This document shows, piece by piece, positions 1 to 64,000 of a DNA stretch of 64,000 nucleotides. A program made the position numbers and the translations under genes. The notes beneath the pieces were generated by a model. The model did no database searches, had not been told where the DNA came from, and saw only the letters and a program-made list of their open reading frames with translations. Positions within the stretch are counted from its first letter, which is position 1, and each line of letters opens with the position of its first letter. The stretch is from IMG/VR virus record IMGVR_UViG_3300013233_000093, positions 158,907-222,906 of that record. One strand, 5' to 3'.

Positions 1-5
1 CACAC

Positions 6-50
6 CTACCCACTGGCATTGCCAGTGGGTAGTATGCAGGTTTTATTTTT
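6..50. terminator. Stem-loop followed by TATGC and T-run
   Basis: CTACCCACTGGC-att-GCCAGTGGGTAG, then TATGCAGGTTTTATTTTT. Confidence 0.7.
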
Positions 51-95
51 ACCATCGCCACTGTACTATGAACCTATTATAGAAGGATTAATAAA

Positions 96-1028
96 ATGTC
101 AGATTTAACCACAGCAATACAAGTTAAGCATGAACGACACTACGGCAATTACCCATTCAAGGCACGGGGATTTATTGTTAAGTTCGAAAATGACTGCATC
201 GTAGTATCAACAGATGACAGTTATGCGGATGATCCTAAAATAGAGGTATGGGGCGTATCAAGCCTTTGCGAAGACAGCACATTAATCAGGGTCAATGTCT
301 GTAACCCCGACGGCAGAAATTCGTTCACTAGCGAGTGGGTTATGCCAAACAGCCTTTATCCAGAGGGGTTTCGTAACCCTAACGATCTTTGGGCAGATGA
401 TGCGAATTACTGGGAAGTGCATTACCAGGCAGGCCACCAATTAGCCGTCGGGATTGAGTTTCAAGATAACGTTAAGCTTATTGATGCTACAAACACTAAC
501 CCGCTCTACAAGTTATTGACTTGCATTGCTAACGGTGATTTTAGCATAGCACCTTTAGACGAGGATGTCGCTACACATGCAAGGCTATTAGCCACGTATC
601 ACGCATTATCTGATAAAACACGGTCTATGGTTAAAGAAGAGTTAGTTACGCTGGGTATACCTTGCATGGCGGCGCTAGATGAGTTTGACATCCACGCTCT
701 TTCTACCTACGACGATCATTACGAAGCCATACGTAAAGTAGTATCGAAGGGCAAGCAAGATGGCGTCCTTCTATCTGATAACGATTCGACGAAGGTGAAA
801 ATGCAAACGTTTCGTTATATGACGGAAGGACTTGCGCTTATCGCCCTATACCCTTCCGTAAGCAATGATTTATACAAACTGTTGCGTACTCATAACAAAA
901 CACGTCTATGTGATTTGTCAGAAGCCCGCACCGAGTACGTTTTACAGGAAGCGATGGCGTTATGCAACTGGCTTATGAAATACAATCCACTAATCCAACA
1001 AGTATCAGGAGATGCTAATAATGTTTAA
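96..1028 (+). CDS. Hypothetical protein
   Basis: 310-aa ORF, AAGGA RBS upstream, no recognisable motif. Confidence 0.8.
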   Translation: MSDLTTAIQVKHERHYGNYPFKARGFIVKFENDCIVVSTDDSYADDPKIEVWGVSSLCEDSTLIRVNVCNPDGRNSFTSEWVMPNSLYPEGFRNPNDLWADDANYWEVHYQAGHQLAVGIEFQDNVKLIDATNTNPLYKLLTCIANGDFSIAPLDEDVATHARLLATYHALSDKTRSMVKEELVTLGIPCMAALDEFDIHALSTYDDHYEAIRKVVSKGKQDGVLLSDNDSTKVKMQTFRYMTEGLALIALYPSVSNDLYKLLRTHNKTRLCDLSEARTEYVLQEAMALCNWLMKYNPLIQQVSGDANNV

Positions 1029-1081
1029 CTTATTTGACATGCCTTAATGCACCACTGGGCCGTCGTCAGTGATCGTCGGTT

Positions 1082-1107
1082 ATTCAAAACTATATCACTA
1101 TTATGAT
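1082..1107 (+). promoter_or_regulatory. Early promoter motif (vRNAP type)
   Basis: ATTCAAAACTATATCACTATTATGAT, identical at 5038, 8061, 55215; core resembles phiKZ early TATATTAC. Confidence 0.8.
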
Positions 1108-1153
1108 AACGATCGTGTTATCTAACCTTTAAACAACCAAAGAGATTCGAACT

Positions 1154-1810
1154 ATGAGTACCGATTTAAACGCGTTTGTTGTTATGCATGATACGATTGA
1201 CCGTCTCGTAAAGTTCGGTCTGGAAGGCCGTGATGGCACCATCAAACGGATGGTGGAACGCAACGAAGACTTTTGGCGCTATGCACTTGTTGAGGAATGT
1301 GCGGAGGTGTTGAACGAACTGGGATACAAGCCTTGGAAGTCCGCCGACGTTATCAAGGCCATGCTGGAGCTGGGTGACGTGTGGTACTACGTCGTAGTAG
1401 GCTTTGGCAGGGATAGTCGTGACGACAAAATGCCTGGGGAGTTGACTGAGCTTATGCTTGGAGACGTACGTCCACGTGAAAAGACATTGCCGGATGCAGC
1501 CGTAGAGCTTATTTCGTACGCGGCGCGAAAGAAGTTACCGGAAGTGGTAACGCAAATGCGTTGCATGGTGAAGATGATGGGGTATTCCACGAACGAGTTC
1601 TTTAAGATGCAGATGTGGAAATCTGCGTTGGTAGAGCGTCGTTACGCGTACACCGACACTCACGCCGCTAAACAGGTAACTTATCGTGGCAACGAGATGA
1701 CGGATGACGCGGCACTTGCCAGTTGGCTTGGAGAGGGCACCTGGCGTGAGTCAGATGCAGAGATGGACAAGACTGAAATGCGCGACTTTCTCATGAGTAT
1801 CATGAGCTAG
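1154..1810 (+). CDS. All-alpha dimeric dUTPase/dCTPase (MazG-like fold)
   Basis: EECAEVLNELGYKPWK and ELGDVWYY motifs. Confidence 0.75.
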   Translation: MSTDLNAFVVMHDTIDRLVKFGLEGRDGTIKRMVERNEDFWRYALVEECAEVLNELGYKPWKSADVIKAMLELGDVWYYVVVGFGRDSRDDKMPGELTELMLGDVRPREKTLPDAAVELISYAARKKLPEVVTQMRCMVKMMGYSTNEFFKMQMWKSALVERRYAYTDTHAAKQVTYRGNEMTDDAALASWLGEGTWRESDAEMDKTEMRDFLMSIMS

Positions 1811-1884
1811 TCGTAAAATTACATCAACGCACAGACACTCCGTTTGTGCGTTTACATTAGAACCACCCATAGAAGGATAGAAAT

Positions 1885-2694
1885 ATGTACATTCAAACCA
1901 TGTTTACAGAGTACAAGATCACCAAGAAATTCGCTGCGGAAGCTGCTGCCATTATTGGCCGTGACCCAGTGTGGTTATTAAACGTGCTGAAGCGCAAAAC
2001 CGACCTGCCAAAGAACGTGCTGACAACCACGATTGACGAGCTAGGCACTATCGCGGGACTGGGCAATTTTTCACGGGCATTTATCACCAATGAACAGGCG
2101 GCGACCGCAACGCATCAGTTGCTGGCATGGCTACGCTTTAACGGCATTTCTATCACCCAGCTGTCAGTTGCATTGGAGTGCTCGCGAAACGCGCTTTATA
2201 AGGCTTTTCAAGACTCCAAGTTATCTGTGTCAATGCTCGGTAAGCTAGAGGAGTTTCTGACAAACATCCCCAAGTTACAATGCAGTACACAGGGGTTTCG
2301 TTTGTTACGTTCGATGAAAAACACCACGCCGCAAGGACGTGCACACACCTCTGCATCAAGGCGGTTAAACCGCACAACCTTGTCGGATTACTTCGACGAT
2401 GTAATTCCATGGTGTGAGGTCCGGCATGCCGCAGGCAAGGCAGATACATCCATGCACCAGTATCGCAGCGGTGCCGTAGCGCTGGTAGGCAAGTCCGCCG
2501 CAAGGGCACGTGCAATGGTGGAACAGTTAAACCCCGATTGCCTAGAAGAGTTTGACCGACTGCTTGTAATCCGCGATCGTGGTCATACATCGAGACGCGT
2601 ATCAGAAATGTCTGTATTAACCCGGGAGCTCTCCACGTTAGACGACGAGGAATTTGAGCGCGTGTTAGCCAAGTGTCTTGCGTCTTTTAGCTAG
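1885..2694 (+). CDS. Multi-HTH (XRE-like) DNA-binding protein
   Basis: WLRFNGISITQLSVALECSRNALY plus two further HTH-like segments; paralog of 2753. Confidence 0.6.
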   Translation: MYIQTMFTEYKITKKFAAEAAAIIGRDPVWLLNVLKRKTDLPKNVLTTTIDELGTIAGLGNFSRAFITNEQAATATHQLLAWLRFNGISITQLSVALECSRNALYKAFQDSKLSVSMLGKLEEFLTNIPKLQCSTQGFRLLRSMKNTTPQGRAHTSASRRLNRTTLSDYFDDVIPWCEVRHAAGKADTSMHQYRSGAVALVGKSAARARAMVEQLNPDCLEEFDRLLVIRDRGHTSRRVSEMSVLTRELSTLDDEEFERVLAKCLASFS

Positions 2695-2752
2695 GCCATA
2701 ACTTACAGCGACGGTTCATGTGAACCGTCGTAATTACCAAAGGATCGTTTTT

Positions 2753-3535
2753 ATGTATTTACAACTGAAGTACGTTACACAGACACTGCCTGATTATAAG
2801 GCCATTGCACGCACCACGGGTCGTGATGCATTTTGGTGCAAGGGGGTTATGAATGGCCTCTCCATACCAGTGGGTATCGCCAGAGAGTTCGTACGTGAGC
2901 TGGCTACCTGTGATCCGATATACAAGAAAGCATATCTCTCTATAGGAGAGCGTATGACGTTAGGCGAGGAAGTCCGTGCCTGGATGAAAGCCTATGGAGT
3001 CACACGCAAGGAGTTTGGTCGTCTGTGTGGGCATAGCGGTCCATGGGTGGGTAAGGTACTCATGGGTGAGTACATCGACCCTCTGGCATCACAGGCGGCA
3101 GTAAGGCTTATCAACAAACTTAACCCACAGAACAAGTCTTTAATGCAAAGACTTATCTCCGCTTCTAGCAAGAAGCGGAGCAACAAACATATGTATCCCT
3201 TCCGGGACAGCTGGTGTTTGTTTATTGAGAAAGTTATGCATGAGGAGGGTTTGTCGTGCGCTGATGTAGAACGTATCTGTGATAAAGCTACGGGTTGGCT
3301 GCATCCCCGATTGTCTGGGAGAGAAGTGGGGTCTGCTATCATGATGCGTGATTTAGAAGACATTATTCCAGAACGTCACATGCGTCCATACCGGACACAT
3401 TGCGTTAATCGACTCAAGCGGTTCTCACCGGAACGACTTGAGACATGGAGCGAAAGCTCGTCCTTATTATTCAATCTGGATGATGATAAAATGAAAGACG
3501 TATTGAAACAACTGCGATTTGACTTAAGGAGTTAA
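2753..3535 (+). CDS. Multi-HTH (XRE-like) DNA-binding protein
   Basis: WMKAYGVTRKEFGRLCGHSGPWVGKV; MHEEGLSCADVERIC; start moved to ATG 2753 after AAGGA; hairpin at 2709-2730. Confidence 0.6.
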   Translation: MYLQLKYVTQTLPDYKAIARTTGRDAFWCKGVMNGLSIPVGIAREFVRELATCDPIYKKAYLSIGERMTLGEEVRAWMKAYGVTRKEFGRLCGHSGPWVGKVLMGEYIDPLASQAAVRLINKLNPQNKSLMQRLISASSKKRSNKHMYPFRDSWCLFIEKVMHEEGLSCADVERICDKATGWLHPRLSGREVGSAIMMRDLEDIIPERHMRPYRTHCVNRLKRFSPERLETWSESSSLLFNLDDDKMKDVLKQLRFDLRS

Positions 3536-3539
3536 AAAC

Positions 3540-3809
3540 ATGCGACCAGAAACAACTTTCGGAATCAACCTCCGAGCTTGGAGAAAGAAACACGGCATTA
3601 CCCCACGTACAGTGGCGTTTAAAACCGACATCAGTCTAGGGCATTACCGTCACATTGAGCAATCAAAACGACGCTTTAGTGAAGACTGGGCTAACGCGTT
3701 AATGGTATACATGACGGGCGTCGATGCGTCAGTGAGCACCAAGTACTTCGGTGGCACCCTAGAAGGGGCTGTAACGTACGAACGCACTGCACGAGGAGGA
3801 AACCCATGA
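3540..3809 (+). CDS. XRE-family HTH protein
   Basis: FGINLRAWRKKHGITPRTVAFKTDISLGHYRHIEQ. Confidence 0.75.
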   Translation: MRPETTFGINLRAWRKKHGITPRTVAFKTDISLGHYRHIEQSKRRFSEDWANALMVYMTGVDASVSTKYFGGTLEGAVTYERTARGGNP

Positions 3810-4282
3810 AGTCATTTAGCAATCAGCTCCGTGGCCTCTTTGGCGGGAACACAGAGACACGCGACGAGTTAGACGATCTCATTGATCTGCTGGAACCGTT
3901 GAACGTGTTGCCGGGCGATGTCACCGACCTGCATTTAATGCAGCCGATGGTGCAGCAGATTGTCCGCGATCGAATCCGTCCCATTTCCATGGCGCGCTGT
4001 GATAGTTCAGAGGTGTGTAATATCACCGCTGGCGTCATGCATGTGGTGGACAACCATCGTAATAAACAAGACATGGCTGTGTCTACTGTAGAGATGATAC
4101 TGGGCATGACCATCTCCATGCAAGAGGATTTAATCGCCTCTTTCTTAGAGCGGTCAAATCCTCGCATTCACACATATGTACGTGCCACTGCGTACGACGC
4201 GAAGCATTTAGTCAACGTGCCATTACACGCGCTGACCGAAGATAACAACTACGTGAAAGAGTTCATCTCTAATCGCAGTTAA
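3806..4282 (+). CDS. Hypothetical protein
   Basis: ATGA overlap, GGAGG RBS. Confidence 0.75.
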   Translation: MKSFSNQLRGLFGGNTETRDELDDLIDLLEPLNVLPGDVTDLHLMQPMVQQIVRDRIRPISMARCDSSEVCNITAGVMHVVDNHRNKQDMAVSTVEMILGMTISMQEDLIASFLERSNPRIHTYVRATAYDAKHLVNVPLHALTEDNNYVKEFISNRS

Positions 4283-4292
4283 CCACTAACTA

Positions 4293-4340
4293 CACCATGC
4301 CTAATTTAGGCATGGTGCTCTATACCACTTTTTATTTTTA
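4293..4340 (+). terminator. Stem-loop with downstream T-run
   Basis: CACCATGCCTAA-t-TTAGGCATGGTG then T-rich tract. Confidence 0.6.
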
Positions 4341-4353
4341 TAGGATTTTTAGC

Positions 4354-5007
4354 ATGTGGAACAATCTTAAATACCACCTTGGGTTTGCGAGCGAGGCTTA
4401 TCTCAGGGATAGACTATCTGCGATACACGCCGAAGTTAAGGAATACTACGACCCTGTGGACGCGTTAGAATACATCTATCCGTATATGAAGAAGGGCCGT
4501 ACCACGGTATCTGATGTCAAGGCAGTCGAAGAACGGCAGTGTATATGGAAGCTCAAAGTCTCAGTTATAATGGAGATTGTAGCAGACGTCGCGTGCATGC
4601 GTCATGAGTGGCGCGATACGCTAAACACTGCGTTACAGGAAGAACACCTCTTTGTAGCGGATAAGTTATACGACCATGACCGTGCGTTTATATTGTCAGA
4701 CCTACATATACTGGAGGAAATCAAGTCGGTTGTAAAACACGTACGGCTTTTAGAACACAACTCGCCCAAAGCCTTCACGCCATCGCCGACCAAAAAGACG
4801 GCGTCTAAAAAGAATAACGCGGAACTACGTGGGTTTATTGCAGGGACGCTAACGGATAGGCAGCTTAATATGCCATGCCTCGCTTCCGGTGCGATAAAAA
4901 ACCTTGCGGGGTTGTTACACCATGAGACGGAGTTTAACAATGCCTGTAACTCATTAAAGCATTACAACGAAGTTTACATCGAGGCGAAGGTGTATTTCAT
5001 GCGATGA
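4354..5007 (+). CDS. Hypothetical protein
   Basis: Start moved to MWNNLK after AGGA; the longer start lies in the hairpin. Confidence 0.7.
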   Translation: MWNNLKYHLGFASEAYLRDRLSAIHAEVKEYYDPVDALEYIYPYMKKGRTTVSDVKAVEERQCIWKLKVSVIMEIVADVACMRHEWRDTLNTALQEEHLFVADKLYDHDRAFILSDLHILEEIKSVVKHVRLLEHNSPKAFTPSPTKKTASKKNNAELRGFIAGTLTDRQLNMPCLASGAIKNLAGLLHHETEFNNACNSLKHYNEVYIEAKVYFMR

Positions 5008-5037
5008 GGCTGTACTCAGTTTCTGTGTTTACCAAAT

Positions 5038-5063
5038 ATTCAAAACTATATCACTATTATGAT
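5038..5063 (+). promoter_or_regulatory. Early promoter motif
   Basis: Exact 26-nt copy of the 1082 motif. Confidence 0.8.
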
Positions 5064-5109
5064 GGACAACGTGTTGTTGTCTTTACTTTAACCAAAGAGA
5101 AATAGAACT

Positions 5110-5757
5110 ATGAACATCGCACAAATCGACAGCAGCGCAGAGCATCCACATCACAGCATTCCGGTGCTAACAACACTGCACTACGTGCTGTCTAAAATGA
5201 AAGACGGTGAAACAATGACCGCTAAGAAGCTGCATTTAGTAACCGGTATTACAGTTACTGGATGGGGTGCGCTAGCGAATGATGTAGAAAAGGTGACACA
5301 GGAAGAGATCTACAATGTGGCACGTAATTGGCGGCAAGCAACCGACCTGGATGCGGGACGGTGCGTTACAGCAGTGCCCGTAGGTCAGAACCAGTTATAC
5401 CTGCAGGTGGATACAAAATCCACCAGCGGCGGGAGCGTCGTGCACTTCGGCCACGAAAGCTGTGATGACATGGGCGAGTTCCTTGGCATCATGACAAACG
5501 AGGACGTGTTAGTGGTAATGTATGAAAACGGCATTACAGTACTACGTATGTTGCAAGGCGGGTTCCGTAAAGTTTGCGCCGCTATCTCTAAAGACACTCA
5601 CCGTATGGAGATGCTCTATAACATGATCGTCACCGACGGCGGCGTTGTGATTTACTATTACGCTTCTGGTGAGCGTATGTTGATACTTATCCCAAATGAG
5701 GATATTGCCGCCACGGGCGTCGTGCACGAGATGCCCGACACTGCCGTGATGCATTAA
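5110..5757 (+). CDS. Hypothetical early protein
   Basis: Between promoter and terminator. Confidence 0.8.
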   Translation: MNIAQIDSSAEHPHHSIPVLTTLHYVLSKMKDGETMTAKKLHLVTGITVTGWGALANDVEKVTQEEIYNVARNWRQATDLDAGRCVTAVPVGQNQLYLQVDTKSTSGGSVVHFGHESCDDMGEFLGIMTNEDVLVVMYENGITVLRMLQGGFRKVCAAISKDTHRMEMLYNMIVTDGGVVIYYYASGERMLILIPNEDIAATGVVHEMPDTAVMH

Positions 5758-5766
5758 CAGTTGAAC

Positions 5767-5802
5767 AGGGAGTCCTCGATGGAGGACGCCTTTTTCTTTT
5801 TT
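5767..5802 (+). terminator. Intrinsic terminator
   Basis: GTCCTC-gatg-GAGGAC stem followed by long T-run. Confidence 0.65.
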
Positions 5803-5849
5803 ATTATATCGAACAGTATTACTTGACTATAACTACGAGAGCTTATAAC

Positions 5850-6374
5850 ATGCAAAACGAAAAACAGATCCGTGCTACGTTACGCGGTATTATCAGAGAC
5901 CACTTAAAATCCGTAAAGCATCTTAAGTGTGACCCCATGTACTTTACATCAGATATACTGATCTCAAAACTTGGACTGGATCTACTGGTCAATGGCCGCA
6001 GTCACGATCTGCAAATGAAGATGAACGCATTGGACACTAAGTCGTTGCAGTCACTGGCGACGCAGTTACATTGGTGTGTTACTAATTACAACATGAAGCT
6101 TAAACTCATTGCCATTACGAGATCCATGGTAATGTGCAGCACTAAGTTTAGTAGCGATGCTGTCATCGACTTTGATGCGGAACGACAAGCGTTGTATTTA
6201 AACGCTACGGGCGTATTGTTAAAGATGCCGTTATTGTTACTGCGCACCGACTTCCACGTAGCAAAACGTTGTATCTCCGGCGCATGTCACCAAATCATCT
6301 TTGGTAAAGAGTTTACACCGTGCACAGAGGAAGACTTCAACACGCCGTGGGCACGTGAGTGGAGTGTCCAATGA
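5850..6374 (+). CDS. Hypothetical protein
   Basis: ATG start MQNEK, operon continuity. Confidence 0.7.
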   Translation: MQNEKQIRATLRGIIRDHLKSVKHLKCDPMYFTSDILISKLGLDLLVNGRSHDLQMKMNALDTKSLQSLATQLHWCVTNYNMKLKLIAITRSMVMCSTKFSSDAVIDFDAERQALYLNATGVLLKMPLLLLRTDFHVAKRCISGACHQIIFGKEFTPCTEEDFNTPWAREWSVQ

Positions 6375-6493
6375 ACCTTCGAACGCTGTTGTTACTGACG
6401 TGTCTTGGCACTGCGTGGCTGTACGGATCCAATCACAACTGGTTTACTGACGGTGAGATTAAGCCCATGAGTTCGTTGTTCTACGGAGAATAG
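6371..6493 (+). CDS. Small secreted or membrane peptide (40 aa)
   Basis: MNLRTLLLLTCLGTAWLYG...; GGAG RBS, ATGA overlap; below ORF-track cutoff. Confidence 0.65.
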   Translation: MNLRTLLLLTCLGTAWLYGSNHNWFTDGEIKPMSSLFYGE

Positions 6494-6495
6494 CC

Positions 6496-6912
6496 ATGCA
6501 CAGCAAAGACGGGGTAGAAATGGCCATTAACGTTATAATGAGAATAATGTTAGTTGGTGTTGGATGGGTTATTCACGCAGCACACATGTCGGACGCACAA
6601 GCGCTGACGTTCACTGTTTGCGCGGTGTTGGTTACGTCCATGCCGGACATACTCGCATACACATTTACCGTGATGCCCGAACTGCGTAAGCGCAGGCGCA
6701 GTGAGCGGTTGAAGGGGATGTTCACTATGGCCACGTTGATGCACAACGCAGGTAAGCGCAGTAAGTGCCTCGGCTATCAGTTTGCAAAAGACGCGGGGTT
6801 TCAAAGACCCTCGTTCACACACAGTTTTAGAGATTTTGACGACGATGAACTGAAAGAACAGCACGCGCTTCTTAAAGACGTCGTTAACAAATTGGGGATT
6901 ACGGTAAAATGA
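6496..6912 (+). CDS. Membrane protein (2 TM)
   Basis: Two N-terminal hydrophobic segments. Confidence 0.7.
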   Translation: MHSKDGVEMAINVIMRIMLVGVGWVIHAAHMSDAQALTFTVCAVLVTSMPDILAYTFTVMPELRKRRRSERLKGMFTMATLMHNAGKRSKCLGYQFAKDAGFQRPSFTHSFRDFDDDELKEQHALLKDVVNKLGITVK

Positions 6913-7097
6913 ACGACTATATTAACAACGAGTTTGCTAATGCTACTTCGTGGACTAAGCTAAAACTATTATACAAACTTATCAGTACAATGCCTGCGTT
7001 AAAGTGGACGCTGGTGGTTTTTGTGGTACCCAGTCTGCTGGGCACCATCATGGGCGTTGCAGGGTTAATCGGCGTCATAGGGAGTATACTACCATGA
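6909..7097 (+). CDS. Small membrane protein
   Basis: C-terminal hydrophobic stretch; overlaps both neighbours. Confidence 0.7.
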   Translation: MNDYINNEFANATSWTKLKLLYKLISTMPALKWTLVVFVVPSLLGTIMGVAGLIGVIGSILP

Positions 7098-7375
7098 TCG
7101 ACTTTATATTAGCGGCGGTAATTGGAGCGGCCACCGTGTATGCATGTCCCATAATGCTTCACGTCAGCATGGTGCCCGTCGTGATATACCGTACATTGAG
7201 ATTGTTAGTAACACCATTATCAGTGGCCTTTGTGGCCTTTGTCGCATTTAGTAATTACCAAGGACTATACAAGATGACAAGATACGAAACCAGCGTCTTA
7301 GCCATAGCGACGATCGCGTTCGCTGTAATCAACATTGTTATTTGGCTTGTTGTAAAATCCAAGAAGGATGAGTAA
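7094..7375 (+). CDS. Small membrane protein (3 TM)
   Basis: Start MIDFIL after GGAG, ATGA overlap. Confidence 0.7.
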   Translation: MIDFILAAVIGAATVYACPIMLHVSMVPVVIYRTLRLLVTPLSVAFVAFVAFSNYQGLYKMTRYETSVLAIATIAFAVINIVIWLVVKSKKDE

Positions 7376-7377
7376 CT

Positions 7378-8010
7378 ATGTTTATCGTAGTAGAAGGATC
7401 TGACGGCTCCGGTAAATCCACCGTATGCCAATACATTGTGAAGTACCTTACCGCGAATAAGATACCTTGCATATCGGTATCCGACTTAGACGGTAATCGA
7501 TACGGTGCTATGTTTAGAGATATGCTGGAAAATCCGAGGGTACCGCCACCCTCGCTGATTACCAAGACATTGTTGTTACTAACGTCCCGCTCTGAAAACG
7601 TTAATAACACTATCTTACCCGCGTTAGACGACGGCAAGGTCGTTGTATCAGATCGTTATATAGACAGCACTGTTGTGTATCAAGGAGCAGAAGGGCTGGA
7701 TGTGGGCACCTTACGCACACTAAACTCGTTTGCAACCGATAACCTGGTGCCGGATTTGACCATCCTATTACAAGTGGAACCTGATATAGCCAAGGCTAGA
7801 ATACTATCGAGCGGGGCACCCGATGAGATGGAAGCCAGTATGATGAGTCGGATATCTGAACTCAACGATCGGTATGTTAACGAGATACGACACACTACGG
7901 TATTGATTGACGCTAATCAACCCGTGACACAGGTGCTGGAAACGATACGGGAAGTGTTGGTGTCTGCGCTAGCTGACCATGTACTGGGCGACGTGATGGA
8001 TTCGCAATAA
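7378..8010 (+). CDS. tmk: Thymidylate kinase
   Basis: FIVVEGSDGSGKST P-loop, VVSDRYIDSTVVYQG, PDLTILL. Confidence 0.95.
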   Translation: MFIVVEGSDGSGKSTVCQYIVKYLTANKIPCISVSDLDGNRYGAMFRDMLENPRVPPPSLITKTLLLLTSRSENVNNTILPALDDGKVVVSDRYIDSTVVYQGAEGLDVGTLRTLNSFATDNLVPDLTILLQVEPDIAKARILSSGAPDEMEASMMSRISELNDRYVNEIRHTTVLIDANQPVTQVLETIREVLVSALADHVLGDVMDSQ

Positions 8011-8013
8011 CTA

Positions 8014-8048
8014 TAATGACTGCTGCTTGTGTGGCGGTCATTATGCTG
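8014..8048. terminator. Stem-loop ending in TATGCTG
   Basis: ATAATGACTGC...GCGGTCATTAT-GCTG. Confidence 0.6.
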
Positions 8049-8060
8049 TTCTCCAGATTT

Positions 8061-8086
8061 ATTCAAAACTATATCACTATTATGAT
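8061..8086 (+). promoter_or_regulatory. Early promoter motif
   Basis: Exact 26-nt copy. Confidence 0.8.
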
Positions 8087-8103
8087 ACTTAGGTAATGTA
8101 TTG

Positions 8104-8211
8104 ATGGTGTATTTAGTTGTAACGGCGTTTGTGTTGTGGGTACTTGCACTCGCAGTAGGCGTGGTATTCGAGGCGTTTATGTGGGCGTACGATAAGTTAA
8201 CAAATCGTTAA
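8104..8211 (+). CDS. Single-TM micropeptide (35 aa)
   Basis: MVYLVVTAFVLWVLALAVGVVFEAFMWAYDKLTNR directly after promoter. Confidence 0.6.
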   Translation: MVYLVVTAFVLWVLALAVGVVFEAFMWAYDKLTNR

Positions 8212-8261
8212 CGTGTAATCAACCAGCGACAATCATGTCGCTAAACAGAAGGTATGAAAAA

Positions 8262-8357
8262 ATGAACGAAGTGGTTTTTGGCGTGGTAATAATTGTGATG
8301 GCTTTGTCCATCATATCACTGGCCGGTATTGCTTATAAGGCGAGTGATGATGTTTAA
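8262..8357 (+). CDS. Single-TM micropeptide (31 aa)
   Basis: MNEVVFGVVIIVMALSIISLAGIAYKASDDV; AAGG RBS. Confidence 0.6.
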   Translation: MNEVVFGVVIIVMALSIISLAGIAYKASDDV

Positions 8358-9018
8358 TCCAAGATGTGAGTTTGGGCGGGCGTGCGCCACAGTAGTGCTG
8401 GAAGAAGGTATTTCCTTCATCGTGTTAACGGCCAAGCTTGAGATGGCCAACGATGTACGTTATACGTACGGGGGCAATCACACACAGTTGCCCACCAACA
8501 TGGCGGGTAGGATCATTAGATCTGATTTGTCAGACCGCAGTAAGCGCGTCCTGTATCTGGCATACATGTTAGAATGTCCAGCACCCATCCTTCATCTAGC
8601 AGGGCTGTCTGTGGAAGGCAGGAGACGTTTGGCTTCTGTGTATGCACCGGTGTCCTACACGCACCGTGTACCGTCCGCACGGAAATTGATTGCTGGTAGA
8701 AACATAAGTCTGCCTAGCAAGGCGCCGTTTAACACATTCCACAATGCCATTACCGAGCACCGTGTTAAAATGGGCGTGACCGTCACCCATTTAGCGGAAC
8801 GCGTTGGCTATAGTCGTCGTCACTTTGATAAGCTGATGCATTTATCCCACGGCTTTAAACTCGATATCTGCAGTGTGCTTGCCGATCTCATGCATCTTGA
8901 CGTAGATCAAGATCATGATCTGGTGCACTGTTACTTCGAGTCTACTGATGTGCCGGTGGTTACGTTGCCGGTGTTCGAAGAAGTGGTGGACCTATTACTA
9001 GAGGAGCATGCTAAATGA
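8347..9018 (+). CDS. XRE-HTH protein
   Basis: HRVKMGVTVTHLAERVGYSRRHFDKL; paralog of 9015. Confidence 0.7.
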   Translation: MMFNPRCEFGRACATVVLEEGISFIVLTAKLEMANDVRYTYGGNHTQLPTNMAGRIIRSDLSDRSKRVLYLAYMLECPAPILHLAGLSVEGRRRLASVYAPVSYTHRVPSARKLIAGRNISLPSKAPFNTFHNAITEHRVKMGVTVTHLAERVGYSRRHFDKLMHLSHGFKLDICSVLADLMHLDVDQDHDLVHCYFESTDVPVVTLPVFEEVVDLLLEEHAK

Positions 9019-9581
9019 ACGTCAATTATGTAATGTCATTGTTCATATCGGACATCATAAAGCCGTGTGCGGGTAAAGCTGTTTTACGCTGTGACGAGGT
9101 AGACAAGCCCAGTACCGTGCGCATGTACGAGGCTTACCTTTTGCAGTGCAAAAGTCCAATGATTGACATTGGTCATTTGAACAGCGAGCAGAAGAAGTTA
9201 CTTGCGGACGTATACAGTTCATGTAACATGCATCATGCGCTTGGTAAATACCCCTTGGCATTAGGGGACACGCATTATGCGAGATCAAAAACACCGTTTG
9301 GTGAGATGGTCAATCGTATCCGCATTAGCAATAACGTGGATATACATGAGTTTGTAAAGGGACTTAGCATCAGTCGGTCTCACTTCCGCGGGGTTTGTCA
9401 AGGCACATACACACCTCGCGTCGATTATGCCACGCGCATTGCCACCATGATGCGCCTGGGTGATGACGAGTACAAGGCCCTAGTGCGGACGTATTTTGAT
9501 TCATACGATCGATTAGCAGTACGCCCTAACACTGGCTTTGCTGCTTACGCCGCCGAGTTGATCGTGAACGCATACGACTAA
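9015..9581 (+). CDS. XRE-HTH protein
   Basis: TPFGEMVNRIRISNNVDIHEFVKGLSISRSHFRGVCQG. Confidence 0.7.
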   Translation: MNVNYVMSLFISDIIKPCAGKAVLRCDEVDKPSTVRMYEAYLLQCKSPMIDIGHLNSEQKKLLADVYSSCNMHHALGKYPLALGDTHYARSKTPFGEMVNRIRISNNVDIHEFVKGLSISRSHFRGVCQGTYTPRVDYATRIATMMRLGDDEYKALVRTYFDSYDRLAVRPNTGFAAYAAELIVNAYD

Positions 9582-9587
9582 CCACTT

Positions 9588-9645
9588 ACAGCATATACTG
9601 CATGGCTATGTGCCATGCAGTATATGTATCTTTTTTTATTTTTTA
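9588..9645. terminator. Bidirectional stem-loop between convergent genes
   Basis: CATATACTGCATGGC-tatgt-GCCATGCAGTATATG. Confidence 0.75.
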
Positions 9646-9881
9646 TTGTAAAGCCATTTATACAACACCGCTTTGAAGTCACTGTCTAATAGTAACGAAT
9701 CGTGATGCTTGCCCTTTAATGGCGCAGACAGTCCGTTATAATCAAGACCGCGCAGCCATCGTTCTCGTATCGTAGCTATGCTCAACACGCCATACGATTC
9801 CAGGTGTATCTGGTTAGGCGTGGTGTATTTACCATCATTGTCTTTTATCTTGCTGTGTATGCTAAACGAAGTGCGTCTCAT
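9636..9881 (-). CDS. Small basic protein, possibly a DNA-binding remnant of an HNH endonuclease
   Basis: LSIATIRERWLRG resembles HNH-associated C-terminal domains; AGGA RBS. Confidence 0.5.
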   Translation of the reverse strand: MRRTSFSIHSKIKDNDGKYTTPNQIHLESYGVLSIATIRERWLRGLDYNGLSAPLKGKHHDSLLLDSDFKAVLYKWLYNKK

Positions 9882-9924
9882 AATAAGTCCTATTGTAAGT
9901 CACACAATAACATTCTCAATGATT

Positions 9925-9950
9925 AATCAAGACTATATTACTACTATGAT
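9925..9950 (+). promoter_or_regulatory. Early promoter variant
   Basis: AATCAAGACTATATTACTACTATGAT. Confidence 0.7.
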
Positions 9951-9990
9951 AACACTTTTGTTATTGTTACGGATAAAGGTTTGAAGTAAT

Positions 9991-10416
9991 ATGCTGAACT
10001 CAGACGACATTACCGCCTTGATGTTAGAGGTCATTACACATCTTGGTATTCGCCAGGATGAATTGTGGGTTGGTGCGGGGAGCGCCATGTGTCTAGCAGA
10101 CTCAAGTCTGCGAAAGGAAACTGCAGACGTGGACACGGGTTGTTTGCCTGAACTGTACGATCGTATCGCCAAGTCTTCCCTGGTGACCGATAGTCACATT
10201 GACAAGCGGTATAGCGAGTATCCCATCGTAACGTTACTGGATTACGTCGACGTGCATCGCGAGGAAGAAAAGCCTGACGACTTGGTATCTACTGGGAGCG
10301 TTACATACGCTTCTATGGAAAGCGTGCTGGAGTTTAAACGCGGGTTAAACCGTTCAAAAGACCAGCGCGACATTCGCGCGTTGGAAGTCTACATTGCATT
10401 GAAAGGAAGGATTTAA
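9991..10416 (+). CDS. Minimal nucleotidyltransferase (Pol-beta superfamily)
   Basis: GAGSAM...RKETADVD, later VDV, C-terminal K..LNRSKDQRD. Confidence 0.7.
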   Translation: MLNSDDITALMLEVITHLGIRQDELWVGAGSAMCLADSSLRKETADVDTGCLPELYDRIAKSSLVTDSHIDKRYSEYPIVTLLDYVDVHREEEKPDDLVSTGSVTYASMESVLEFKRGLNRSKDQRDIRALEVYIALKGRI

Positions 10417-10505
10417 AGGACCGGCGCCGATTAATCCTTAGTATCGCGGCGATATTATACAGTGATGCAACCGTATCACTGTAACAACCAAAGAGAGTAA
10501 CTATT

Positions 10506-11504
10506 ATGAACATCAGTATGATGGACAACGTGTTGGCACTTAAGATGTTTGATGAATGTGAGTTCATCGTGCATCTGGAATCCGATGAGGATAACAATCC
10601 CACAAGCATTGGCTTTAGCTACTACGGGGAAAACATTTTAATCAATGCGTATAAGAAACAGTTGAACATGACGGAGTCGTGTATCGAATGGCGGTATGAC
10701 AGCAAGTACGACTTTGAATCGGTGACACGCACCACCAAAGGATTATTCGATCTAATCCACATCACCAAGGAAGCACACGCTTTATTTTTGAAGCTTGTGT
10801 CTCAACAGCTTGTGGTATTACGTACCATTACACCCTTGCTGAAGAACGTCACTAGCCTGGTAAAGAATAATGTCGGGAGCGGTGACAATAAGGTCGGTGA
10901 TGTACTGGCGCTAGCCGCGCTCATTGCTTTGGAGGCCTCTGAAGAAGATCTGTTAGCAATCGATCACAACCCGTCCACTGTAAAGGATACAGTGACCATG
11001 GGACGGGTTATCACCGCATCAGGTAATAACCGCGATATGCTGACTCGCTGTGTGGGCAAGCCGTGGTTGTTTGACACTACCACGTTTGATGCCGCATGCA
11101 TGACAACCACGCACACGGACAGAGGCATCGCAGTGTCTCTGATCGAAAGCAGTCCTGGTGAGATGTCTGCACACATTCTTTCGTACGACAAGATTGACGA
11201 CAGCGTTATCTTGACGCGAGAGTTTGAGTCGGCACTGTTGAAGGCGGGTGGTGTGGACACACGTCTCACTGCGGTATCTGTGTTAATCTACGCCATGTCA
11301 AAAGTGGGCATGGATACTGTAACATACGAGATGTATGTAGACGAAGTAAATCGAATGGTGTCGATTGCAGCGTGTACAGAAGACTTCATTCCTCTGTACG
11401 ACGACATCGAATCGCTGGAAGGCATTAACAAGGAGTCGTTCCGGTTAAACCACGAGCTGTATCCCTTGGCACTACACGATGTTAAGATGGCGGTATTGGG
11501 TTAA
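10506..11504 (+). CDS. Hypothetical protein
   Basis: 332-aa ORF with AACCAAAGAGA leader. Confidence 0.8.
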   Translation: MNISMMDNVLALKMFDECEFIVHLESDEDNNPTSIGFSYYGENILINAYKKQLNMTESCIEWRYDSKYDFESVTRTTKGLFDLIHITKEAHALFLKLVSQQLVVLRTITPLLKNVTSLVKNNVGSGDNKVGDVLALAALIALEASEEDLLAIDHNPSTVKDTVTMGRVITASGNNRDMLTRCVGKPWLFDTTTFDAACMTTTHTDRGIAVSLIESSPGEMSAHILSYDKIDDSVILTREFESALLKAGGVDTRLTAVSVLIYAMSKVGMDTVTYEMYVDEVNRMVSIAACTEDFIPLYDDIESLEGINKESFRLNHELYPLALHDVKMAVLG

Positions 11505-11539
11505 ACTTGTTTTACCAACAAACATAAGAGGTAACATTT

Positions 11540-12226
11540 GTGAAGAAGACAAAGCTCGCGCTAGAGTCATGGCATCCCACCGCTATGCGTCGTCGGTCGG
11601 TCGTAGCGAACGTAGGGGAGGGCTATCCTGTCCCAGGCATACTGGGTGTGCTAGGCCTGTACATCCAATCGTTTTGTGATGCGCAGGGTGTTTCCATTCG
11701 ATCGTTCACCACACGGGTGGGCATCGCGCCGCCAAGGATGTGTAAGATCTTGGAAGGCAAAGTGGTGGTAAGCCGTACACACTTGGGACTTATCCATGAC
11801 TACATGCGATCCAGGGCAGGGGATGACTTTGACCAGCGTGACTGGAGAAAGATGGTCGCGGTGATAACGGGCAAGGAGGAACATCCGGTAGGCAAGTTGG
11901 TACGCAGTCTATTAGCGCCCACCGAGGCCGACATGCGGAAGCTCGCGAGCTATATGATGATTACCACAGGTTATCTGCATCGCATATGCGCTGGATCAGA
12001 GGCGTTGAATTACAGCAACTCGGTGAAGATCCGTCGCTATGCGAAATCGATAGGTGTGGATAGCGCAGAGTTAACAGAGGTGTTGCAGGTTAACACCTCT
12101 CAGTTATCAGCCAGCTCCATGGAAGACCGGTTTAAAGCCCTGTCTTCTGATCAACAAGCCACGATCGTTAAGATCATGGCTTGTATGGAGGTGGATAACG
12201 ATGCCCCAGTACACAAACGTACGTAA
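11540..12226 (+). CDS. Double XRE-HTH protein
   Basis: QGVSIRSFTTRVGIAPPRMCKILEG and MRKLASYMMITTGYLHRICAG. Confidence 0.65.
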   Translation: MKKTKLALESWHPTAMRRRSVVANVGEGYPVPGILGVLGLYIQSFCDAQGVSIRSFTTRVGIAPPRMCKILEGKVVVSRTHLGLIHDYMRSRAGDDFDQRDWRKMVAVITGKEEHPVGKLVRSLLAPTEADMRKLASYMMITTGYLHRICAGSEALNYSNSVKIRRYAKSIGVDSAELTEVLQVNTSQLSASSMEDRFKALSSDQQATIVKIMACMEVDNDAPVHKRT

Positions 12227-12479
12227 GCCGTTTAGGGACTTCGCTATTGACAACTGCAGCATCATCATCATCGTCGACGGTGTACGGTGTAACATCGGAT
12301 ACCAGGAGATGACAATGACCACGTTAAACGCCAACGTGACTCATGCGTACAAGGTAACTGATGGATATGTGGACATATGCTTGTTTACGCTTACACACCG
12401 TACGAGGATTGTATCACAGCGTAATGCAGATCGGTATTACGTAACCCACTCACTCATTTCGGAACAGGAAAGATCCTAA
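12201..12479 (+). CDS. Hypothetical protein
   Basis: GGAGG RBS, operon continuity. Confidence 0.65.
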   Translation: MPQYTNVRKPFRDFAIDNCSIIIIVDGVRCNIGYQEMTMTTLNANVTHAYKVTDGYVDICLFTLTHRTRIVSQRNADRYYVTHSLISEQERS

Positions 12480-13270
12480 TGAATACAAAAGGTTTTATCA
12501 CTTGCAATGCCCACTCCATGTGGTCTGAAAACGACATACGCGGTGCCTTAGAGCCGTATCTAAATGTGGCAGTAACGCATACGAATGCTCTGCGGTCTAC
12601 CGTCATGCTGTGTGTGTTTCGCACAGACGGCACTATCCTAGCACGACAGTCGTTGAGTACCGGCACTGTATCCTACACACCAGAGTCAAAAATCTGGTCT
12701 AAGTACATGCTGGACACGTCTACCGACGTAATGGCAGTGACCAGTTCTGTACGGAGTCTACGTGCGTTACTGAAACCGGTTAGTCCTGATGGGTTAAACA
12801 GCTTGGCGTTTTTAAAGATCAGTACCTTTCGCATGAGGGGCAGTGTATCTGAACGTGCGTTAAGTCAGTTGCAATCCATCGTCATTAATGGTGATGGTGA
12901 TGGTGGCAATCCGGATTGCGGTAAGTTGACGACGGACGTGGATAGCAGTGGCGCCATGACTGTTACGTCAAGTTCTGCTCAAGCTGGGTTTGAAACGCCC
13001 GGGCGTACGCGAAAGGGAGAATACATAATCGTCTCTTCGTCGGACAGTCACGTCATCACCGCTTCTAACATTGTCAATGCTAAGCACAAGTGTAGCTTAC
13101 ACATGACAGTCGTGTCAAACGGCAAATGTCCTACCGGTACGTGGACGTATGGCATTGGTACGTACCGAGCTGATTTATCAACTCCGTGCGGATTTGATGA
13201 GATAGTCTCTCAAGTAACTCCGATAGCAGGACAGCTCTCTAATTGGGCAGATCGCTATCTAGGAAAATAA
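12479..13270 (+). CDS. Hypothetical beta-rich protein, probable paralog of 16727
   Basis: SENDIRGALEPYL vs SEGDVSVALSPSL; VFRTDG vs VFTRDG; similar length. Confidence 0.65.
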   Translation: MNTKGFITCNAHSMWSENDIRGALEPYLNVAVTHTNALRSTVMLCVFRTDGTILARQSLSTGTVSYTPESKIWSKYMLDTSTDVMAVTSSVRSLRALLKPVSPDGLNSLAFLKISTFRMRGSVSERALSQLQSIVINGDGDGGNPDCGKLTTDVDSSGAMTVTSSSAQAGFETPGRTRKGEYIIVSSSDSHVITASNIVNAKHKCSLHMTVVSNGKCPTGTWTYGIGTYRADLSTPCGFDEIVSQVTPIAGQLSNWADRYLGK

Positions 13271-13271
13271 T

Positions 13272-13302
13272 AACCCTTCAACCCTTCAACCCTTCAACCT
13301 TC
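13272..13302 (+). repeat. AACCCTTC tandem repeat (3 copies plus a partial)
   Basis: Read directly, just upstream of an AGGAG RBS. Confidence 0.9.
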
Positions 13303-13317
13303 TCTAGGAGAGAAACA

Positions 13318-13464
13318 ATGTTTAACTGTTTAACTGAGTATCGCGTAGCGTCATCCCGTATTGCATTGGGCTTCTTTGTATTTGGCGTGGCAAGCGTCGT
13401 GTATAAATACCGTTATCCCGTGGCAATCATTGCGGCATACGCCGCGTTATACCAGTTGGTTTAA
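13318..13464 (+). CDS. Small membrane protein (48 aa)
   Basis: AGGAG RBS, two hydrophobic segments; hairpin 13476-13500 follows. Confidence 0.65.
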   Translation: MFNCLTEYRVASSRIALGFFVFGVASVVYKYRYPVAIIAAYAALYQLV

Positions 13465-13520
13465 CAACCCCTTTAGCAGTCGGCGTTTTACGCCGACTGC
13501 CTTTATACAGGATTATCAAA

Positions 13521-13703
13521 ATGAGATTACACATATTGCTGCTTATCGCGCTGGCAGTCGCCACGGGCATTTGGATAAACGCGCTTTTGGCCAGTCACAG
13601 CGTATCCATAAGCGGGTACCAAGATCCACACAAAGACTTCAAGCCGGGTCTATGTCAGGCATGTCACCCACTGCCACCACGGTACCCTGGACGCGTAACA
13701 TGA
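13521..13703 (+). CDS. Membrane-anchored or secreted peptide with CxxCH heme-c motif
   Basis: Hydrophobic residues 1-24, then DPHKDFKPGLCQACH; AGGA RBS; stop overlaps next ATG. Confidence 0.7.
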   Translation: MRLHILLLIALAVATGIWINALLASHSVSISGYQDPHKDFKPGLCQACHPLPPRYPGRVT

Positions 13704-14179
13704 TTATGACACCGGATGCACACAGTGTACGAGAATCACACGGAGCTGATGTAATAGCAATCATTGGAATGGCGGGGTTTGTGGTGTTCGACATCACATG
13801 GATACAGTCGCATCTAACCGCTATGATGGTGCCCGTGGTTGTGCTCGCGTCGCTGATCGCAGCGGCATTGATTAACAAAGCTTCCTCTCATATACTTATG
13901 GATGGGTTAATCCGTGGCAATGAGCAAAGAGCTTACTGGGCAGTAGCACGATCTGTGTCACACGATCACGGACTGCTTGCCACCTTATACGCCGCAGTGG
14001 GTTTGGTCGTGGGCTGTAACATTTACTTCTACTCCATAGACGCGACGTTTATGTCTGACGTGTTTATAGGGACGTGTGTGTATGCGAGTATCATGCACGG
14101 CAGGTACGCAGCTGTGCGATCGGTACAGCCTTACTTTATCGTTAGCACGGAACAGGAGCAGTCATGCGATACACTATGA
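13700..14179 (+). CDS. Four-TM membrane protein 1
   Basis: Start 13700 (ATGA overlap), 159 aa, two TM hairpins. Confidence 0.75.
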   Translation: MIMTPDAHSVRESHGADVIAIIGMAGFVVFDITWIQSHLTAMMVPVVVLASLIAAALINKASSHILMDGLIRGNEQRAYWAVARSVSHDHGLLATLYAAVGLVVGCNIYFYSIDATFMSDVFIGTCVYASIMHGRYAAVRSVQPYFIVSTEQEQSCDTL

Positions 14180-14604
14180 AGCGGCAAGATTTGGAGTATG
14201 CTAAAAAGGACGTGGTGATGGCAGGTGTATACAACGCATCCGGCATTACGGCATTTACCCTGGTGGACATATTGATGCACGCGGGCGGGTATACGTACCA
14301 CTTGATGGCGATCGCGGCATTGGTGATACTTACCATGGTTATCGTAGATTATTATGCCAGTCAGTTACATGACCTTGTGTCTGTCGACGATATCGCCACC
14401 TTCGATACCGACATCCTTGTGCATTACGTTAAGTTTGTCATTTATGCGTGCACTGCTATAAGCGGTTTCTGCTTCTTATGGCTTACGTTACAACCAAACC
14501 ATTTTGCGCCGCCGCTGGTGGCGATCGTTTACTTTACACACATGCGTCTATTCTGGATGGTGTGGTTTGTAAAAATAAAAAAGGAGTCTTCTGATGAATC
14601 TTAA
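14164..14604 (+). CDS. Four-TM membrane protein 2
   Basis: Same architecture; alternative start 14176. Confidence 0.75.
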   Translation: MRYTMKRQDLEYAKKDVVMAGVYNASGITAFTLVDILMHAGGYTYHLMAIAALVILTMVIVDYYASQLHDLVSVDDIATFDTDILVHYVKFVIYACTAISGFCFLWLTLQPNHFAPPLVAIVYFTHMRLFWMVWFVKIKKESSDES

Positions 14605-14628
14605 AGAGCTTAAAGAGGATTGTGCACT

Positions 14629-15048
14629 ATGTACACCGACGAAAGCTTAGAAGATAGGGCTGCGTTTCTACACAACTTTACACAGGCGTATGTAATGGGA
14701 ATGGCTATTTATACGACATTTTATTACATCATATCAGGATCTGCAATGGCATTGCTCCCGCTTGCTTGCTTAACTGCACCAAGCTTTGTCGTAATATGGT
14801 GGAAGGCGGAGGTGCGGCGACAGCCGCTTATTACGGATGGGTATAAAAAACGTGTGAGTATTGCAAGAAGTATATTCGACATTAGCTTACATTGCGTGTT
14901 AGCGTACTACGCGATCGCAGCGGTGCGTGCAGGATTTACGCCAGAGTCGTTTACGCACGTGGTTATAATGGCGTTAACTTACACTGTGGCTGCAGGGGCG
15001 TCTGAGATATCGCTGCCGGGCGACGACTTGACGTCTACGCCGAAATAA
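14629..15048 (+). CDS. Four-TM membrane protein 3
   Basis: GAGG RBS, same architecture. Confidence 0.75.
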   Translation: MYTDESLEDRAAFLHNFTQAYVMGMAIYTTFYYIISGSAMALLPLACLTAPSFVVIWWKAEVRRQPLITDGYKKRVSIARSIFDISLHCVLAYYAIAAVRAGFTPESFTHVVIMALTYTVAAGASEISLPGDDLTSTPK

Positions 15049-15107
15049 AGGTTTGCGGTAACTAAGCAAGTAATGTCACATGCTTATCATTAATGAGGAA
15101 TGGTGTT

Positions 15108-15533
15108 ATGAGTAAAACAGATCCATTACGAGGCTATACCGGACTTGGGTTTCAGGACGTTATTTGGTTCGCGTATACCGTGTACACGGTAAATACAATG
15201 ACGACTGATATACCCATAATAATGTCGTGGGCGTTTGCCACTGCATTAACTGGATGGGTTTTTGGCTTGCACTACAGCACAGCTGCATACACGAGTCGGA
15301 TTAACCTTCACGCCGCGCGTCAGGCAACGGATAGGAATATGGCGATGACTGTAAAGGCGTGCGTCATAACACACGCCATATTTTTACTGTCTGCATTGGC
15401 GACCTCCGTACTCGTTATCGGATACGCAGACGACATTAACAAAATGCATATCGGTTACCTAATCGTATCAGGTATTTACATGCTACTTAACGCACTCTTT
15501 GCCGTGCTAATCATGGGGGACGTTAAGCGATGA
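15108..15533 (+). CDS. Four-TM membrane protein 4
   Basis: GAGG RBS, same architecture. Confidence 0.75.
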   Translation: MSKTDPLRGYTGLGFQDVIWFAYTVYTVNTMTTDIPIIMSWAFATALTGWVFGLHYSTAAYTSRINLHAARQATDRNMAMTVKACVITHAIFLLSALATSVLVIGYADDINKMHIGYLIVSGIYMLLNALFAVLIMGDVKR

Positions 15534-15961
15534 ATAAACCATTTGCGGTGATTGCCAAGTTCGTGTTTATTTGGATGATCTTGACGTGGTTTACCCATGA
15601 GACTGTCGTGCCCATAGTAAAGGCGGGTTTAGAAGTGAGTGGGGATCAGCTGCTCGTGTTTGGATTTATGTTAGTCTACATGACCATAGCGTATATTCTA
15701 ACACACCGCTGCAGCACACTCGTCTATTTAATGGAAGACCGTCCGTGTGTTGATGTACGTAAATCCTTGATTAGAACTATGTCAGTGGATGTGATTGTAC
15801 AAGTGTTGTTTATAGTAACTGCGTGGTACCTGCTTCCGTCTACACCTGTAGAAGTATTGTTACTTACTTGTGGTCTACTTATCGTGTACGTATCAGTGCT
15901 TTACATTAACATACGCCGCATGGACAAAGCTAGGGTGTCGTTGCAAGGAGACGTCAAATAA
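15530..15961 (+). CDS. Four-TM membrane protein 5
   Basis: ATGA overlap, same architecture. Confidence 0.75.
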   Translation: MNKPFAVIAKFVFIWMILTWFTHETVVPIVKAGLEVSGDQLLVFGFMLVYMTIAYILTHRCSTLVYLMEDRPCVDVRKSLIRTMSVDVIVQVLFIVTAWYLLPSTPVEVLLLTCGLLIVYVSVLYINIRRMDKARVSLQGDVK

Positions 15962-15962
15962 A

Positions 15963-16439
15963 ATGGATACACCAGGTATGGTGGTGATAGAATGTGAGTC
16001 AGTGGTGCTGGATGCTATGACAGGACTGTCATTTGGCATAATGTGCATGGCAATGGCTAACTACCTATTCGTGGGTAGCTGGCACCTGACGTTCCTTTTA
16101 GTAGTCGGGGTACTGATAAGTAATTACCGGCTACGTGGCGTCTTATCTCGATACCGTTGTTTGTTACAGCAAGATTATACATCAAGCATGGACTACATGA
16201 CAAGCAACGTTGTGTCATCCACCTCTTCAATTGCACTGCTGTTCATACTGTTTAGCGTGGCCACTGCGTACACAGCAGTGCATACAGTCATGTGGCCTGC
16301 GTTACTCATTACTTATATAGTGACTGCATTACTATACTGGAAGGTCAACAACGCACTGAGTTATTACACACTCTCGGTGAATCACCACAGATCCCAGTTT
16401 ATACGTAATACAGTCACGGGTAGGTACGAACGTGTGTAA
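15963..16439 (+). CDS. Four-TM membrane protein 6
   Basis: Start MDTPG after AGGAG, same architecture. Confidence 0.75.
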   Translation: MDTPGMVVIECESVVLDAMTGLSFGIMCMAMANYLFVGSWHLTFLLVVGVLISNYRLRGVLSRYRCLLQQDYTSSMDYMTSNVVSSTSSIALLFILFSVATAYTAVHTVMWPALLITYIVTALLYWKVNNALSYYTLSVNHHRSQFIRNTVTGRYERV

Positions 16440-16456
16440 TTTGCGTTCGTCTGTAT

Positions 16457-16480
16457 GATAACGCTATATTACCTTAGTGA
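16457..16480 (+). promoter_or_regulatory. Early promoter variant
   Basis: CTATATTACCTTAGTGA, like 23563 CTATATTACTTTAGTGA. Confidence 0.6.
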
Positions 16481-16541
16481 GGCATGCGACCTTGCATGTT
16501 GTAACCATAGGTGCCATAACCTACAAAGATAGGTATGGTAA

Positions 16542-16724
16542 GTGAAGAGTATGAAATTAGATGTAGAGTCTCTACTGATCGCCGTTGTGGCGGTCGTTGT
16601 TCTTGTCGGGTGTTTTGCACCTGACGCTTCCACAGGTCGTACTTATAAAGAGTACGGCCCTTCTGAAACAGAAGCGGCGCAGTTGCGTCGCGATTATGGG
16701 CCTGCGAGGCCCAAAGGATATTAA
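16542..16724 (+). CDS. Small predicted lipoprotein
   Basis: Hydrophobic leader ending in LVGC lipobox. Confidence 0.65.
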   Translation: MKSMKLDVESLLIAVVAVVVLVGCFAPDASTGRTYKEYGPSETEAAQLRRDYGPARPKGY

Positions 16725-16726
16725 AA

Positions 16727-17536
16727 ATGTTTGTTGCCCGTAACTACAACGCCAAGGCTAGCATTAGCCTTGGCGTATTAACCAGTGAGGGGGATGTGTC
16801 TGTTGCACTGTCCCCCTCACTGAGAGGAGTGGAACACGGCTACGCAGTGATCGCCACTCTGCGGGGAGGTGCCATGAAAGCACTAGCCCCAGCTGGCCGT
16901 GTGCTGGAAGCCTGCACAGGTTTCCAGGTATTTACCAGAGATGGTAAATACCTTGTTCTAGGCACTGCTGTCGGTGACGACAGTGCTTATATCCGTCTCT
17001 TCAACCGCTATGGTAAAAACATAGCGGCCGTGTTCGAGGCGGGAGACGTAGATTCTTTTACGTTCTCCTCCTCATTTCTGGAGTCCATTATTAATGGACT
17101 CTTGGTGGCCTCTGGGAATTTTCCCAGAGAGTCACAGTGGGGGCGCAAGTCCTTCTCTTCCAAGACCAGCGATGGCTTGGATCCATGCATGCCCAAACTG
17201 GGCACCCAGAGCACCCAGGCGGGTACAATGCAGGTAAACGGTGATATGAAGAATATCACCATCGACATCACCACCCGTGAGGGGAAAGTGATGGCGTTGA
17301 AAGCGCTTAAGAAGCACACCCGCACCGCCTACAGTGTGTCCGACGATCTGTCCATGGTAGTATGTGCACAGCAAAACGCTGCGGGAGATCATTTCCGCAG
17401 TAAACTGTCAGTCTACACCTTCGGTGATGGAGAGTATCTCCACACCGCTACGGTGTGGCTGCCCGTCGATCACGACGGGGTTATGGGTCACACAGAAATG
17501 TGTGACCGGGTCGGCCACATGTTAAGAGGAGGCTAA
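16727..17536 (+). CDS. Hypothetical beta-rich protein, probable paralog of 12479
   Basis: AAGGA RBS; blade-like FTRDG and SVSDDL. Confidence 0.7.
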   Translation: MFVARNYNAKASISLGVLTSEGDVSVALSPSLRGVEHGYAVIATLRGGAMKALAPAGRVLEACTGFQVFTRDGKYLVLGTAVGDDSAYIRLFNRYGKNIAAVFEAGDVDSFTFSSSFLESIINGLLVASGNFPRESQWGRKSFSSKTSDGLDPCMPKLGTQSTQAGTMQVNGDMKNITIDITTREGKVMALKALKKHTRTAYSVSDDLSMVVCAQQNAAGDHFRSKLSVYTFGDGEYLHTATVWLPVDHDGVMGHTEMCDRVGHMLRGG

Positions 17537-17554
17537 ATATTGATGTTGGTTAGA

Positions 17555-17607
17555 TAGGTTGACGTTACATACGTCAACCTAGCCTATGTCTTTATTTTTT
17601 ATTTTTT
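17555..17607 (+). terminator. Stem-loop with TATG and T-run
   Basis: TAGGTTGACGT-tacat-ACGTCAACCTA. Confidence 0.7.
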
Positions 17608-18690
17608 ATGAGTACATACTTACAAGGCATCATAGACGGGGAACCTGCGAAGTTCTTTACGTCTGCATCTAAAAACGGTGACTGTGTTGTAACCTACGAT
17701 AACACAAGTGTCGGCGTATTGCACACTAAGTGCATCGTAAATTCCAGTTGGACTGCGTTACCTGATGTCACTGTCCCGACCGTTACGGGTGATAAGTTCA
17801 GTGGGCTGTTTGCAATAAGCGGAGACGGGCAGCGACTATTCACTGCGGGATACGCCGCGACAGGCACTGTAAACATTTACGTGCGTCAGAGAATCACGGC
17901 AGGTTGGGCATCTCCAATAAGCGTAATAACCACGGTTACTGCGTATGATTTACACACACAGCTTATTGTTTCTTATGACGGATCGTTAGTCGTTATCAAC
18001 AGCATAGACAATCTGACAAAGGCGTCTGAGTTCTATCTGTTTAAAGCCACTACGGCATGGCCTGCGATACCACACGTTATCACAGCAGATAGGATAAGTT
18101 GTAGTAACGATGGCACCCGTGTCGTCTGTGGCACTGCATGCGGGTTAACTGCTCGAGGTAAGGCAGACTTGCTTTACTACGATAATGGAACATGGCTTCC
18201 TCCTGTAAGTCTCGATGCCAAGCTCACTGGGCGATCGTCCACGCGGGACGGTTTAGTGACGATATCAGGGGACGGACTCACTGTGGTGTGCGCTGCGCTG
18301 TTAAACCCACCCAGGGGATCCACAGTAGGGACTTATTCACTTGTGCGATATCAACTGGCTGAAATCGGGAACGTCGCTTACGCGGGCGTTATAGGCGCCA
18401 GAACGGGATGCGGTATACAAGAGCTACCAGCAATCATCCAGAACATTGTGATCTGCACTCGCGGGGAGAACGTCCTTGTGTATGGAGTAGATGCTGCAGG
18501 CGGGATGGTCTCTGATCTGTACACGATGAAAGACGCGTTATGGCGGGTGATAAAAGCACCTGCTACCGTGGAACTTATTACCCTGCAATCTGTATCTGCA
18601 CCCAGAGCTTACGTATGCAATAACGCCGATGCGTACATGATTACCTATGCCACACCGAATGGTGTAGAACGATCCAGTATACTAAAGTGA
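17608..18690 (+). CDS. Stand-alone beta-propeller, degenerate FG-GAP-like
   Basis: AISGDG, IVSYDG, SCSNDG, TISGDG blade turns. Confidence 0.7.
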   Translation: MSTYLQGIIDGEPAKFFTSASKNGDCVVTYDNTSVGVLHTKCIVNSSWTALPDVTVPTVTGDKFSGLFAISGDGQRLFTAGYAATGTVNIYVRQRITAGWASPISVITTVTAYDLHTQLIVSYDGSLVVINSIDNLTKASEFYLFKATTAWPAIPHVITADRISCSNDGTRVVCGTACGLTARGKADLLYYDNGTWLPPVSLDAKLTGRSSTRDGLVTISGDGLTVVCAALLNPPRGSTVGTYSLVRYQLAEIGNVAYAGVIGARTGCGIQELPAIIQNIVICTRGENVLVYGVDAAGGMVSDLYTMKDALWRVIKAPATVELITLQSVSAPRAYVCNNADAYMITYATPNGVERSSILK

Positions 18691-18701
18691 GGTAAATAAG
18701 A

Positions 18702-19853
18702 ATGAGTATCTTTTATAAGCACCAAGTGTTTGAAGGTAATGCTGAAGTACAGGACATGGCCGTCTCCACCGACGGCACAATGTTGGTGATTGGTCGACCT
18801 GACCTGTCCAGTGTATCCATTTATGAGAAACTGGCTACTGTACCGACCTTTGATGTCCCTGTATCATTAGACATGCCTGAAAGAAGAAACTTCGGCTATG
18901 CAGTGGCGCTATCAGGTGATCTTAATACCATTGCAGTGGGTTACTCAGAAATAGCCGTAGAGGACACCTACATGGCTCCTGAGTTCACCCACGTGGTTAT
19001 GTTTATCCGCAATGATCTCGGCAACTGGATTGAAGACGGTGAGGTATCGGTAGGCTTAAACGGAGTAACTCCCGATACGATACGACTGTCGTTCGACGGA
19101 CTTACGTTAACCGTGGGCGGCAGTGACCTTGTGTATACACTTATAAAGGATCCCGTGAACGGCGATGTGTTGGATACGGAAGATCTTCCGCTTACCGCTC
19201 AGTTGTTTGAGCGATCGTTGGCTGATCCTTGGCATGCCGTAAAGGCGGTGCGGGCAGGCAACATAGACGGGCTACAGCAAGCGTTTGGCGGGAATGCGTG
19301 GACAGTGAATAACGTCGCTGGTGCAGTGGATGAGATGATGGTCTCTACTGAATGGCGTCATGGACCTGTGGCAGGCTGTCGTATGTACAGAGTAACGAAG
19401 AAAGCCGGTATTTGGACCGCGCCGGTTTTGGATGTATCCGCTATGGGCAGCGACATTGTTATGTCAGACGACATGACTGTAATGATCGTGTCTGTCACGT
19501 CTAACGTGCCACAGGCCGGTTTGTTTCATATGTACGCACGCACTCCAGGCGGTGCGTGGAGTGTGCCTACCGTGATCCTAAAGCCTCCTCTGGCAGATGA
19601 CCTGTTGTTTGCCCTTAACCTAGGAATGAGTTCTGATGGATTATGGCAGTCCGCTACAGCAAGGCATTACGATGCGCCATCAGGTAACGTATACGTATAT
19701 AAAGCAGGTGTGTATAACGGACGCATTGTAACCGGAGATGTCACGCGGACTTCGTTTGGTAAAATTACCAGATTGCCCTCATTACCACAGCCCGTAGTCT
19801 ACGTGTCGGACGGTTCTAATGTAAACCAGTATACTACTGTATTACCATTATAA
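18702..19853 (+). CDS. Stand-alone FG-GAP-like beta-propeller
   Basis: NFGYAVALSGDLNTIAVG, AVSTDG, LSFDG, GMSSDG, SGNVYVY. Confidence 0.75.
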   Translation: MSIFYKHQVFEGNAEVQDMAVSTDGTMLVIGRPDLSSVSIYEKLATVPTFDVPVSLDMPERRNFGYAVALSGDLNTIAVGYSEIAVEDTYMAPEFTHVVMFIRNDLGNWIEDGEVSVGLNGVTPDTIRLSFDGLTLTVGGSDLVYTLIKDPVNGDVLDTEDLPLTAQLFERSLADPWHAVKAVRAGNIDGLQQAFGGNAWTVNNVAGAVDEMMVSTEWRHGPVAGCRMYRVTKKAGIWTAPVLDVSAMGSDIVMSDDMTVMIVSVTSNVPQAGLFHMYARTPGGAWSVPTVILKPPLADDLLFALNLGMSSDGLWQSATARHYDAPSGNVYVYKAGVYNGRIVTGDVTRTSFGKITRLPSLPQPVVYVSDGSNVNQYTTVLPL

Positions 19854-19874
19854 CAATATAAAATCGGAGAGAAG

Positions 19875-20990
19875 ATGACTTACGCAGACAACGTCCGCAA
19901 ATGCATAGACATGGACATGAGCGCAGACGGACGCAGTTGCGTTACGCTGGACAGAGTGATGGATAATAAAGACGCCATCGGTACCCTACATCACCACACT
20001 TTGTTGGGCGGTGAATGGCACAACACCCGTACCTTTCAAATACCCACGTTGTTCAAGACATCTGTGTCGTATGAAACGGTACAGGCCGTGTGTATATCAG
20101 GAGACGGTAACGTAATGGCTGTGACGACCAATTTCAGTTATCGTGTATACGTCAAATCCTTATACGACGGCAACATTTGGATGCCTGTTATAACGCACTC
20201 TTATCGATACGATAAGATCGCCACGACACGAGGCGCCAGACCTACGCTAAGTTATACGGGCAACAAGCTTATGCTTTCCCCGATAGGACATACTCCTAAA
20301 CGATGTAGGTTAAAACTGGTATACCTCACGGCTAAGTTTGATTACAACCAAGTAGGTAAGTATAATGACTTATCCATAAACCCCACGTTTTACTGGGATG
20401 TAACTAACGTGGCCGTGAGTGAGATAAGTACGAGTTACATCGTCGGGATTATCACAGAAGCCACTGTACGTCAGGCGCGACATAAGGGCAATGGCGTGTT
20501 GCGTGTAGAGGACATCACAGGTCACCTGCAGAAAAAGATCCGTGATGTACGTCTGTACGGACTGTATGTGGAACCACGCAACATTTGCCATCATCAAGAT
20601 GAACGTGAAATGGCGTACATCAATGGCTTAGAAGGTGCGTTACACGTACTGCCATATGACACACAGAAGCAAGTCATCGTGACAGACATGCCGGACAATA
20701 CTGTCGCCACAGGCACGGTGTCTTCCAGCTTAGACGGTGATATCATCGCAGTGAGTGTGTGCAGATCCGGTACATACGGTTTACTCATATTTAAACGACG
20801 CGGTAGGGTATACGATGTGGCAAGGTTTGTGGATACCAATTCCAACGACGCCATTAACCCGATCGCTGTCTATAAGGTAAGTCCTTGTGGTAATCACTTG
20901 GACTACAGCGTCCCCACTAAAATAGACCCTGCTACAGGGGAACGTGGGGACTGGACACGCTTACAACTTAACATTGTTGAAAAGGATTAA
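19875..20990 (+). CDS. Stand-alone degenerate beta-propeller
   Basis: DMSADG, CISGDGNVMAV, SSLDGDIIAV. Confidence 0.7.
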   Translation: MTYADNVRKCIDMDMSADGRSCVTLDRVMDNKDAIGTLHHHTLLGGEWHNTRTFQIPTLFKTSVSYETVQAVCISGDGNVMAVTTNFSYRVYVKSLYDGNIWMPVITHSYRYDKIATTRGARPTLSYTGNKLMLSPIGHTPKRCRLKLVYLTAKFDYNQVGKYNDLSINPTFYWDVTNVAVSEISTSYIVGIITEATVRQARHKGNGVLRVEDITGHLQKKIRDVRLYGLYVEPRNICHHQDEREMAYINGLEGALHVLPYDTQKQVIVTDMPDNTVATGTVSSSLDGDIIAVSVCRSGTYGLLIFKRRGRVYDVARFVDTNSNDAINPIAVYKVSPCGNHLDYSVPTKIDPATGERGDWTRLQLNIVEKD

Positions 20991-20992
20991 AC

Positions 20993-21985
20993 ATGCATAC
21001 AGAATCAATTCGCATTACCGAGTTAGCTGAGTTCGCAAGTGATACGTTCAGCAGTAATGCAATGGATTTATCCAGTGACGGTAAAACCGTGGTGACGATT
21101 ACACCCGACCAGAAACACGCGGTTGTATTGGTTGTGATGAATAAGCACAGGCGTAAATGGTCTAAGGTCGCAGAAGTGACACTGCACGGATGTAACTATG
21201 ACGATGCCAGTGTAAGCATCAGTCCGGATGGATTGCGTGTTGCGGTGGGTCTACCTGGAGATGACGTTGTGTATGTCTATCGCTTATACGTGCACGGCGT
21301 GAAACCACTTACATGCATATGTCGTCTACATCGTCCGAACTCCATGATCGTACACGGATTTGGTTGCGTCGTAGCCATTCGATTGGTTAACGAAAAGTAT
21401 CGTTTGTTTACGACTGCGTACTGCATGCAAATGCATGCGTATGAATTCGATGATAAAGATGCCGCTAAGTGCGTTCGTACTGGGACGCTGCAAGCACCTA
21501 TGACACCTAACGCGTACTACGACATCTTTGCCAATCATGACGGGTCACGTGTCACAGTTATAACAGGATCTACTGCTACCGTGATGACCGGCGAATTGAT
21601 GACATTGGAGATGATTGCGTTACCATCGACTGTGGATCGTGCGTGTGCAGCAGACAGTGACGTGGCCGTGGTCTCTTCTGGAGATAACCTGTATCATACA
21701 CGCTATAATGCAGAGAGCAAGGAGGCCAAGGAGGTGCTAGACGATCCACTGGCCATCAGTGTGGATGTGTCTGCCAACTACGATGGCACGGTCTTAATAA
21801 ACGCCATGCGCAGTAAGATGGTGGTGTACGATTATAAAGCCGATCTCGTCACCCATGTGGGGTTGTTACGCCCAGATGTGAACGGGATGACGGGTAGATG
21901 TACTATGGCAGGTGCATCACGTGCATGTGCTGGCATGCATCAGTTACGTGCTGGCGGAAGTGTGTTATCAATAGCGGAATGGTGA
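20993..21985 (+). CDS. Stand-alone degenerate beta-propeller
   Basis: DLSSDG, SISPDGLRVAVGLP, FGCVVAI, ANYDG. Confidence 0.7.
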   Translation: MHTESIRITELAEFASDTFSSNAMDLSSDGKTVVTITPDQKHAVVLVVMNKHRRKWSKVAEVTLHGCNYDDASVSISPDGLRVAVGLPGDDVVYVYRLYVHGVKPLTCICRLHRPNSMIVHGFGCVVAIRLVNEKYRLFTTAYCMQMHAYEFDDKDAAKCVRTGTLQAPMTPNAYYDIFANHDGSRVTVITGSTATVMTGELMTLEMIALPSTVDRACAADSDVAVVSSGDNLYHTRYNAESKEAKEVLDDPLAISVDVSANYDGTVLINAMRSKMVVYDYKADLVTHVGLLRPDVNGMTGRCTMAGASRACAGMHQLRAGGSVLSIAEW

Positions 21986-21986
21986 T

Positions 21987-22904
21987 ATGGATTCTCAAGT
22001 AAGACGCAAGTCCCTTGCTGTGGTGGCGATGAACAAAAAGTTATCGTCTAACATCATCGAGTGCTCCCCCGTAGAACAGATCCGTCTTATGGACGGTGAG
22101 TTAGACGTGGGCACGGAAGATGTGGTCAGCAGTGGGATCGACCGGGATAACAATGTATACACTGCCAGTATAAAGATGGGTGTGACTGTGGAGGCGGAAT
22201 GGTGGCCTGAGACCAACCGTCCCACACCGCCTGACGTCCGCCGTGGAGAGACTGTATGGCTATGGCATACCGGAGACAGTAATAAGTTTTACTGGGAGTC
22301 TACGGGAGCCTATGACGACCTCAGACGTCTAGAGACCATCGTCTTTCGCTTATCTGGATTACCCGATAACGCAGATGAGAAGTTAGATGCCAGTAATACG
22401 TACTGGATAGAATGGTCTACTCATAAGAAGATGGTGACGTTACATACTTCTATGCGTAACGGTGAGAAGGCAGGTTACACATTACAACTTAACACGGGTG
22501 ATGGTCAGGCTACGCTGGAGGATAATGAAGGTAATATAGTTCAGTTGGATACAGCAGCCACACACATCTGGGCGCGTAACATAAAAGACAGCATCTTTGA
22601 GTTACTTAAAGGTGATATACGCGCGTCCGTCCCAGGCGGGTCGGAGATCTTTATGAAGGACGGAGACATCCTTACTCATAACGGCCATGGCGTAGAGTTT
22701 AACATGGTAGGTGGAAACACAATCCACAAGATGCCAGGTAACTACATCATAAACGCGACGAACATGATCGTGAATGCAAAGACCATGCACAACAAACCTG
22801 TAATTGGCGGAAAGGCCACTTACGGTAAGATCAGTGTAGGAAGCATCTCTGGTGGTAAGGGGTCATTTGGCCTGTTGCTTGCTGGTAAGTTTAACTATCC
22901 ATAG
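21987..22904 (+). CDS. Baseplate central spike (phiKZ gp164-like)
   Basis: NRPTPPDVRRGETVWLW...FYW and RRLET motifs; beta-helix-like C-terminus. Confidence 0.7.
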   Translation: MDSQVRRKSLAVVAMNKKLSSNIIECSPVEQIRLMDGELDVGTEDVVSSGIDRDNNVYTASIKMGVTVEAEWWPETNRPTPPDVRRGETVWLWHTGDSNKFYWESTGAYDDLRRLETIVFRLSGLPDNADEKLDASNTYWIEWSTHKKMVTLHTSMRNGEKAGYTLQLNTGDGQATLEDNEGNIVQLDTAATHIWARNIKDSIFELLKGDIRASVPGGSEIFMKDGDILTHNGHGVEFNMVGGNTIHKMPGNYIINATNMIVNAKTMHNKPVIGGKATYGKISVGSISGGKGSFGLLLAGKFNYP

Positions 22905-22948
22905 ACGGCATACACAGTACCGCATTGCGGTACTGTGTCTTATGCCGT
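22905..22948. terminator. Bidirectional stem-loop with ACGGCATA/TATGCCGT outer arms
   Basis: CACAGTACCGC-att-GCGGTACTGTG between convergent genes. Confidence 0.8.
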
Positions 22949-22956
22949 GTATTGTA

Positions 22957-23493
22957 CTACTGTGATATATGCGCCATCAGTTCTTCCAGCTCTTCCGGAT
23001 GGTGTATGTTAAACACCGGGATCTTAGCATGATTGGCGACTCGCATCTCTAAGAAGGTGATTGTAGGACTGTACGCGACCACGAATTCAGAACGTGACTG
23101 TGCGCCTACTAACTCTTCATCTCCTAATACAGATAACGTTTTAGCTACTGACTTAAGACGATCTTCTTTAGACCCCCGTAGCAGATTACTGTCAAGCTTG
23201 TTGCTGTCCAAGTGTCGGACTACTTGATGTTCTTCTGTTGTGGTGGGCACCCAGCAATGTGCATTGTGTTGATTCTTGATTCGAGGCGCTGTCTTAGAAT
23301 AACTCCATATCTCGTGACTGCCGTTGGCCATTAATGCGCCGTTGACAAACTCCTCTGCGACGCCTTCTGTGCCGTTATGTCTAAGAGTGTAACCCATCTT
23401 AGCCAACCGACTTGAAATGCCGTGTATGGCCTCTGTGATGTGCTTAGGGGCAGACGTCGCGCATCCTGCACCTGTATAGAATTTTTCACTCAT
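22957..23493 (-). CDS. DprA/Smf (SLOG)-like protein, degenerate
   Basis: YTGAG...P, LAKMGYTLR, SEFVVAYS, A...KIPVFNI. Confidence 0.65.
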   Translation of the reverse strand: MSEKFYTGAGCATSAPKHITEAIHGISSRLAKMGYTLRHNGTEGVAEEFVNGALMANGSHEIWSYSKTAPRIKNQHNAHCWVPTTTEEHQVVRHLDSNKLDSNLLRGSKEDRLKSVAKTLSVLGDEELVGAQSRSEFVVAYSPTITFLEMRVANHAKIPVFNIHHPEELEELMAHISQ

Positions 23494-23562
23494 TTACTGC
23501 GTGCTCCATATGTGGATTTATTAGACATACGATACTTAACTGTGTTCGCTACTATCTACTAT

Positions 23563-23646
23563 CTATATTACTTTAGTGATACTTAGGTAATAATACTTAG
23601 GTGCACTGTTATAACTAATAGATCTCTTACTAGAGATCAAAGGATA
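23563..23646 (+). promoter_or_regulatory. Early promoter plus 70-bp leader duplicated at 40036-40105
   Basis: 23577-23646 equals 40036-40105 except a 4-nt hairpin loop. Confidence 0.85.
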
Positions 23647-23652
23647 AAGATT

Positions 23653-24522
23653 ATGTTTAAAATGATTAAAAGGTTGTTTGCCTGGATTAAGAAACTTCCA
23701 GTAATTGTACAAATTATGGTATTGGTTGTAGCCCTGCCCCTGGCTGCCGCGGCAGCTGTGGCATATGCAGTAACAATTGCAATGGTTTTAGTTTGGACAT
23801 GCACGGTTACACTCGCACAATTGTGTGCGAGTGTAACTGCCAAGGGACACCTCTACAGAGTAACCACACCAGACGGCATGGTCGGGTACATCGGAGGTAC
23901 CGTCCACAGTATGGTGCAGGCGCCGATGAAGTATATCCGCGCCGTCCGCGCAACTGGTAATTTGCTGGTGGAATACCGGGGATGTTGGGTTAAGGAAAAC
24001 GCTGTCGAAATTGCGGGGCTTAAGCAGAAGTTCTCTCCGGAGATTCCGGTCGAGCATTTGGTTGAAATGGAGGTAGAGAATGCTATTGCCCCTTTAACCC
24101 AGCTCCTGTTTGGCGGGTTGTTGACAATGGAGCGTACCCTTGAACGACATGCTGATAGCAAGTCGGCTGAGGTAGAGGACTTGCCTTCTATGGCCATGCA
24201 CTTGGATAGCATCCAGTGCCTAACGCCGCTGTACGCGGCGCGTACAGCGGCCATCGGCGCGTTTGCGAGCACAGCGGCGTTTGTAAAGACGGCGTATGCC
24301 ATTACGTACAAGGGCACAACGCCATTAGGCACCCATCTTTGTATGGGTGAGTCGTACGGCCTTAACAGCCGCAGCGCCATTCAGGCGCTGCGGCTGATGG
24401 ACGAGCTGGATGCCGGCCGTCCAGCCACTTTGATGGTCGGCGTGCTCCACCTGTACGCAGGAGGCCCATTCGCCTGCCTTGAGGTCTTAAAAGACAGAGG
24501 CTGCAAAATCGAACGCATGTAA
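23653..24522 (+). CDS. Membrane-anchored TraB/GumN (Tiki-like) family protein
   Basis: LYRVTTPDG..GYIGGTVH, LLVE, MVGVLHL..G, LKDRGCKIERM; hydrophobic N-terminus. Confidence 0.7.
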   Translation: MFKMIKRLFAWIKKLPVIVQIMVLVVALPLAAAAAVAYAVTIAMVLVWTCTVTLAQLCASVTAKGHLYRVTTPDGMVGYIGGTVHSMVQAPMKYIRAVRATGNLLVEYRGCWVKENAVEIAGLKQKFSPEIPVEHLVEMEVENAIAPLTQLLFGGLLTMERTLERHADSKSAEVEDLPSMAMHLDSIQCLTPLYAARTAAIGAFASTAAFVKTAYAITYKGTTPLGTHLCMGESYGLNSRSAIQALRLMDELDAGRPATLMVGVLHLYAGGPFACLEVLKDRGCKIERM

Positions 24523-24532
24523 GTGCGTTCGT

Positions 24533-24573
24533 AGATCTCCTCCGTTTAGGCGGGGGAGATCTTTTTTTTTTTT
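24533..24573 (+). terminator. Intrinsic terminator
   Basis: AGATCTCCTCCG...CGGGGGAGATCT plus long T-run. Confidence 0.85.
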
Positions 24574-24637
24574 GCGTTTACAGCATAGACTCCTATACAC
24601 AAGCGATCGCTTGTGTATAGATGACGTATACTTATAT

Positions 24638-25900
24638 TTACAAGACTCCGCAATCCACAGGTCCGACGTATATCGTGTCGGGGTATACCGGTGGTGCACG
24701 GTTTGGATCTATTGGCAAACAGTTTACAATGTCGCTGTCTACGAATGGGAATCCGCCGATAACGCTGCTGCTGTCTGTAACGTCTCCGCTATCTGTGCTG
24801 TCGCCTGAGCTATCGTCGGTGCTGTCGGTGGTGTCTACCACCACAGAGTCATCACTGATAACGCTGCTGCTGTCACTCTCGGTAGCTGTGTCTGCGACGA
24901 CCGTGTCGTCCACACCGGCCTCTACCAGGATGTCGTCTCCAGATACAACCTCGGCAGTACCGCTAGTTGTGTCTGTGGAGGTGCTGTCCGTAGAAGTACT
25001 GTCTGTGCTATCTGTACTGTCACTTGACGTACTATCGGTACTATCCGTAGTGTCAGTAGTGGTGTTATCTGTAACCGTTTCCACCGTGTTATCGGACGTC
25101 TCTACTGTGTCAGTGGTCACTGTAGAAGAACCGTCTGCCTCCACCACCGTGGTTACGGTCTCTGTGGTATACACAGTAGTGACTGGATGATTTGCCAAAT
25201 GCGCTGCCAGTGATTCTTCAGCAGCGATCACCCTAGCAGTAAGCTTAACGTTCTCTTCCACACATGCATGGATGGCAGAAAACATCTGACTCATGTCTTC
25301 CCGCAACCGTCCCATAATTTTTATGGTTCTGCTGTCCTGCTCTTTAAGGGCAAGTCCAGCTAGATTTAACGGGCGTGACTCCACAAGCGATTGCTGCAGT
25401 CCCAACACACTGTCCCGTAACGGATTAAGGTGCGTGATTTGCGATAGTGGATGCGTGTGATCCTCTGGTGTAAACCCGCCGGGTATCTCAGTTAGATTGT
25501 TAAACGAGACGGACGTGGTTTTAACCGCATCGATCGTGGCACGCAGATCCATGATCAGTTGGTTACTGCGACCTTCCACACCACCGACTGCCTGATAGGT
25601 TAACAGTACTTTACTGTATACTCCGGGGTTTGTGATGTGGATTGCCGTGGCGGTTTCTATGCCAGTGGCCAAGGTGATGTCTGCATCTATGCTGTAAAAG
25701 TCATAGTCCGTACCAAGTAACAGAGGGACGCTAACGCCTTCTGCTCGCAGTATCAACCCTGGCGTGTACATGAGACCGTGGTTGGCCACGATAATGTACG
25801 CCGTAGTGGCAGATACCTCATGTAACTCATCTACGATGTAGTTGGAGGGGTTAGCCGCCGTACCATCGTATCTGTATTTTAAGGCGTTTACGACAGACAT
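24638..25900 (-). CDS. Virion structural (tail/baseplate) protein with Ser/Thr/Asp-rich tail
   Basis: YRYDGTAANPSNYIVDELH, TYQAVGG, FTPEDHTH; N-terminus shared with 35966 and 37692 (phiKZ-type tail family). Confidence 0.75.
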   Translation of the reverse strand: MSVVNALKYRYDGTAANPSNYIVDELHEVSATTAYIIVANHGLMYTPGLILRAEGVSVPLLLGTDYDFYSIDADITLATGIETATAIHITNPGVYSKVLLTYQAVGGVEGRSNQLIMDLRATIDAVKTTSVSFNNLTEIPGGFTPEDHTHPLSQITHLNPLRDSVLGLQQSLVESRPLNLAGLALKEQDSRTIKIMGRLREDMSQMFSAIHACVEENVKLTARVIAAEESLAAHLANHPVTTVYTTETVTTVVEADGSSTVTTDTVETSDNTVETVTDNTTTDTTDSTDSTSSDSTDSTDSTSTDSTSTDTTSGTAEVVSGDDILVEAGVDDTVVADTATESDSSSVISDDSVVVDTTDSTDDSSGDSTDSGDVTDSSSVIGGFPFVDSDIVNCLPIDPNRAPPVYPDTIYVGPVDCGVL

Positions 25901-25915
25901 TGTATCGTGCCCTCA

Positions 25916-26293
25916 TTAAATAATATCGTCAAAGAAATGCGTACGTATGTACCCGTATACCCTCGTGCCTAATTGCATGGCGGATGCTCTACGAGGCTTC
26001 ACCTCGCAAGCAGCCAGTGCCATTTTAAAGTGTTCGTTAGCCACTGTCCAACCGTGCCCGTTTACCAATAGCCAGTCGTGAACTACTGCAGCAAGAAAGT
26101 ACTTATCTACAGGAGGGTAAAGTCCCCACAGCCATCTTGGCACTGAAGCGCCGTCCGTCACAAACCCTGCTTCTATATCGTAACCCAAGATCGTAATCTT
26201 ATCGCGCAGTCGATAGCGCACCGTCGGGTTATCCACAGAAGGGAGTAAGATGTCGACAGCGACGCATTTGATGTCTTTAAGCGTGGATTGCAT
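25916..26293 (-). CDS. DUF1353 family protein
   Basis: GFVTDGASVPRWLW...AAVVHDWL. Confidence 0.85.
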   Translation of the reverse strand: MQSTLKDIKCVAVDILLPSVDNPTVRYRLRDKITILGYDIEAGFVTDGASVPRWLWGLYPPVDKYFLAAVVHDWLLVNGHGWTVANEHFKMALAACEVKPRRASAMQLGTRVYGYIRTHFFDDII

Positions 26294-26479
26294 TACCTAC
26301 TCCTTTTTAAAACCGCCGAGCACTCTTATAAAAGAACCCGGTAAATAAATTAGCCATCCGTGGTATACTCACGCTAACATGAGCTCCCTTTCCCTCTAAA
26401 CGCGATGTGACCGTGCGGCTAGGCACAGCCCCTACACCATGCCTTTGCCGCAGCAAGCGGATGGCATCGCGTTCCTCCT

Positions 26480-28213
26480 TTAACCCAGCACGTGTACTAA
26501 GCCGGTGTTCAAACCAGCCGCGTCGTTCCCTGTGCTACCGGCCAACCCACGAATGCCAGACAAGTCAACAGACACGTCGTGTCCGAAACTGTCCCCGCTC
26601 AGTGAACTGGCTGATACGATAGACGCAGTGTTGCCCCAGACAGAAGCTGTATTTAGATACACTAAAACCATGCCTGTTTCAACGGCTGCGTTATCTTGAA
26701 ACGGAGCGCCAACAAGTAACGTCAAACCGTCACCTGATAGTGCCACCGAGGTCCCAAAGTTTGCACCCAGCTCAACGGTGGGCGCTTCTATCTTTGTAAC
26801 TGCAGTCCATACGGACGTTGTGTTACTGTAAATGTACACACCACCGGCACCGGCCAGTGTAGCGTCATCTGCATTAGCGCCAATGGCACACGTAAGCCCG
26901 TCGTTTGAGATGGACACCGCAAAGCCAAAGTGATCGTTAGCGGTTACGCTTAGATCTGTCAATTCAGACGTAAGGCTCCATGCACCAGCAGCCAGTGTGT
27001 ATACTTCCGCTTTACCTGCACCTACTCCTGCAGTAGAGTCATAGGGAGACCCCACTACCAGATTGTTGGCGAGGCCGTCGACGTCGACTGCGTGACCAAA
27101 GTACCCGTCAGCGATAGCCACTGGCGGTGCAATACCTGCGGTCTGTGTCCACACACCTAAGGCGTCTTTCGTGAACACGTACACATAGCCCGCCGTCGTG
27201 ACCGGGATCACGCCCACTGTTTTAGTAGGTGATCCAATTACCACGCAGTTACCTGCGGTGTTTACACTCACACTGTAGCCGAACCATCCGATGTCTGTGT
27301 GATCCAATGGCACCAGTGATGTATCCAGTGTCCAGACACTGCCTGTGCGTTTATACACATGTACCGCACCAGCACCGACTACGTTATTGACATTACTGTT
27401 ACCATACGCACCCACGGTTAAAACATCGCCCGTTTCGTTAAGAGACACGTCACAACCAAAGTATGCGCTGGCTTGTCCAAGCGGATGCATGAGTTTTTCT
27501 TTCTCTACCCAAATACCTGCGACTTGTTCATAAAGAAACACGGCGCCTGAGTCTAGTCCGAGTGTGTCGTCCAGATACATACCTACAGCTGCGTACACGC
27601 CGTTTCCAGAGATAGCAGTGGCATTGCCATACTGACCGCCTAAAGACGGCGTAGAGGGCACCAGCGTCCCTACAGTGCCTGTGATGTCCAACGCTTCCAC
27701 GGTGAACGACGTCACAGGACCAAACTCAGAGACCACGCCGTTACTGCCTTCGTAACTTACACGAGCAAAGTATTGAGTGGTGGCGTTTAGTGTAACGCCC
27801 AGCGCACCCAAATCCACTGTGTTACTGGTACTCACGGTTCTACCACTGTCGTACACTACGTTGGTAAATGTAACGTCTAACGCAAGCACCAGGCGATAAG
27901 CCACTTGGGTGTCTGAGTTATAGTTTACATCCACGCCCGTAAAGGAAGACAGTGTGATGATTGGAGAGGGCACTACGTTTAACGCACCGTTAACTGGCAC
28001 CGTTACCTTGGGAGGCGCCACGCCTGTTAAGATAGACGAGGTAATCGCCTGACCACCGGGTGTACTGCCGTCGTGAATGTGAATCACGGGCGCCGCTGTA
28101 TCGGTATAATCAATCACCATTTCATTTAGAGGACCTGTGTAGGCGCCGTTAGCGCCTGCCGTAAACGTGCGTTTCCACAGCCACGGCTCGGTCATTTGTT
28201 TTTCGCCAGCCAT
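26480..28213 (-). CDS. Tail fibre/adhesin: Mtd_N-like + FN3-like + FG-GAP propeller
   Basis: YTGPLNEMVID...IHDGSTPGG; QYFARVSY; seven (F/Y)G..V.lS..G...vGA blades. Confidence 0.85.
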   Translation of the reverse strand: MAGEKQMTEPWLWKRTFTAGANGAYTGPLNEMVIDYTDTAAPVIHIHDGSTPGGQAITSSILTGVAPPKVTVPVNGALNVVPSPIITLSSFTGVDVNYNSDTQVAYRLVLALDVTFTNVVYDSGRTVSTSNTVDLGALGVTLNATTQYFARVSYEGSNGVVSEFGPVTSFTVEALDITGTVGTLVPSTPSLGGQYGNATAISGNGVYAAVGMYLDDTLGLDSGAVFLYEQVAGIWVEKEKLMHPLGQASAYFGCDVSLNETGDVLTVGAYGNSNVNNVVGAGAVHVYKRTGSVWTLDTSLVPLDHTDIGWFGYSVSVNTAGNCVVIGSPTKTVGVIPVTTAGYVYVFTKDALGVWTQTAGIAPPVAIADGYFGHAVDVDGLANNLVVGSPYDSTAGVGAGKAEVYTLAAGAWSLTSELTDLSVTANDHFGFAVSISNDGLTCAIGANADDATLAGAGGVYIYSNTTSVWTAVTKIEAPTVELGANFGTSVALSGDGLTLLVGAPFQDNAAVETGMVLVYLNTASVWGNTASIVSASSLSGDSFGHDVSVDLSGIRGLAGSTGNDAAGLNTGLVHVLG

Positions 28214-28222
28214 TAACCTCTC

Positions 28223-29902
28223 CTAAGCGTATGTGTATACCGCACCGGCTTCGTTACCGTTAGTGCCTTCACCGAAAGCACCCACTGCACCGACAGAACC
28301 GTCTGCTGATAATGATGTTGAAATACCCACGTAATCGTAGGACGTTGCGTTACTTGCGGAAACAGAGGTGCCAGCTTGCACCCACGTGCCTGTGGCTTTA
28401 GAGAAAATACTAAAGTCACCTGCGTACACGTTAGCCCCATACGCACCTGCAATGATTAACAGCCCGTCACCTGAGATGGCAACCGAACGACCAAACGCAT
28501 CGCTTGCAGATAACCCGGAAGGCACCAGTCGTGTACCACTGTCCCATGCACCGTTAACGGTATCGTAAGTGAATACGTATATCGCGCCTGCAGAAGTCGC
28601 AGTGGCATCTTCACCGTACGCACCGATTACAACAGTATTACCGTCAGTAGACGAATCCACCGAGTAACCAAAGTATCCGTAAAGCTCGGGAGTGGGTGGG
28701 TAGAGTACATCGTCTTCGTTATAACCACCACCGCCATCGGGTGAGAATACGAACACGGCACCTGCGTCGGTTTGACCTGCATCGTCGGACAAATAAGCGC
28801 CCACGAACAAGCGTGACGCATCCCCCGCCATAGACACAGACGTCCCAAAGCGATCGCCGGTAGTGGTGTTATTAGCCAACACTTCGTTTTCTTTGCCGTC
28901 TGTAAAATCGCGGTTATCGGGATCCCACGTATAAACAGCACCGCTGGAGTTACCATTAGCTGGATTAAGGTCGGAACCTGCTGCTAACCATAAACCGTCA
29001 TCAGAGATGGATACTGAAATGCCTAACTGGTCATCTTGATTACCCGTAGCCAGCATTTTTACATCTTCACTCCAGTTGTTCCCGCCGCCGCCGTCTAGGA
29101 AGATATAGATAGCGCCTTCTGCGGGAGCATTACCGCCATCGTGCATATAAGCACCAACCGCCAGTACATCACCCACGTCGTTCAACGACACAGAGTAACC
29201 AAAGAAATCGCCAGATTGTGTATCGCTGCCTGTAAATGCCGCGTCCTCGATCCATTTCAAGGTAGGTGCATCCCATTTATAGATATACACCTTACCGCCG
29301 TCAGTACCAGCATCAGTTTGCAAGTACGAACCTACGGCTAATGTCAGTCCATCGGCAGACAATGCCACCGACTGTCCAAAGCGATCGCCGCCAGCAGCAT
29401 CACTGGCGTAAACGATGTCTGTCTCTGTAGACAAGACATCTGCCAATGTGCTAAAGGAAATCACAGGTGACCATGAGGACAACGGTGCAAGGTTGGATTC
29501 ATAGCGCACTTGGATGTAGTACGTAGTACCTTGGATTAACGTAAGTCCTAACGAGGTTAAATCCAACGACGTTAGGTTCGCGGTATCACGGGACGTATCC
29601 ACGACTAACGTGGACATGGCTGCGTCTGTAGCCACTCGCCAGTAAGAGGCCACGTGCGTGCCGTCTCCTGACATTGTACTTGCGGTTACAACAGGAGCAG
29701 TGGTAAACCCACCAGCACCGTCCAGTGGGGAAGTCACGGAAGGAGCTGTAATGGCAAACCCTACTGGGTCTAACGAGACACCACCCGCCACTGTATTTTG
29801 AATCAACAACTGTCCCTTGCCTTCCCGAACAAGCAACTCGCCATACTCGCCTGCTTTAGCGGGCGCTTCTAAGGCAGTCAACGGATGTAGTTTTACTCGC
29901 AT
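28223..29902 (-). CDS. Tail fibre/adhesin: Mtd_N-like + FN3-like + FG-GAP propeller
   Basis: GELLV; TTYYIQVRY...SSWS; repeated FG.SV.LS.DG..L.VGA. Confidence 0.85.
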   Translation of the reverse strand: MRVKLHPLTALEAPAKAGEYGELLVREGKGQLLIQNTVAGGVSLDPVGFAITAPSVTSPLDGAGGFTTAPVVTASTMSGDGTHVASYWRVATDAAMSTLVVDTSRDTANLTSLDLTSLGLTLIQGTTYYIQVRYESNLAPLSSWSPVISFSTLADVLSTETDIVYASDAAGGDRFGQSVALSADGLTLAVGSYLQTDAGTDGGKVYIYKWDAPTLKWIEDAAFTGSDTQSGDFFGYSVSLNDVGDVLAVGAYMHDGGNAPAEGAIYIFLDGGGGNNWSEDVKMLATGNQDDQLGISVSISDDGLWLAAGSDLNPANGNSSGAVYTWDPDNRDFTDGKENEVLANNTTTGDRFGTSVSMAGDASRLFVGAYLSDDAGQTDAGAVFVFSPDGGGGYNEDDVLYPPTPELYGYFGYSVDSSTDGNTVVIGAYGEDATATSAGAIYVFTYDTVNGAWDSGTRLVPSGLSASDAFGRSVAISGDGLLIIAGAYGANVYAGDFSIFSKATGTWVQAGTSVSASNATSYDYVGISTSLSADGSVGAVGAFGEGTNGNEAGAVYTYA

Positions 29903-29912
29903 GACATCTCCC

Positions 29913-30623
29913 CTAAAGCGCTAAAGCATCTGCAATAGCTGTGGTAAAACGCTGTGATACGTTAATGTCTTGTAACGCAGGAAGATCTCCTGTGGAGACC
30001 GCCAAGTTCATCTGGATCTCCAACTCACCACGCACCTTATAACCCAGTGCGTAACGAGTAAGGATCGCACGATACAGCTCAGTAGCCGCAGTGCTGTCCG
30101 CGATGTCCAAAGAAGCAGATGCATTACGATCCGCCAGATGTCCTGGTGTGTTTAGATTGACTACTGCTTTGGCACGCCAAGTAGTGGCGGCTGCCCAGCC
30201 TGCAGTAAAGGCATCCATCAGATCTTTCGCGTCAGACTTAGCCGCGCCGTCGTGTGAGATCATCACTCCGCTGTAAGGCAGTCGAGTGGTGATGTACCGT
30301 TTATGCACGGCTTTCAACTCACGCAGTTTTACGTCCAACAACTCTTCGGCAGTCATATCCACTGCACTGTAGTTGATTGTAATGGTTGAATCGTTTTCTT
30401 CTCTACCGATCACCCGTAGACGTTGGTTTGGGCTTACAGGCGGCTTATTAGCCACGACCTGTTTTACAACCAGATGGTCTCCGATGGCAGCGCCACCGTG
30501 GATGGATCCTGGCACCAGGTTAGGGTCAATGCCGTTTCGTGCAGCCAGGTCACGCACTGCGATGGGATCGTATTCCACAGGACCCATAACACGTTTACCA
30601 CTTCTAAAAATTTCGCACAACAC
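29913..30623 (-). CDS. Probable tail fibre assembly protein (DUF4376-like)
   Basis: Between fibre genes; LLDVKLRELKA...TWR helical C-half. Confidence 0.5.
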   Translation of the reverse strand: MLCEIFRSGKRVMGPVEYDPIAVRDLAARNGIDPNLVPGSIHGGAAIGDHLVVKQVVANKPPVSPNQRLRVIGREENDSTITINYSAVDMTAEELLDVKLRELKAVHKRYITTRLPYSGVMISHDGAAKSDAKDLMDAFTAGWAAATTWRAKAVVNLNTPGHLADRNASASLDIADSTAATELYRAILTRYALGYKVRGELEIQMNLAVSTGDLPALQDINVSQRFTTAIADALAL

Positions 30624-30635
30624 GTTATACCACTC

Positions 30636-32354
30636 CTATCCGAATAAAATAACACCGCCGCCGTTTACAACGACGCTTGCATCTGATGCAGCACCTGCTG
30701 CTAATGTATCGCCACGATCGCTTACCGCCAGAGAACTGCCCAGCTTACCGCTGGCACCTACTGTGGTGCTGGTTAAGGTCACGGTCTCTATCCAGTTATT
30801 GGACAGATCTTTACTGAACATATAGATACTGCCCGCATCCACGCCGCCTGCTACTGTGTCTTTAAGACGCGCAGATACGAAGAGTTGGTCGCTGGTGGAT
30901 GTGAACACAAGCGCACCGCCAAAGGCATCGCCGAGTACGGTGGTCGCGGGCTTTAACAATCCATATTCTGTCCAGACACTGTTAATGTCCTTTCTATACA
31001 AATGCACTGTCCCTGTCTCTGTGCCGATCCCGCCTTCAGTGGGTGCGCCTACAGCGATCACACTGGCATCCGGACTGATGCAGACACTAAGGCCAAACTG
31101 TCCGTCTGCTTGTGGTGTAGACGATGTCAACGCGACTTCCGTCCACACACCTAAGACTTGCTCAAACACATACGCATCACCGGTCTTACCGGATGCTGCT
31201 CCGTGATATGTACCAATCACAATTACTTTCTTGTCATCCGACACACTTAGAGAGTACCCGAACTGTGCGGCTGTGACTTGTACCGCAGGCGTTAACACAC
31301 CTTTGTTATACCAGTCGTTTGCAGCATCCACTTCAAAGATTTGTGCAGTGCCCAGGGCGGTTGAATTACGCTCACCCACCACGACCATTGTGCCGTCAGA
31401 AGACACAGTCAGTGAACTGCCAAATAACGCAGATGCCACAGGAGTGTTAGACACCACTGTTTTCTCTAGTGTGTATGCGCCGTTTACTCTACGGTAGATA
31501 TGCACTTGTCCTGCGTTAGTGACCACGGAGCCGTTTACCACTGGATCTCCCAGTGCTTCAGATATAACAAGTACTTGTCCGTCATTAGACATGGCCATGG
31601 CCTGTCCAAAGTAACTGTATGTTACACCGGCGGGTGAGAAGATGCGTTGTGTCTCCACGTAAGCGTTGTTTACCAATTCACTGATATAGACAGATCCAGT
31701 ATCAATGATGGCGTTACCGTCTTCGTATGGCGCTCCTGTGGCCATAATGCTGCCATCGCCAGAGAGGGCTACTGAAGAACCAAAGAAATCATCTGCTGCT
31801 GCATCGGACGCCACAACGTGTGCTAATTCAGCTGTGGGATACGCCAACGCTACGGTAAAGCTTACAGGCGCACTCCAGTCAGACATTACCCCTGCAATAG
31901 AAGTATACCGCACTCTAGCGTAATACGTACCTACTGATAGTGGCGAGTTAAGACTGGCTACATCGAACTGCGTTAAAGCAGTATAAGACTCTGGTATATT
32001 AGCTACCAGGTTTTTCATTGTTACGTCGGTGGCGATTTCCCAAAAGGCAGTGGCTTGCTGTGCTACAGATTTATCACTGTTGATTCCTTCGAAAGGAACT
32101 GCAGATAACATAGGTTCTGGATGCACGCCTGTACTGCCTTCCACAGGCGTCACCATGATGGGTGTTACTACACCACCAATGCCAGTGCCCATCGCCGGAT
32201 AACCGCCTGGTGTAACGCCGTCACCCAAGCGTAAGCGAGGGGTGATATCACGACGATCTACAAACAACTCATCCTTTAACTGGATGTTGTTGAATAAGTC
32301 CGTCGCGTTAAACGAGTTTAAAACTACCGGCTGTGTTAAGAATACAGTAGGCAT
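30636..32354 (-). CDS. Tail fibre/adhesin: Mtd_N-like + FN3-like + FG-GAP propeller
   Basis: LRLGDGVTPGG; GTYYARVRY...SDWS; FFGSSVALSGDG...GAP repeats. Confidence 0.85.
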   Translation of the reverse strand: MPTVFLTQPVVLNSFNATDLFNNIQLKDELFVDRRDITPRLRLGDGVTPGGYPAMGTGIGGVVTPIMVTPVEGSTGVHPEPMLSAVPFEGINSDKSVAQQATAFWEIATDVTMKNLVANIPESYTALTQFDVASLNSPLSVGTYYARVRYTSIAGVMSDWSAPVSFTVALAYPTAELAHVVASDAAADDFFGSSVALSGDGSIMATGAPYEDGNAIIDTGSVYISELVNNAYVETQRIFSPAGVTYSYFGQAMAMSNDGQVLVISEALGDPVVNGSVVTNAGQVHIYRRVNGAYTLEKTVVSNTPVASALFGSSLTVSSDGTMVVVGERNSTALGTAQIFEVDAANDWYNKGVLTPAVQVTAAQFGYSLSVSDDKKVIVIGTYHGAASGKTGDAYVFEQVLGVWTEVALTSSTPQADGQFGLSVCISPDASVIAVGAPTEGGIGTETGTVHLYRKDINSVWTEYGLLKPATTVLGDAFGGALVFTSTSDQLFVSARLKDTVAGGVDAGSIYMFSKDLSNNWIETVTLTSTTVGASGKLGSSLAVSDRGDTLAAGAASDASVVVNGGGVILFG

Positions 32355-32364
32355 GACTACTCCT

Positions 32365-32571
32365 TTACTTAGGTTTACCGCCCCCTACAAAAAAGGCAGT
32401 GCCGTTACAAAATTTCTGCACTGAGCTAACAAAGCCGTACAGCTGAGAGATCGTTAACGCTCTTTCCTTAGGCGGTAAGCCGTTAAGCCGATCTGTCAAT
32501 TTAGACATGTAATCCGCACCTTTATAGAAGTGATCGGAAAAGGCCTCTCGTGTTCTGTTGGCGGGCATCAT
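32365..32571 (-). CDS. Hypothetical protein
   Basis: ATGA overlap with upstream ORF. Confidence 0.5.
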   Translation of the reverse strand: MMPANRTREAFSDHFYKGADYMSKLTDRLNGLPPKERALTISQLYGFVSSVQKFCNGTAFFVGGGKPK

Positions 32572-32774
32572 ACGATTTGCTCCAGCTTCACATAGTAGGG
32601 CTGTAAGAATTTGGTTTGTTCGGAAAACCACCGCAACGTGTCTTTATCGGTTATTTCTGCATCCGATAGTGCAGCGGCAGCGTCACCCAACAGGTATAAT
32701 ACTCTGGCTATCTCGTCTATTAGTGCAGTCGGGGTATTTAAACTGCCGAGATCTTTAAATCCAATATTAGTCAT
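32568..32774 (-). CDS. Hypothetical protein
   Basis: Fills the gap after the terminator; weak RBS. Confidence 0.45.
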   Translation of the reverse strand: MTNIGFKDLGSLNTPTALIDEIARVLYLLGDAAAALSDAEITDKDTLRWFSEQTKFLQPYYVKLEQIV

Positions 32775-32776
32775 AA

Positions 32777-32810
32777 GCATAAAAAAGCCGGGGGGCGTTA
32801 GCCCCCCGAC
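32777..32810 (-). terminator. Intrinsic terminator
   Basis: CGGGGGGC-4nt-GCCCCCCG then TTTTTTATGC on - strand. Confidence 0.85.
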
Positions 32811-32837
32811 CCTCCTCAATTAATACTCAATTGATGG

Positions 32838-33851
32838 TTACGCCAAGGCGTCTTTCTCTTCAACGATGATACGGGCGCGCAGAGGCTCGCCCAACACCAA
32901 AGTTGCAGACTTAGCAGTAGGGTCCATTTCAACCTGCACATAGTCGTTCAACCATTTGCCGGTCACTGCGTCTTGGAAGAGCGCATCGACAGACAGGTAG
33001 TTGCCAGACAAGTTATGTGCGAAGCTATGGGTGACCATAGGTGTAGCAGAATCGTACAATGCAACACGGCTGTTCAAGCTGTCTTTCAACACAGCAGCAC
33101 CAGCACCGGCTTCTGCTTTCAGCTCGTTCACAGCACCAACCAAGTCACTGGCAGATGTTTGAAGATCTGCAACAGTACCGATTTCGTTTTCGAGATAAGT
33201 CATGCCATCGCTTAACGCTTGATCGGCAGCGGTGAAGCCATCGGACACAACAGTGCTGAGATCAGAGATCGCAGTAGCGTTGGTTTTGTTGTTAGCATCA
33301 ACTTCGTTAATCGCAGCAACCAGGCTGGATTTGTTAACGGTCGTCAGTGTAGCCAAATCACCGATAGCGGTGGTGATGGTGGTAAGCTTAGCTTCCACTT
33401 CACCCAACGTATCCATCGCAGTCGTAGCAGTACCAAGGATCTGTTGATCCAAGCTGGCGATGCTGGTGTTTACCAATGTTTCCAGGGTGGTAGCGATGTT
33501 AGGATCGTTGTTGATGGCAGCGGCCAGTGTTTCCAGAGTCGCCAGAGCGGTAGGTGCATTACCCACAACGTCAGCGATCACTTTACGGAAAGAACCAGCA
33601 GTGACATCATCGCCATTAATGACGTTGACCACAGATTCCAGAGCCAGTACATCAGCTTCGGTAGCGAAGGTTTGGACGACGATAGCGCCAGCGCTGTCCA
33701 GAGAGCTCAAACGCATGACTTTATCAGTGTCGTTATACCAAATACGACCTGCTACCACAGGGGTAGGATCGGCCGCTAAGCGTTCGACGTTCAGGTTGTT
33801 GATGGTTTCAGAACCGATAATTTCCATGCCGTGCATACGTGCATAAGCCAT
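32838..33851 (-). CDS. Coiled-coil fibre/whisker protein
   Basis: ALATLETLAAAINNDPN and IGDLATLTTVNKSSLVAAINEV fibre motifs; own terminator. Confidence 0.75.
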   Translation of the reverse strand: MAYARMHGMEIIGSETINNLNVERLAADPTPVVAGRIWYNDTDKVMRLSSLDSAGAIVVQTFATEADVLALESVVNVINGDDVTAGSFRKVIADVVGNAPTALATLETLAAAINNDPNIATTLETLVNTSIASLDQQILGTATTAMDTLGEVEAKLTTITTAIGDLATLTTVNKSSLVAAINEVDANNKTNATAISDLSTVVSDGFTAADQALSDGMTYLENEIGTVADLQTSASDLVGAVNELKAEAGAGAAVLKDSLNSRVALYDSATPMVTHSFAHNLSGNYLSVDALFQDAVTGKWLNDYVQVEMDPTAKSATLVLGEPLRARIIVEEKDALA

Positions 33852-33922
33852 AGGTAAATCCTTGAAGTGTTTGAAGCAAAAAGAAGATTACTCCCACTCC
33901 GCGGCCTCTCCACAGGGTGACG

Positions 33923-34144
33923 TTAGCCCCCCTTTACGATACTCTTCAATCCCAACAAGTTGATGTCCACACGTCTAGACTTAGAGTTAGCGTGCAAGAT
34001 CACCCACTTGGATTTTGAGATAGGAGACTCGAAAATGAAATTCGGATCTTTGTAATCCACAAACACCGTTTCCGGATGTTCATTGATGTACGCAGCCAAA
34101 TGCATATTCCGAGAAGGTATCACGATTCGATGTAAATCACTCAT
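33923..34144 (-). CDS. Small hypothetical protein (DUF5659-like)
   Basis: NMHLAAYI motif; GGAG RBS before MSDLH. Confidence 0.6.
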   Translation of the reverse strand: MSDLHRIVIPSRNMHLAAYINEHPETVFVDYKDPNFIFESPISKSKWVILHANSKSRRVDINLLGLKSIVKGG

Positions 34145-34244
34145 GATGGAACTCCACATATTATTAAACAAAACCTCACCGAATATGTGACCGTTTCATA
34201 ATTATCTCCATGTACGAAACAACCTTTACGTCCAGCTAAGGGTT

Positions 34245-35963
34245 TTACGGTAATGTACCGCAGTCTATGATGTCATTAATCGTCATCAAGTCTGCGACGT
34301 TTACCGCACCAAGCACCGTCGTTGCCGCCAGTGCATCAGTTAGTGCCTGAGGCAGAAGCGCTGTCACAGCTGCAGTAGCAGCGGGTGCTAATTTAGCGTC
34401 CACCTCGGCGGTTACAGCAGCAGGTAAGTCTGCAGCAAGTTGCGTGGTAATCAAACCTGGCAATGTCAATGCTACAGTGTCTGCTACTTGTGTGCCAATG
34501 ACTGCTTGAATGGCTCCGGGCAACTGTACAGTCACCTCTGCCGTCACAGCCGCTGGCATGTTTGCGTTCAACAGATTTACCAACTCAGTCGTGAGCTGTC
34601 GCGTTACTTCAGCAGTCACCGCTGTGGATAACTGTAAAGTAACTTCTGTTTGAATGCTGTTGCTGATTTGATTCGTTACTTCCGTGCCCACCAGTGTAGC
34701 CAGGTTCAAAGCCAGGTAATCGGACACTGCAGTGGCCACAGACGAGCCAATCGTGTTTGTGATTACCGTGGTGATGTTAGCAAGATCCAATACCATTGCT
34801 GGTGTGATGTCTTGTAACTGCTGGGGTAAGTTGGTTGCGATGTTCAACGTAGTAATTGCGTCGTTTACCGCTGTGATTGCGGCGGCGCTCATTAGCGGCG
34901 GCAGATCAGTCAACTTAAACGTCGTCATAGACTGCGTTACGGTTGTGTTGATCGCATCCGGTATGGTCGTGGCCATAATGGGCGTCAACGCAACAGACAA
35001 TGCAGCGGACACTTCGTTTGTTACCGTAGACGCCAGCGCCTGTAAGTTGGTGACGTCTGTAGGCGTAATCAACTCAATGTGTGCAGGGATGTTAATTGGC
35101 GGGATGTACGTCGTTAACGCGGCTTGTACTGCAGTGTTAACCTGGTTAGGTATAGTGACGTCAAAGTTAAGTGCGGTCAATGCCGCGTTTACCGTTGTAT
35201 TCACCGCACCCGTAATGTCAGCTGCAACCAAAGAAGCAGAAACCGCGTTAGCGACTTGCGAAGGCAATGTAACATTGACAATGTCGTTCGTGGCTAATAA
35301 AATCTTATCCGCGATAGACGAATCAATACCTGCAGCGGCGATGGCCAAAGAAACTTGTGCCACAACCTTACCCGCTAAGTCTTCCGCAAGTAACTGTGCA
35401 GTCACCTCTGTTGTAACTGCTGGTGTAATGGCGGTAGCAAGAACACCCGTCAGTACACGGTTTACTTCAGCCGTTACCTTAGCGGGGATATCTTGCAGTA
35501 CAACAGTGTCTGTAACCATTCCTGGTAGATTGGCCAGTGCCAGAGTCGTGGTGACCTTTGTGCCAATCGCAACATCGATTTCATTCGCCAACGCCAACTG
35601 CAAAGACGATGTTACATTAGCAGTCACTGCCGCTGTAATCAACGCATTGAGGTTGGCCAGGTCTGCTGCTTGCGCGACCGTAATAGCACCGATGTGTGTG
35701 GGTAGGATTGTCGTTAAGTCAATCAGTCCCATCGCAGTAGCGACTGCTGTATCCACCGTGGTGGCGATACCGGCTAAGGCATTAACCACATCTACAGATA
35801 ACAGGCCTAGGTTAATCCAGGTCTTGCCTGCAACGGCAGGATTATACCACAACTCGCCAGTTACTGTAATGAGCGCAGGCAGTGCAGGGTCTGTCGTGGG
35901 CACTGCTGGATAATCCGGCAGTGAAAATGGAGCTTGAAACTCCAGTGGTGATAAAACTAACAT
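34245..35963 (-). CDS. Ala/Val/Thr/Leu-rich long helical fibre protein
   Basis: AVTAEVTxQL repeats; C-terminal IDCG; AGGAG RBS. Confidence 0.75.
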   Translation of the reverse strand: MLVLSPLEFQAPFSLPDYPAVPTTDPALPALITVTGELWYNPAVAGKTWINLGLLSVDVVNALAGIATTVDTAVATAMGLIDLTTILPTHIGAITVAQAADLANLNALITAAVTANVTSSLQLALANEIDVAIGTKVTTTLALANLPGMVTDTVVLQDIPAKVTAEVNRVLTGVLATAITPAVTTEVTAQLLAEDLAGKVVAQVSLAIAAAGIDSSIADKILLATNDIVNVTLPSQVANAVSASLVAADITGAVNTTVNAALTALNFDVTIPNQVNTAVQAALTTYIPPINIPAHIELITPTDVTNLQALASTVTNEVSAALSVALTPIMATTIPDAINTTVTQSMTTFKLTDLPPLMSAAAITAVNDAITTLNIATNLPQQLQDITPAMVLDLANITTVITNTIGSSVATAVSDYLALNLATLVGTEVTNQISNSIQTEVTLQLSTAVTAEVTRQLTTELVNLLNANMPAAVTAEVTVQLPGAIQAVIGTQVADTVALTLPGLITTQLAADLPAAVTAEVDAKLAPAATAAVTALLPQALTDALAATTVLGAVNVADLMTINDIIDCGTLP

Positions 35964-35965
35964 GT

Positions 35966-37690
35966 CTAGCTCCTACTTACGCGTGCGCGTACATTGCCTG
36001 CTGCAGAAAGAACAATCTGCATGTTGTTGGCGTCTACGTTCTCCACGCCTAATACATCACGTCTCCATTTACCTGTGGCATCCTGCACCCAAATAATGAC
36101 ATCACAGAAATCATCATTTAAGTTGTGCGGTAGATTGTGAATCGTGGTGGGTGTGGTGGATATGTAATCCCAGGTAGCGCCCTGTAAAGCGGTCACGTAG
36201 TTGTGCACTAACGTAAGTTCGTTTTGCAACTCCGTTATAAGTAATGTCAGACCATCTTGACGATCTGAGACATTGACTACCGATTGAGATAAGTCACTGG
36301 CCACAGAAGCAGCTGCCCAAGTACTGGGCTGCACCACCACTTTAACGGTAGGTGTGGTATTATCAAATCTCAACAAGAATGCATTTAACCCGTCCAACTC
36401 AATGTCCACCAGATCACGTCTGTAACGTCCTGGAGAGACTTCCATCCATAAAGTAATGGATAGGTACGACGAGTTCAGTCTGTGTGTAACAAACTGTTCT
36501 GGCTGTGCTGAGTTGTACTTTGCGATATACGAGTTAGGCAAGGGCTGTTGTAACACCACCATCATTAACTGCGCCGCGTCCATTGTGATACGAACGACGT
36601 TGTTGGATATGGTTTCTGCTTCGTACACCGTCTGTGTCCAGATACCATTGATATCCACCCACACACAGATCGAAAGAAAACCCGTCGATAAGTTATGGTT
36701 TATATCCACCGTAGTCGCAGGCACAATGTTTTCATACACATGCCCACCTGCCGTGACCTTTCTGATCACCGCGCGTATGCGGATAGGTGTACTGGAGTTC
36801 ACAATAACCGTGTTAGCATCCAACATCATCGCGTCATGCAATGGTACAGACCACCGACCGTTATCGTCCTCTGCCCAGATTTGTACATCGAGAGAAAACG
36901 AGTTAAGTCCATGAGTGATCGTGTGCGTGGCAATCGCAGTAGGCGAGTTATACGCAAAGCTGTCCACTGTAGGAACCGGCAACTGAAAGCCAGTTTCAAT
37001 GGTGGTGTTCAGTGTATCGAACAACTCCATCGCGTCTAAATAAGACTGCTTTACACCACCGAAGTTAGACTCCACCGTGTTCTGTCTGTCTTCCACATAG
37101 CCCTGACGTATCTCTACACCAGTGACTTGTTGTAACGTGGCGACATCGCTGCCAGGAGACAGTCTGTTTGCACCTACTGTCAACTCACCCACGCCTGCAA
37201 TCAATGCAGTACAGAACTCATCGTTGTTTAAAAGAGGTCTTTTAAACCGTGTGTTATACCCATCGCTGCCACGGAAGTTCAACCATTCTGCTGTAGAGAG
37301 CGGGTTAAACGTAGCCGAACGAATCGAGTCTAAAAGACCTTTATCTTCGTATACGTCTACTTGCACTCCATCAACAACATGATGTCCGACTGCCTGGTAA
37401 ACCAAACGTATGTACAGACCCTGTCGTTCTATGACAAGATACGTATACGCCTCTTCGCCTGTATCGGCTGTAATGGCCAGAAACAAAGGAGAGAATTGAT
37501 AATCTACATTGGCCACCAATGGTGTCCACTGAGGACTTGCCAGTGATACAGTCCCTTCCACAATCAAACCGTGTCGGTAGAATGCACCTGCTGTGGGAAA
37601 CACAGCCACAGATGAATTTGTGGAATGCACTTCGTCTTGTATTAAGTTATCCGCCGAAATGGCGGTATGGTCAAAAGCATACGTCGCCAT
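35966..37690 (-). CDS. Tail protein: phiKZ-type N-domain plus four HxL beta-domains
   Basis: YAFDHTAISADNLIQDEVH; THGL, NHNL, THRL, PHNL repeats. Confidence 0.75.
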   Translation of the reverse strand: MATYAFDHTAISADNLIQDEVHSTNSSVAVFPTAGAFYRHGLIVEGTVSLASPQWTPLVANVDYQFSPLFLAITADTGEEAYTYLVIERQGLYIRLVYQAVGHHVVDGVQVDVYEDKGLLDSIRSATFNPLSTAEWLNFRGSDGYNTRFKRPLLNNDEFCTALIAGVGELTVGANRLSPGSDVATLQQVTGVEIRQGYVEDRQNTVESNFGGVKQSYLDAMELFDTLNTTIETGFQLPVPTVDSFAYNSPTAIATHTITHGLNSFSLDVQIWAEDDNGRWSVPLHDAMMLDANTVIVNSSTPIRIRAVIRKVTAGGHVYENIVPATTVDINHNLSTGFLSICVWVDINGIWTQTVYEAETISNNVVRITMDAAQLMMVVLQQPLPNSYIAKYNSAQPEQFVTHRLNSSYLSITLWMEVSPGRYRRDLVDIELDGLNAFLLRFDNTTPTVKVVVQPSTWAAASVASDLSQSVVNVSDRQDGLTLLITELQNELTLVHNYVTALQGATWDYISTTPTTIHNLPHNLNDDFCDVIIWVQDATGKWRRDVLGVENVDANNMQIVLSAAGNVRARVSRS

Positions 37691-37691
37691 T

Positions 37692-38678
37692 TTAATCACT
37701 CACTTTAAGTAACGTCAGCGCACAAGACACGTTAATGTCTGCGACGACAATGGATTCCACAGTAGCGTCAGGGATACGGATCTGCATGGTTATAACACGA
37801 CCTGCTGTAATGCCCACTGGACTTACGCCCAATGTAGAAGCAGAAACCGCATAGCCGTCTATCAAGTACCGAAACTCGTAATGTTGCCGTACACCGTTTA
37901 ACAGCGCTCTTGGATTACCTGATAAAAACACCAGATAGTTGCCTGTGTATTTTACCAACACACTGACACCTACGTCTACCCATTCATTCATAGTGACCAA
38001 TGGAAGCTGTTTTAACACCGTGCCGGTAGAACCGCCTGTGTGATAAAACGCAGTCGCTGCTGCTAACTGTCCAATGGCCAATGAAACGTTTTTCATGGAG
38101 TCTACAATAGGCGCTACTAACGTCGTATCCAGATCCACTATATCACTCATTGTAATATGACGGTCTGGTGATCTTACTGCTAATGACAACGTTTCAAAGG
38201 CAGCCAATATTTCTGGCACACCTGTGATGGTGGTCAGGGGTGTATTGTGGGGTGTAGGGGGGAAGGTCGCAGGGATGTCTGTCAGACTGCTCCAAGGTGT
38301 GTTTATCAACTCACCTAATGTACTAAGACCGTCTGCTAATGCAGTGGTCATGGCATTGACGTAATCGCCGCCCAGCGTCCGATAAACCAACCGATATGAC
38401 CCCGTGGCCGCTAGGTTGTAAAAACCTATGGCACCGTAAATAGGGAATCCCGTCTCTATTGAAGCCTCTTCAAAGGGGTAAGCAAAGAAGAAATCACTGC
38501 CTTCGGAAATAGGCATACCTGACTCTGCATCTACCACCACCATGCTGCTTGCAAAGAAGGGTGCTGCGTCTGGAATAAGGTAATTATATTGCGTTCCGTT
38601 TATGGCCGTGATTGTATGAAGTTCATTAGGGATTTTGTTACCCGGTATTACCCCCAATGGATCGAAGTCATATGGCAT
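37692..38678 (-). CDS. Virion structural (tail) protein, phiKZ-type family
   Basis: YDFDPLG..PGNKIPNELH, PDAAPFFA, YRTLGG, FPPTPH. Confidence 0.8.
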   Translation of the reverse strand: MPYDFDPLGVIPGNKIPNELHTITAINGTQYNYLIPDAAPFFASSMVVVDAESGMPISEGSDFFFAYPFEEASIETGFPIYGAIGFYNLAATGSYRLVYRTLGGDYVNAMTTALADGLSTLGELINTPWSSLTDIPATFPPTPHNTPLTTITGVPEILAAFETLSLAVRSPDRHITMSDIVDLDTTLVAPIVDSMKNVSLAIGQLAAATAFYHTGGSTGTVLKQLPLVTMNEWVDVGVSVLVKYTGNYLVFLSGNPRALLNGVRQHYEFRYLIDGYAVSASTLGVSPVGITAGRVITMQIRIPDATVESIVVADINVSCALTLLKVSD

Positions 38679-38739
38679 CTTGTTATCCTCTTGGGTGCTG
38701 ATCATATAATTATAGAGTGCACACGTATAGGGGCAAAAA

Positions 38740-39954
38740 ATGTATAACGTGGTGTCGGTATTGGTAAGAAATAACCGTGAATGGTACGAATTGGATTACA
38801 CAGACTTGTTGTTATCTGACCTGGTGTCTGTGAATCACACGGTGCACGTCACTGTGCATGACGGTGAGCAAAGTGAGAATACGTTTAACTTACGAAGTGC
38901 GTTACAGGAGTTACGCGTACGGACGGATAACAAGACATTAGACGAGTGGGTCGCGACGCTCGAACTGCTGCCTTGGAAGTCACTGGTCAATCAACAGCCA
39001 CTGGATAACGTAAGAAAGATGCACGTCACTGATATCTATCACTGGGATGTGAAATATGAGATCGGTAACTACGAATACGGTCGTGGTCAATCCGTGCCTT
39101 TGGGATCCAGTACGGATTTGATGATCTATAACAAAGGTGATGTGGATGTCATCAGTTGGATGCAGCGGCATTGCTTGTTTAGCATTAACGGTTTCGTGCA
39201 CCGCAGTGAAGTCGTGGGAGATGCATTGGTAGTGCGTCATGCATTAGCGTACCTACGGGCATCCGGTACACAAGCTGCTATTATCCGTGTGATCGATTTA
39301 TCTGAGTTAGGCGAATGGTCTTGGCACGTCATGGACTCGGCTGAGTTAAAGGTGTTAGAACCTACGGATAACGATCGTAACCGAAACGAGACTCGTGTGA
39401 CGTATGAACATGCAGGACTGTCTGGTAAATCCATTGCAGGTGTATTGGACGCACATCCACATTTGTTTGACGGTGTGTTTACCATGCACGATGCGGATCA
39501 CGTGATGATTACACTGAACCGTAAGGCGATGGTGCAACACGAGTCTAAGAATCCAGTACCCAGTCATGCAGACGGTCTTGTGGACGGTGTGTTGTCTCTG
39601 AGTAACTTTGATGCAGTCCAGTATCTTAATCACGGGGTGAGTGGGATTATCATTTTCGAGAATCCAGATGTGAACGTAAAACGTACGCTGATGGGTCGTA
39701 CGGACATCCCTGGGTTATATACGTCCCATCGCACGCACAGTGGGATCATGGTGGACAGTAAGGGATGGGTGGTGGATTACACGTTAGAAGGTCTGTCAAC
39801 CGACATGATGGTCTACAGTACCACTGCTGGATATCGACGTGCATACTTGTCTGATATGTACGGCCAGCGCTCATACCTGAGTCATGGTGAATACGCAGTA
39901 AGCGCGATAGCGGATGATGTATACGCAATCGACTTATACGCAACGATGGATTAA
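38740..39954 (+). CDS. Conserved phiKZ-like virion structural protein
   Basis: CLFSINGFVH and PGLY motifs, divergent from tail cluster. Confidence 0.6.
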   Translation: MYNVVSVLVRNNREWYELDYTDLLLSDLVSVNHTVHVTVHDGEQSENTFNLRSALQELRVRTDNKTLDEWVATLELLPWKSLVNQQPLDNVRKMHVTDIYHWDVKYEIGNYEYGRGQSVPLGSSTDLMIYNKGDVDVISWMQRHCLFSINGFVHRSEVVGDALVVRHALAYLRASGTQAAIIRVIDLSELGEWSWHVMDSAELKVLEPTDNDRNRNETRVTYEHAGLSGKSIAGVLDAHPHLFDGVFTMHDADHVMITLNRKAMVQHESKNPVPSHADGLVDGVLSLSNFDAVQYLNHGVSGIIIFENPDVNVKRTLMGRTDIPGLYTSHRTHSGIMVDSKGWVVDYTLEGLSTDMMVYSTTAGYRRAYLSDMYGQRSYLSHGEYAVSAIADDVYAIDLYATMD

Positions 39955-39956
39955 CT

Positions 39957-39991
39957 ATATAGACTATCCCGTAGTGGGATAGTCTATATGC
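39957..39991. terminator. Stem-loop ending TATGC
   Basis: ATATAGACTATCCC-gtagt-GGGATAGTCTATAT. Confidence 0.75.
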
Positions 39992-40013
39992 TCTATTTAT
40001 GTGTCCGCTAAAT

Positions 40014-40105
40014 AAACAAAACTATATCACTATTATGATACTTAGGTAATAATACTTAGGTGCACTGTTATAACTAATAGATCTCTAGTAAGAGATCAAA
40101 GGATA
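40014..40105 (+). promoter_or_regulatory. Early promoter plus duplicated 70-bp leader
   Basis: CAAAACTATATCACTATTATGAT then leader shared with 23577-23646. Confidence 0.85.
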
Positions 40106-40110
40106 TTGTT

Positions 40111-40515
40111 ATGTTGAATGCTAAATTGATGGTTCGTTCTGCTAAGAAATTTTCTTTCTGGTACGCACGCCAAATGCGTGCGGTTAGTAAGTACATTGTC
40201 GTGAAAAATAAGATGTTAAAACTCACCCTTGGCTTAGGGATTTCCCAAACTCAGATAAACAAAATAACCGGTCACCGATACGAGCTGCACGCACGCCCGC
40301 TCGGTGGGCATGGTTGGGTGTTCGTAGCCCGAGAATGGTCTGCAAGCAAGGGGGGTACGCGTACCCTCCTGCGGGAGAAAACGGTTTGTGGTAACAAACC
40401 GATTGAGGTGGGTTACCACAACATTATCCATTCGTCTACCGTGATAGACGAAGGCATAGAGCGTGTCGAGAAGTACCGATTCAACATCGAGAGTAACTCG
40501 CTTATTAGTGTGTAA
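40111..40515 (+). CDS. Basic hypothetical early protein
   Basis: Own promoter, RBS and terminator. Confidence 0.75.
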   Translation: MLNAKLMVRSAKKFSFWYARQMRAVSKYIVVKNKMLKLTLGLGISQTQINKITGHRYELHARPLGGHGWVFVAREWSASKGGTRTLLREKTVCGNKPIEVGYHNIIHSSTVIDEGIERVEKYRFNIESNSLISV

Positions 40516-40522
40516 CCCTCTA

Positions 40523-40578
40523 CAGCATACATCCCCTGCAAATGCAGGGGATGTATGACTTACTTTCTTTTTTCTTTT
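40523..40578. terminator. Bidirectional stem-loop
   Basis: CATACATCCCCTGCA-aa-TGCAGGGGATGTATG. Confidence 0.8.
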
Positions 40579-40647
40579 TACATCGTCTAGACTTTTATAC
40601 GTCGTCGTGTTACCTAGAGGATCTGTAGATGCATATATCACATATGC

Positions 40648-42096
40648 CTAGCTTGCGTCACCGCCCACATGTTTGTTTACTTGAGTCGCTATAAACAACT
40701 GCGTATCTGTCCAATGCTTTAAGACCTTCACGCCTAATGCATACGACGATGTATAACTACTTATGATGCCAGTGATTGCACTGGCGACTCGGTCGTTTTT
40801 GCCGATCTTGGTGAGGCGGGCGGTCTTAGCATAACCGGGCTCATGGAGAGACCCGTCTCGCAATGAATCTTCATTGCTTTCATGCGCCTTCTTTATTTCT
40901 TTATGCATCTCCTTGACCTTCCCCGACATGACCTTGGCCGTAACTTCCGAAAGCTCTACCAACTTAGCGACATTACCATGACGATTTATACGCTTATCTG
41001 TGGGGTCGTCAGGTATAACGTAATCGACCGGAATGTATATATGGTCGTGTTTATACGTATCGGGTAGGTAATCGAAGCTCCACGTCGGTATGGACTGGAC
41101 GTAGTCCACCTTCGTCCTCACCCGGCCACCTATTAACTGATCGTGGATAAGCGGTTCCTTGGTGTTAATTAATTCACCTGGCATAGCGATGCCTTGCTCC
41201 TCTAACCGCTCAGATAGATATGTGAGTGGCGGGGATATAAAACCCGACGTCTCAAAATAGTTGCGACTAATTGCATCGAGGTACCTTTCTTCTGCATCAG
41301 ACAAGGAGAAGCCACTGTCAAAATATGAGGACATGCGCTTTACTAACGCACCCGTGTTATTTAAGGTCGTGCGTGCCACTGTATTGTTGATCGCAGCGTA
41401 CGCGGTTCGGGCACAAACATCTCCGTTCACACCTATGTGATCTTTGTGATAGTCTATGTATTCGCCATCTTTATTAAAGAATCCCCATTTTAAAACGTGG
41501 TCTAGTTCCTTGTCACGTTTTCCACGAGGACATGGTACTGAGAAGAACCCCTCTTTGTCAGTAGGTGGTAAAAAAGGTTGCGCGTCTTCGTCGCGCTTCG
41601 AGGCTTCCTCTCTACGCGCGTCTTCGTCGCGCTTCGAGGCTTCCTTCTCACCGGAGATTATTTTGCGGGTATCTGTGTTTATCCTGTCTTCCCTTGCTTG
41701 GATTTTGCCTATGACGCCTCCCACGGGAGTAGGCTTCTCTTCATACACACTTCCAGGAGTATCAGGGTTAGTGCTGCCCTTACCTCCGGTAAGCCACTCC
41801 CAGAGTCTTTTAAGGCCGTTTACCACTGCCATGACTGCTTTTACTATAAGCTTCCACACAGCCTTAAAAGCACGTCCTATAAACTGCATGCCTGCCACAG
41901 TGTCTGCGCCTATGGAGTCGCCAGACACCCACTTCACACGGTCTTTGTCTAGGCAAAGCATACCGGCAATACTATCAGACTCCTCATAGATCTTAATAAC
42001 ACGACCACTAAGCACCCCATCCAACACCAACTCAGCATACTCCAACTCACTCACCACACTACTATCCATTACTGTTCTCCAGGTAATATACGACAT
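40648..42096 (-). CDS. Internal head protein paralog
   Basis: Acidic leader, AGMQ, amphipathic helix VWKLIVKAV...WLTGG. Confidence 0.7.
   Translation of the reverse strand: MSYITWRTVMDSSVVSELEYAELVLDGVLSGRVIKIYEESDSIAGMLCLDKDRVKWVSGDSIGADTVAGMQFIGRAFKAVWKLIVKAVMAVVNGLKRLWEWLTGGKGSTNPDTPGSVYEEKPTPVGGVIGKIQAREDRINTDTRKIISGEKEASKRDEDARREEASKRDEDAQPFLPPTDKEGFFSVPCPRGKRDKELDHVLKWGFFNKDGEYIDYHKDHIGVNGDVCARTAYAAINNTVARTTLNNTGALVKRMSSYFDSGFSLSDAEERYLDAISRNYFETSGFISPPLTYLSERLEEQGIAMPGELINTKEPLIHDQLIGGRVRTKVDYVQSIPTWSFDYLPDTYKHDHIYIPVDYVIPDDPTDKRINRHGNVAKLVELSEVTAKVMSGKVKEMHKEIKKAHESNEDSLRDGSLHEPGYAKTARLTKIGKNDRVASAITGIISSYTSSYALGVKVLKHWTDTQLFIATQVNKHVGGDAS
41580..41645. repeat. 30-bp direct repeat, 36-bp period, in frame
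   Basis: Encodes EASKRDEDA twice. Confidence 0.9.
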
Positions 42097-42097
42097 A

Positions 42098-42123
42098 AGA
42101 TCAGCTCCTTAAGGAGCTGATCT
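42098..42123. promoter_or_regulatory. Perfect 26-bp palindrome containing the RBS of 40648..42096
   Basis: AGATCAGCTCCTTAAGGAGCTGATCT. Confidence 0.75.
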
Positions 42124-42136
42124 GTATGTGGTTTAG

Positions 42137-43345
42137 TTACATAATCCCGGCAAGCAAAATCTTACGTTTAAGCTCTGTGTCATATGCAATCGTGGCCGTC
42201 AGCGATTTAACAGTTTTAGACAGTATTCCTAACGATGCAGTTTCCTCGCTTAGGTACGCTGAAAAAACGCGCGCGCGCGCAGTGGCTTCGGTTTCGTGGT
42301 CTTCTTCTTTTGATAAGGCACCTTCGACCAGTCTTCTACTGACCGTCACGCCCTTTGTAAGTGTGGCATGTGCCTTCTCCGTCGCATTCACGACGGCGGC
42401 AATCGCAGCATGGGTTTCCTTAACAACATCAGCATTTAATTCGCCGTTTTCGACAACAAGGGTGGTTAAGGATTGTGCTTGACCTGCGATCAAAGTCATC
42501 TTAAGCGACGTCCCCTTTTTTAGCATTGCAATTGACTTGCCTCCACCCATTAGCATCCCTGTAACCCATTCACCGTCTTTAAGGGCTCTAGGATCATCCT
42601 TTATACCCAGAGCGCCCAAAGCATTCTTTTTACGCGTGTGCACAATATCTACAAAACCGGCAAGGTTAAACTTGCCCTTAATGTCCAGTACCACGTGTTT
42701 AGCGGCGGTCAGCATCGCCTTCCCCCCGGTCTTCGCGTAAAGTGCCATGTATGAGTTAAGCATTTTGTATGTGGCCGCGGTGGCTTTGCTGTCAAGCCTT
42801 CCATCAGGCGAAACGATGCCGTTATCTTCTATCTTCTTAATTAAGTCGCTGAACTTTTTACGTACATCGCCGGTAAGTTTAATCTCGAAATCGAGGTCAA
42901 CAGTTGACGTAGGCGCGTACATGCCTTCCGGCAGTGCGGCGCGTGCCCAGTCTACGCCGTCCGAGATTGCCTTATTAATTTGGGCGGCGTGTCCGCGAAT
43001 CTTGGTGGCTGCCTTGTCTTGAGCCGCCATGGCCTTACCGATCACACCTCCTACTGGAGTATCGGTCTTTTCATAAGTGGCGCTGACAGTACCTTTATTG
43101 TTAGACTTCTTACCACCTGTGAGCCATTCCATCAGCTTTTTCAAGCCATTCACTACTGCCGTGACTGCTTTGACGATCATGTCCCATACAAACTTAAAGG
43201 ACTTCTTGATAAACTGCATGCCAGGTTGTTTGGCTTCCAATCCTCCAGCAATGCTATCGCCGTCGTACGGCATCTCGGTAACACTTCCATCGGTGACAGC
43301 GTCTAACAAAGAGATCGCTTCGCCTAATTCTACATATGCTTGCAT
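42137..43345 (-). CDS. Internal head protein paralog
   Basis: PGMQ-FIKKSFKFVWDMIVKAV...WLTGG. Confidence 0.7.
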   Translation of the reverse strand: MQAYVELGEAISLLDAVTDGSVTEMPYDGDSIAGGLEAKQPGMQFIKKSFKFVWDMIVKAVTAVVNGLKKLMEWLTGGKKSNNKGTVSATYEKTDTPVGGVIGKAMAAQDKAATKIRGHAAQINKAISDGVDWARAALPEGMYAPTSTVDLDFEIKLTGDVRKKFSDLIKKIEDNGIVSPDGRLDSKATAATYKMLNSYMALYAKTGGKAMLTAAKHVVLDIKGKFNLAGFVDIVHTRKKNALGALGIKDDPRALKDGEWVTGMLMGGGKSIAMLKKGTSLKMTLIAGQAQSLTTLVVENGELNADVVKETHAAIAAVVNATEKAHATLTKGVTVSRRLVEGALSKEEDHETEATARARVFSAYLSEETASLGILSKTVKSLTATIAYDTELKRKILLAGIM

Positions 43346-43358
43346 CGGTCACGTGTCC

Positions 43359-43958
43359 TTATTTAAGGTTAAGTAGTAAGGCTTCAAGTACGTCTACTTG
43401 GGCCTGAGTGTCGGCTGTACGTCCGATCCAGTGCTTTAACTCCGCATAAGCGGTGCGTCTGTCTGTGATCGCCGCTAGCCTATTGCGTTCCAGTAATGCA
43501 GCTTGTGCAGGGGTCACTGGAACCGTAATGGGATATCGATGTATCTGTACCTGTGGCATGACGCCAATAATGTCTGAACAGTAATCCTTAAACCCGTCTG
43601 TAATGGCGGTGATGTCCAGCTTGTCTGGAATCAATCCAAGGTCTGCGGATAAGATTACATTTGTGTAATCTGAAGTCTGTGCAGGTGGTGCAGCTACTAT
43701 ATATGATTCGGGTAAGTTTATCGCATTACCCGATGTCGTGCTGATAAGCGTGACTATTTTTCCACCTGTGGCTAGGTCTGCCGCGTAGACTGTGGCAGGT
43801 AATCCAAGCGGTTTGTAATGTGCGTTATACACATCCACGCCTGAAAGCTGTAAGGATTCAAAGGTCTCTATCGCACTGCATTTTAATACCTCTCCAGGAG
43901 CCACTGTGAAGGGCGCAGAGAGTTCGTATACACCAACCGCATCAATTGACGGTAACAC
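43359..43958 (-). CDS. Conserved phiKZ-like hypothetical/virion protein
   Basis: GVYELSAPF, YKPLGL, LPESYI, LSADLGLIP. Confidence 0.6.
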   Translation of the reverse strand: MLPSIDAVGVYELSAPFTVAPGEVLKCSAIETFESLQLSGVDVYNAHYKPLGLPATVYAADLATGGKIVTLISTTSGNAINLPESYIVAAPPAQTSDYTNVILSADLGLIPDKLDITAITDGFKDYCSDIIGVMPQVQIHRYPITVPVTPAQAALLERNRLAAITDRRTAYAELKHWIGRTADTQAQVDVLEALLLNLK

Positions 43959-45234
43959 TGTTTACCACCTCCAGATAGCTCTTACGGGTCACCAGCAGTT
44001 GCGATGTACCGTCTACGATAAACGTAAGGTAGTCTAGACGATTATCCGATAACCGAGACACATGTAACGGTAAATCTTGCGTACCGTCGTCAACTTCAGC
44101 TAATCGTATGACCTCTTCTATAGTAGCGACTGCATCGCGAGTGATGGACGTCAGTCTTCCTAAGTTCACGTCGTTAAGAGGAATGACAGCGTAATCAGGA
44201 TACAGTGTACGGAACGGAGTCCGATCGCCAATGCCCATGGGTACTGCTACAAAGCCAATGGACTTATAATGCGTGGTGGCGTGTATTGCACTGCTAAGGT
44301 AGTCTACTGCGTCTGTGGGGAACACAATACCAAGTGCATCCAGAATATCCCCTGGTGATGTCACAGGTGAATACTGATAATCCGTGGTGCCACTGGAACG
44401 AATGGACACATTATCCCATCTTGGAATAATCGTCAGTGTGTTTCTGACAATGATGTCAGGTACACGTTCTTGCCAGTAGTCTGGTGTAAGTCCCGTGGTT
44501 TCCAACAGATACTTACGAATCGCATCCAGTTGGTTTTGCGCATCACTGGCTTGTTTGCCGTAACACACCAACGCCCACGTGAGCATAATGGATTCCAGGG
44601 AGACAGGATCGATCCATTTCAACTCCATGGTCTCGACTGTGGTTTCTGGATCTCCGTCCTTGGCTAACTCTAATGCCTTATAATGCGTAGCCACATTGAT
44701 CTGTGACAACGACCAGCGCAAATCAGCAGCAGTCCCTTTAAGGTCGTTTACATTTGGTACGGGTGGCACAACACGGACGTCGTACTCGTCGTAGGTCTCT
44801 TGGAAACTGGTGTCTGATAACCAGATCTTTACATCGCAAGACACCGTCCCGTAAACGACACTCCACGCTACCCAAGCGGGTAGCGTAACGCTTCCACTGA
44901 CCATTGATGGTCCAGCGGAGATGTTACTCAGTTGGTTGTTTCTGGTAGATAGCTGATCTGCGAAATCTGAATCCGGTGTGGCATGGATTACAAAGTCGTT
45001 TAGCACGGCCAATGTGGTCAGGTCAAAGCCATCTGGTACGTGCGTGGACACACTGTCCAGCTTAGAACTGAAAACCACCAGTGAGACTTCAGGATATAGC
45101 TTATCCGCTAAGTTGGTTTTACTGGTGCTGTATGTGCGACTGATGGGCGATAGCTCACCAAAGCCCGCTGTGTTACCTGTAACGCTATCAAGCTCTTTGT
45201 TGATGTTACAGAAACCCTTTAAAGAATATCCCAT
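43942..45234 (-). CDS. Virion structural protein (phiKZ gp157-like)
   Basis: YSLKGF, FGELSPISRTYS, KIWLSDTSF..YDEY, IIPRW. Confidence 0.65.
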   Translation of the reverse strand: MGYSLKGFCNINKELDSVTGNTAGFGELSPISRTYSTSKTNLADKLYPEVSLVVFSSKLDSVSTHVPDGFDLTTLAVLNDFVIHATPDSDFADQLSTRNNQLSNISAGPSMVSGSVTLPAWVAWSVVYGTVSCDVKIWLSDTSFQETYDEYDVRVVPPVPNVNDLKGTAADLRWSLSQINVATHYKALELAKDGDPETTVETMELKWIDPVSLESIMLTWALVCYGKQASDAQNQLDAIRKYLLETTGLTPDYWQERVPDIIVRNTLTIIPRWDNVSIRSSGTTDYQYSPVTSPGDILDALGIVFPTDAVDYLSSAIHATTHYKSIGFVAVPMGIGDRTPFRTLYPDYAVIPLNDVNLGRLTSITRDAVATIEEVIRLAEVDDGTQDLPLHVSRLSDNRLDYLTFIVDGTSQLLVTRKSYLEVVNSVTVN

Positions 45235-45296
45235 GGTGACCTCCCAGCGGTCATTTAATTATTAACGATGCATAAATTTAATGGACGGATGATCCG

Positions 45297-45551
45297 ATGA
45301 CTTACGACGAACCTAGCTTTTTAAATTACTTGTGGTCTGCGCGTCCTGATTGGATTCGCTTAGATGCAAAAACCTTGCTGATTACTCTGGTTTCGATTGT
45401 ACTCATTGGATTGTTCATCGGTGTGGCATTGTCTGCTGGCGACACTGACTCTGTCAGAACCGTCATAGAAAAAACCGCTACATTGGATACATACGCTTTA
45501 GACGAGTTACGTAACTACAATTCCCTGTTGGATTCACTTAGGAGACATTAA
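45297..45551 (+). CDS. Putative inner-membrane spanin (Rz-like)
   Basis: One TM then helical domain; directly upstream of lipoprotein. Confidence 0.45.
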   Translation: MTYDEPSFLNYLWSARPDWIRLDAKTLLITLVSIVLIGLFIGVALSAGDTDSVRTVIEKTATLDTYALDELRNYNSLLDSLRRH

Positions 45552-45994
45552 TGCGATACATTATGTTACCACTTCTTGTGCTGCTGTCTGGCTGTGCACA
45601 TACCGTAAGACCCCCTATCGAGGTAAACGTACCGCCTGCTATGGCACCGAACATCATTGTTAATGTCACCCCCACTCCACAGTCGTGTCCTGAGCAAAAA
45701 ATACACGTGGTGCTAAAGGACAAGATTGTCTATCGTGATAAGAAATGTCCTGTGTTACACAAGCCAGTTGCGTTAAGTCCCGTGAGTAAGGACGACTGTA
45801 CCATGTCAAAATCCGATTATCTGGCATTGAAGACGTATCCCGACTACGAACTGCCGCCAGCAGCTACGGATAAAAAACCCTCACTTGGCCTCGTGATTAA
45901 TCACTACCGTACGACATTACATGAGGCAGTAACTGCTTTACGTAAACTGGAAGACACAAACAAGGGGATTGTGAATCGTGTTAAGTGCAATTGA
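45551..45994 (+). CDS. Lipoprotein, putative o-spanin (Rz1-like)
   Basis: LSGC lipobox, Pro- and Cys-rich. Confidence 0.6.
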   Translation: MRYIMLPLLVLLSGCAHTVRPPIEVNVPPAMAPNIIVNVTPTPQSCPEQKIHVVLKDKIVYRDKKCPVLHKPVALSPVSKDDCTMSKSDYLALKTYPDYELPPAATDKKPSLGLVINHYRTTLHEAVTALRKLEDTNKGIVNRVKCN

Positions 45995-47327
45995 GGTACC
46001 TGAGGTAGCGGCGGAGTCGTGTGAAGTGTATGTGGATGGTGGATCTGCACCTACTAATCCTGGACCAGGGTCTTGGGGGTTTTACGGGAAGTCCAGTGAT
46101 GGACTGGAGTATAATGCATGCGGTCACTGTGGGGATCACGTGACGAACAACCGTGCTGAGTTAACTGGGTATATCCGTGTATTGGAGACGGCGATTCATC
46201 AACGCTGGAAACAAGTACACGTTATCTTTGACAGCATGTACGTTTTGAAGGGTTCTTCTGAATGGATGGCTAAGTGGATCAAAGCCGGTTGGAAGAAGTC
46301 TTCGGGCGACGCCATATCGAATCGTGATGGCTGGGAGCGTGTGAATCAACTTCAGATCCATTTGAAGTCAGAAGGCGTTAAGGTGACACGGCAATGGGTG
46401 AAGGGTCACAGTGGCGTAGAAGGTAACGAGATCGCGGATCAGCTTGTGCATAAGGCAAGACAGGCTGCTAAGAACGGCGAGAAGCGTGACGTTATTACCA
46501 TGAAGACCGAGAAGGAAGTCAAACGTAAACCTAAGGCGTCTGTGTACAACAAGTTGCTGGCTGGTAAGACGATGTTGTTTTACACCAATGCACCTCGTAT
46601 AATGGAAGACGGCTACCACGTATACACAATGAACAGTTACTACGGAAAGAATCCGCTAGGTGAACTGCATGGCGTAGACAGCGTAGATGCACATTACTCT
46701 GTGATTATGACCAAAGATCCTGTAACGCAGATAGACGACATTATGCGGGTGCAAGATAAAGTCACTCCTGATGACTTCGTACATCCAGTAGCTGCTATTA
46801 TGTCCAGTATCGTGAAGCCTGTAAACTGGGAAGTGTTGACTGAAACTAAGGGCGTCCATTTAAAGCACCGTAGGCTATCCCTAGAGACGATGGAAGGAGA
46901 ACCCATCACCAACTACATCCGACCGCCTAGAACCGCTTACATGGCAATGGACAAGCTCTCATTCATGATCGGACAGCTCACGTCGATACGTGAAGACAGT
47001 ATTGGTAAAGATAAACTGCACGACGTCACAGACTTGTTCTACGAAAAGGATAAGAAAGGCAATCTAAAGATCACAGAAGGTCTAAAGTCACAGTCGATTA
47101 AGATACCCGTAAAGATGTGCGGTAAAACCGTATCACTTACGCTATCCCTAGGCATTGACATTCCACCACGTAATAACTTTACCGCCATAGGTAAGGCAAC
47201 AAAAGACATAAAGATTCAGATCTATACGTACGATGCAATGAAGAATAACTTTCGTTACGGATTAGTAATAACCACAGATGATGATTACGCGCTCTATCGG
47301 AGCTCTGCCAATTTAAAGATGGTGTAA
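45978..47327 (+). CDS. rnhA: Ribonuclease HI with phiKZ-type C-terminal extension
   Basis: YVDGG..NPGPG, TNNRAEL, DSMYV, WVKGHSGVEGNEIAD. Confidence 0.93.
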   Translation: MLSAIEVPEVAAESCEVYVDGGSAPTNPGPGSWGFYGKSSDGLEYNACGHCGDHVTNNRAELTGYIRVLETAIHQRWKQVHVIFDSMYVLKGSSEWMAKWIKAGWKKSSGDAISNRDGWERVNQLQIHLKSEGVKVTRQWVKGHSGVEGNEIADQLVHKARQAAKNGEKRDVITMKTEKEVKRKPKASVYNKLLAGKTMLFYTNAPRIMEDGYHVYTMNSYYGKNPLGELHGVDSVDAHYSVIMTKDPVTQIDDIMRVQDKVTPDDFVHPVAAIMSSIVKPVNWEVLTETKGVHLKHRRLSLETMEGEPITNYIRPPRTAYMAMDKLSFMIGQLTSIREDSIGKDKLHDVTDLFYEKDKKGNLKITEGLKSQSIKIPVKMCGKTVSLTLSLGIDIPPRNNFTAIGKATKDIKIQIYTYDAMKNNFRYGLVITTDDDYALYRSSANLKMV

Positions 47328-47335
47328 AAGCCATC

Positions 47336-47365
47336 CATCCACTGACTCCTAGGAGTCAGTGGATG
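47336..47365. terminator. Perfect 30-bp palindrome between convergent genes
   Basis: CATCCACTGACTCCTAGGAGTCAGTGGATG. Confidence 0.8.
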
Positions 47366-47374
47366 TTGTGCTGT

Positions 47375-48748
47375 TTAGTCGGTAGCGCCTAAGACGTCGG
47401 TTAGAATCTCCTCCGTCATTTTGGAGTAAATAGTCAATGCGTTATTGGCGCGTGATATGATAATCAAGAACTCTTTAATGAACAACAAGAGGACTTTATT
47501 AATCGTAAGGTACATACGTCGTAACTTACTCATCTCAGCGACCACTGTGGTTTTCTTGTTGTTTTTCCACCCGCCGTTTACCATCTTCACCGCTTCATCA
47601 CGGAAACCACCAACAAGCTTCCATGCGTCCTTTACAGACTTCTCTGTCTTAGCCATTAACACATCAAAGCTTTTAGCCTTCCACGCAATCTGTCCTTTAC
47701 TTTGTATGAACAAAGAAGTAGGTTCACTGGCATGCGTTGTTACGCGCATCACGTCAACCGTGCCGTCATCGTGATACAGGAGACGGATGCGTTTCTTTGC
47801 CATCAGCAATTCGGTGTCGTATGCGTTGCCCTGTACATGGGTTGCTTCGTGCATTCTAAAGATCGCAGGCAGTTCTTCGGTTAACGCCGTTTGCAACAAC
47901 TCTTGATGCTCGACTAGGCCACCCAGTACTTCATCTTCATCGTCACTAGAGAAGCTGCCTTTCTTTTTGAACTCTGCTAGAAACTTAGTCGCGGCGATAT
48001 CTGCTTGTCGAACTGACGCAAACAGTTTAGAAAGTCCTTCGATTGCCCGTGTGTTAATCGCGGCCTTTAACGTGCGCTCTGCTTCTGCCGTGTTCATACG
48101 GTTAATGTCGTCTTCCGTAGCAGGATAGCTGGTAGCCAACACACCGAGCTGTTGTTTGTACTTGTCAGTCAATGACTTGTACAGCTTTATCTCAGTGATT
48201 GCGACGGCTACTGCATCACGAGGTTCTGACTTTTCCTTATTGGGTTCGGACGCAGACGTATCTTGTCCAGCAGAACCTGCCTTAGAGACAGTCTCTGTTG
48301 TATCCTTAGCACGGACTTTCTCTTCTGTGTTGACTTCCTGCACCTTTTTAGCAGTGACTTCGTCTAACACATTAGAACCTGCCTTCTTACCTACCGCAGC
48401 TGCTTTTGGAATGGCCTTGGCGTCTGCCTTATCCCGGGCACCCATGTCCCCACCGACCTTGCCTTTAGTCTTCGGCGATTTCTTTTTATACTCACCACCA
48501 GCGACGTTATGTGGTGGGAATGTGGTACCACTAAACAACCAGTCGAAGAACTTTGTAATCCACGATCCCACTTTGCGTATGGCTGCGATAATGGCGTCCC
48601 ACACGGCTTTGACCATACGGCCAAATGCCTGTGTACCTGCCATTACACGTTCTATGTCAGCATGCATGGAATCGCCCTCGCTGGTGCGATGTCCCATCAA
48701 TCTATCCAACTCAGCACACGCGCTTTCTAATGAAGCTTCGATGGTCAT
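47375..48748 (-). CDS. Internal head protein paralog
   Basis: AGTQ-AFGRMVKAVWDAII...WLFSG. Confidence 0.7.
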   Translation of the reverse strand: MTIEASLESACAELDRLMGHRTSEGDSMHADIERVMAGTQAFGRMVKAVWDAIIAAIRKVGSWITKFFDWLFSGTTFPPHNVAGGEYKKKSPKTKGKVGGDMGARDKADAKAIPKAAAVGKKAGSNVLDEVTAKKVQEVNTEEKVRAKDTTETVSKAGSAGQDTSASEPNKEKSEPRDAVAVAITEIKLYKSLTDKYKQQLGVLATSYPATEDDINRMNTAEAERTLKAAINTRAIEGLSKLFASVRQADIAATKFLAEFKKKGSFSSDDEDEVLGGLVEHQELLQTALTEELPAIFRMHEATHVQGNAYDTELLMAKKRIRLLYHDDGTVDVMRVTTHASEPTSLFIQSKGQIAWKAKSFDVLMAKTEKSVKDAWKLVGGFRDEAVKMVNGGWKNNKKTTVVAEMSKLRRMYLTINKVLLLFIKEFLIIISRANNALTIYSKMTEEILTDVLGATD

Positions 48749-49575
48749 AGTACGTCCTCCAATACATCCACAGTACGGTTATGCGCTGCGATGGCTGCAC
48801 GGGTGTTATACACCAGTACACCTAACAGCTCGGTTTCTTTTGCAGCGGTCTCTACCATGGCGACCAGTAACCGGATTGTGTTTTTATTCTTAGACGCAAT
48901 GCCGGGTTCTTCTTCTACCACTTCCACATACTCGCGAATGGCTTCGGACAGCATTAACTCTGACTTAGCCAGGTCTTTAAGATCAAGGTCATCAATGAGA
49001 TCGTAAAGATCTTCGATTAACTGATTGGCTGTTTCGAAGTCTCTGCCTGACCGATAGACCTTATCAAACCGTGCAGTACCGTTGCCCTCACTACGACGGA
49101 CATCTGTGTTGTACGCGACACCAAGTGACTTGACGATTTTACTCACGTCCCGGACTTCCACGTCCTTAGGTGCCCACAGTTCATTTTGTTCGCGAGTCGT
49201 GGTGACTGCATGCTCGAAGTATTTACGTAACGGGATATACACGCGTTGTTCTATGTCTTGGATTTCCCGCACAGCGGAGATCATAGCTTCGTAATGCGGC
49301 ACGACTTCTCCCACCATATCCAGTGGCACACTGATTGCCAGATCTTCGTACATAGACGGGCTGATCGTCTGCATCACACGCGCAGCCGACTTCCCGTTTT
49401 TAGGTTTGGTGCGCAAGGGCACAAACAACAGCGCGACGTCATTAGCTATGGAACGCAGTGCCTTGCCAATCGCCTTAAAGCCATTTACAACGCTGTCCCA
49501 AATCTTACCCTGTCCGCCGAACACTGACGCATCCTGCGTACGATCCAGGTACGCTTTCATTTCATAAGAACGCAT
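48745..49575 (-). CDS. Virion/head protein (phiKZ gp153-like position)
   Basis: GAGGAGG RBS before ATG 49575; FGGQ-GKIWDSVV helix. Confidence 0.65.
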   Translation of the reverse strand: MRSYEMKAYLDRTQDASVFGGQGKIWDSVVNGFKAIGKALRSIANDVALLFVPLRTKPKNGKSAARVMQTISPSMYEDLAISVPLDMVGEVVPHYEAMISAVREIQDIEQRVYIPLRKYFEHAVTTTREQNELWAPKDVEVRDVSKIVKSLGVAYNTDVRRSEGNGTARFDKVYRSGRDFETANQLIEDLYDLIDDLDLKDLAKSELMLSEAIREYVEVVEEEPGIASKNKNTIRLLVAMVETAAKETELLGVLVYNTRAAIAAHNRTVDVLEDVL

Positions 49576-49886
49576 TACACGCCCTCCTCTCTTAGTTAGT
49601 AAGTCCAGTCGGACAATTAAATCGTCTATACCGCGCACTACCCAGTCTGTAAAAACCCTGCTTAAGTGCATCATTGGCGTTTGTGTCGCATACAAGAACG
49701 AAGTAGCATTCCATGCGATAAACGCATCGGTGTTCTTTAGCTTGTTATAAACGCATTCCGTGCGACGGAGACCATCTTACATAGTCCATGCCCCACCTCG
49801 CGTCAATCACTCTTCCGGGATAGGCAATCCATCCAAGGCGCCTTCGTAATCAGTATGCATGCGCTTCTCCACAAGTGGCCGCTGGG

Positions 49887-51116
49887 CTAACTTTCGGTTC
49901 TGTTTTCATACACATCCACGATTTGTTTAAGCAGTTTGTACCGGATCTCTAATTCTCGTGCGTACGCAGATCCAACTTTAACTATATAATTGGAAAGGTT
50001 CTTCACCAGAGTAAGCTCCCCCAGGTAATACTTGATAAGCATCGAAATAAACACAACGTCTTCGTCTGCTGCGTTGGGATTACCTGCCCTTGCCATAACC
50101 AGTTCGTCCACGATCTTGCTGAATGCCAGTCCCCACGCGTCTAGCACGGCACATATGTCACCGGCTTTAAGCCAAGCGCTTCCCCAGTCCTTGTCAGTGA
50201 ACTCTTTACCAAAAACGAATCGTGATACCTCCGGTTCGTTAGAAAAGTCATTATCTGGAGCAATCGTTATACCAGGTGTTGCCTTCCCTCTAACATAATC
50301 TACCTTTATGGCGACGGACGCACCAGTTCCTGGCAACTTGAAGTTTGTTTCAAACTTAATATCTTCACCAGACGTCGTGCGGTGCGTGGTTCCTGCAGCA
50401 TTGTCCCAGTCACGATGCCTTTGTTTCAAGTGCCACTCGAATTGTTCCGACGCTATTACTGCACCATCCGCGCCACTCGGCTGGTACTTCTGTAGAGTGT
50501 CGCTCTTATTAAATATGTCTCCGTATGCAAGTAACGCCTGCACCCCCCTACCGTCCCACGGACCCCAGTCTACGGCGCCGTCTTTTATAATTAACGTTTT
50601 CTCGATCTCTAGCCTAGAAAAGGTACCAAAGGACTCTATTTCATCAATCACACTTGATTCAGGATACGCTGGCTCAACTACCATATTCAACCCAGCGACG
50701 TCTAAGATGGTTTTCTTAGATATCTTACCCGGACCTACAAGTGACGCCGCCTTGGGTAAGATGTTCAAGCATTTATGCCGATACGTATCGATCATGTTAA
50801 CCACCGCGCCCGCCTTGCCGCCAACCTTTACATATTTGTCTTCGTACACAGACCCGGGTACGCCGTTCTTACCAGACTTCTTACCACCTGTAAGCCATGC
50901 AAAGAAACGTTTTACTTGTTTCTTTACAAAATCCACTGCGCGCATCACCGCTTTCCAAATGGACGATGCAATTTTCTTAATGCCCTGCGTTCCTATTTGG
51001 GAAGCATATGGGATGTTGTTTACTGAGCCAAGTTGCGTCAACAATACAGTAGCGTCTGCAATGCTGGTGTCGAAACTCTCTGATAGTTCATCTTCGTAAA
51101 GCGTATAAGCAGTCAC
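49887..51116 (-). CDS. Internal head protein paralog
   Basis: IGTQ-GIKKIASSIWKAV...WLTGGKKS..PGSVYE. Confidence 0.7.
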   Translation of the reverse strand: MTAYTLYEDELSESFDTSIADATVLLTQLGSVNNIPYASQIGTQGIKKIASSIWKAVMRAVDFVKKQVKRFFAWLTGGKKSGKNGVPGSVYEDKYVKVGGKAGAVVNMIDTYRHKCLNILPKAASLVGPGKISKKTILDVAGLNMVVEPAYPESSVIDEIESFGTFSRLEIEKTLIIKDGAVDWGPWDGRGVQALLAYGDIFNKSDTLQKYQPSGADGAVIASEQFEWHLKQRHRDWDNAAGTTHRTTSGEDIKFETNFKLPGTGASVAIKVDYVRGKATPGITIAPDNDFSNEPEVSRFVFGKEFTDKDWGSAWLKAGDICAVLDAWGLAFSKIVDELVMARAGNPNAADEDVVFISMLIKYYLGELTLVKNLSNYIVKVGSAYARELEIRYKLLKQIVDVYENRTES

Positions 51117-51198
51117 GATCTTTCCTTTATTTGTAGGGTATTTGGTATCTCATGAAGAGCGGTCACCCGCATGACATATTATCAAATAGGAGAAACAT

Positions 51199-52620
51199 AT
51201 GTACGAGGATTTTTCACCGGCTCCGCGCACAGTACCAATGCCAAACCTTGGCTGTCTGTTAGACGTGCCCACTGGGAGTTTCGTAGAAGGTCTAAGGGGG
51301 GAGATGATCCTAAACGGCGGGATGCCCGCCATCAGTTCTTTGGCAGGTCCAGGTAACGCAGGTAAGTCTGAAATCGCCTTTTACATCTGCGCGACTATCC
51401 TTGGTCGTTATAAGAACAGTCATTGGCATTACTATGACACCGAGTGCAGCACCACTTACGGACGTATCGAACGTTTGTTGGCACGTTATCCTGAGTTTGA
51501 TGACATCGACATTTCCGAACCTAATAAACGTTTTATTATGGTGAAGTCAGATCAAGTCATGGGCGACGTATGGTTTGATAAGATCCAGAAGTTCTTATTA
51601 GGTCGTATTAAGGACAAGAAGAAGCATCAAGTGGCCATGCCCTTTAAGACGCCTTCTGGTGGACCGCTAATGGGCTATCAGCCACTGGCCTTACTGGTAG
51701 ACTCGCTCACTGAGTTTAAGGTGTCTGCGGTACAGACAAAGCTTGTGGATAAAAACAACGTGGGTGATTCAGGCCAGAACATGGTCTTTATGTTAGACGG
51801 CAAAGCTAAGACGATCTTTATGTCACAACTGCCTAACATCGCAGCACGGTCTGGCACCCAGTGGTTGCTCGTGGCACACATTGGCATGAAGCATGAGTTA
51901 GATCCTTACGCACCTAAGGCACCTACACTGACGCATGCACGTGCAGGTCGTAAAGCTAAAGGTGTTCCTGAGAAGTTCAGTCTCATCAACGGACATCTGG
52001 TCGAAATCAGTAACTCTGTAGTGCTGAAGAACAGCAGTAAAGACACCTCGGCTAAATACCCACTCACAGCTACGGATAGAGAGCAAGACTGTAAAGACCT
52101 GATGGCCATCAACTCCATCAGCACTCGCAACAAAACAGGTCCGTCTGGTGTTGGGTATCAGTTCTTGACGACGCAGTCTGGTGGTGTGGACGCGGCACTG
52201 TCTGAGTTTAACTACTTACGTGAGCATAACGAGAACACAGCCGCTTGGGGCATGTCTGGTAATGTACAGAACTACCACCTAGACTTGCTTCCAGAAGTGA
52301 CCGTATCCCGTACCACGGTACGTAAAGTCATCGACGAGAACGCGAAGTTCCGCAGAGCACTTACGCTGACCACGGATCTACATCAGATCATTTCTTTGTG
52401 GGGTGGCGACCAGACCAAGTTTGACCACACACTTATTGTCCCACTGTCGCAACTGCACACCGATCTTAAAGAGATGGGATACGACTGGGATGATTTACTT
52501 AACACACGCCCTTACTGGCTTCCTGTAGACGAAGAAGAAGGCGAGCTACCTTACATTAGCATCTACGATTTGTTTCGTATGCGTGCTAAACTATACGTGC
52601 CTTACTGGCACGATAAATAA
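51199..52620 (+). CDS. uvsX: UvsX/RecA-like recombinase (phiKZ type)
   Basis: NLGCLLDVPTG, GPGNAGKS Walker A, YDTE, LLVDSL Walker B, RNKTGPSG. Confidence 0.88.
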   Translation: MYEDFSPAPRTVPMPNLGCLLDVPTGSFVEGLRGEMILNGGMPAISSLAGPGNAGKSEIAFYICATILGRYKNSHWHYYDTECSTTYGRIERLLARYPEFDDIDISEPNKRFIMVKSDQVMGDVWFDKIQKFLLGRIKDKKKHQVAMPFKTPSGGPLMGYQPLALLVDSLTEFKVSAVQTKLVDKNNVGDSGQNMVFMLDGKAKTIFMSQLPNIAARSGTQWLLVAHIGMKHELDPYAPKAPTLTHARAGRKAKGVPEKFSLINGHLVEISNSVVLKNSSKDTSAKYPLTATDREQDCKDLMAINSISTRNKTGPSGVGYQFLTTQSGGVDAALSEFNYLREHNENTAAWGMSGNVQNYHLDLLPEVTVSRTTVRKVIDENAKFRRALTLTTDLHQIISLWGGDQTKFDHTLIVPLSQLHTDLKEMGYDWDDLLNTRPYWLPVDEEEGELPYISIYDLFRMRAKLYVPYWHDK

Positions 52621-52630
52621 TGGAGGATTT

Positions 52631-52984
52631 ATGAGCATTCTCGTAAACCAGATACACATGAACTTGTTGTCCCATGTGGACAATGACTCGGCGGAGATCT
52701 TTATGGCAGACGTTACGTTTGCCCTGGGCGACATGGACACCATCAGCACGCGTTATCACGCTGGTTTAGTACGTACATGGCTTGGCAGTTACTGGATATC
52801 TCAGATCAACGCCATTGGCCTAGATACGACGCACGTCTCACACGCACTCTTATACGGAGGTAACAACGAGACGTTTATCTCCATCTTCACCACCAGTGTT
52901 TTGCCCATGATTATGGAAGTGGGGTTATCTCCCATGCAAATGCCGTTACCTATGGAGGTGCGTCATGAGCAGGCAAGCTGCTGA
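52631..52984 (+). CDS. Hypothetical protein
   Basis: GGAGG RBS. Confidence 0.75.
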   Translation: MSILVNQIHMNLLSHVDNDSAEIFMADVTFALGDMDTISTRYHAGLVRTWLGSYWISQINAIGLDTTHVSHALLYGGNNETFISIFTTSVLPMIMEVGLSPMQMPLPMEVRHEQASC

Positions 52985-53633
52985 GAAGCTTATCATCAAG
53001 TGGGTGAGTGAGTTGGAGAACGGCACTGAAAACGCCGCTCGCTACAAGGAGCTGTTTAAAGGCATGTCCAACAGTGCCTTTGAGACACTGATGATCTCCT
53101 TCCGTGACAAGAAAGCGTACGTAGGGATGGTGGTACCTAACTCGGGTAAGATAAAGTTATCCGCTAAGCGCTCGCAGGACGTGTGTGCTAAGTTAGGCGT
53201 TAAGTTATTCCAACGCATCATTTACACCGATGTGTCCAGTGGTGAGAAGCTACTGACGCCACGTAAGTACATGGTGTATCACCTTACCCAACGCAGACAG
53301 AACCAACATCTTGTGAAGAAGAAGTCCATACCTAAATCGGATACGGTTATCGACAACATGACGGGGCAGGTGACTGGCGGCGATAAAGGTTCTCGCATGT
53401 CCATGCCCGAGACACTGGTGCTTAGTGGTAAGGGCATAGAGCACGGGCTAGTGGAAATGCTTAAAGTCCGCGGCGGCGACCGGGAAGCCAGTTATGCAAT
53501 GAAGAAGTCGCTGCGTGAAACAGGTGGCTTTAGTCTGGCACCTATTGTAGACGCAGGCACGAAACCCACTTCGGTTAAAACACTGGCGGCTTTACTGAAG
53601 GCAATGCATCTTGATAACACATTGGGGAAATAG
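52965..53633 (+). CDS. Virion RNA polymerase beta subunit C-terminal part (phiKZ gp149-like)
   Basis: RRQNQHLVKKKSIP, TGQVTG..KGSRMSMPE, EMLKVRGGD. Confidence 0.85.
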   Translation: MSRQAAEKLIIKWVSELENGTENAARYKELFKGMSNSAFETLMISFRDKKAYVGMVVPNSGKIKLSAKRSQDVCAKLGVKLFQRIIYTDVSSGEKLLTPRKYMVYHLTQRRQNQHLVKKKSIPKSDTVIDNMTGQVTGGDKGSRMSMPETLVLSGKGIEHGLVEMLKVRGGDREASYAMKKSLRETGGFSLAPIVDAGTKPTSVKTLAALLKAMHLDNTLGK

Positions 53634-53636
53634 CAC

Positions 53637-54089
53637 ATGTCCATAGTAGATCTAGCAAGAGATGTACTGAGTCAAGTGTACAGTAGTTTACACATGCATG
53701 ATAAACATTTACGGTCTGCTGGTCGTAGTAAAACGTTTCGGCAGTTGTACGATTATGCCATAAGTACGATCGAGCCGGTAACTGTGATCGGTGACATCGA
53801 TGCGCAGAATGCGATTTACGAAAGTATGGGGGACGTGTCGGACGGTTACATGTTGATATGGGGTAACATGATGACTGTCTCTCCTGAGTTACGCGGCAAG
53901 GTGAAGGTTCTGGCGGATGCCCTTGCAGTCACAGCACCGCTGTATTACGGCACTGATGTAGAAGATGTGGCGGTGGCTGTAGCAAGCGAGTTTAAAGGGT
54001 TTCCCCAGTTGATGGTAATTGCGTTAACCAGATTACTTACACCAGACCACATGCAGGACATAATGCGAGGACAATCTACAGATGAATAA
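53637..54089 (+). CDS. Hypothetical protein
   Basis: Operon continuity. Confidence 0.7.
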   Translation: MSIVDLARDVLSQVYSSLHMHDKHLRSAGRSKTFRQLYDYAISTIEPVTVIGDIDAQNAIYESMGDVSDGYMLIWGNMMTVSPELRGKVKVLADALAVTAPLYYGTDVEDVAVAVASEFKGFPQLMVIALTRLLTPDHMQDIMRGQSTDE

Positions 54090-54798
54090 GACCGCTACGT
54101 TTCTTGTAAGTATGGATTCGCTAATGGATACATTTCTTGGTACAATCGCAGGCATTAACTACGATCATGCAGAAGCGTTACTAGCCAGTGGTAAGTATCA
54201 CACACGTGCCTCTAACAAGGTGGAGATGTTTGTCCCAGAGATCGACGGTGAACTGGTGCGTAAGGTCTACAAGATACGCGACCGCAGTACGCTGTTTTAC
54301 AGCGGCATGACCAACATGGTAGGTGTATTGCGCGAGAGCGTCACCACAGCCGTGACCGGCGAGCAGACAAAGCCAGGAAACACAAAGGTGCATTTAGTGA
54401 TTAATACCTGGCCGTACGACCTAAGCGCAGACGAGATAAAAGAACAGGAGATCGTCATATCCGGGCACACCTGCGCATCAAAGGTAACCAGTATTTACCG
54501 ATCACCGGAGGATCTTACCCCGGACTATATATCCGAGTTCGATGCGTTTACATGGCACGAGTTAGACGGCTGGCTTTCGATGCATCTGGATGCGTTGAAA
54601 ACGGGTGTAATGAAGGAAGTCAATTGTTACTTCCCGGTGATCGCGGTGGTGGATGAAGAGGAAGCTGAAGAGATGCATGACGGATACATAGCACACCACG
54701 TCACGCATGCGCTCGGACAGTACTTCGTTTACAATGGCATGCCGTTGCATTACTTTTCCTTGTTTATGCCCACGGAGCATAATGACCAGGCACAATAA
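54082..54798 (+). CDS. Conserved phiKZ-like hypothetical protein
   Basis: DSLMDTFLGTI and INTWPYDLS motifs. Confidence 0.7.
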   Translation: MNKTATFLVSMDSLMDTFLGTIAGINYDHAEALLASGKYHTRASNKVEMFVPEIDGELVRKVYKIRDRSTLFYSGMTNMVGVLRESVTTAVTGEQTKPGNTKVHLVINTWPYDLSADEIKEQEIVISGHTCASKVTSIYRSPEDLTPDYISEFDAFTWHELDGWLSMHLDALKTGVMKEVNCYFPVIAVVDEEEAEEMHDGYIAHHVTHALGQYFVYNGMPLHYFSLFMPTEHNDQAQ

Positions 54799-54814
54799 GC
54801 CTGGTCATATTGAG

Positions 54815-55168
54815 TTAATCCTCACCCATGATTTCTTCATAGGTTATGTTGTCTGCGCCTGTATGGGTTTCACCCTCGCCGACCTCATACGCCTCGAGTA
54901 ACGAATCGTCTACCTCAACGGATCGTGCCACAGGGTTTATCACCTTGACATCCTCTCTTGTCTCGCGCAGCACCGACACCAGGGCTGCTGCGATTTCTTT
55001 AACCGTATCGTCTGCTTTTTCGGCAGACGTTATGCGCATTTGCCCAAGGGACGTATTAGACATCGAGGTCATAAGTGTAACCTTCGCCTTGTCTATAACG
55101 TCATCGGAGTTTAGCATCTGTAAACGCTGCCGCTGTAATTCATCTAACATCTCTTCAGGGGATAACAT
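54815..55168 (-). CDS. Conserved acidic hypothetical protein
   Basis: AGGAG RBS. Confidence 0.7.
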   Translation of the reverse strand: MLSPEEMLDELQRQRLQMLNSDDVIDKAKVTLMTSMSNTSLGQMRITSAEKADDTVKEIAAALVSVLRETREDVKVINPVARSVEVDDSLLEAYEVGEGETHTGADNITYEEIMGED

Positions 55169-55214
55169 AATCCGTCTCCTATGTAAATCGACATAGCATT
55201 AAGCCTCGATGATT

Positions 55215-55240
55215 ATTCAAAACTATATCACTATTATGAT
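55215..55240 (+). promoter_or_regulatory. Early promoter motif
   Basis: Exact 26-nt copy. Confidence 0.8.
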
Positions 55241-55262
55241 ATTCTACTTAGGAAATGTATTG

Positions 55263-55544
55263 ATGTGTGAGATTCGCGTTTACCGTTACAAGACGACTAT
55301 GTCTAAAATGCAGAGTCAGATTCTGCACCAACTAAAGCGTTTGGTTCCAGACGACGAGGTTATCGAGGTACCCAGTTGCATGTACGTTTGGAACGGCAAC
55401 TCATTGATGTTTGGCGGGGAGGATGTAATTCGGCTTGGTGCAGACGTGCCTCAAGAAGAGCCGATAAAGCTGGAGGCCGTTTGTAAGAACGGTGAGTTGG
55501 ATGTAAGTGTACATGCACGGTATCGAGAGGAAATACCATGGTGA
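55263..55544 (+). CDS. Hypothetical protein
   Basis: Start moved downstream of promoter (MCEIRV). Confidence 0.65.
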   Translation: MCEIRVYRYKTTMSKMQSQILHQLKRLVPDDEVIEVPSCMYVWNGNSLMFGGEDVIRLGADVPQEEPIKLEAVCKNGELDVSVHARYREEIPW

Positions 55545-56050
55545 GGGAATGGCTTAACGGTTTAAGGATTGCTCATAAGAAGTATGTACTGCGCGTCTTA
55601 CTTAGTAAGGGCGCAAGCATATCCCATCCACAAGTTGTGGCTGTGTACTGTGAACTGCTTTCGTTAACGCCGGTAGCGGACGTTAACTATAACCGTGTAA
55701 ACAAACTGGAAATAAACACATCTGTGAGGTCGTTGGATCATCTTGCCACGGCGCTGATGGAATCACTGAGATCCTTAAAGGATAGTGGGCGTATTGCATC
55801 TAATGCCAGACATTACTACACAGACGTCACAGAGGTAAACGCGGCCACTTGGCTGCAGACAGAATCGGGAGGAGCGGGAGACGCACGAGGTCTAGTGGAC
55901 CTTGTCGTTTTACGCCTCACCCTTATTTACCAACAGATTAAAAAGAACAACGAAGTATCTATGCACTCGTATGCCTATCGTCAAATGACGTCACTGGCTG
56001 AATGCAATCGTGCTTTGTTGGATCTGTTGGAGCGTATGAATGAACCATAA
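55538..56050 (+). CDS. Hypothetical protein
   Basis: GAGG RBS. Confidence 0.75.
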   Translation: MVREWLNGLRIAHKKYVLRVLLSKGASISHPQVVAVYCELLSLTPVADVNYNRVNKLEINTSVRSLDHLATALMESLRSLKDSGRIASNARHYYTDVTEVNAATWLQTESGGAGDARGLVDLVVLRLTLIYQQIKKNNEVSMHSYAYRQMTSLAECNRALLDLLERMNEP

Positions 56051-56067
56051 AGGAGCTGAGAAGCGAA

Positions 56068-56694
56068 ATGAGTTCAAAAGAAACGTCAAAAATGGGCGTC
56101 TTTATAGACAGCCTAAAATTACCTCAACAGGTAAACCGCAGCACACCTGCTAAACTTTGGCATAGATCGTTACTTGCCGTTAAGATGAAGCCGGATGTCT
56201 GGAACCGTTTAATCAACGAATGGAGGGAGGTGCAGGCTAAGTTGCTTGGTAATTCTAAAGCTATTAGCTTGAAGACCAATACGGGCGACGCGTTAGCGGG
56301 TGACCGCATGACGTGGATGCACTTCGAGCGTGGCGTATCCATCATCAATGCGGACGGTCGATTTAAACGGGTGACTGTGACGATCGAGTACGAGGAGTTC
56401 GACGGAGATGTTATTGTCTGTAAGGAGGACATTTACAACGCGTCTTCCACACGTGCCATGACACCTGTGGGGCATGCTAAGTACACCACGCTCACGCCAG
56501 GTGGCAAAGCGGTGCCAGGTAACGCATACCTTATAGACGGGTTCTCTTCTAAGGTAAATGGTAAGGTGTTACGATTCAACGGTGTGACGCCACTCACGGT
56601 TCCGGCGGGAACATTTGATACCCTGACTGTTGTGGGTAACTACGTACTGGATGCGAACAGCTATCCTTCTAACTTATGGGCGGGTGTAAGATGA
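56068..56694 (+). CDS. phiKZ-like hypothetical protein with beta-rich C-terminal extension
   Basis: LW...W..LI..W, MTW..F..G motifs; AGGAG RBS. Confidence 0.7.
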   Translation: MSSKETSKMGVFIDSLKLPQQVNRSTPAKLWHRSLLAVKMKPDVWNRLINEWREVQAKLLGNSKAISLKTNTGDALAGDRMTWMHFERGVSIINADGRFKRVTVTIEYEEFDGDVIVCKEDIYNASSTRAMTPVGHAKYTTLTPGGKAVPGNAYLIDGFSSKVNGKVLRFNGVTPLTVPAGTFDTLTVVGNYVLDANSYPSNLWAGVR

Positions 56695-57158
56695 ACGAAG
56701 TAACTGGCGATATTTTCGAGTTGTTGGAAAGTGGCAAGTACGACTGTATGTTGTACATAAAGAACTGTGCAGGCATTCCCATACCGTCGATTGGGGTTGC
56801 GGTGCATAAACGGTACGCACTTGACACTGGCGATGTGGGGATCAAATACGCGCACGAGTTATTAGGCACTTGTGATTACACAATCGTTCATACCACAGCA
56901 GGCAGTGTCACAATAGCGGGTTCTTACGCATGCTTGTTGCCGGGCAAACCGAACGATCGCAGATTCGATTATGCTGCATTTGAGTCCAGCCTGGTTAAAC
57001 TTAGAGAGCAGTTGATCCTGACTGGTTCTAAATCGCTGATTTTTCCAAAGATCGCCACTGGCTGTCAGGGTGGACGATGGAGAAAGGCTAAGAATATTAT
57101 GGAGCAAACGCTTCACGACATTGATCTTACTCTGGTTAGGAGACCCGTTCCAGATTAA
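56691..57158 (+). CDS. Macro domain (ADP-ribose binding) protein, divergent
   Basis: EVTGDIFE, FDYAAFESSL, IFPKIATGCQGGRW. Confidence 0.75.
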   Translation: MNEVTGDIFELLESGKYDCMLYIKNCAGIPIPSIGVAVHKRYALDTGDVGIKYAHELLGTCDYTIVHTTAGSVTIAGSYACLLPGKPNDRRFDYAAFESSLVKLREQLILTGSKSLIFPKIATGCQGGRWRKAKNIMEQTLHDIDLTLVRRPVPD

Positions 57159-57171
57159 CCTTTGTTGTTTT

Positions 57172-57203
57172 AGGATGCCCCTCGCGGGTATCCTTTTTTT
57201 TTA
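57172..57203 (+). terminator. Intrinsic terminator
   Basis: AGGATGCCC-ctcgc-GGGTATCCT plus T-run. Confidence 0.85.
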
Positions 57204-57229
57204 TTTGTTTTTTATAAAAGGCAACGGCC

Positions 57230-58414
57230 ATGGCAGCATTAATAAAACCAAGTATTTTTGAATCGGGTGCAGACGATGCACTCACAGTGGTCGATGTCTA
57301 TAACGGCGCTAATGTATTAGACCTTAGTGGTCTTGGCATAGAACTGCCCAGCCTACCGTCACTTGGGTTTGACTTCAGTACTGCTACGCTGGATGACTAT
57401 CTGGCACTTGGAGGCACATTACTGGCAGGTATTACATTAAGTCAGCTGCTGAAGGGCAAGTTAAACGACGGGCAACTGCGCAGACTTATACCCACGTTAT
57501 CCCGAGATATACTACCGCGTGCCATGTTGAAATGGCTTAGTGCGTATACACTCGGTGACGTAAACAGTGCGATGTCGAATTACATCAACTATCCAGGCAG
57601 TATAAATTTAGAATCACTTAGTGCAACAGACTTTACCCGATTAATGACGATCGTTGTTGCTGCATGGGTTTGGGATGTTAGTTTAACCGGTGGCAATGGA
57701 ATCGGCGGCGCAGGGTCTGTAACTTCTACTGCTGTGGGTGCACGCGTGGTGACAGGTGAGTATAGCGGTGCTGGCGCTATCGCTACTGCGATCTTTAGCT
57801 TATCGGGCACAACTGCAGTGCGTACTCCAGACGCCGCGAACGCACTTGTCCAAGCTGCGCTATCGCCACAAATAGACTACACGACCGACGACTATTCTAA
57901 TCGCGTGACTGTTTTTAGTGATTATGCTAATGTAAATGCGGCTGCAATATCGTTATACGAAGCGTTCTTAACTGCGGATAACCCAGTGACATACGCATCC
58001 GATTATATTATATCCAGCGTCATAAGGGAATTGGTAGATATGGGTGTTTTACAAACACCCGTTGCGCTTACTGCGTTGTTAGAAGTACCGTTATCTCCAG
58101 TCGAGCGGAAGCGCACGATTATTCAAATGCTTGGGCGATTTCAGCCTACGCCTGGGATGGATCCTACGGAGAACGCCAAGGTGTTTCTAGACGACCTTTA
58201 CACCATAGATCCCATGTGGGATAAGTTTATACGTAACGGTGTGGTGGAGCAGGATTTTACAATGTGGAAATGGAGTTATTATGCAGCGAGAAGCATATTG
58301 TTCCTAGACCCACGCACCAGGTCTGCTGCTGGTACTATCATGTTTTCATCCGTCAGTGCTAATCGACCAACACAGGTAATGACAAACACATATCCAAGAG
58401 TGTATTTCAAATAG
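57230..58414 (+). CDS. Virion structural protein (phiKZ-like)
   Basis: SIFESGADDALTVVDVY N-terminus; L..IDPMW, terminal YP. Confidence 0.6.
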   Translation: MAALIKPSIFESGADDALTVVDVYNGANVLDLSGLGIELPSLPSLGFDFSTATLDDYLALGGTLLAGITLSQLLKGKLNDGQLRRLIPTLSRDILPRAMLKWLSAYTLGDVNSAMSNYINYPGSINLESLSATDFTRLMTIVVAAWVWDVSLTGGNGIGGAGSVTSTAVGARVVTGEYSGAGAIATAIFSLSGTTAVRTPDAANALVQAALSPQIDYTTDDYSNRVTVFSDYANVNAAAISLYEAFLTADNPVTYASDYIISSVIRELVDMGVLQTPVALTALLEVPLSPVERKRTIIQMLGRFQPTPGMDPTENAKVFLDDLYTIDPMWDKFIRNGVVEQDFTMWKWSYYAARSILFLDPRTRSAAGTIMFSSVSANRPTQVMTNTYPRVYFK

Positions 58415-58416
58415 TC

Positions 58417-58465
58417 GGCATAGATCACTGTACTCGGTAATCCCGAGTACAGTGCGTTTATGCTG
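58417..58465. terminator. Bidirectional stem-loop with GGCATA/TATGCTG arms
   Basis: CACTGTACTCGG-taatc-CCGAGTACAGTG. Confidence 0.8.
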
Positions 58466-60565
58466 TTAAAGGCTGGGTGCGCCGCGATCACCGCCTGCAA
58501 AGACAATTGACATTATGTTTCCCGGACCCGTGCCCGAGAACCAGTTAGTGAATTTTTCAGGCGTTAACCATCTGTCAAAAGACGCCATCTGTTTGCGCCA
58601 TGCTAGTCTAAGTCGCGGAGACACAGCGGCGTACTGATCGTACAGAGTTACCCCGCCCAAGGACAACAGGTAGTCTGTTAACACGGTGTCTTCATCAAAC
58701 ATGGACAGGCTTAACAAATCCGTTAATCCGCCACTGGGTGAAATCGGAGCATGCATCGTCTTGGACAAGTCTATAACGCTGAACGTGACGTCTACCGAAG
58801 TGGGCAATTTATCCTTACTCCAGCCCGTATTACCAGTCCCGCGTGTAATGGTAACCTTGTCAATGATACCGGTTCTTACCATGTTACGTCCAGTGGATTC
58901 CAAGCGGCATAAGAACGGGCTTGTGTACGAGTTCTTACCTGTAGACAACGGTAATACACCTGCCAGTAACATACACAGTGGGATGTAAATGTTTAAGTAG
59001 ACAGACATCTTGTTGCCGTACGGAGTCGCTAATGTAATGGTGTAGTCATTAGACGGCAGACTGGCTGAGGCAGACTCCCAGAAATCGGGGATGTCCACGT
59101 ATGACGTGCCACCTAACCCGGCTAGACTGCCCAGTCCGATAGACGCCAGTCCGCCAGCCATGAGGTTCTTAATGCCTGAGAACGCACCCTCTATCACAGA
59201 GGCCACCGCGCCATCGCCGATGTTACCGTGGCCGAAGTCAAATAGAGTACTACGGACTTTACTGCTATTGGCGTTTAGCTTTTCTTCGATGCCGGACGAC
59301 TTCGTGGTGTTTGTAAAGCTTTCGCTCACGGTTTTCTGCGCGTCTACGTAGAACCCCACCCAATGAGTGCCCTGATTCATTTCTGCTTTAAACATGGCAG
59401 GAACACGATCCCATAATCCGGTGGTGTTTTTGCGCTTGTCGTCTTTCGGCGGCGTGGTGTCGTTGCCGTATGCAATAGCAGCATCTTTATCGCCCATGGT
59501 TACGTCAGGTATATTACCCTCTCCCTGCCCGATTGGGGAGTTTTGGAAATACTGCTTTGTGTACTTAAGGATGCTCGGTTCCGACGGGTCTCCCTGTAGC
59601 ATGAACGACTCTGGCGTAGGCGGATCCATTTTATCGTTTACGTACTTTCGTACCAGATCGTTGTATGTATACTTATCTGATTTCTCAGCCGCTTTGCCGA
59701 TGTCGTGCAGTATCTTGTTATGCTTGTTGGCCAAGCGCTGTGCCCTGCTTGTCATTGCGATTATGTCTATGCCGCCGTCAGCGGTCATTACGTCCGGCAG
59801 TAAGCGATTAAACACAGCTGCTTCCGAGGGAGATAATCCATTAGAGTAACTGATCCCTCTTTTATTTTTCTTCGCGTCTGCTTTGACCTCCGCGACCGTT
59901 TTACCGTTAATGTTCTCTACATCTGATCCCTGCACTAAACCTAAGTTTACACCGAGTCGGACAGCCAGCGTATTTACAGTCGATAGATACAAAGGCATGG
60001 TTGGTTTTAAGTAGAAGAACTTAGACTGCGGTCTATCTGCGATGAAATTCACCATGCGGGATACTAGGTTAGCCGCACCCACAATGGCTTGGAACGGCAA
60101 CGTCAGAATAAAGCCTATTGCGTTACCTACGTCGAATAAGAACCCTGTGGCCTTACCTGTGGTGGCCAGTGCGGCAAGTCTGGAGTCGTAGTAGCTTAGA
60201 AAGAACGTAGACAGTCCGTTATACTCAGGCACACCGAATTGCAGATTAATGAGTTGTGCGTGATCGTCGTAAGCCTCGCTATAATACTCGCCCATGCCGT
60301 CCATATAACTGTCGGGACCAATGCCCGGACGGACGATGTCTGCGTATTCAGTAAACTGTGGTTTTGGGTTTATGCCGAAATTACCCCCTGGAGAAGAATC
60401 TGTAAACTTAATATCGGCTGAAGCAAATTTATGTACGTTAAAGATCTCGCCCAATATGCTAAACTTATTTGAAAAATAGGCTGCACGTACCCACTGCGAG
60501 TCTTCTCGTATAAACGTGTTGTAATAATCAGCAGCACCTGCCATGATAAACTCCTTAAAAGACAT
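58466..60565 (-). CDS. Tail/baseplate structural protein (phiKZ gp182-like)
   Basis: KFTDSSPGGNFGINPKPQFT, GMGEYYSEA, FGVP, SYTSPFLC, ITRGTGN.GW. Confidence 0.75.
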   Translation of the reverse strand: MSFKEFIMAGAADYYNTFIREDSQWVRAAYFSNKFSILGEIFNVHKFASADIKFTDSSPGGNFGINPKPQFTEYADIVRPGIGPDSYMDGMGEYYSEAYDDHAQLINLQFGVPEYNGLSTFFLSYYDSRLAALATTGKATGFLFDVGNAIGFILTLPFQAIVGAANLVSRMVNFIADRPQSKFFYLKPTMPLYLSTVNTLAVRLGVNLGLVQGSDVENINGKTVAEVKADAKKNKRGISYSNGLSPSEAAVFNRLLPDVMTADGGIDIIAMTSRAQRLANKHNKILHDIGKAAEKSDKYTYNDLVRKYVNDKMDPPTPESFMLQGDPSEPSILKYTKQYFQNSPIGQGEGNIPDVTMGDKDAAIAYGNDTTPPKDDKRKNTTGLWDRVPAMFKAEMNQGTHWVGFYVDAQKTVSESFTNTTKSSGIEEKLNANSSKVRSTLFDFGHGNIGDGAVASVIEGAFSGIKNLMAGGLASIGLGSLAGLGGTSYVDIPDFWESASASLPSNDYTITLATPYGNKMSVYLNIYIPLCMLLAGVLPLSTGKNSYTSPFLCRLESTGRNMVRTGIIDKVTITRGTGNTGWSKDKLPTSVDVTFSVIDLSKTMHAPISPSGGLTDLLSLSMFDEDTVLTDYLLSLGGVTLYDQYAAVSPRLRLAWRKQMASFDRWLTPEKFTNWFSGTGPGNIMSIVFAGGDRGAPSL

Positions 60566-60595
60566 CGCCTGCCGTTAAGCAGGTGATGTAATGGG

Positions 60596-63500
60596 TTATG
60601 ATTTAAAGTTAACGACTGACCGCAAAGGTCTGGCGCTTTGGGTAAACGCACTTGGATCGTTCTTGCGTTGTGGATTGGGCGAACTTACGTTAACGTTCGT
60701 CGTAGCCACATGCACTTCTGTTGACTCACTCGCCACTGCAATCCGATCGAGTTGTTCGATCATCTTACCTTGGTTAGCGATCATTGTCTCACGCTGAGTC
60801 ACCGCTGTCTGTAACAGATTAACGCGTTGTATCTGATTGCGCATGCTGTCATCTGCCACAGCATTGGTAAACCGATTCTGACGAGCTTCCTTATAACCTC
60901 TTGCTACATCTGGAGATTGTAAGTATAGATCGTTACTGGTCAGTTCAGTGCGATGGTCGTTACGGGTTAACGTAGTCGTCTTATTCGTAACGGGAACATT
61001 CACTCGTTCTTGCACCACCGGAGCAGCTGTGGCGGTCACTGCCGGTGAAGGTGCAAAGTGGTTGAAGTTTATGTTCTCTTCACGGATAGAATCCGCCATA
61101 CCCCCTGTAACGCCCTGTGGTGCGTTATACGCCACTGCAGCACTTGCAGGGATGGCTGAGTATACCTCTTTAGATATCGGCTCACGTCCAAGCTGCGCTC
61201 GCGTAGCGTTGGCTGTGGTAATATCTTGTTGGTCGTACTTAACTACGGATTCTCCGCCGTCAGCAGCTAAACGATCTGTGCCGTACAACGACGCGTACCG
61301 CTTTCTGCTTAACGGACTTAGACCCAGGCCTGCACGATGCTCGTTGATCTCAGTGAACGTAAGCACATCTGATTTCACAGCACGTGTATCTGTACCAAGC
61401 AATTCCTTCATCTGACGTCGAGCCAGCTTAGATTGCTCTAAAGACAGGATCTTTGGCTTAGCGGGAGGCGTTACTGCGGCCAGCATTGCAGGTGGCGTGT
61501 CGTCTGCCGCCGCCAATTGTCTCCGACGCTTCTCCTCCTGTAATACAGACAGATCCATGCCAGTAGCACTTACTGCGTCGATCTTACTGGAGTCCACACC
61601 AGCTTGTGCACTCGGTGTGAGTTCAGCCAGATCCATTCCTGGATTGGCAACTTCTTTACCAGACTTAAACGTAGACGCTATGCCAGAAAATAAGTTACCT
61701 ACCACAGACTCATCCGCCGTGGCCGTTTCTGGAAGGAGGGTATTCACGCCCTCCAGCTTGGCATCGGGTGTAACGATCTTTTCCGCCTTGGCCATAACCT
61801 TAGCTTCTTTGATCGCGTTGACCACTGTGGTTTTATCTTCCGCGTTAAAACCAGTCATTGGATCAAACACTGGCGCAGACTGTCGCAAATCTTTTCTCCA
61901 TTCGAAATGGAGATGATCGCCGTCGGAGTGACCCGTGTCACCAACAAAGCCGATCAGCTGGCCCTGCTTCACGCGTGCACCGATGCCCGTGCCCGGTGCA
62001 AACCCTTGCATGTGCGCGTAACGCGTGCCCGTGCCGTCGCCGTGCTTCATGTAGATCACGTTGCCATATGTAGTACTTTTATACTGACGATAGATTTCAC
62101 CGTCAGCAGCAGCCATTATAGGCGATCCGTTAGGGGCGGCGATGTCAATGCCCTTGTGCATAGAACGGGTTTTTTCTATGGGGGCGATGCGCATCCCAAA
62201 AGGAGAGCTGATTATGCCCTTTACTGGCATCATCAACTTAGTCTTTCCGCCCGGCAACGGAGGATGTATCGCGTCCTCGTATAACTGACCTGCGACTAAA
62301 GCAGTGCCGACAGCAGCGGCCTTCGCTGTGTTACGTGCCACACGCTTCACAGTCTTAGCCATGTCGTGCGGATCTATTATGCCCTCTTGCTTGACCGCTC
62401 TATTTGGATCTGTGGATCCTGGGCGTGTGATCGTGCTGGTGCGCTGCTTAGCCTTTGACCTCACTGGCAGAGCGGGTAGCTTTGTATCAACGCCGTCTTT
62501 GTGGGTGTAGTAGTCCATCAGCTGGACGACGTAGTCTTCAGTCTCCTTACGCATTGAACTCATAGAGCGTCCACGCATGGGCTCTGCTATGACCGCGTAC
62601 GGATCCAGTCCTCTTGCAGCATCATCCGCATTAAACTGCGTGCGCATGATGTATGAGACCACATCGTCCTTATCCAGGTCATCGTCGACATCGTCTATAT
62701 CAGCACCGGAGTCTATCTTACGTAAGACAGAGATGTGTGTAAAGTACACTGGCATGAAACGACGTTTAAACCACACAGACCATTCAGTCAGATCGGCTTC
62801 GTTGTTTTTAAACCTGCCAAACCCTTCGTGCAACTCGTTAAAGAAGTACTCGGGTGGTTTGGACAACGTAGGCTTATCGTCCTTCCATGTCATGTTATCA
62901 TCGACAAGTTCTTCGAGTATGCGTAACTGGTACACAAAGTCTTTGTCAGACGGATAGACGCCGTATTGCATATACCGCATGGCTTCTAACCGGTCTACCT
63001 TTGCGCCGCGTTTAACGTGCTTATACAACAAGTACGCGCCGTAGCCCAAGGCACCTGCCACTGCAGCACCCAATAACACAGTACCTGCGCCAACCGCAGC
63101 CACAGTACTCGCAACGGTAGTTGCTGCAGTACCTGCTGCTGCCATCGCGGATGCGCCATACGTCATTGCCAACGGCACTGCCACTTTAGCAACGTTCACT
63201 ATTTTACCTCCTACATTCTTAACCGCATTAAACGCCTTAGAAAAGAACCCACCGCCGCCTCTTGGTGGCGTAGGCCGGTTTCCTGGTCCAGGACGCCCTC
63301 CCGGCATGTCGGGTATTGGCGGAGTCCCGCCGTCACCGCCCATACCGCCCATGCCGAACAATCCGGCTAGCTTAGCCATCATGCCGACTTGGTTTCGGTT
63401 TCCACGATTGCCGCGATTTCCTCTCCGCGATCCATTACGATTATCGTCGGCGTTATCATCGGCTTGTTCCTCGTCGCTACGTCCGCCTTGACCTCTAAAG

Positions 63501-64000
63501 CTGCCGTCCCGTAAGCCGTCACCGTCGACATCGCCTGCTGTAGACGCACCCTGGTCACGAATCTCTCGTAAGGCATCTAGTTGTGCCTGCAGGTATCCTC
63601 TAGAGGTCGTATCTGCAACGGTATCGTCGCCCGTTTCAATGTCGTCGCCGGTATTACCCTCACTATCCGCATCGCTTAAAGATGTATCTGGAGTTCTATC
63701 CAGAATCTCCGTAAGCGTAGCTAATATCTCAGCGGGGGTGTCTGTCGGAGGGACACCGTCGCCTGTGGGTGCCGGAGGCACCGGAGATGCTATCAGTGGC
63801 GACAGCGAAGCTGGGTCGCCCTGACGGATGTCAGATAACCCAACACGTGGACTCGCTGGCGCTCCCCCACCTGTGGGTGGAGCCGCATCACCTGTGGGTG
63901 CCGGAGGCACCGGAGATGCTATCAGTGGCGACAGCGAAGCTGGGTCGCCCTGACGGATGTCAGATAACCCAACACGTGGACTCGCTGGCGCTCCCCCACC
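60596..64000 (-). CDS. Giant tail-associated lysin/tape-measure-like protein (gp181-like) with M23 peptidase; 5' end outside window
   Basis: DVDGDG..DGS, RYMQYG, WF..RF.PVY; HKGID, YAHM and HLHFE M23 motifs; frame open to window edge. Confidence 0.85.
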   Translation of the reverse strand, partial: GGGAPASPRVGLSDIRQGDPASLSPLIASPVPPAPTGDAAPPTGGGAPASPRVGLSDIRQGDPASLSPLIASPVPPAPTGDGVPPTDTPAEILATLTEILDRTPDTSLSDADSEGNTGDDIETGDDTVADTTSRGYLQAQLDALREIRDQGASTAGDVDGDGLRDGSFRGQGGRSDEEQADDNADDNRNGSRRGNRGNRGNRNQVGMMAKLAGLFGMGGMGGDGGTPPIPDMPGGRPGPGNRPTPPRGGGGFFSKAFNAVKNVGGKIVNVAKVAVPLAMTYGASAMAAAGTAATTVASTVAAVGAGTVLLGAAVAGALGYGAYLLYKHVKRGAKVDRLEAMRYMQYGVYPSDKDFVYQLRILEELVDDNMTWKDDKPTLSKPPEYFFNELHEGFGRFKNNEADLTEWSVWFKRRFMPVYFTHISVLRKIDSGADIDDVDDDLDKDDVVSYIMRTQFNADDAARGLDPYAVIAEPMRGRSMSSMRKETEDYVVQLMDYYTHKDGVDTKLPALPVRSKAKQRTSTITRPGSTDPNRAVKQEGIIDPHDMAKTVKRVARNTAKAAAVGTALVAGQLYEDAIHPPLPGGKTKLMMPVKGIISSPFGMRIAPIEKTRSMHKGIDIAAPNGSPIMAAADGEIYRQYKSTTYGNVIYMKHGDGTGTRYAHMQGFAPGTGIGARVKQGQLIGFVGDTGHSDGDHLHFEWRKDLRQSAPVFDPMTGFNAEDKTTVVNAIKEAKVMAKAEKIVTPDAKLEGVNTLLPETATADESVVGNLFSGIASTFKSGKEVANPGMDLAELTPSAQAGVDSSKIDAVSATGMDLSVLQEEKRRRQLAAADDTPPAMLAAVTPPAKPKILSLEQSKLARRQMKELLGTDTRAVKSDVLTFTEINEHRAGLGLSPLSRKRYASLYGTDRLAADGGESVVKYDQQDITTANATRAQLGREPISKEVYSAIPASAAVAYNAPQGVTGGMADSIREENINFNHFAPSPAVTATAAPVVQERVNVPVTNKTTTLTRNDHRTELTSNDLYLQSPDVARGYKEARQNRFTNAVADDSMRNQIQRVNLLQTAVTQRETMIANQGKMIEQLDRIAVASESTEVHVATTNVNVSSPNPQRKNDPSAFTQSARPLRSVVNFKS
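63762..64000 (-). repeat. Exact 129-bp (43-aa) tandem repeat, truncated by window end
   Basis: Units begin at 63762 and 63891. Confidence 0.95.

What the first reader, a model, noticed from the sequence alone, without database searches (positions are those of the whole stretch)
13700..16439. Tandem array of six same-size four-TM proteins coupled to the CxxCH peptide
Seen: six consecutive 139-159 aa ORFs, mostly overlapping or abutting, each TM-TM, ~30-aa polar loop, TM-TM, with little visible sequence identity; several have His in or beside helices. Inference: anciently expanded paralogs forming a hetero-oligomeric membrane complex or a panel against different host proteins; with the heme peptide, a possible respiration/membrane-potential control system. 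His is common in this region, so heme-b binding is speculative.
Basis: partly seen in the sequence, partly recalled or inferred. Interest (0 to 1): 0.72.

Follow-up and report, generated by a model that had tools for sequence, protein, structure and literature searches.

The report
Orphan four-helix membrane gene array
A rare jumbo phage from a microbial mat carries a tight row of six genes for small, same-shaped inner-membrane proteins with no detectable relatives, most likely accessory proteins that alter the host membrane early in infection; nothing beyond one short motif ties them to heme or respiration.

Summary
Window 13700-16439 holds six same-strand, closely packed genes of 139-159 aa. 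Each has a Shine-Dalgarno-like site and phage-like codon usage in its own frame only. Each shows a 2+2 hydrophobic-helix pattern around a 21-32 aa polar segment. Charge distribution puts both termini and the central segment in the cytoplasm in all six.

A 60-aa signal/anchor peptide with one CxxCH overlaps the first gene by ATGA. A 48-aa two-helix ORF lies upstream and a 60-aa lipoprotein-like ORF downstream.

- No protein tested has a homolog or family match.
- Only the D-E pair shows weak colinear similarity.
- His is not enriched and follows no heme-b pattern.
- The complex prediction gave no answer and the structure models were low-confidence.
- The array sits in a ~15 kb lineage-specific block that the nearest relative lacks at the syntenic site.
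- That block carries copies of a 24-copy promoter-like motif, which I infer to be the early class.

Best guess, at low confidence: early accessory inner-membrane proteins for superinfection exclusion or another membrane-level conflict function.

The parts
9913..9960 (+). Nearest upstream copy (a variant) of the genome's 24-copy conserved promoter-like motif; inferred early-class promoter of the unit that runs into the array
   Evidence: motif TATTCAAAACTATATCACTATTATGAT, 24 copies, all on the + strand. The analogy is to AR9 early promoters, which were found by motif over-representation (PMC5312081).
13318..13464 (+). 48-aa ORF with two hydrophobic segments (small membrane hairpin protein), preceded by AGGAGAG
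   Evidence: codon score 0.27 in its true frame (listed there as frame +2 of a start I had set one base off)
13475..13501 (+). Strong GC-rich hairpin (10-13 bp stem, TTTTA loop) 20 nt before the CxxCH ORF; a possible terminator, attenuator or RNA-stability element
   Evidence: -24.9 kcal/mol, z -5.25, 0 of 200 shuffles fold as well. The consensus terminator scan did not call it.
13521..13703 (+). 60-aa ORF with an N-terminal signal/anchor helix (residues 5-23) and CQACH at 45-49; its TGA overlaps the ATG of gene A
   Evidence: AGGA lies 8 nt upstream. Codon score is ambiguous, the sequence is not in the public gene calls, and it is the only CxxCH among this ORF and the genome's 226 selected ORFs of 60 aa or more (0.2 expected).
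13700..14179 (+). Gene A, 159 aa, 4 predicted TM helices, N-in/C-in
14176..14604 (+). Gene B, 142 aa (146 aa from 14164), 4 predicted TM helices, acidic central segment
14629..15048 (+). Gene C, 139 aa, 3-4 predicted TM helices, strongly basic central segment
15108..15533 (+). Gene D, 141 aa (146 aa from 15093), 3-4 predicted TM helices; weak paralog of E
15530..15961 (+). Gene E, 143 aa, 4 predicted TM helices; ATGA-coupled to D and weakly similar to it
15963..16439 (+). Gene F, 158 aa, 4 predicted TM helices, basic 32-aa C-terminal tail
16444..16485 (+). Variant of a second promoter-like motif class (CGTTCG...CTATATTACCTTAGTGA) just after the array; marks the likely start of the next transcription unit
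   Evidence: four near-identical copies elsewhere: genome 16190, 64230, 98454 and window 23563
16542..16724 (+). 60-aa lipoprotein-like ORF (lipobox LVGC) at the head of the tail/baseplate gene run
   Evidence: codon score 0.27; weak sub-threshold hit to the EexN entry-exclusion lipoprotein family, E 0.23

Best explanation
The array is a lineage-specific accessory module of a divergent phiKZ-like jumbo phage. It encodes six small integral inner-membrane proteins. Each has two helical hairpins, with both termini and a 21-32 aa central segment in the cytoplasm. They are translated from one tightly packed, partly translationally coupled transcript. Three more small envelope ORFs sit with them: a 48-aa two-helix ORF, a 60-aa exported or anchored CxxCH peptide, and a 60-aa lipoprotein. 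The module lies at the far end of what looks like an early transcription unit. The most likely role is to modify the host cytoplasmic membrane soon after infection. That could mean blocking genome entry by superinfecting phages, as P22 SieA and T4 Imm do, or neutralising other membrane-level attacks. The several divergent copies may give breadth of specificity. Shown: gene reality, membrane topology, orphan status, absence from the nearest relative at the syntenic site, position relative to the promoter-like motifs. Inferred: early timing, inner-membrane site of action, exclusion or conflict function.
For: Gene reality and packing.

Uniform N-in/C-in four-helix topology: K+R 51 against 2. AF2 secondary structure shows four long helices for A and D, at low pLDDT.

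Only such array in the genome, and none in Vibrio phage Yong XC31.

The phage is phiKZ-like. The baseplate gene matches phrog_3216, with best cultured relatives at about 42% identity. Split RNA polymerase beta and beta' hits are present.

Accessory status. In the only long relative (204-kb JGI contig, baseplate protein 54% identical), the flanking genes are syntenic, but window 1885-16724 is replaced by about 0.9 kb holding two small soluble ORFs.

Early-type context. Four copies of the 24-copy promoter-like motif lie inside the block, at window 5043, 8066 and 9930, or at its upstream edge (1087). The nearest copy upstream of the array is at 9930, and a different motif class follows at 16464. 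In AR9, over-represented motifs of this kind proved to be vRNAP early promoters (PMC5312081).

No lysin next to the array.

Precedent. P22 SieA is a 162-164 aa inner-membrane protein with 3 TM helices (4 in types B and C). [quoted passage not shown]
Against: There is no homology to any exclusion, immunity or defence-related family, so the function rests on context and analogy only.

The hairpin at 13475-13501 could terminate the early transcript, and no promoter-like motif lies between it and the array. The timing is therefore unproven, and no RNA data exist.

Known exclusion proteins are single genes, not six-gene arrays.

The CxxCH peptide is unexplained by this model.

Orphan genes in hypervariable phage regions can have almost any function.
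Confidence: 0.33

Rival explanations
1. Lysis-timing module: the six proteins are holin, antiholin or pinholin-like proteins. The adjacent lipoprotein would be a spanin-like or other lysis accessory.
For: The proteins are small and multi-TM, several with charged C-terminal tails. Gordonia phages carry up to four TM-protein genes from distinct families in or near lysis cassettes (PMC9671378). A small lipoprotein ORF follows the array.
Against: None of the ten flanking ORFs searched has a muralytic or any lysis-related family match. PG_binding_1, Phage_lysozyme, SLT and GH19 gave no hit anywhere in the genome; the GH19 search also failed on its control genomes, so it shows nothing. The array sits in a block with early-type promoter-like motifs. 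No i-spanin-like ORF precedes the lipoprotein, which appears to start the next unit. There are no holin family matches.
Confidence: 0.15
2. One reading: a hetero-oligomeric membrane complex that uses the CxxCH peptide as a small membrane-anchored c-type heme protein to tap or control host respiration or membrane potential.
For: The CxxCH motif lies in the predicted periplasmic part of a signal/anchor peptide whose stop overlaps gene A's start. It is the only CxxCH among that ORF and the selected proteome, against 0.2 expected. The nearest named clusters by language-model features are NapC/NirT N-terminal fragments and other c-type cytochrome families (score 0.89). Every one of the six proteins has a His at a periplasmic helix boundary (permutation p 0.01-0.04, post hoc). 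The gene overlaps fit co-assembly.
Against: The atlas score is below the tool's 0.9 lead threshold, with few shared features (129), and probably just reflects TM + CxxCH. There is no HMM or PDB sequence match to any cytochrome. The peptide's codon score is ambiguous, it is not in the public gene calls, and a sixth heme ligand in so short a peptide is uncertain. His is not enriched in the six and there are no conserved intramembrane His pairs. The His-at-interface test uses a lenient null. The complex prediction gave no answer. The array is absent from the nearest relative.
Confidence: 0.05
3. A homo- or hetero-oligomeric ion channel or small-solute transporter that depolarises or conditions the membrane for host takeover. 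This would work like lambda RexB, with no exclusion role and no heme.
For: The size and four-helix layout resemble small channel-forming phage proteins; RexB is about 144 aa with 4 TM helices (from my own knowledge, not tested here). The genes are tightly coupled. Polar or charged residues lie inside several predicted helices: D31 in A, R124 in B, K10 in E.
Against: There is no match to RexB or any transporter or channel family. The fold search gave nothing specific (E > 0.2) on low-confidence models. Six different subunits would be unusual for so small a channel.
Confidence: 0.12
4. Fast-evolving or recently originated orphan membrane ORFs with little or no selected function, retained in a hypervariable region.
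For: No homologs in the databases searched. The genes lie in a block absent from the relative. AF2 confidence is low.
Against: All six keep long open frames, ribosome-binding sites, phage-like codon usage and a strictly consistent positive-inside topology. That is not expected of unselected sequence. The lineage is barely sampled, so a lack of homologs is weak evidence.
Confidence: 0.1

Closest known systems
P22 SieA superinfection-exclusion protein (types A-C)
   Same: A phage-encoded protein of about 160 aa that sits exclusively in the inner membrane, with 3 predicted TM helices (4 in types B and C). Its sequence types are only about 25% identical yet keep the same helix layout. It acts on incoming phage DNA delivery (PMC10883804).
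   Different: No sequence similarity was detected. SieA is a single gene expressed from a prophage in a temperate podophage. Here there are six different genes in a lytic-type jumbo phage. The conserved cytoplasmic SieA motif FxRYPxEAxxFNK is not seen in A-F (read).
Runs of holin-like TM-protein genes in actinophage lysis cassettes (Gordonia phages)
   Same: Several TM-protein genes, each from a different family, with orphan members inserted among them (PMC9671378).
   Different: Those genes sit beside or are functionally tied to lysA/lysB, have 1-4 TM helices of mixed topology, and number at most four. Here no lysin is nearby, the context looks early, and six genes share one topology.
Lambda RexB
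   Same: A phage inner-membrane protein of about 144 aa with four TM helices that affects membrane potential (from my own knowledge).
   Different: There is no Pfam or PADLOC match. No RexA-like partner was identified. RexB is a single gene expressed from a prophage.
NapC/NirT/NrfH-type membrane-anchored c-type cytochromes (for the 60-aa peptide only)
   Same: An N-terminal membrane helix followed by a CxxCH motif on the periplasmic side. These are the nearest named clusters by language-model features.
   Different: The peptide has one motif instead of four, only 11 residues follow it, and there is no HMM or PDB sequence match. The score is below the tool's own confidence threshold.
Strings of non-identical tandem immunity genes next to polymorphic toxins (e.g. 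T7SS esaG)
   Same: Tandem, divergent, same-size genes thought to give breadth of protection (PMC9484751, abstract seen). That the TspA immunity protein TsaI is a polytopic membrane protein is from my own knowledge.
   Different: Those paralogs are recognisably homologous and bacterial. Here five of the six show no detectable similarity to one another, and no toxin gene is associated.

Membership tests
Single paralogous family (tandem duplicates) | Statistically significant pairwise or profile similarity between members | tested here: inconclusive
   D-E: Smith-Waterman Z 5.2 (full shuffle) and 3.6 (block shuffle), 6-11 of 3000 block shuffles reach the score, shared C-terminal GDVK. The other 14 pairs are at noise level by BLASTP, phmmer, shuffles and hhalign. 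No DNA repeats.
Single paralogous family (tandem duplicates) | Same fold and topology | tested here: inconclusive
   The same 2+2 helix layout and N-in/C-in charge bias hold in all six. AF2 gives four long helices for A and D, but pLDDT is 42 and 51. B, C, E and F were not modelled.
b-type cytochrome four-helix membrane proteins (cytochrome b561 / Ni_hydr_CYTB type) | Family HMM match | tested here: not met
   No Pfam or NCBIfam hit at E <= 1.
b-type cytochrome four-helix membrane proteins (cytochrome b561 / Ni_hydr_CYTB type) | Conserved pairs of intramembrane His ligands | tested here: not met
   A His deep in a helix occurs in only three of the six (B H122, C H88, D H89), at non-equivalent positions. 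His is not enriched.
c-type cytochrome (60-aa peptide) | CxxCH motif in a Sec-exported or anchored domain | tested here: met
   CQACH at residues 45-49, after a hydrophobic helix at 5-23.
c-type cytochrome (60-aa peptide) | Sequence or profile similarity to a cytochrome c family | tested here: not met
   No Pfam, NCBIfam or PDB sequence hit. The atlas feature score of 0.89 is a lead only.
c-type cytochrome (60-aa peptide) | Covalent heme attachment by a host maturation system | not testable with these tools
   The host is unknown. This needs heme staining or mass spectrometry.
Holins | Match to a holin family | tested here: not met
   No Pfam or PHROG hit.
Holins | Genomic linkage to an endolysin or spanins | tested here: not met
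   The flanking ORFs searched have no lysin match. Four lysin-related Pfam families gave no hit in the genome, though the GH19 search also failed on its control genomes. The endolysin itself was not located, so distal linkage cannot be excluded.
Holins | Late expression | not testable with these tools
   No RNA data. The promoter-motif context suggests early expression, which is an inference.
Inner-membrane superinfection-exclusion proteins (SieA / Imm type) | Small integral inner-membrane protein encoded by the phage | tested here: met
   By prediction only: hydropathy and positive-inside bias.
Inner-membrane superinfection-exclusion proteins (SieA / Imm type) | Sequence homology to a known exclusion family | tested here: not met
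   No hit in Pfam, PHROGs, PADLOC or NCBIfam.
Inner-membrane superinfection-exclusion proteins (SieA / Imm type) | Blocks genome entry of a second phage | not testable with these tools
   Needs expression and phage challenge.

The most novel reading that the evidence does not exclude
The seven coupled genes encode a phage-built inner-membrane assembly. In it, a membrane-anchored one-heme mini-cytochrome c (the 60-aa CxxCH peptide, matured by the host's own system) docks on six different four-helix subunits, each of which presents a periplasm-facing His. The phage would use it to draw on or short-circuit the host electron-transport chain or membrane potential early in infection. No respiratory-type device of this kind is known from a phage.
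Probability: 0.04. Interest if true: 0.85.

Novelty: new variant of a known kind. Interest (0 to 1): 0.4.

Why it matters
Small phage membrane proteins decide who can enter, when the cell lyses and whether membrane-based defences fire. Most of them are invisible to homology searches. A six-gene array of same-topology orphan proteins in a nucleus-forming-type jumbo phage is unusual. If it proved to be a multi-specificity exclusion or anti-defence panel, it would show a new way for lytic jumbo phages to guard an infected cell at the membrane. If the heme reading were true, it would be a first for phage biology. As it stands, this is a well-defined, synthesisable 3.4-kb test object, not a result.

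Tried and rejected
Family searches. Pfam, PHROGs, PADLOC and NCBIfam on all six proteins, the peptide and the two small flanking ORFs gave nothing at or near threshold.

Homolog searches. Each found only the query itself or nothing: D by exhaustive phmmer against 1.84 billion representatives; B and E by word-seeded HMMER against 5.8 billion proteins; A and F by tblastn against 50,697 phage records; blastn of the locus against the phage records. C was checked only for its own 90% cluster, which is a singleton.

The search for related loci in IMG/VR with D, with the 269-aa neighbour and with the baseplate protein found nothing.

Atlas feature search for A and D returned unnamed clusters below 0.9.

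AF2 models of A and D had pLDDT 42 and 51. Foldseek of the D model against AFDB clusters and BFVD gave E > 0.2 and generic helical hits. I did not search PDB or the atlas with such low-confidence models.

Complex prediction with A+B+C and the CxxCH peptide as partner returned 'no answer' (score 0.00, pLDDT about 42). This is evidence neither for nor against binding.

MAFFT alignment of the six does not line up the helices. hhalign on single sequences and with a D+E profile gave all probabilities below 1%. A test for internal duplication (N-half against C-half) gave no signal except a weak Z of 2.8 in E.

A search for closer relatives through the phage's own 20-nt promoter core found none in IMG/VR. 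The five metagenome hits are unrelated low-GC contigs, so they are chance matches.

The rest of the relative's 204-kb contig could not be searched for the array because the record is not held.

Sequencing runs: only one microbial-mat sample holds the phage, and its small RNA run shows nothing.

From memory I considered a resemblance of the peptide to the N-terminus of class I cytochrome c551 (DPxxxFKxxxCxACH spacing). I could not verify it with any tool, so it carries no weight.

I considered B-C read-through, since they share a frame. I rejected it because two TAA codons intervene.
Full report
**What the window is.** The window is bases 158907-222906 of a 222,906-bp IMG/VR virus record with direct terminal repeats, rated 100% complete. 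ORF 21987-22904 matches the baseplate assembly family phrog_3216 (E 1e-66). Its best cultured relatives are phiKZ-like jumbo phages, led by Vibrio phage Yong at about 42% identity, followed by Xanthomonas, Pseudomonas and Erwinia jumbo phages. The genome also carries split RNA polymerase beta and beta' domain hits. So this is a divergent phiKZ-like jumbo phage. Only one public sample holds it, a microbial-mat metagenome.

| Gene | Coordinates | Length |
|---|---|---|
| A | 13700-14179 | 159 aa |
| B | 14176-14604 | 142 aa (146 aa from 14164) |
| C | 14629-15048 | 139 aa |
| D | 15108-15533 | 141 aa (146 aa from 15093) |
| E | 15530-15961 | 143 aa |
| F | 15963-16439 | 158 aa |

- The stop of the 60-aa CxxCH ORF (13521-13703) overlaps A's start as ATGA. 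A/B and D/E also overlap as ATGA.
- E/F are 1 nt apart, B/C 24 nt and C/D 59 nt.
- Every start has a Shine-Dalgarno-like motif 8-12 nt upstream.
- A codon-usage log-odds model trained on the phage's long ORFs is positive only in the annotated frame for all six: 0.09-0.27, against 0.20 +/- 0.12 for the genome's 100-200 aa ORFs.
- The gene calls on record in the public collection match B, C, E and F exactly, and D as the 146-aa version.
- Logan contigs from the source sample match with no differences across four of the gene junctions.

These are real genes.

**Membrane topology.** Hydropathy analysis gives four hydrophobic segments per protein, arranged 2+2 around a polar segment of 21-32 aa.
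- Lys+Arg counts are 51 on the N-terminus, central segment and C-terminus, against 2 on the two short inter-helix turns.
- By the positive-inside rule, all six have both termini and the central segment in the cytoplasm, with only very short periplasmic turns.
- TM1 of C and D is weakly hydrophobic, so three helices cannot be excluded for those two.
- AF2 predicts four long helices for A and D. Helices 2 and 3 extend through the 'polar loop' as a cytoplasmic hairpin. Confidence is low (pLDDT 42 and 51).

The array is the only run of small multi-helix ORFs in the genome. The same scan of the whole Yong XC31 genome finds nothing comparable.

**Are they paralogs?** All-against-all BLASTP, phmmer, Smith-Waterman with full and block shuffles, and hhalign show no similarity for 14 of the 15 pairs. 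Only D-E align colinearly over their full length.
- BLASTP gives 25% identity over 142 aa. MAFFT gives 38 identical columns, including a shared C-terminal GDVK.
- Z is 5.2 against full shuffles and 3.6 against block shuffles.
- Between 6 and 11 of 3000 block shuffles reach the observed score.

After correction for 15 comparisons this is borderline. There are no DNA repeats. Other paralog families in the genome are easily found by BLAST, and none includes these six. Common ancestry fits the shared size and topology, but it is shown, weakly, for one pair only.

**Orphan status.**
- Pfam, PHROGs, PADLOC and NCBIfam give nothing.
- D finds only itself in an exhaustive phmmer search of 1.84 billion cluster representatives.
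- B and E find only themselves among 5.8 billion proteins.
- A and F have no tblastn hit in 50,697 phage records.
- C and F are singleton clusters at 90% identity. C was not searched further.

This is less striking than it sounds, because the lineage is barely sampled. The phage's own promoter core occurs in no other IMG/VR contig and only by chance in metagenomes. The best long relative shares just 54% identity in a conserved baseplate protein.

**Genomic context.** That relative is a 204-kb JGI contig.
- It is syntenic on both sides. Its ligase-proximal 227-aa gene matches window 1154-1810. Its 267-aa gene weakly matches window 16727-17536. The beta-propeller-like, baseplate and downstream genes then follow in order.
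- Between these anchors our phage has about 15 kb (window 1885-16724) and the relative has about 0.9 kb with two small soluble ORFs. The array therefore belongs to a lineage-specific accessory block.
- A 27-nt motif, TATTCAAAACTATATCACTATTATGAT, occurs 24 times in the genome, always on the + strand and nearly always intergenic.
- In the jumbo phage AR9, which also encodes multisubunit RNA polymerases, early promoters were predicted from just such an over-represented motif, and 33 of 34 were confirmed (PMC5312081). By that analogy I infer an early-promoter class.
- Copies lie at window 1087, 5043, 8066 and 9930. The last is the nearest one upstream of the array.
- A strong hairpin (13475-13501; -24.9 kcal/mol, z -5.25) sits 20 nt before the CxxCH ORF. 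It could attenuate read-through.
- A variant of a second motif class follows the array at 16464, ahead of the lipoprotein ORF and the tail/baseplate genes.
- No flanking ORF that I searched has a lysin or other informative match. Four lysin-related Pfam families gave no hit in the genome, although the GH19 search also failed on its control genomes.

**The heme idea.**
- The peptide has a hydrophobic N-terminal helix and CQACH in the part predicted to be periplasmic.
- It is the only CxxCH among this ORF and the 226 ORFs I selected from the genome, where 0.2 are expected.
- The motif was noticed post hoc. The ORF's codon score is ambiguous and its exact sequence is not in the public collection.
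- No cytochrome family or PDB sequence matches it.
- A language-model feature search puts it nearest to NapC/NirT N-terminal fragments and other c-type cytochrome clusters. The score is 0.89 with few shared features, which the tool itself rates as a lead only.
- In the six proteins His is not enriched (2.9% against 2.4% genome-wide). No conserved intramembrane His pairs exist.
- All six do have a His at a periplasmic helix boundary (permutation p 0.01-0.04). The test is post hoc and its null is lenient.
- The complex prediction (A+B+C with the peptide) gave no answer.

**Interpretation.** What is shown is a compact, partly translationally coupled set of small envelope-protein genes, nine ORFs in all. 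They are specific to this lineage and lie in a region that looks early. What it does is inference.

I rank the explanations as follows:

| Explanation | Confidence |
|---|---|
| Early membrane-conflict function: superinfection exclusion at the inner membrane, or neutralising membrane-directed attack | about 0.33 |
| Lysis control | 0.15 |
| Channel or takeover function | 0.12 |
| Little or no selected function | 0.10 |
| Heme / respiration model | 0.05 |

The first ranks highest for three reasons. The timing context fits. Known exclusion proteins such as P22 SieA have just this size, location and rapid divergence (PMC10883804). And accessory early genes in lytic phages are typically conflict genes. 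Lysis control has precedent in runs of TM-protein genes in actinophage lysis cassettes (PMC9671378), but no lysin is linked here and the context looks early.

**Novelty.** The proteins belong to no known family. The kind of thing they are, phage accessory small inner-membrane proteins, is known. A six-member iso-topological array coupled to a CxxCH peptide is a new variant of it. Interest is moderate: the locus is clean and easy to test, but nothing so far forces an unusual mechanism.

Noticed in passing
window 1087, 5043, 8066, 9930, 40019, 55220 (24 copies genome-wide): A highly conserved 27-nt motif, TATTCAAAACTATATCACTATTATGAT, always on the + strand and nearly always intergenic. It is often followed by a short GACAAC..GTTGTC hairpin. 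It is probably this phage's early (virion RNA polymerase) promoter class.
   Followed up: partly
window 16444-16485 and 23543-23600; genome 16190, 64230, 98454: A second promoter-like class, TGTTCG..CTATATTACTTTAGTGATACTTAGGTAATAATAC, with four near-identical copies and one variant. It shares the CTATATYAC core with the first class.
   Followed up: partly
window 1885-16724: About 15 kb, including the array, a thymidylate kinase (7378-8010), several HTH-like ORFs and a second small membrane-ORF group. In the nearest relative (L003) about 0.9 kb replaces this block between syntenic flanks, so it is a hypervariable accessory region.
   Followed up: yes
window 16542-16724: A 60-aa lipoprotein-like ORF (lipobox LVGC) heads the tail/baseplate gene run. 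It has a sub-threshold similarity to EexN entry-exclusion lipoproteins (E 0.23). Its position is reminiscent of T5 Llp next to the receptor-binding protein gene (from my own knowledge).
   Followed up: partly
window 13273-13296: Three tandem copies of ACCCTTCA lie just upstream of the 48-aa two-helix ORF (13318-13464). Single copies are scattered elsewhere in the genome.
   Followed up: no
window 6496-7375: A second small group of membrane ORFs just upstream of the thymidylate kinase gene: 138 aa with two N-terminal helices, 62 aa with one, and about 93-123 aa with three.
   Followed up: no
window 17608-20990 (+), 26480-32354 (-): Runs of 360-580 aa ORFs around the baseplate gene. The minus-strand set (26480-28213, 28223-29902, 30636-32354) are BLAST-detectable paralogs. 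Pfam FG-GAP_2 hits their counterparts in the relative, and weakly hits ORF 18702-19853 on the + strand. They are probably tail-fibre or receptor-binding components.
   Followed up: partly
window 40648-43345, 47375-51116 and four genes upstream of the window: An eight-member BLAST-detectable paralog family of 400-530 aa proteins spread over the genome. Its function was not examined.
   Followed up: no
window 8329-9018 and 9015-9581: An overlapping pair of BLAST-detectable paralogs with an HTH-like C-terminal segment. ORF 11540-12226 has a weak HTH_31 hit (E 0.065), and ORF 2720-3535 has weak matches (E 0.001-0.008) to PHROG transcriptional-regulator families.
   Followed up: partly
window 60596-63910 (-): A 1104-aa protein whose residues about 300-730 match glycoside hydrolase or peptidase domains of jumbo-phage and other phage tail lysins. 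It is probably the virion-associated cell-wall hydrolase. The gene runs into the terminal repeat.
   Followed up: partly

What the first reader, a model, noticed from the sequence alone, without database searches (positions are those of the whole stretch)
17608..21985. Four anchorless, variably degenerate FG-GAP-like propellers in line with the spike gene
Seen: four 330-383 aa ORFs with the S-x-D-G blade turn of the fibres at 26.5-32.4 kb but no Mtd_N/FN3 part and no signal peptide; 18702 is near consensus, the others eroded; the last stops 1 nt before the spike start. Inference: with the three full fibres this gives seven propellers: baseplate-docked receptor heads, fibre chaperones, decoys, or a reservoir for domain swapping.
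Basis: partly seen in the sequence, partly recalled or inferred. Interest (0 to 1): 0.65.

Follow-up and report, generated by a model that had tools for sequence, protein, structure and literature searches.

The report
Four standalone propeller genes before spike
A giant phage carries four separate, strongly diverged seven-bladed propeller proteins in a row just before its tail-spike gene; they are relatives of its fibre heads and a small clade of phages keeps them, but their job, most likely extra binding parts of the tail tip, has not been shown.

Summary
Window 17608-21985 has four co-directional, tightly packed ORFs (360, 383, 371, 330 aa). They end 1 nt before the central-spike gene (21987-22904) of a 222.9-kb phiKZ-like jumbo phage.

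All four are standalone seven-bladed beta-propellers of the FG-GAP_2 kind, related to the heads of the three fibres at 26.5-32.4 kb:
- A blade HMM built from the fibres ranks them 4th, 5th, 8th and 11th of 329 genome ORFs.
- B hits bona fide FG-GAP_2 proteins in an exhaustive search.
- AlphaFold (B, D) and ESM Atlas models (A, C) are seven-bladed propellers whose nearest neighbours are FG-GAP_2.

One correction: none reaches Pfam's cut-off. Even 18702 (19.3 bits against a cut-off of 23) is far from consensus.

They are not decaying copies. The cassette is conserved in three other metagenomic jumbo-phage contigs. A and B form distinct orthologous families at 24-35% identity, against 54-57% for the spike, and the degree of erosion goes with position in the cassette.

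There is no DNA-level similarity to the fibres, so a recombination reservoir is unlikely.

Function is not shown. My best guess (about 0.4) is virion accessory binding modules docked non-covalently at the baseplate. The rivals are an intracellular scaffold or an assembly factor. Interest is moderate to low.

The parts
17608..18690 (+). ORF A (P0001, 360 aa): standalone seven-bladed propeller, the most eroded of the four paralog families.
   Evidence: Blade HMM 8.1 bits (1 of 500 shuffles reaches it). The ESM Atlas's own model has pTM 0.75, and all 10 structural neighbours are FG-GAP_2 propellers (TM 0.64-0.73). The family profile (A plus 2 orthologues) hits the fibre heads at E 3.5e-5. Orthologues in L011 and L012/13 are 24-25% identical.
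18702..19853 (+). ORF B (P0002, 383 aa): standalone seven-bladed propeller, the least eroded of the four.
   Evidence: Pfam FG-GAP_2 19.3 bits, below the cut-off of 23. Blade HMM 30.8 bits. The exhaustive HMMER search gave 87 hits: two full-length kin (35% identity, 3e-49; 29%, 1e-16), and the 8 of the remaining hits that were scanned against Pfam are all bona fide FG-GAP_2 proteins, down to E 3e-12. AlphaFold2 pLDDT 85, pTM 0.88. VIA Z 27 to integrin alpha propellers over 341-347 residues.
19875..20990 (+). ORF C (P0003, 371 aa): standalone propeller with no orthologue detectable by sequence.
   Evidence: Blade HMM 13.4 bits (0 of 500 shuffles). The ESM Atlas's own model has pTM 0.61, and its best neighbours are FG-GAP_2 propellers of phages (TM 0.77 over 333 residues). 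Only weak profile links exist (E 2.5e-4 to 1e-3). Positional counterparts in L011 and L012 are also blade-positive (13.5 and 19.7 bits).
20993..21985 (+). ORF D (P0004, 330 aa): standalone propeller; its stop ends 1 nt before the spike start.
   Evidence: Blade HMM 20.6 bits. AlphaFold2 pLDDT 73, pTM 0.78, with 27 strands. The best atlas matches are FG-GAP_2 clusters (TM 0.81-0.83) against 0.74 for WD40. It is 28% identical over 150 aa to L012/13 D. Junction sequence.
21987..22904 (+). Central spike / baseplate assembly protein (P0005, 305 aa), the last gene of the co-directional block.
   Evidence: phrog_3216 at 1e-66. tblastn hits in 290 phiKZ-like jumbo phages, some annotated as central spike or baseplate assembly protein. 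54-57% identical to the syntenic genes of L011, L012 and L013.
16727..17536 (+). ORF u (269 aa): conserved upstream neighbour of A; not shown to be a propeller.
   Evidence: It has a positional homologue in L011 (22% identity, E 3e-4). Blade HMM gives only 4.2 bits, and its family profile hits nothing else.
17557..17607 (+). Leader of A: a perfect 9-bp hairpin (17557-17579), TATG (17585-17588) and a T-rich run up to the ATG. There is no Shine-Dalgarno sequence.
   Evidence: Read directly. TATG is the phiKZ late-promoter core (PMC4666361) but it is too short to be diagnostic. B, C and D have GAGG, GGAG and AGGA upstream.
26480..32354 (-). Three fibre genes (577, 559 and 572 aa), each with a shared N-terminal part of about 160-180 aa and a 7-blade FG-GAP_2 head. 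These are the anchored relatives of A-D.
   Evidence: Pfam FG-GAP_2 at 1.4e-42, 2.2e-56 and 5.3e-30. There are 17 blade matches in the genome, all in these three genes. The N-terminal parts resemble only each other (31-33% identity).

Best explanation
Shown (about 0.9): A-D are four real, paralogous genes. Each encodes nothing but a seven-bladed FG-GAP_2-type beta-propeller. They come from the same stock as the heads of the phage's three fibres. They lack the fibres' N-terminal part, a signal peptide and a membrane segment. They are packed in one co-directional block that ends in the central-spike gene of a phiKZ-like jumbo phage. The block is an old, conserved cassette of a small clade, and its members evolve several times faster than the spike or the fibres.

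Inferred (the confidence figure refers to this part): they are made together with the spike as tail-tip components. They sit non-covalently on the periphery of the baseplate or fibre network. There they act as extra binding modules for host-surface ligands, one specificity per paralog. New copies arise from fibre heads that lose their anchor and then diverge under host-driven selection.
For: Fold and homology:
- Blade HMM ranks and shuffles.
- B against 1.8 billion proteins hits FG-GAP_2 proteins.
- Family profiles of A, B and D hit the fibre heads at E 3.5e-5, 5e-12 and 1e-13 to 4.5e-28.
- AlphaFold2 models of B and D.
- ESM Atlas models of A and C.
- Structure neighbours.

Real, maintained genes:
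- The syntenic cassette u-A-B-C-(D)-spike, followed by fibres on the opposite strand, is present in three other contigs of 176-204 kb.
- The A and B families are each monophyletic (SH-aLRT 97 and 99).
- Erosion goes with position: A 2-9 bits, B 13.5-31, C 13-20, D 21-154.

Fast evolution: A 24-25%, B 27-33% and D 28% over 150 aa, against 54-57% for the spike and 34-49% for the fibres. Terminal branches are 1.8-4.4 for A, C and D (B 0.97) against 0.5-1.5 for the fibres.

Birth from fibre heads: the anchorless D-slot protein of L012 scores 154 bits and is 33% identical to its own genome's fibre F1 head.

Linkage to the tail tip:
- Spacers are 1-21 nt, with Shine-Dalgarno sites before B, C and D.
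- No copy of the genome's extended promoter-like motif lies between window 9930 and the spike.

Analogy:
- The seven-bladed propeller of phiKZ gp131 sits at the distal end of baseplate fibres and is proposed to bind the host (PMC13250141).
- A standalone 407-aa FG-GAP propeller of cyanophage S-TIM5 is annotated as a virion structural protein.
- FG-GAP_2 propellers elsewhere are heads on trimeric phage-tail stalks, flagellin surface inserts and giant-virus capsid or C1q fusions.
Against: - There is no evidence of virion presence, expression timing or any binding partner.
- No anchor or docking motif was identified.
- The one docking test (D with a spike trimer, residues 120-305) gave no answer (score 0.00).
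- The genes upstream on the same strand are small unknown ORFs, and in relatives they are nucleotide-metabolism genes (ligase, thymidylate synthase). The block therefore lies at a module border, and linkage to the spike could be incidental.
- In L011 an extended promoter-like motif lies 1.6 kb upstream of A with no obvious break, so early or middle expression is possible.
- D is absent from L011, so adjacency of D and the spike is not conserved.
- Other phiKZ-like phages have no such cassette next to the spike.
- The AlphaFold models of B and D were built on alignments dominated by FG-GAP_2 proteins, which leans them towards that fold. The ESM models of A and C are free of that bias.
Confidence: 0.4

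Rival explanations
1. Non-virion intracellular proteins. On this view the propellers act inside the infected cell as protein-protein interaction platforms (host takeover, counter-defence, or organising replication or assembly sites), and their place before the spike gene is a matter of genome layout.
For: - They have no anchor, no signal peptide and no membrane segment.
- The block borders a non-structural region on the same strand.
- L011 has a promoter-like motif of the kind found before small-ORF clusters 1.6 kb upstream of A.
- Fast divergence fits an arms race with host defences as well as it fits one with receptors.
- The same genome has further blade-bearing small proteins, four with C-terminal membrane tails, in a non-structural region.
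Against: - All characterised or annotated contexts of FG-GAP_2 propellers seen here are extracellular or virion-surface.
- Packing with the spike is tight: 1-2 nt spacers for C/D and D/spike.
- Their nearest kin in the same genome are fibre heads.
Confidence: 0.25
2. Assembly factors. On this view the propellers help fold, trimerise or mount the fibres or the spike complex and are absent from the finished virion.
For: They are co-directional with the spike and close to the fibre genes. Homology to the fibre heads could allow transient heteromeric contacts. The number of copies (3-4) is similar to the number of fibre genes (3) in each genome.
Against: - Known fibre chaperones are usually small and encoded just downstream of their fibre. 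Here a conserved 236-aa ORF already sits between the fibre genes (29913-30623; 31% identical in L011).
- I know of no propeller-type fibre chaperone (my own knowledge).
- A chaperone would be expected to co-evolve at the pace of its client, yet A-D diverge much faster than the fibres.
Confidence: 0.15
3. Decaying duplicates, or a silent reservoir of propeller cassettes for recombination into the fibre genes.
For: Blade motifs are variably eroded. The proteins are homologous to the fibre heads. The third and fourth slots of the cassette vary between genomes.
Against: - The ORFs are intact and of conserved length in four genomes despite 65-75% sequence divergence.
- The A and B families each keep family-specific invariant residues.
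- Erosion is position-specific, not random.
- There is no nucleotide similarity to the fibres or among the four ORFs that could support homologous exchange (best E 0.24).
- B, C and D have Shine-Dalgarno sites.
Confidence: 0.05
4. Decoys. On this view the free propellers are released at lysis, occupy host receptors or soak up host or competitor factors, and so limit superinfection or loss of progeny on debris.
For: They are soluble and anchorless, homologous to the presumed receptor-binding heads, and fast-evolving.
Against: There is no precedent that I know of and no specific evidence. The heads of A-D differ so much from the fibre heads (about 20-25% identity) that a shared ligand is doubtful.
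Confidence: 0.05

Closest known systems
Pfam FG-GAP_2 (PF14312) seven-bladed propellers, including the heads of this phage's own three fibres
   Same: They share the seven-bladed fold, the blade motif (FG)...S-x-D-G...VG at a period of about 50-57 aa, and significant sequence links.
   Different: None of A-D reaches the Pfam cut-off. Only 3-5 of 7 blades keep a recognisable motif. Blades are shorter (47-55 aa). No stalk, anchor or any other domain is attached.
phiKZ gp131 and its paralogs gp132-135 (baseplate fibre proteins; the gp131 C-terminal domain is a seven-bladed propeller)
   Same: Both are in a phiKZ-like jumbo phage and form a paralog family around the baseplate. Both have a seven-bladed propeller proposed to contact the host (PMC13250141).
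   Different: The gp131 family is defined by a shared N-terminal docking domain with differing C-termini. A-D are the reverse: a shared propeller and no N-terminal domain. B and fibre F2 have no sequence match to any PDB chain, so kinship with gp131 is not shown.
Standalone FG-GAP propellers of other phages, for example cyanophage S-TIM5 gp054 (407 aa, annotated virion structural protein) and ESM Atlas clusters of phage proteins of about 322 and 466 aa
   Same: These are single-domain FG-GAP_2 propellers encoded by tailed phages, sometimes away from the structural module.
   Different: Those are single genes with canonical repeats. Here there are four strongly diverged paralogs in tandem, joined to the spike gene. 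The S-TIM5 label is the record's annotation, and I could not read the paper behind it.
Integrin alpha-subunit beta-propeller (classical FG-GAP)
   Same: It gives the longest structural superposition with the B model: Z 25-27, with 335-347 of 383 residues aligned.
   Different: WD40 propellers score equally well (Z 25-27). Identity is 10-13%. The match shows the fold only, not function or close kinship.

Membership tests
FG-GAP_2 (PF14312) | Whole-protein score at or above Pfam's gathering cut-off (23 bits) | tested here: not met
   B scores 19.3 bits (E 0.0013). A, C and D have no hit at E <= 1. The three fibres score 104-188 bits.
FG-GAP_2 (PF14312) | Significant sequence similarity to bona fide members | tested here: met
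   B: 87 library hits at E <= 1e-3, and all 8 of the non-orthologue hits scanned against Pfam carry FG-GAP_2. D family profile against the fibre heads: 1e-13 to 4.5e-28. B family: 5e-12. A family: 3.5e-5. C is only weakly linked (2.5e-4 to 1e-3) and rests mainly on structure.
FG-GAP_2 (PF14312) | Seven-bladed beta-propeller fold | tested here: met
   AlphaFold2 gives B pLDDT 85 / pTM 0.88 and D pLDDT 73 / pTM 0.78. The ESM Atlas's own models give A pTM 0.75 and C pTM 0.61. All match seven-bladed propellers, and the nearest neighbours are FG-GAP_2 clusters.
FG-GAP_2 (PF14312) | Blade motif repeated in every blade | tested here: inconclusive
   3-5 of 7 blades per protein give any match to the blade HMM, and the best blade scores 5-17 bits against 43-66 in the fibres. 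The S-x-D-G turn is kept best in blades 1 and 2.
phiKZ gp131-type baseplate fibre | gp131-like N-terminal domain that docks into the fibre base | tested here: not met
   A-D begin with blade 1 (motif at residue 16-27) and cannot be extended upstream. The fibres' N-terminal parts match nothing else in the genome.
phiKZ gp131-type baseplate fibre | Sequence kinship of the propeller with the gp131 C-terminal domain | tested here: not met
   phmmer of B (E <= 1) and of fibre F2 (E <= 0.01) against all PDB chains found nothing. gp131 did not appear among the listed structural matches. A direct structural comparison was not made.
phiKZ gp131-type baseplate fibre | Location in the virion at the baseplate periphery | not testable with these tools
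   The genome is a metagenomic record with no proteome or map.
Central spike of contractile tails (phrog_3216; phiKZ gp164-like), for the neighbouring gene 21987-22904 | Profile match over the N-terminal OB-fold part, with homologues annotated as spike in phiKZ-like phages | tested here: met
   phrog_3216 at 1e-66 over residues 2-224. 290 phage records match, some annotated as central spike or baseplate assembly protein.

The most novel reading that the evidence does not exclude
The cassette is a set of receptor-binding heads supplied in trans. On this reading, propellers that have lost their covalent stalk are recruited non-covalently to the spike or baseplate complex. Host range is then tuned by a birth-and-death series of free heads spun off from the fibre genes, a modular arrangement not described for contractile-tailed phages.
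Probability: 0.15. Interest if true: 0.6.

Novelty: new member of a known kind. Interest (0 to 1): 0.35.

Why it matters
Jumbo phages of the phiKZ type have very elaborate baseplates, and it is poorly known what decides which hosts they infect. If these free propellers turn out to be virion parts, they would add a class of host-binding modules that attach without a fibre stalk, and they would show how such modules are born from fibre heads. If they act inside the cell, they would be an example of a surface-binding fold put to another use. In either case the result gives four fast-evolving orphan families a fold and a lineage, and it defines a conserved cassette that can be tested once a member of the clade is cultured.

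Tried and rejected
- PHROGs found nothing for A-D or for the fibres.
- The word-index protein search found only the query itself for A and for B. C and D were not searched this way.
- Megablast of the region and tblastn of B against 50,697 phage records found nothing.
- Pattern scans of IMG/VR with B and with the spike found nothing. With a spike alignment they returned only the two known relatives and one distant phage without the cassette.
- Two metagenome scans, one with the spike alignment and one with the B-family alignment, found nothing.
- Sequence search of the PDB with B and with fibre F2 found nothing.
- Single-sequence hhalign was uninformative.
- Complex prediction with D and three copies of spike residues 120-305 gave no answer (score 0.00, controls not run). 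This is evidence neither for nor against binding.
- The S-TIM5 paper could not be fetched by DOI.
- The sigma-70 promoter and terminator scan gave no more sites than shuffles.
- ORF u as a fifth propeller was rejected: 4.2 bits, and its family profile hits nothing.
- The small ORFs that sit inside the cassette in relatives (86, 65, 129 and 112 aa) have no counterpart here or in each other.
- The careful maximum-likelihood tree did not finish. Only the quick tree is reported, and the placement of the long branches (C, D) is unsure.

Full report
**Setting**

The window is the last 64 kb of a 222,906-bp virus record with direct terminal repeats.

The gene at 21987-22904 matches PHROG 3216, baseplate assembly / central spike, at 1e-66. 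By tblastn it finds 290 phage records, nearly all phiKZ-like jumbo phages of Pseudomonas, Erwinia, Vibrio and Xanthomonas, at up to 42% identity. The phage is therefore a distant, uncultured relative of the phiKZ group. In phiKZ itself the homologous protein gp164 is the trimeric central spike of the baseplate (PMC13250141).

**The observation**

| ORF | Coordinates | Length (aa) |
|---|---|---|
| A | 17608-18690 | 360 |
| B | 18702-19853 | 383 |
| C | 19875-20990 | 371 |
| D | 20993-21985 | 330 |

- All are on the + strand. The spacers are 11, 21, 2 and 1 nt.
- D's TGA ends at 21985 and the spike ATG starts at 21987.
- B, C and D have GAGG, GGAG and AGGA just upstream.
- Each ORF begins at the first start codon after a stop, so there is no hidden N-terminal extension.
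- Hydropathy shows no signal peptide or membrane segment.
- S/T-x-D/N-G turns in the context typical of FG-GAP_2 blades recur every 50 residues or so. The first is at residue 16-27 in all four.
- The three genes at 26480-32354 (- strand) are true seven-blade FG-GAP_2 proteins, with Pfam E 5e-30 to 2e-56. All 17 genome matches to that Pfam model lie in these three genes.

**Is the resemblance more than chance?**

Pfam reports only a sub-threshold hit for B (19.3 bits against a cut-off of 23) and nothing for A, C or D.

I built a blade HMM from the 17 fibre blades and scored every ORF of 100 aa or more in the genome:

| Protein(s) | Blade HMM score (bits) | Rank of 329 ORFs |
|---|---|---|
| Three fibres | 271-361 | 1-3 |
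| B | 30.8 | 4 |
| D | 20.6 | 5 |
| C | 13.4 | 8 |
| A | 8.1 | 11 |

- Unrelated ORFs stay near 2 bits or below.
- Out of 500 shuffles of each protein, 0, 0, 0 and 1 reach the observed scores of B, D, C and A.
'Near consensus' for 18702 is too strong: its best blade scores 17 bits against 43-66 for fibre blades.

**Fold and family**

- B: an exhaustive HMMER search against 1.8 billion representatives gave 87 hits at E <= 1e-3. Two are full-length kin (35% identity at 3e-49; 29% at 1e-16). Among the rest, the eight I checked against Pfam are all bona fide FG-GAP_2 proteins.
- B model: AlphaFold2 gives a seven-bladed propeller (pLDDT 85, pTM 0.88). Integrin alpha propellers give the longest superposition (Z 27, 341-347 residues), tied in Z with WD40 propellers. 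Among viral models its best matches are mainly giant-virus surface-type proteins, with FG-GAP-annotated giant-virus and phage proteins and a 393-aa phage 'hemagglutinin' further down the list.
- D model: also a seven-bladed propeller (pLDDT 73, pTM 0.78). It is closest to FG-GAP_2 clusters (TM 0.81-0.83, against 0.74 for WD40).
- Bias caveat: these two models used alignments rich in FG-GAP_2 proteins, which biases them.
- A and C: the ESM Atlas's own single-sequence models are free of that bias and say the same. For A, pTM is 0.75 and all ten neighbours are FG-GAP_2 (TM 0.64-0.73). For C, pTM is 0.61 and the best neighbours are phage and flagellin-insert FG-GAP_2 propellers (TM 0.76-0.77).
- Family profiles hit the fibre heads at E 1e-13 to 4.5e-28 (D family), 5e-12 (B family) and 3.5e-5 (A family). 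C is linked only weakly.

**Relatives**

- B's two kin lie on JGI metagenome contigs of 204, 197.5 and 176 kb.
- All three contigs show the same layout. The order is a u-like ORF, A (353/358 aa), B (375/383 aa), a third propeller-like ORF (345/381 aa), in two of them a fourth (377/405 aa), then the spike (306/307 aa). Fibre genes of the FG-GAP_2 type follow on the opposite strand.
- Identities to the window:

| Protein | Identity to relatives |
|---|---|
| Spike | 54-57% |
| Fibres | 34-49% |
| B | 27-33% |
| A | 24-25% |
| D | 28% over 150 aa |
| C | none detectable |

- In a quick maximum-likelihood tree the A and B families are each monophyletic (SH-aLRT 97 and 99). Terminal branches of A, C and D are 1.8-4.4 changes per site (B 0.97), against 0.5-1.5 for the fibres. 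The places of C and D are unsure.
- The degree of erosion goes with the slot: A 2-9 bits, B 13.5-31, C 13-20, D 21-154.
- The D-slot protein of L012 is nearly canonical (154 bits). It is 33% identical to the head of its own genome's fibre F1, closer than to the window's D. That looks like a younger anchorless copy spun off a fibre gene.
- A more distant phage (spike 38% identical) and cultured phiKZ-like phages have no such cassette. In those, a divergent gene of about 825 aa abuts the spike. Its homologue here lies at genome position 16618-19110, far from the spike gene.

**What this excludes**

- Decay is excluded. Intact, length-conserved ORFs persist through 65-75% divergence in four genomes, the families keep invariant residues of their own, and erosion is position-specific.
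- A recombination reservoir is unlikely. Sensitive blastn finds no similarity between the cassette and the fibres, among the four ORFs, or with anything else in the genome (best E 0.24).

**Expression context**

- The genome carries 24 near-exact copies of a long promoter-like motif (core ACTATATCACTATTATGA), all on the + strand and mostly 20-75 nt before small-ORF clusters.
- phiKZ early promoters are likewise an extended conserved element, whereas late ones are just TATG (PMC4666361).
- The last copy before the cassette is at window 9930. None lies between there and the spike.
- A hairpin with a T-run lies at 16576-16596. Another hairpin lies at 17557-17579, followed by TATG and a T-rich leader before A.
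- This fits a separate, later transcription unit running from u or A to the spike, but it does not prove it. In L011 a variant of the long motif lies 1.6 kb upstream of A with no evident break.
- No read data could be obtained.

**Mechanism**

What is shown is identity, not function.

I favour (0.4) virion accessory binding modules made with the spike and docked non-covalently at the tail tip. The grounds are:
- the tight packing with the spike gene;
- kinship with the fibre heads;
- the consistently extracellular or virion-surface contexts of FG-GAP_2 propellers;
- the phiKZ gp131 precedent;
- a standalone FG-GAP propeller annotated as a virion protein in cyanophage S-TIM5;
- receptor-binding-protein-like evolutionary rates.

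Against this: no partner is known, the single docking test gave no answer, and the block lies at a module border.

The rivals are an intracellular interaction platform (0.25), an assembly factor (0.15), decoys (0.05) and decay or a recombination reservoir (0.05).

**Comparison and novelty**

- A-D are strongly diverged members of the FG-GAP_2 propeller superfamily that fail Pfam's own threshold.
- They are not gp131-type fibres, because the defining N-terminal docking domain is absent.
- Standalone phage FG-GAP_2 propellers already exist as large uncharacterised clusters. This is therefore a new member of a known kind in a new arrangement: a tandem, conserved cassette joined to the spike gene.
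- Interest is moderate to low. It would rise if the trans-docking reading were confirmed.

Noticed in passing
G000:C1:137731-140339 (+), outside the window, 18.6-21.2 kb before its start; also G000:C1:141663-143082: Four consecutive short ORFs (241, 195, 198 and 170 aa) each carry 1-3 S/T-x-D/N-G blade motifs (blade HMM up to 18 bits) and a strongly hydrophobic C-terminal tail. They look like tail-anchored partial propellers. Two further blade-positive ORFs without a tail follow. No counterpart was seen at the syntenic place in L011.
   Followed up: partly
window 1087, 5043, 8066, 9930, 40019, 55220 (start of the 20-nt core; 24 near-exact copies genome-wide, all on the + strand): A promoter-like motif of about 28 nt (core ACTATATCACTATTATGA) lies mostly 20-75 nt before small-ORF clusters, often followed by a short hairpin. 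It resembles the extended early-promoter element of phiKZ-like phages. L011 has a variant at 2222, 6007 and 7280.
   Followed up: partly
window 19851-19877: B and C are in the same reading frame, separated by TAA and 21 nt with no further stop. Read-through of that stop would give a double-propeller fusion. Nothing suggests that this happens.
   Followed up: no
L012:12955-14088 (+) and L013:12871-14088 (+): The anchorless propeller in the slot before the spike of these relatives is nearly canonical (154 bits, 6 blades). It is 33% identical to the head of its own genome's fibre F1, closer than to the window's D. This suggests repeated birth of free heads from fibre genes.
   Followed up: partly
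G000:C1:16618-19110 (+), outside the window: In PhiEaH1, Vibrio phage Yong and L017 a gene of about 825 aa lies divergently next to the spike gene. Its homologue here lies at genome position 16618-19110, far from the spike gene, so the spike locus was rearranged in this clade.
   Followed up: partly
window 29913-30623 (-): A 236-aa ORF is wedged between fibre genes F2 and F3 and is conserved in the relatives (31% and 23% identity). It has no family match and is a candidate fibre assembly or linker protein.
   Followed up: no
window 24638-25900 (-) and 35966-37699 (-): Two proteins share an N-terminal domain of about 100-160 aa. In the first it matches phrog_2163, virion structural protein. They may be a second family of baseplate or fibre proteins with a common docking end, as in phiKZ gp131-135.
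   Followed up: no
window 22957-23493 (-): A DprA-like gene (phrog_768, 1.8e-9) sits on the opposite strand between the spike gene and the fibre block, an odd neighbour within a tail module.
   Followed up: no

What the first reader, a model, noticed from the sequence alone, without database searches (positions are those of the whole stretch)
23577..40105. Duplicated 70-bp expression cassette with an inverted hairpin loop
Seen: 23577-23646 and 40036-40105 are identical except inside a hairpin: GATCTCT-TACT-AGAGATC (23621) vs GATCTCT-AGTA-AGAGATC (40080), exact reverse complements. Each follows an early promoter, precedes an unrelated single gene with its own terminator, and sits among structural genes. 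The leader also holds an ATACTTAGGT direct repeat. Inference: a portable promoter-leader-RBS unit that captures new genes (moron-like); the flip is a template-switch microinversion or a small switch beside the RBS.
Basis: partly seen in the sequence, partly recalled or inferred. Interest (0 to 1): 0.62.

Follow-up and report, generated by a model that had tools for sequence, protein, structure and literature searches.

The report
Repeated early-gene leader, jumbo phage
The two 70-base copies are two of seven copies of a standard "early promoter + folded 5' leader + ribosome site" that a phiKZ-like giant phage puts before small orphan genes; the flipped hairpin loop is best read as a one-step, harmless copying error, so this is an ordinary though tidy piece of phage regulatory grammar.

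Summary
Window 23577-23646 and 40036-40105 agree at 66 of 70 bases. The four differences are exactly the hairpin loop, TACT against AGTA, which are reverse complements.

The pair is part of a family of seven copies, all on the + strand of a 222.9-kb phiKZ-like jumbo phage with no close relatives in any collection searched. Each copy follows a strongly conserved promoter-like motif whose core, TATATTAC or TATATCAC, matches the phiKZ early promoter core.

Each copy encodes a 62-77 nt leader. The "direct repeat" folds as a 10-bp hairpin with two G-U pairs near the predicted 5' end. A second 6-7 bp hairpin sits three bases before the AAAGGA ribosome site. Each leader drives one small ORF without detectable homologues, closed by an intrinsic terminator.

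25 of 31 such promoters are followed at once by a hairpin, drawn from at least six sequence families.

The copies are mosaics: promoter type, spacer and ribosome-site-to-ATG blocks reassort. The shared DNA ends sharply 15-24 nt inside the coding sequence. This indicates recombination between modules.

The loop flip changes hairpin stability by 0.4 kcal/mol. Assembled contigs show one orientation per locus. I read it as a template-switch microinversion, not a switch.

The parts
23535..23577 (+). Predicted virion-RNA-polymerase early promoter of unit A. Type 1 core TATATTAC with conserved upstream CTGTGTTCGC. The start site is inferred at about G23578.
   Evidence: 31 genome copies of the motif, all on the + strand; the identical 8-mer core lies upstream of phiKZ early genes. 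PMC7598289: the early motif is centred near -10.
23580..23603 (+). HP1 of unit A. The two ATACTTAGGT repeats pair as a 10-bp RNA hairpin (two G-U pairs, loop AUAA) starting about 3 nt from the inferred 5' end.
   Evidence: minimum-free-energy and centroid folds of all 7 copies; 96.7% of cells paired, two one-sided pair-keeping changes; position-specific hairpin at 25 of 31 promoters.
23604..23620 (+). AU-rich spacer. It varies between copies but is identical in A, B and the copy at genome 64244.
23621..23638 (+). HP2 of unit A: stem GATCTCT/AGAGATC, loop TACT at 23628-23631.
   Evidence: -7.8 kcal/mol.
23639..23655 (+). Shine-Dalgarno AAAGGA (23639-23644), an 8-nt spacer and the ATG at 23653. 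The module shared with the copy at genome 16204 continues to codon 5.
23653..24522 (+). Gene A: 289 aa, hydrophobic N-terminus, no detectable homologue.
   Evidence: only itself among 1.84 billion representatives.
24533..24574 (+). Intrinsic terminator of unit A: 13-bp stem followed by a T run.
39956..39990 (+). Terminator-like hairpin of the preceding gene (38740-39954). The copy at genome 98468 has nearly the same sequence upstream.
39994..40036 (+). Predicted early promoter of unit B. Type 2 core TATATCAC, the common genome-wide form.
   Evidence: (family D1).
40039..40062 (+). HP1 of unit B.
40080..40097 (+). HP2 of unit B: same stem, loop AGTA at 40087-40090, the reverse complement of A's loop.
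   Evidence: -7.4 kcal/mol.
40098..40113 (+). Shine-Dalgarno AAAGGA and the ATG at 40111.
40111..40515 (+). Gene B: 134 aa, no detectable homologue.
40526..40580 (+). Terminator of unit B: 14-bp stem with a T-rich tail.
8070..8110 (+). The same promoter with a short leader holding a single copy of the ACTTAGGTAAT word directly before a small ORF. A second such case is at 55224.
   Evidence: (family D11).

Best explanation
The 70-nt element is the transcribed leader of a stereotyped early-gene expression module in a phiKZ-like, nucleus-forming-type jumbo phage.

How the module is built (inferred except where a call shows it directly):
- A predicted virion-RNA-polymerase early promoter starts the RNA at about the G of GAUAC.
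- The first 26 nt fold into a 5'-terminal hairpin, HP1, whose arms are the two copies of the 'direct repeat'. I infer that it protects the mRNA from 5'-end-dependent decay, as known 5' stem-loops do.
- An AU-rich spacer follows. Then comes a second hairpin, HP2, three bases before an exposed AAAGGA Shine-Dalgarno site. I infer that HP2 acts as a structural insulator, or as a second protective end after processing, keeping the ribosome site open whatever ORF follows.

Seven such modules each drive one small ORF without detectable homologues, ending in an intrinsic terminator.

The copies stay alike through selection on the stems and the Shine-Dalgarno site, and through ectopic recombination or gene conversion between copies. 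The 66-nt identity of A and B is a recent conversion or recombination patch bounded by the promoter and the Shine-Dalgarno site.

The TACT/AGTA difference is one replication template-switch event across the perfect palindrome. It inverted the loop and is selectively neutral.
For: Phage type:
- phiKZ gp29 domain, divergent family B polymerase and a weak chimallin hit.
- Several phiKZ-type RNA polymerase beta/beta' PHROGs.
- Major capsid protein 25-30% identical to 218 phiKZ-like records.

Promoter:
- 31 copies of the motif, all on the + strand.
- The core TATATTAC is the same 8-mer found before phiKZ early genes gp5, gp6, gp10.1, gp31, gp36, gp41.3 and gp54.
- This fits the published description of early motifs centred near -10 (PMC7598289), with further conservation at -20/-30 (PMC11512511).
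- One copy precedes the chimallin-like gene, as in phiKZ.

RNA fold:
- HP1 and HP2 are the minimum-free-energy and centroid structures in most copies, with HP1 predicted in all seven.
- HP1 needs two G-U pairs, which exist only in the + sense. The two variable stem positions keep pairing.
- 25 of 31 promoters are followed within 4 nt by a perfect 7-10 bp hairpin, against 6.6% of random positions. These hairpins come from at least six unrelated sequences.

Module:
- Shine-Dalgarno site, ATG, single ORF and terminator in all seven.

Mosaicism:
- A and B share the spacer but differ in promoter type. B shares its promoter type and Shine-Dalgarno-to-ATG block with the copy at genome 34656. 154 of 325 informative site pairs are incompatible.
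- Identity drops from 29/30 to chance at codon 5-6.

Loop:
- All four differences are confined to the loop and are exact reverse complements.
- The C/G in the loop is private to A and B.
- The energies are -7.8 and -7.4 kcal/mol.
- Loop inversion by template switching is documented (PMC8794818, PMC8604942).
Against: - No transcript data. The start site, the early timing and the polymerase are inferred by analogy. The only RNA run from the sample held nothing.
- No compensatory double changes occur in either stem within the family. The stems could therefore be conserved as sequence rather than structure, or simply be young.
- The stability and insulator roles of HP1 and HP2 rest on general knowledge of 5' stem-loops, not on any test here.
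- Part of the site incompatibility comes from the poorly alignable region upstream of the promoter.
- Contigs cannot exclude a minority of flipped loops.
Confidence: 0.7

Rival explanations
1. The element is a portable, moron-like cassette that actively acquires foreign genes. The shared 5' module, and in four cases a shared 3' terminator, act as recombination handles that bring new ORFs into the early programme, as PeSL cassettes do in T4-like phages.
For: - The unit is promoter + gene + terminator, embedded among opposite-strand tail genes.
- The seven ORFs are mutually unrelated by phmmer and have no homologues anywhere.
- The homology boundary inside the coding sequence is sharp, and the blocks are mosaic.
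- The CCTCCCC...GGGGAGG terminator occurs only four times in the genome, each time closing one of these units.
Against: - The ORFs' GC content (0.455-0.532) brackets the genome value of 0.478, so nothing marks them as foreign.
- Three ORFs may be distant paralogues: shared MKL[IV]K start and IYE end, blastp E = 0.05. This fits duplication with fast divergence.
- There are no target-site duplications or mobility genes.
- No related genome is available to show an empty site.
Confidence: 0.25
2. The repeats and the palindrome are DNA-level operator sites. A phage or host DNA-binding protein would bind the two ATACTTAGGT repeats and/or the GATCTCT...AGAGATC palindrome just downstream of the promoter, to shut these seven early units off or on together.
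For: - Both elements are invariant as sequence in all seven copies, with no compensatory change.
- A palindrome with a free centre is typical of sites for dimeric binding proteins.
- The seven units form a distinct subset of the 31 promoters.
Against: - The centre of the palindrome is 3, 4 or 6 nt long. This changes half-site spacing and phase, which hairpins tolerate but dimeric operators do not.
- The repeats are 14 nt apart and pair only through G-U, a property of the + sense RNA alone.
- Other leader families carry a hairpin of unrelated sequence at the same position. This points to structure rather than a shared binding word.
Confidence: 0.1
3. HP2 together with the ribosome site is an RNA operator for a translational regulator. 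This would make the seven ORFs a post-transcriptional regulon, for example for timed shut-off of early proteins.
For: - HP2 is specific to this leader family. It lies 3 nt from the Shine-Dalgarno site, and its flanks (TA before, AAAGGA after) are invariant.
- From general knowledge, hairpin-plus-RBS operators are known for phage T4 gene 43 and for RNA-phage coat proteins.
Against: - The loop, usually the part such proteins read, is free to vary in sequence and length.
- No candidate regulator was identified and no expression data exist.
Confidence: 0.15
4. The loop is a programmed invertible switch that changes expression of the downstream gene.
For: - The loops are exact reverse complements at two loci.
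- Both orientation classes occur in both spacer groups of the family.
Against: - A 4-nt loop has no room for a recombinase site.
- The energy difference is 0.4 kcal/mol and Shine-Dalgarno exposure is similar.
- One contig spans 23598-23711 with no difference, and the AGTA-type contig continues into gene B's flank.
- The other loops differ in length as well.
Confidence: 0.03

Closest known systems
phiKZ-type early (virion RNA polymerase) promoters and their leaders
   Same: The core 8-mer TATATTAC is identical. It has an AT/T-rich conserved upstream part, lies before + strand genes of unknown function and before the chimallin-like gene, and the genome encodes phiKZ-type multisubunit RNA polymerase subunits (PMC7598289, PMC8244752, PMC11512511). 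phiKZ itself repeats a whole promoter-plus-leader of about 45 nt before gp6 and gp10.1.
   Different: Here most copies use TATATCAC, and conservation runs about 45 nt upstream. A hairpin follows the promoter almost every time (25 of 31), which the phiKZ examples looked at show only in part. Nothing here has been shown by transcript mapping.
PeSL (promoter-early stem-loop) cassettes of T4-like phages
   Same: Both are short conserved regulatory cassettes repeated between small, variable, mostly orphan early genes. Both serve as points of homologous exchange between otherwise unrelated sequences (PMC2839356, PMC4122927). The mosaic blocks and sharp homology boundaries seen here fit this.
   Different: A PeSL is a terminator stem-loop followed by a host sigma-70 early promoter. 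Here the conserved part is a phage-polymerase promoter, a structured 5' UTR and the first codons, and only four units share a terminator. PeSL-mediated exchange was shown by comparing close relatives, which are lacking here.
Morons of lambdoid phages
   Same: The unit is a self-contained promoter-gene-terminator inserted between genes of another transcription class.
   Different: Morons are defined in temperate phages, use host promoters and often differ in composition from their neighbours. Here the promoter belongs to the phage's own early class and GC content is genome-typical.
5'-terminal stem-loops that stabilise mRNA (E. coli ompA leader, phage T7 gene 10 leader; general knowledge)
   Same: A stable hairpin lies within a few nucleotides of the 5' end, followed by a single-stranded ribosome site.
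   Different: The role is inferred only. The 5' end has not been mapped.
Hairpin-loop inversion by replication template switching at (quasi)palindromes
   Same: A cluster of adjacent changes turns a loop into its reverse complement between perfect inverted arms. Typical cases are 4-nt loops (PMC8794818; spacer inversion in PMC8604942).
   Different: None in kind. Here the event is seen between paralogous copies in one genome rather than between orthologues.

Membership tests
phiKZ-like jumbo phage (genome context) | Hallmark genes: multisubunit RNA polymerase beta/beta' sets, phiKZ-type capsid, divergent family B polymerase, chimallin | tested here: met
   The chimallin hit is weak (E = 2.4e-4, below Pfam's cut-off).
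phiKZ-type early promoter | A highly conserved AT-rich core of about 10 nt, over-represented upstream of presumed early operons | tested here: met
   31 copies, all on the + strand. The core is identical to the 8-mer before phiKZ early genes. Described in PMC7598289.
phiKZ-type early promoter | Transcription starts about 7-10 nt downstream, early in infection, by the virion polymerase and without protein synthesis | not testable with these tools
   No RNA data hold this genome.
PeSL-type mobile regulatory cassette | Short conserved promoter/stem-loop motif repeated between small variable early ORFs | tested here: met
   Seven copies before small ORFs without detectable homologues. The composition differs: the hairpins lie after the promoter, not before it.
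PeSL-type mobile regulatory cassette | Insertions, deletions or replacements between close relatives have their end points in the cassettes | not testable with these tools
   No relative found. Only within-genome mosaicism is seen.
Moron | Own promoter and own factor-independent terminator around a single gene | tested here: met
Moron | Composition unlike the neighbours; absent from the same site in related phages | tested here: not met
   GC 0.455-0.532 against a genome value of 0.478. The absence test is impossible because there are no relatives.
Template-switch loop inversion | Clustered changes equal to the reverse complement of the loop, flanked by perfect inverted arms, with the rest unchanged | tested here: met
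   4 of 4 loop bases, 66 of 66 other bases identical, 7-bp perfect arms.
Programmed invertible switch | Both orientations coexist at one locus in a population | tested here: inconclusive
   Contigs of the single holding run show one orientation per locus. Contigs drop rare variants and no raw reads were available.
Known RNA families (Rfam) | Match at gathering score | tested here: not met
   No Rfam family in the whole window.

The most novel reading that the evidence does not exclude
In this deep-branching phiKZ-like lineage, a hairpin at the very 5' end may be an obligatory part of every virion-polymerase early transcript. It could serve for promoter escape, for protection in the unshielded first minutes of infection, or for routing of the RNA. 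On top of that, the seven leaders carrying HP2 and, in four cases, a private terminator would form a self-propagating two-ended cassette. That cassette would shuffle orphan genes into a separately controlled early regulon, making it a jumbo-phage counterpart of PeSL cassettes that I did not find described.
Probability: 0.2. Interest if true: 0.6.

Novelty: new member of a known kind. Interest (0 to 1): 0.35.

Why it matters
The result gives a ready-made, sequence-defined map of the early transcription units (31 promoters, at least three leader families) for an uncultured, very divergent phiKZ-like phage. It shows that its early messages almost always begin with a hairpin, a rule that could be looked for in cultured jumbo phages where 5' ends are mapped. 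It also offers a clean natural example of a loop microinversion between paralogous copies, and of recombination between regulatory modules. Such recombination is one way phages can place orphan genes under early control. None of this overturns current ideas.

Tried and rejected
Searches for relatives, none found:
- Megablast and blastn of both loci and of the cassette against 50,697 phage records: no match.
- Exact-pattern scans of IMG/VR for the leader, the hairpin plus Shine-Dalgarno site and the promoter. The only hit was one unrelated T7-like fragment, L009, with a 14-nt tandem array.
- Both metagenome scans. The leader found nothing. The promoter gave four hits with no other similarity to the genome, which I take as chance.
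- Protein-seeded locus searches with two neighbouring genes and the capsid gene: nothing.
- Word search with the flanking 404-aa protein and with genes A and B: only themselves.
- Full HMMER search with gene A: only itself.
- Atlas search with gene B: no usable lead, and the model is poor.

Other checks:
- T7-like single-subunit RNA polymerase (Pfam PF00940) in the genome: none, though the control genomes did not match it either. I had considered a T7-type promoter because of the shared TCACTAT word, and dropped it once the phiKZ-type polymerases were found.
- Sigma-70 reading of the motif: hexamer spacing does not fit, and the consensus scan does not pick up these sites.
- Rfam: nothing.
- Reads: only Logan contigs of one microbial-mat run hold the phage, and its RNA run holds nothing. 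Neither the start site nor minority loop orientations could be tested, and only locus A could be laid.
- Covariation within HP1: no two-sided changes, so it is uninformative.
- GATC in the stem as a methylation or restriction clue: GATC is not avoided in the genome (observed/expected 1.28), so this was dropped.
- Supplementary start-site tables of the phiKZ papers, and the 2014 phiKZ transcription paper, are not held.


Full report
**1. The observation**

Reading both places and aligning them confirms the finding. Window 23577-23646 and 40036-40105 agree at 66 of 70 positions. The four differences are the loop of a hairpin with arms GATCTCT and AGAGATC. The loop is TACT at 23628-23631 and AGTA at 40087-40090, which are exact reverse complements. 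The ATACTTAGGT word occurs twice, 14 nt apart, in each copy. The similarity is not chance: E = 2.4e-26 within the genome.

**2. The pair belongs to a family of seven**

The window is the last 64 kb of a 222,906-bp virus record. The record holds seven copies of the element, all on the + strand. The stem GATCTC/GAGATC, the two repeats and the AAAGGA after the stem are invariant.

The following parts vary:
- the spacer between repeats and stem;
- the stretch between AAAGGA and the ATG;
- the loop, which reads TAATAT (twice), TATT, TACT, AGTA, TAA and TTA.

Each copy is followed by an ATG 7-11 nt after AAAGGA and by one ORF of 76, 120, 85, 79, 89, 289 or 134 aa. Each ORF ends in a GC-rich hairpin with a T-rich tail.

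**3. What the genome is**

Pfam and PHROG scans of the large proteins find:
- a phiKZ gp29 domain, a divergent family B DNA polymerase and a weak chimallin match;
- several phiKZ-type RNA polymerase beta/beta' subunits, a phiKZ-type major head protein and a terminase.

The capsid protein is only 25-30% identical to 218 phiKZ-like phage records. The nearest are Vibrio jumbo phages. No T7-like polymerase was found. This is therefore a deep-branching phiKZ-like jumbo phage, assembled from a microbial-mat metagenome.

Around the two window copies lie:
- a baseplate protein and a DprA-like gene;
- a minus-strand cluster of tail-fibre-like FG-GAP proteins with a tail assembly chaperone;
- a virion structural protein.

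**4. The promoter**

Directly upstream of every copy lies a motif that occurs 31 times in the genome, always on the + strand. About 24 copies have the form ...TTCAAAACTATATCACTATTATGAT. Five or six have the form ...TCTATATTACTTTAGTGAT. Conservation continues about 45 nt upstream.

The 8-mer TATATTAC is the same word I found in front of phiKZ early genes gp5, gp6, gp10.1, gp31, gp36, gp41.3 and gp54, the chimallin gene. In the present genome one copy precedes the chimallin-like gene.

Published work says that in every jumbo phage with its own polymerases such a motif can be found before early operons. It is an AT-rich word of about 10 nt centred near -10, and where tested it is the early promoter used by the virion polymerase (PMC7598289). 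Further conservation lies at -20 and -30, and the genes behind it are mostly hypothetical (PMC8244752, PMC11512511).

I therefore read the motif as the early promoter and place the start at about the G of GAT, 7 nt after the core. This is inference. No RNA data hold this phage. The sigma-70 consensus scan does not pick these sites up.

**5. The leader as RNA**

Folding from the inferred start to 18 nt past the ATG gives the same picture in most copies, with HP1 predicted in all seven.
- The two "direct repeats" pair with each other into a 10-bp hairpin (HP1) with loop AUAA. This is possible because UACUUAGGUA is self-complementary once G-U pairs are allowed. The two G-U pairs exist only in the + sense.
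- After an unpaired AU-rich spacer comes HP2, 6-7 bp.
- The Shine-Dalgarno site begins 3 nt after HP2.

Within the family the stems hardly vary. The two variable stem positions of HP1 keep pairing (U-G to U-A, U-A to U-G), but no two-sided change occurs, so the family alone cannot prove structure.

The stronger argument comes from the other promoters. 25 of 31 are followed, within 4 nt of GAT, by a perfect hairpin of 7-10 bp, against 6.6% of random positions. These hairpins belong to at least six unrelated sequence families, for example GGACAAC...GUUGUC and GAUAAC...GUUAUC.

A hairpin at the very 5' end is thus a rule for this phage's predicted early transcripts, and HP1 is this family's version of it. 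HP2 is private to the seven-copy family. Rfam has no match.

**6. How it most likely works**

Shown by the calls above: the anatomy, the position-specific hairpins and the exposed ribosome site. The Shine-Dalgarno site is unpaired with probability 0.75 in copy A and 0.81 in copy B.

Inferred from established knowledge of 5' stem-loops in E. coli and T7 messages:
- HP1 protects the message from 5'-end-dependent decay.
- HP2 insulates the ribosome site from whatever ORF follows, or becomes a protective end after cleavage in the AU-rich spacer.

A regulator binding HP2 is possible but less likely, because the loop is free in sequence and length. A double-stranded DNA operator is less likely again, because the half-site spacing varies (3, 4 or 6 nt) and HP1 depends on G-U pairs.

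**7. History of the copies**

The copies are mosaics.
- A, B and the copy at genome 64244 share an identical spacer.
- A has promoter type 1 and B has type 2.
- B shares its promoter type and its Shine-Dalgarno-to-ATG block with the copy at genome 34656, and shares its upstream terminator hairpin with the copy at 98468.
- A shares its Shine-Dalgarno-to-ATG block and the first five codons with the copy at 16204. There, identity falls from 29/30 to chance at codon 5-6.
- 154 of 325 pairs of informative sites are incompatible with a single tree. Part of this comes from the poorly alignable far-upstream region.

The 66-nt identity of A and B therefore looks like a recent recombination or conversion patch bounded by the promoter and the ribosome site.

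Four units also end in a CCTCCCC...GGGGAGG terminator that occurs nowhere else in the genome. It resembles the conserved phiKZ terminator motif (PMC10914365). Three of their ORFs share a start (MKL[IV]K) and an end (IYE) but are not significantly similar.

The ORFs have genome-typical GC. Genes A and B have no homologue in Pfam, PHROGs, the 5.8-billion word search or, for gene A, the 1.84-billion HMMER search.

These facts fit two histories that I cannot separate without relatives. One is whole-unit duplication with very fast ORF divergence plus conversion of the regulatory ends. The other is PeSL-like exchange of ORFs between conserved ends (PMC2839356, PMC4122927). No relative exists in any collection searched.

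**8. The loop flip**

- All four differences between A and B sit in the 4-nt loop. Given four changed bases, the chance that they form the exact reverse complement is (1/3)^4, about 0.012.
- The C/G in the loop is found only in A and B, so the two loops derive from one another.
- One template-switch event across a perfect palindrome explains this. Such loop inversions, typically of 4-nt loops, are documented (PMC8794818, PMC8604942).
- Both orientation classes occur in both spacer groups: TTATTA, TTACTA and TTA against TAATAT, TAGTAA and TAA. This hints at recurrence or at conversion. With A/T-only loops this is weak evidence.
- The flip changes hairpin energy by 0.4 kcal/mol.
- In the only public run that holds the phage, kept as contigs, one contig spans 23598-23711 without a difference. 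This links TACT to gene A. A second contig, with loop-region differences from A, runs on into gene B's flank.
- No flipped form was seen, but contigs cannot show rare variants, and only locus A could be laid.

I find no support for a switch.

**9. Comparison, novelty and score**

The element works like a phiKZ-type early promoter with a stabilising, insulating leader. As a repeated cassette it behaves like PeSLs. phiKZ itself repeats a whole promoter-plus-leader before gp6 and gp10.1, so the phenomenon is present, if little remarked, in the type phage.

It meets the structural definition of a moron but not the compositional one.

I rate it a new member of a known kind, with interest 0.35. It is a clean and complete example in an uncultured lineage. 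The near-universal 5' hairpin is a testable rule. Otherwise nothing here conflicts with current understanding.

Noticed in passing
genome 35072, 64589, 98790, 121819 (outside the window; loci L021, L023, L024, L026): A CCTCCCC-loop-GGGGAGG hairpin with a T run occurs only four times on the + strand of the genome. Each time it is the terminator of one of the seven leader units. It closely resembles the conserved terminator motif reported for phiKZ (PMC10914365).
   Followed up: partly
window 1091, 5047, 9934, 16465 and 20 further sites outside the window: The same early-promoter motif is followed by other stereotyped leaders. About 12 begin with a GGACAAC/AGAUAAC...GUUGUC hairpin and about 5 with GAUAAC...GUUAUC, each conserved down to its own ribosome site. 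The phage therefore has at least three families of complete 5' UTRs behind one promoter.
   Followed up: partly
window 8070-8110 and 55224-55265: Two promoters are followed by a single copy of the ACTTAGG(T/A)AAT word and GTATTGATG. This gives a leader of 17-22 nt in which the AGG probably serves as the ribosome site. The two-copy hairpin of the seven-member family may have arisen from such a leader by a 14-nt tandem duplication.
   Followed up: no
L009 4456-4564 (IMGVR_UViG_3300027906_001212): An unrelated 5.4-kb viral contig carries 7.8 tandem copies of a 14-nt unit. It shares 24-25 nt exactly with the leader's double repeat. It also carries a T7-type terminase and an HNH endonuclease. The array lies in a long non-coding stretch after the terminase gene, like the short repeat arrays near T7-type genome ends. 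I judge it unrelated to the leader.
   Followed up: partly
L028 2665 and 4516 (phiKZ AF399011): phiKZ itself carries an identical promoter plus about 45-nt leader before gp6 and gp10.1. Duplicated promoter-leader-RBS units before different genes therefore also exist in the type phage.
   Followed up: partly
window 26480-32354 and 34245-38705, minus strand: A tail-fibre region with FG-GAP-repeat proteins of 577, 559 and 572 aa at 26480-32354, followed by unscanned ORFs of matching size (572 and 577 aa) at 34245-37699. Two 337-aa ORFs with tail-fibre or virion-structural-protein PHROG matches are each placed after a large block. It looks like a duplicated receptor-binding module.
   Followed up: no
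window 41580-41645: A perfect 30-nt direct repeat with 36-nt spacing inside the 482-aa minus-strand ORF (40648-42096). This amounts to a repeated 12-residue stretch in a protein with no family match.
   Followed up: no
window 63742-63999 and genome ends: Two tandem 129-nt copies (94% identical) lie at the very end of the record. The record's 'direct terminal repeat' is only 239 bp of exact overlap, so it may mark a circular assembly rather than true phage ends. The ORFs at the two ends, both on the minus strand, may be parts of one gene.
   Followed up: partly
whole genome: AATT (observed/expected 0.38), CTAG (0.38) and GGCC (0.49) are strongly under-represented, while GATC is not (1.28). This may reflect avoidance of host restriction sites.
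   Followed up: no
window 23638-23621 and 40097-40080, minus strand: Read on the minus strand, HP2 followed by a T-rich tail is flagged as terminator-like by the consensus scan. It could weakly stop antisense transcription running out of the neighbouring minus-strand late genes.
   Followed up: no
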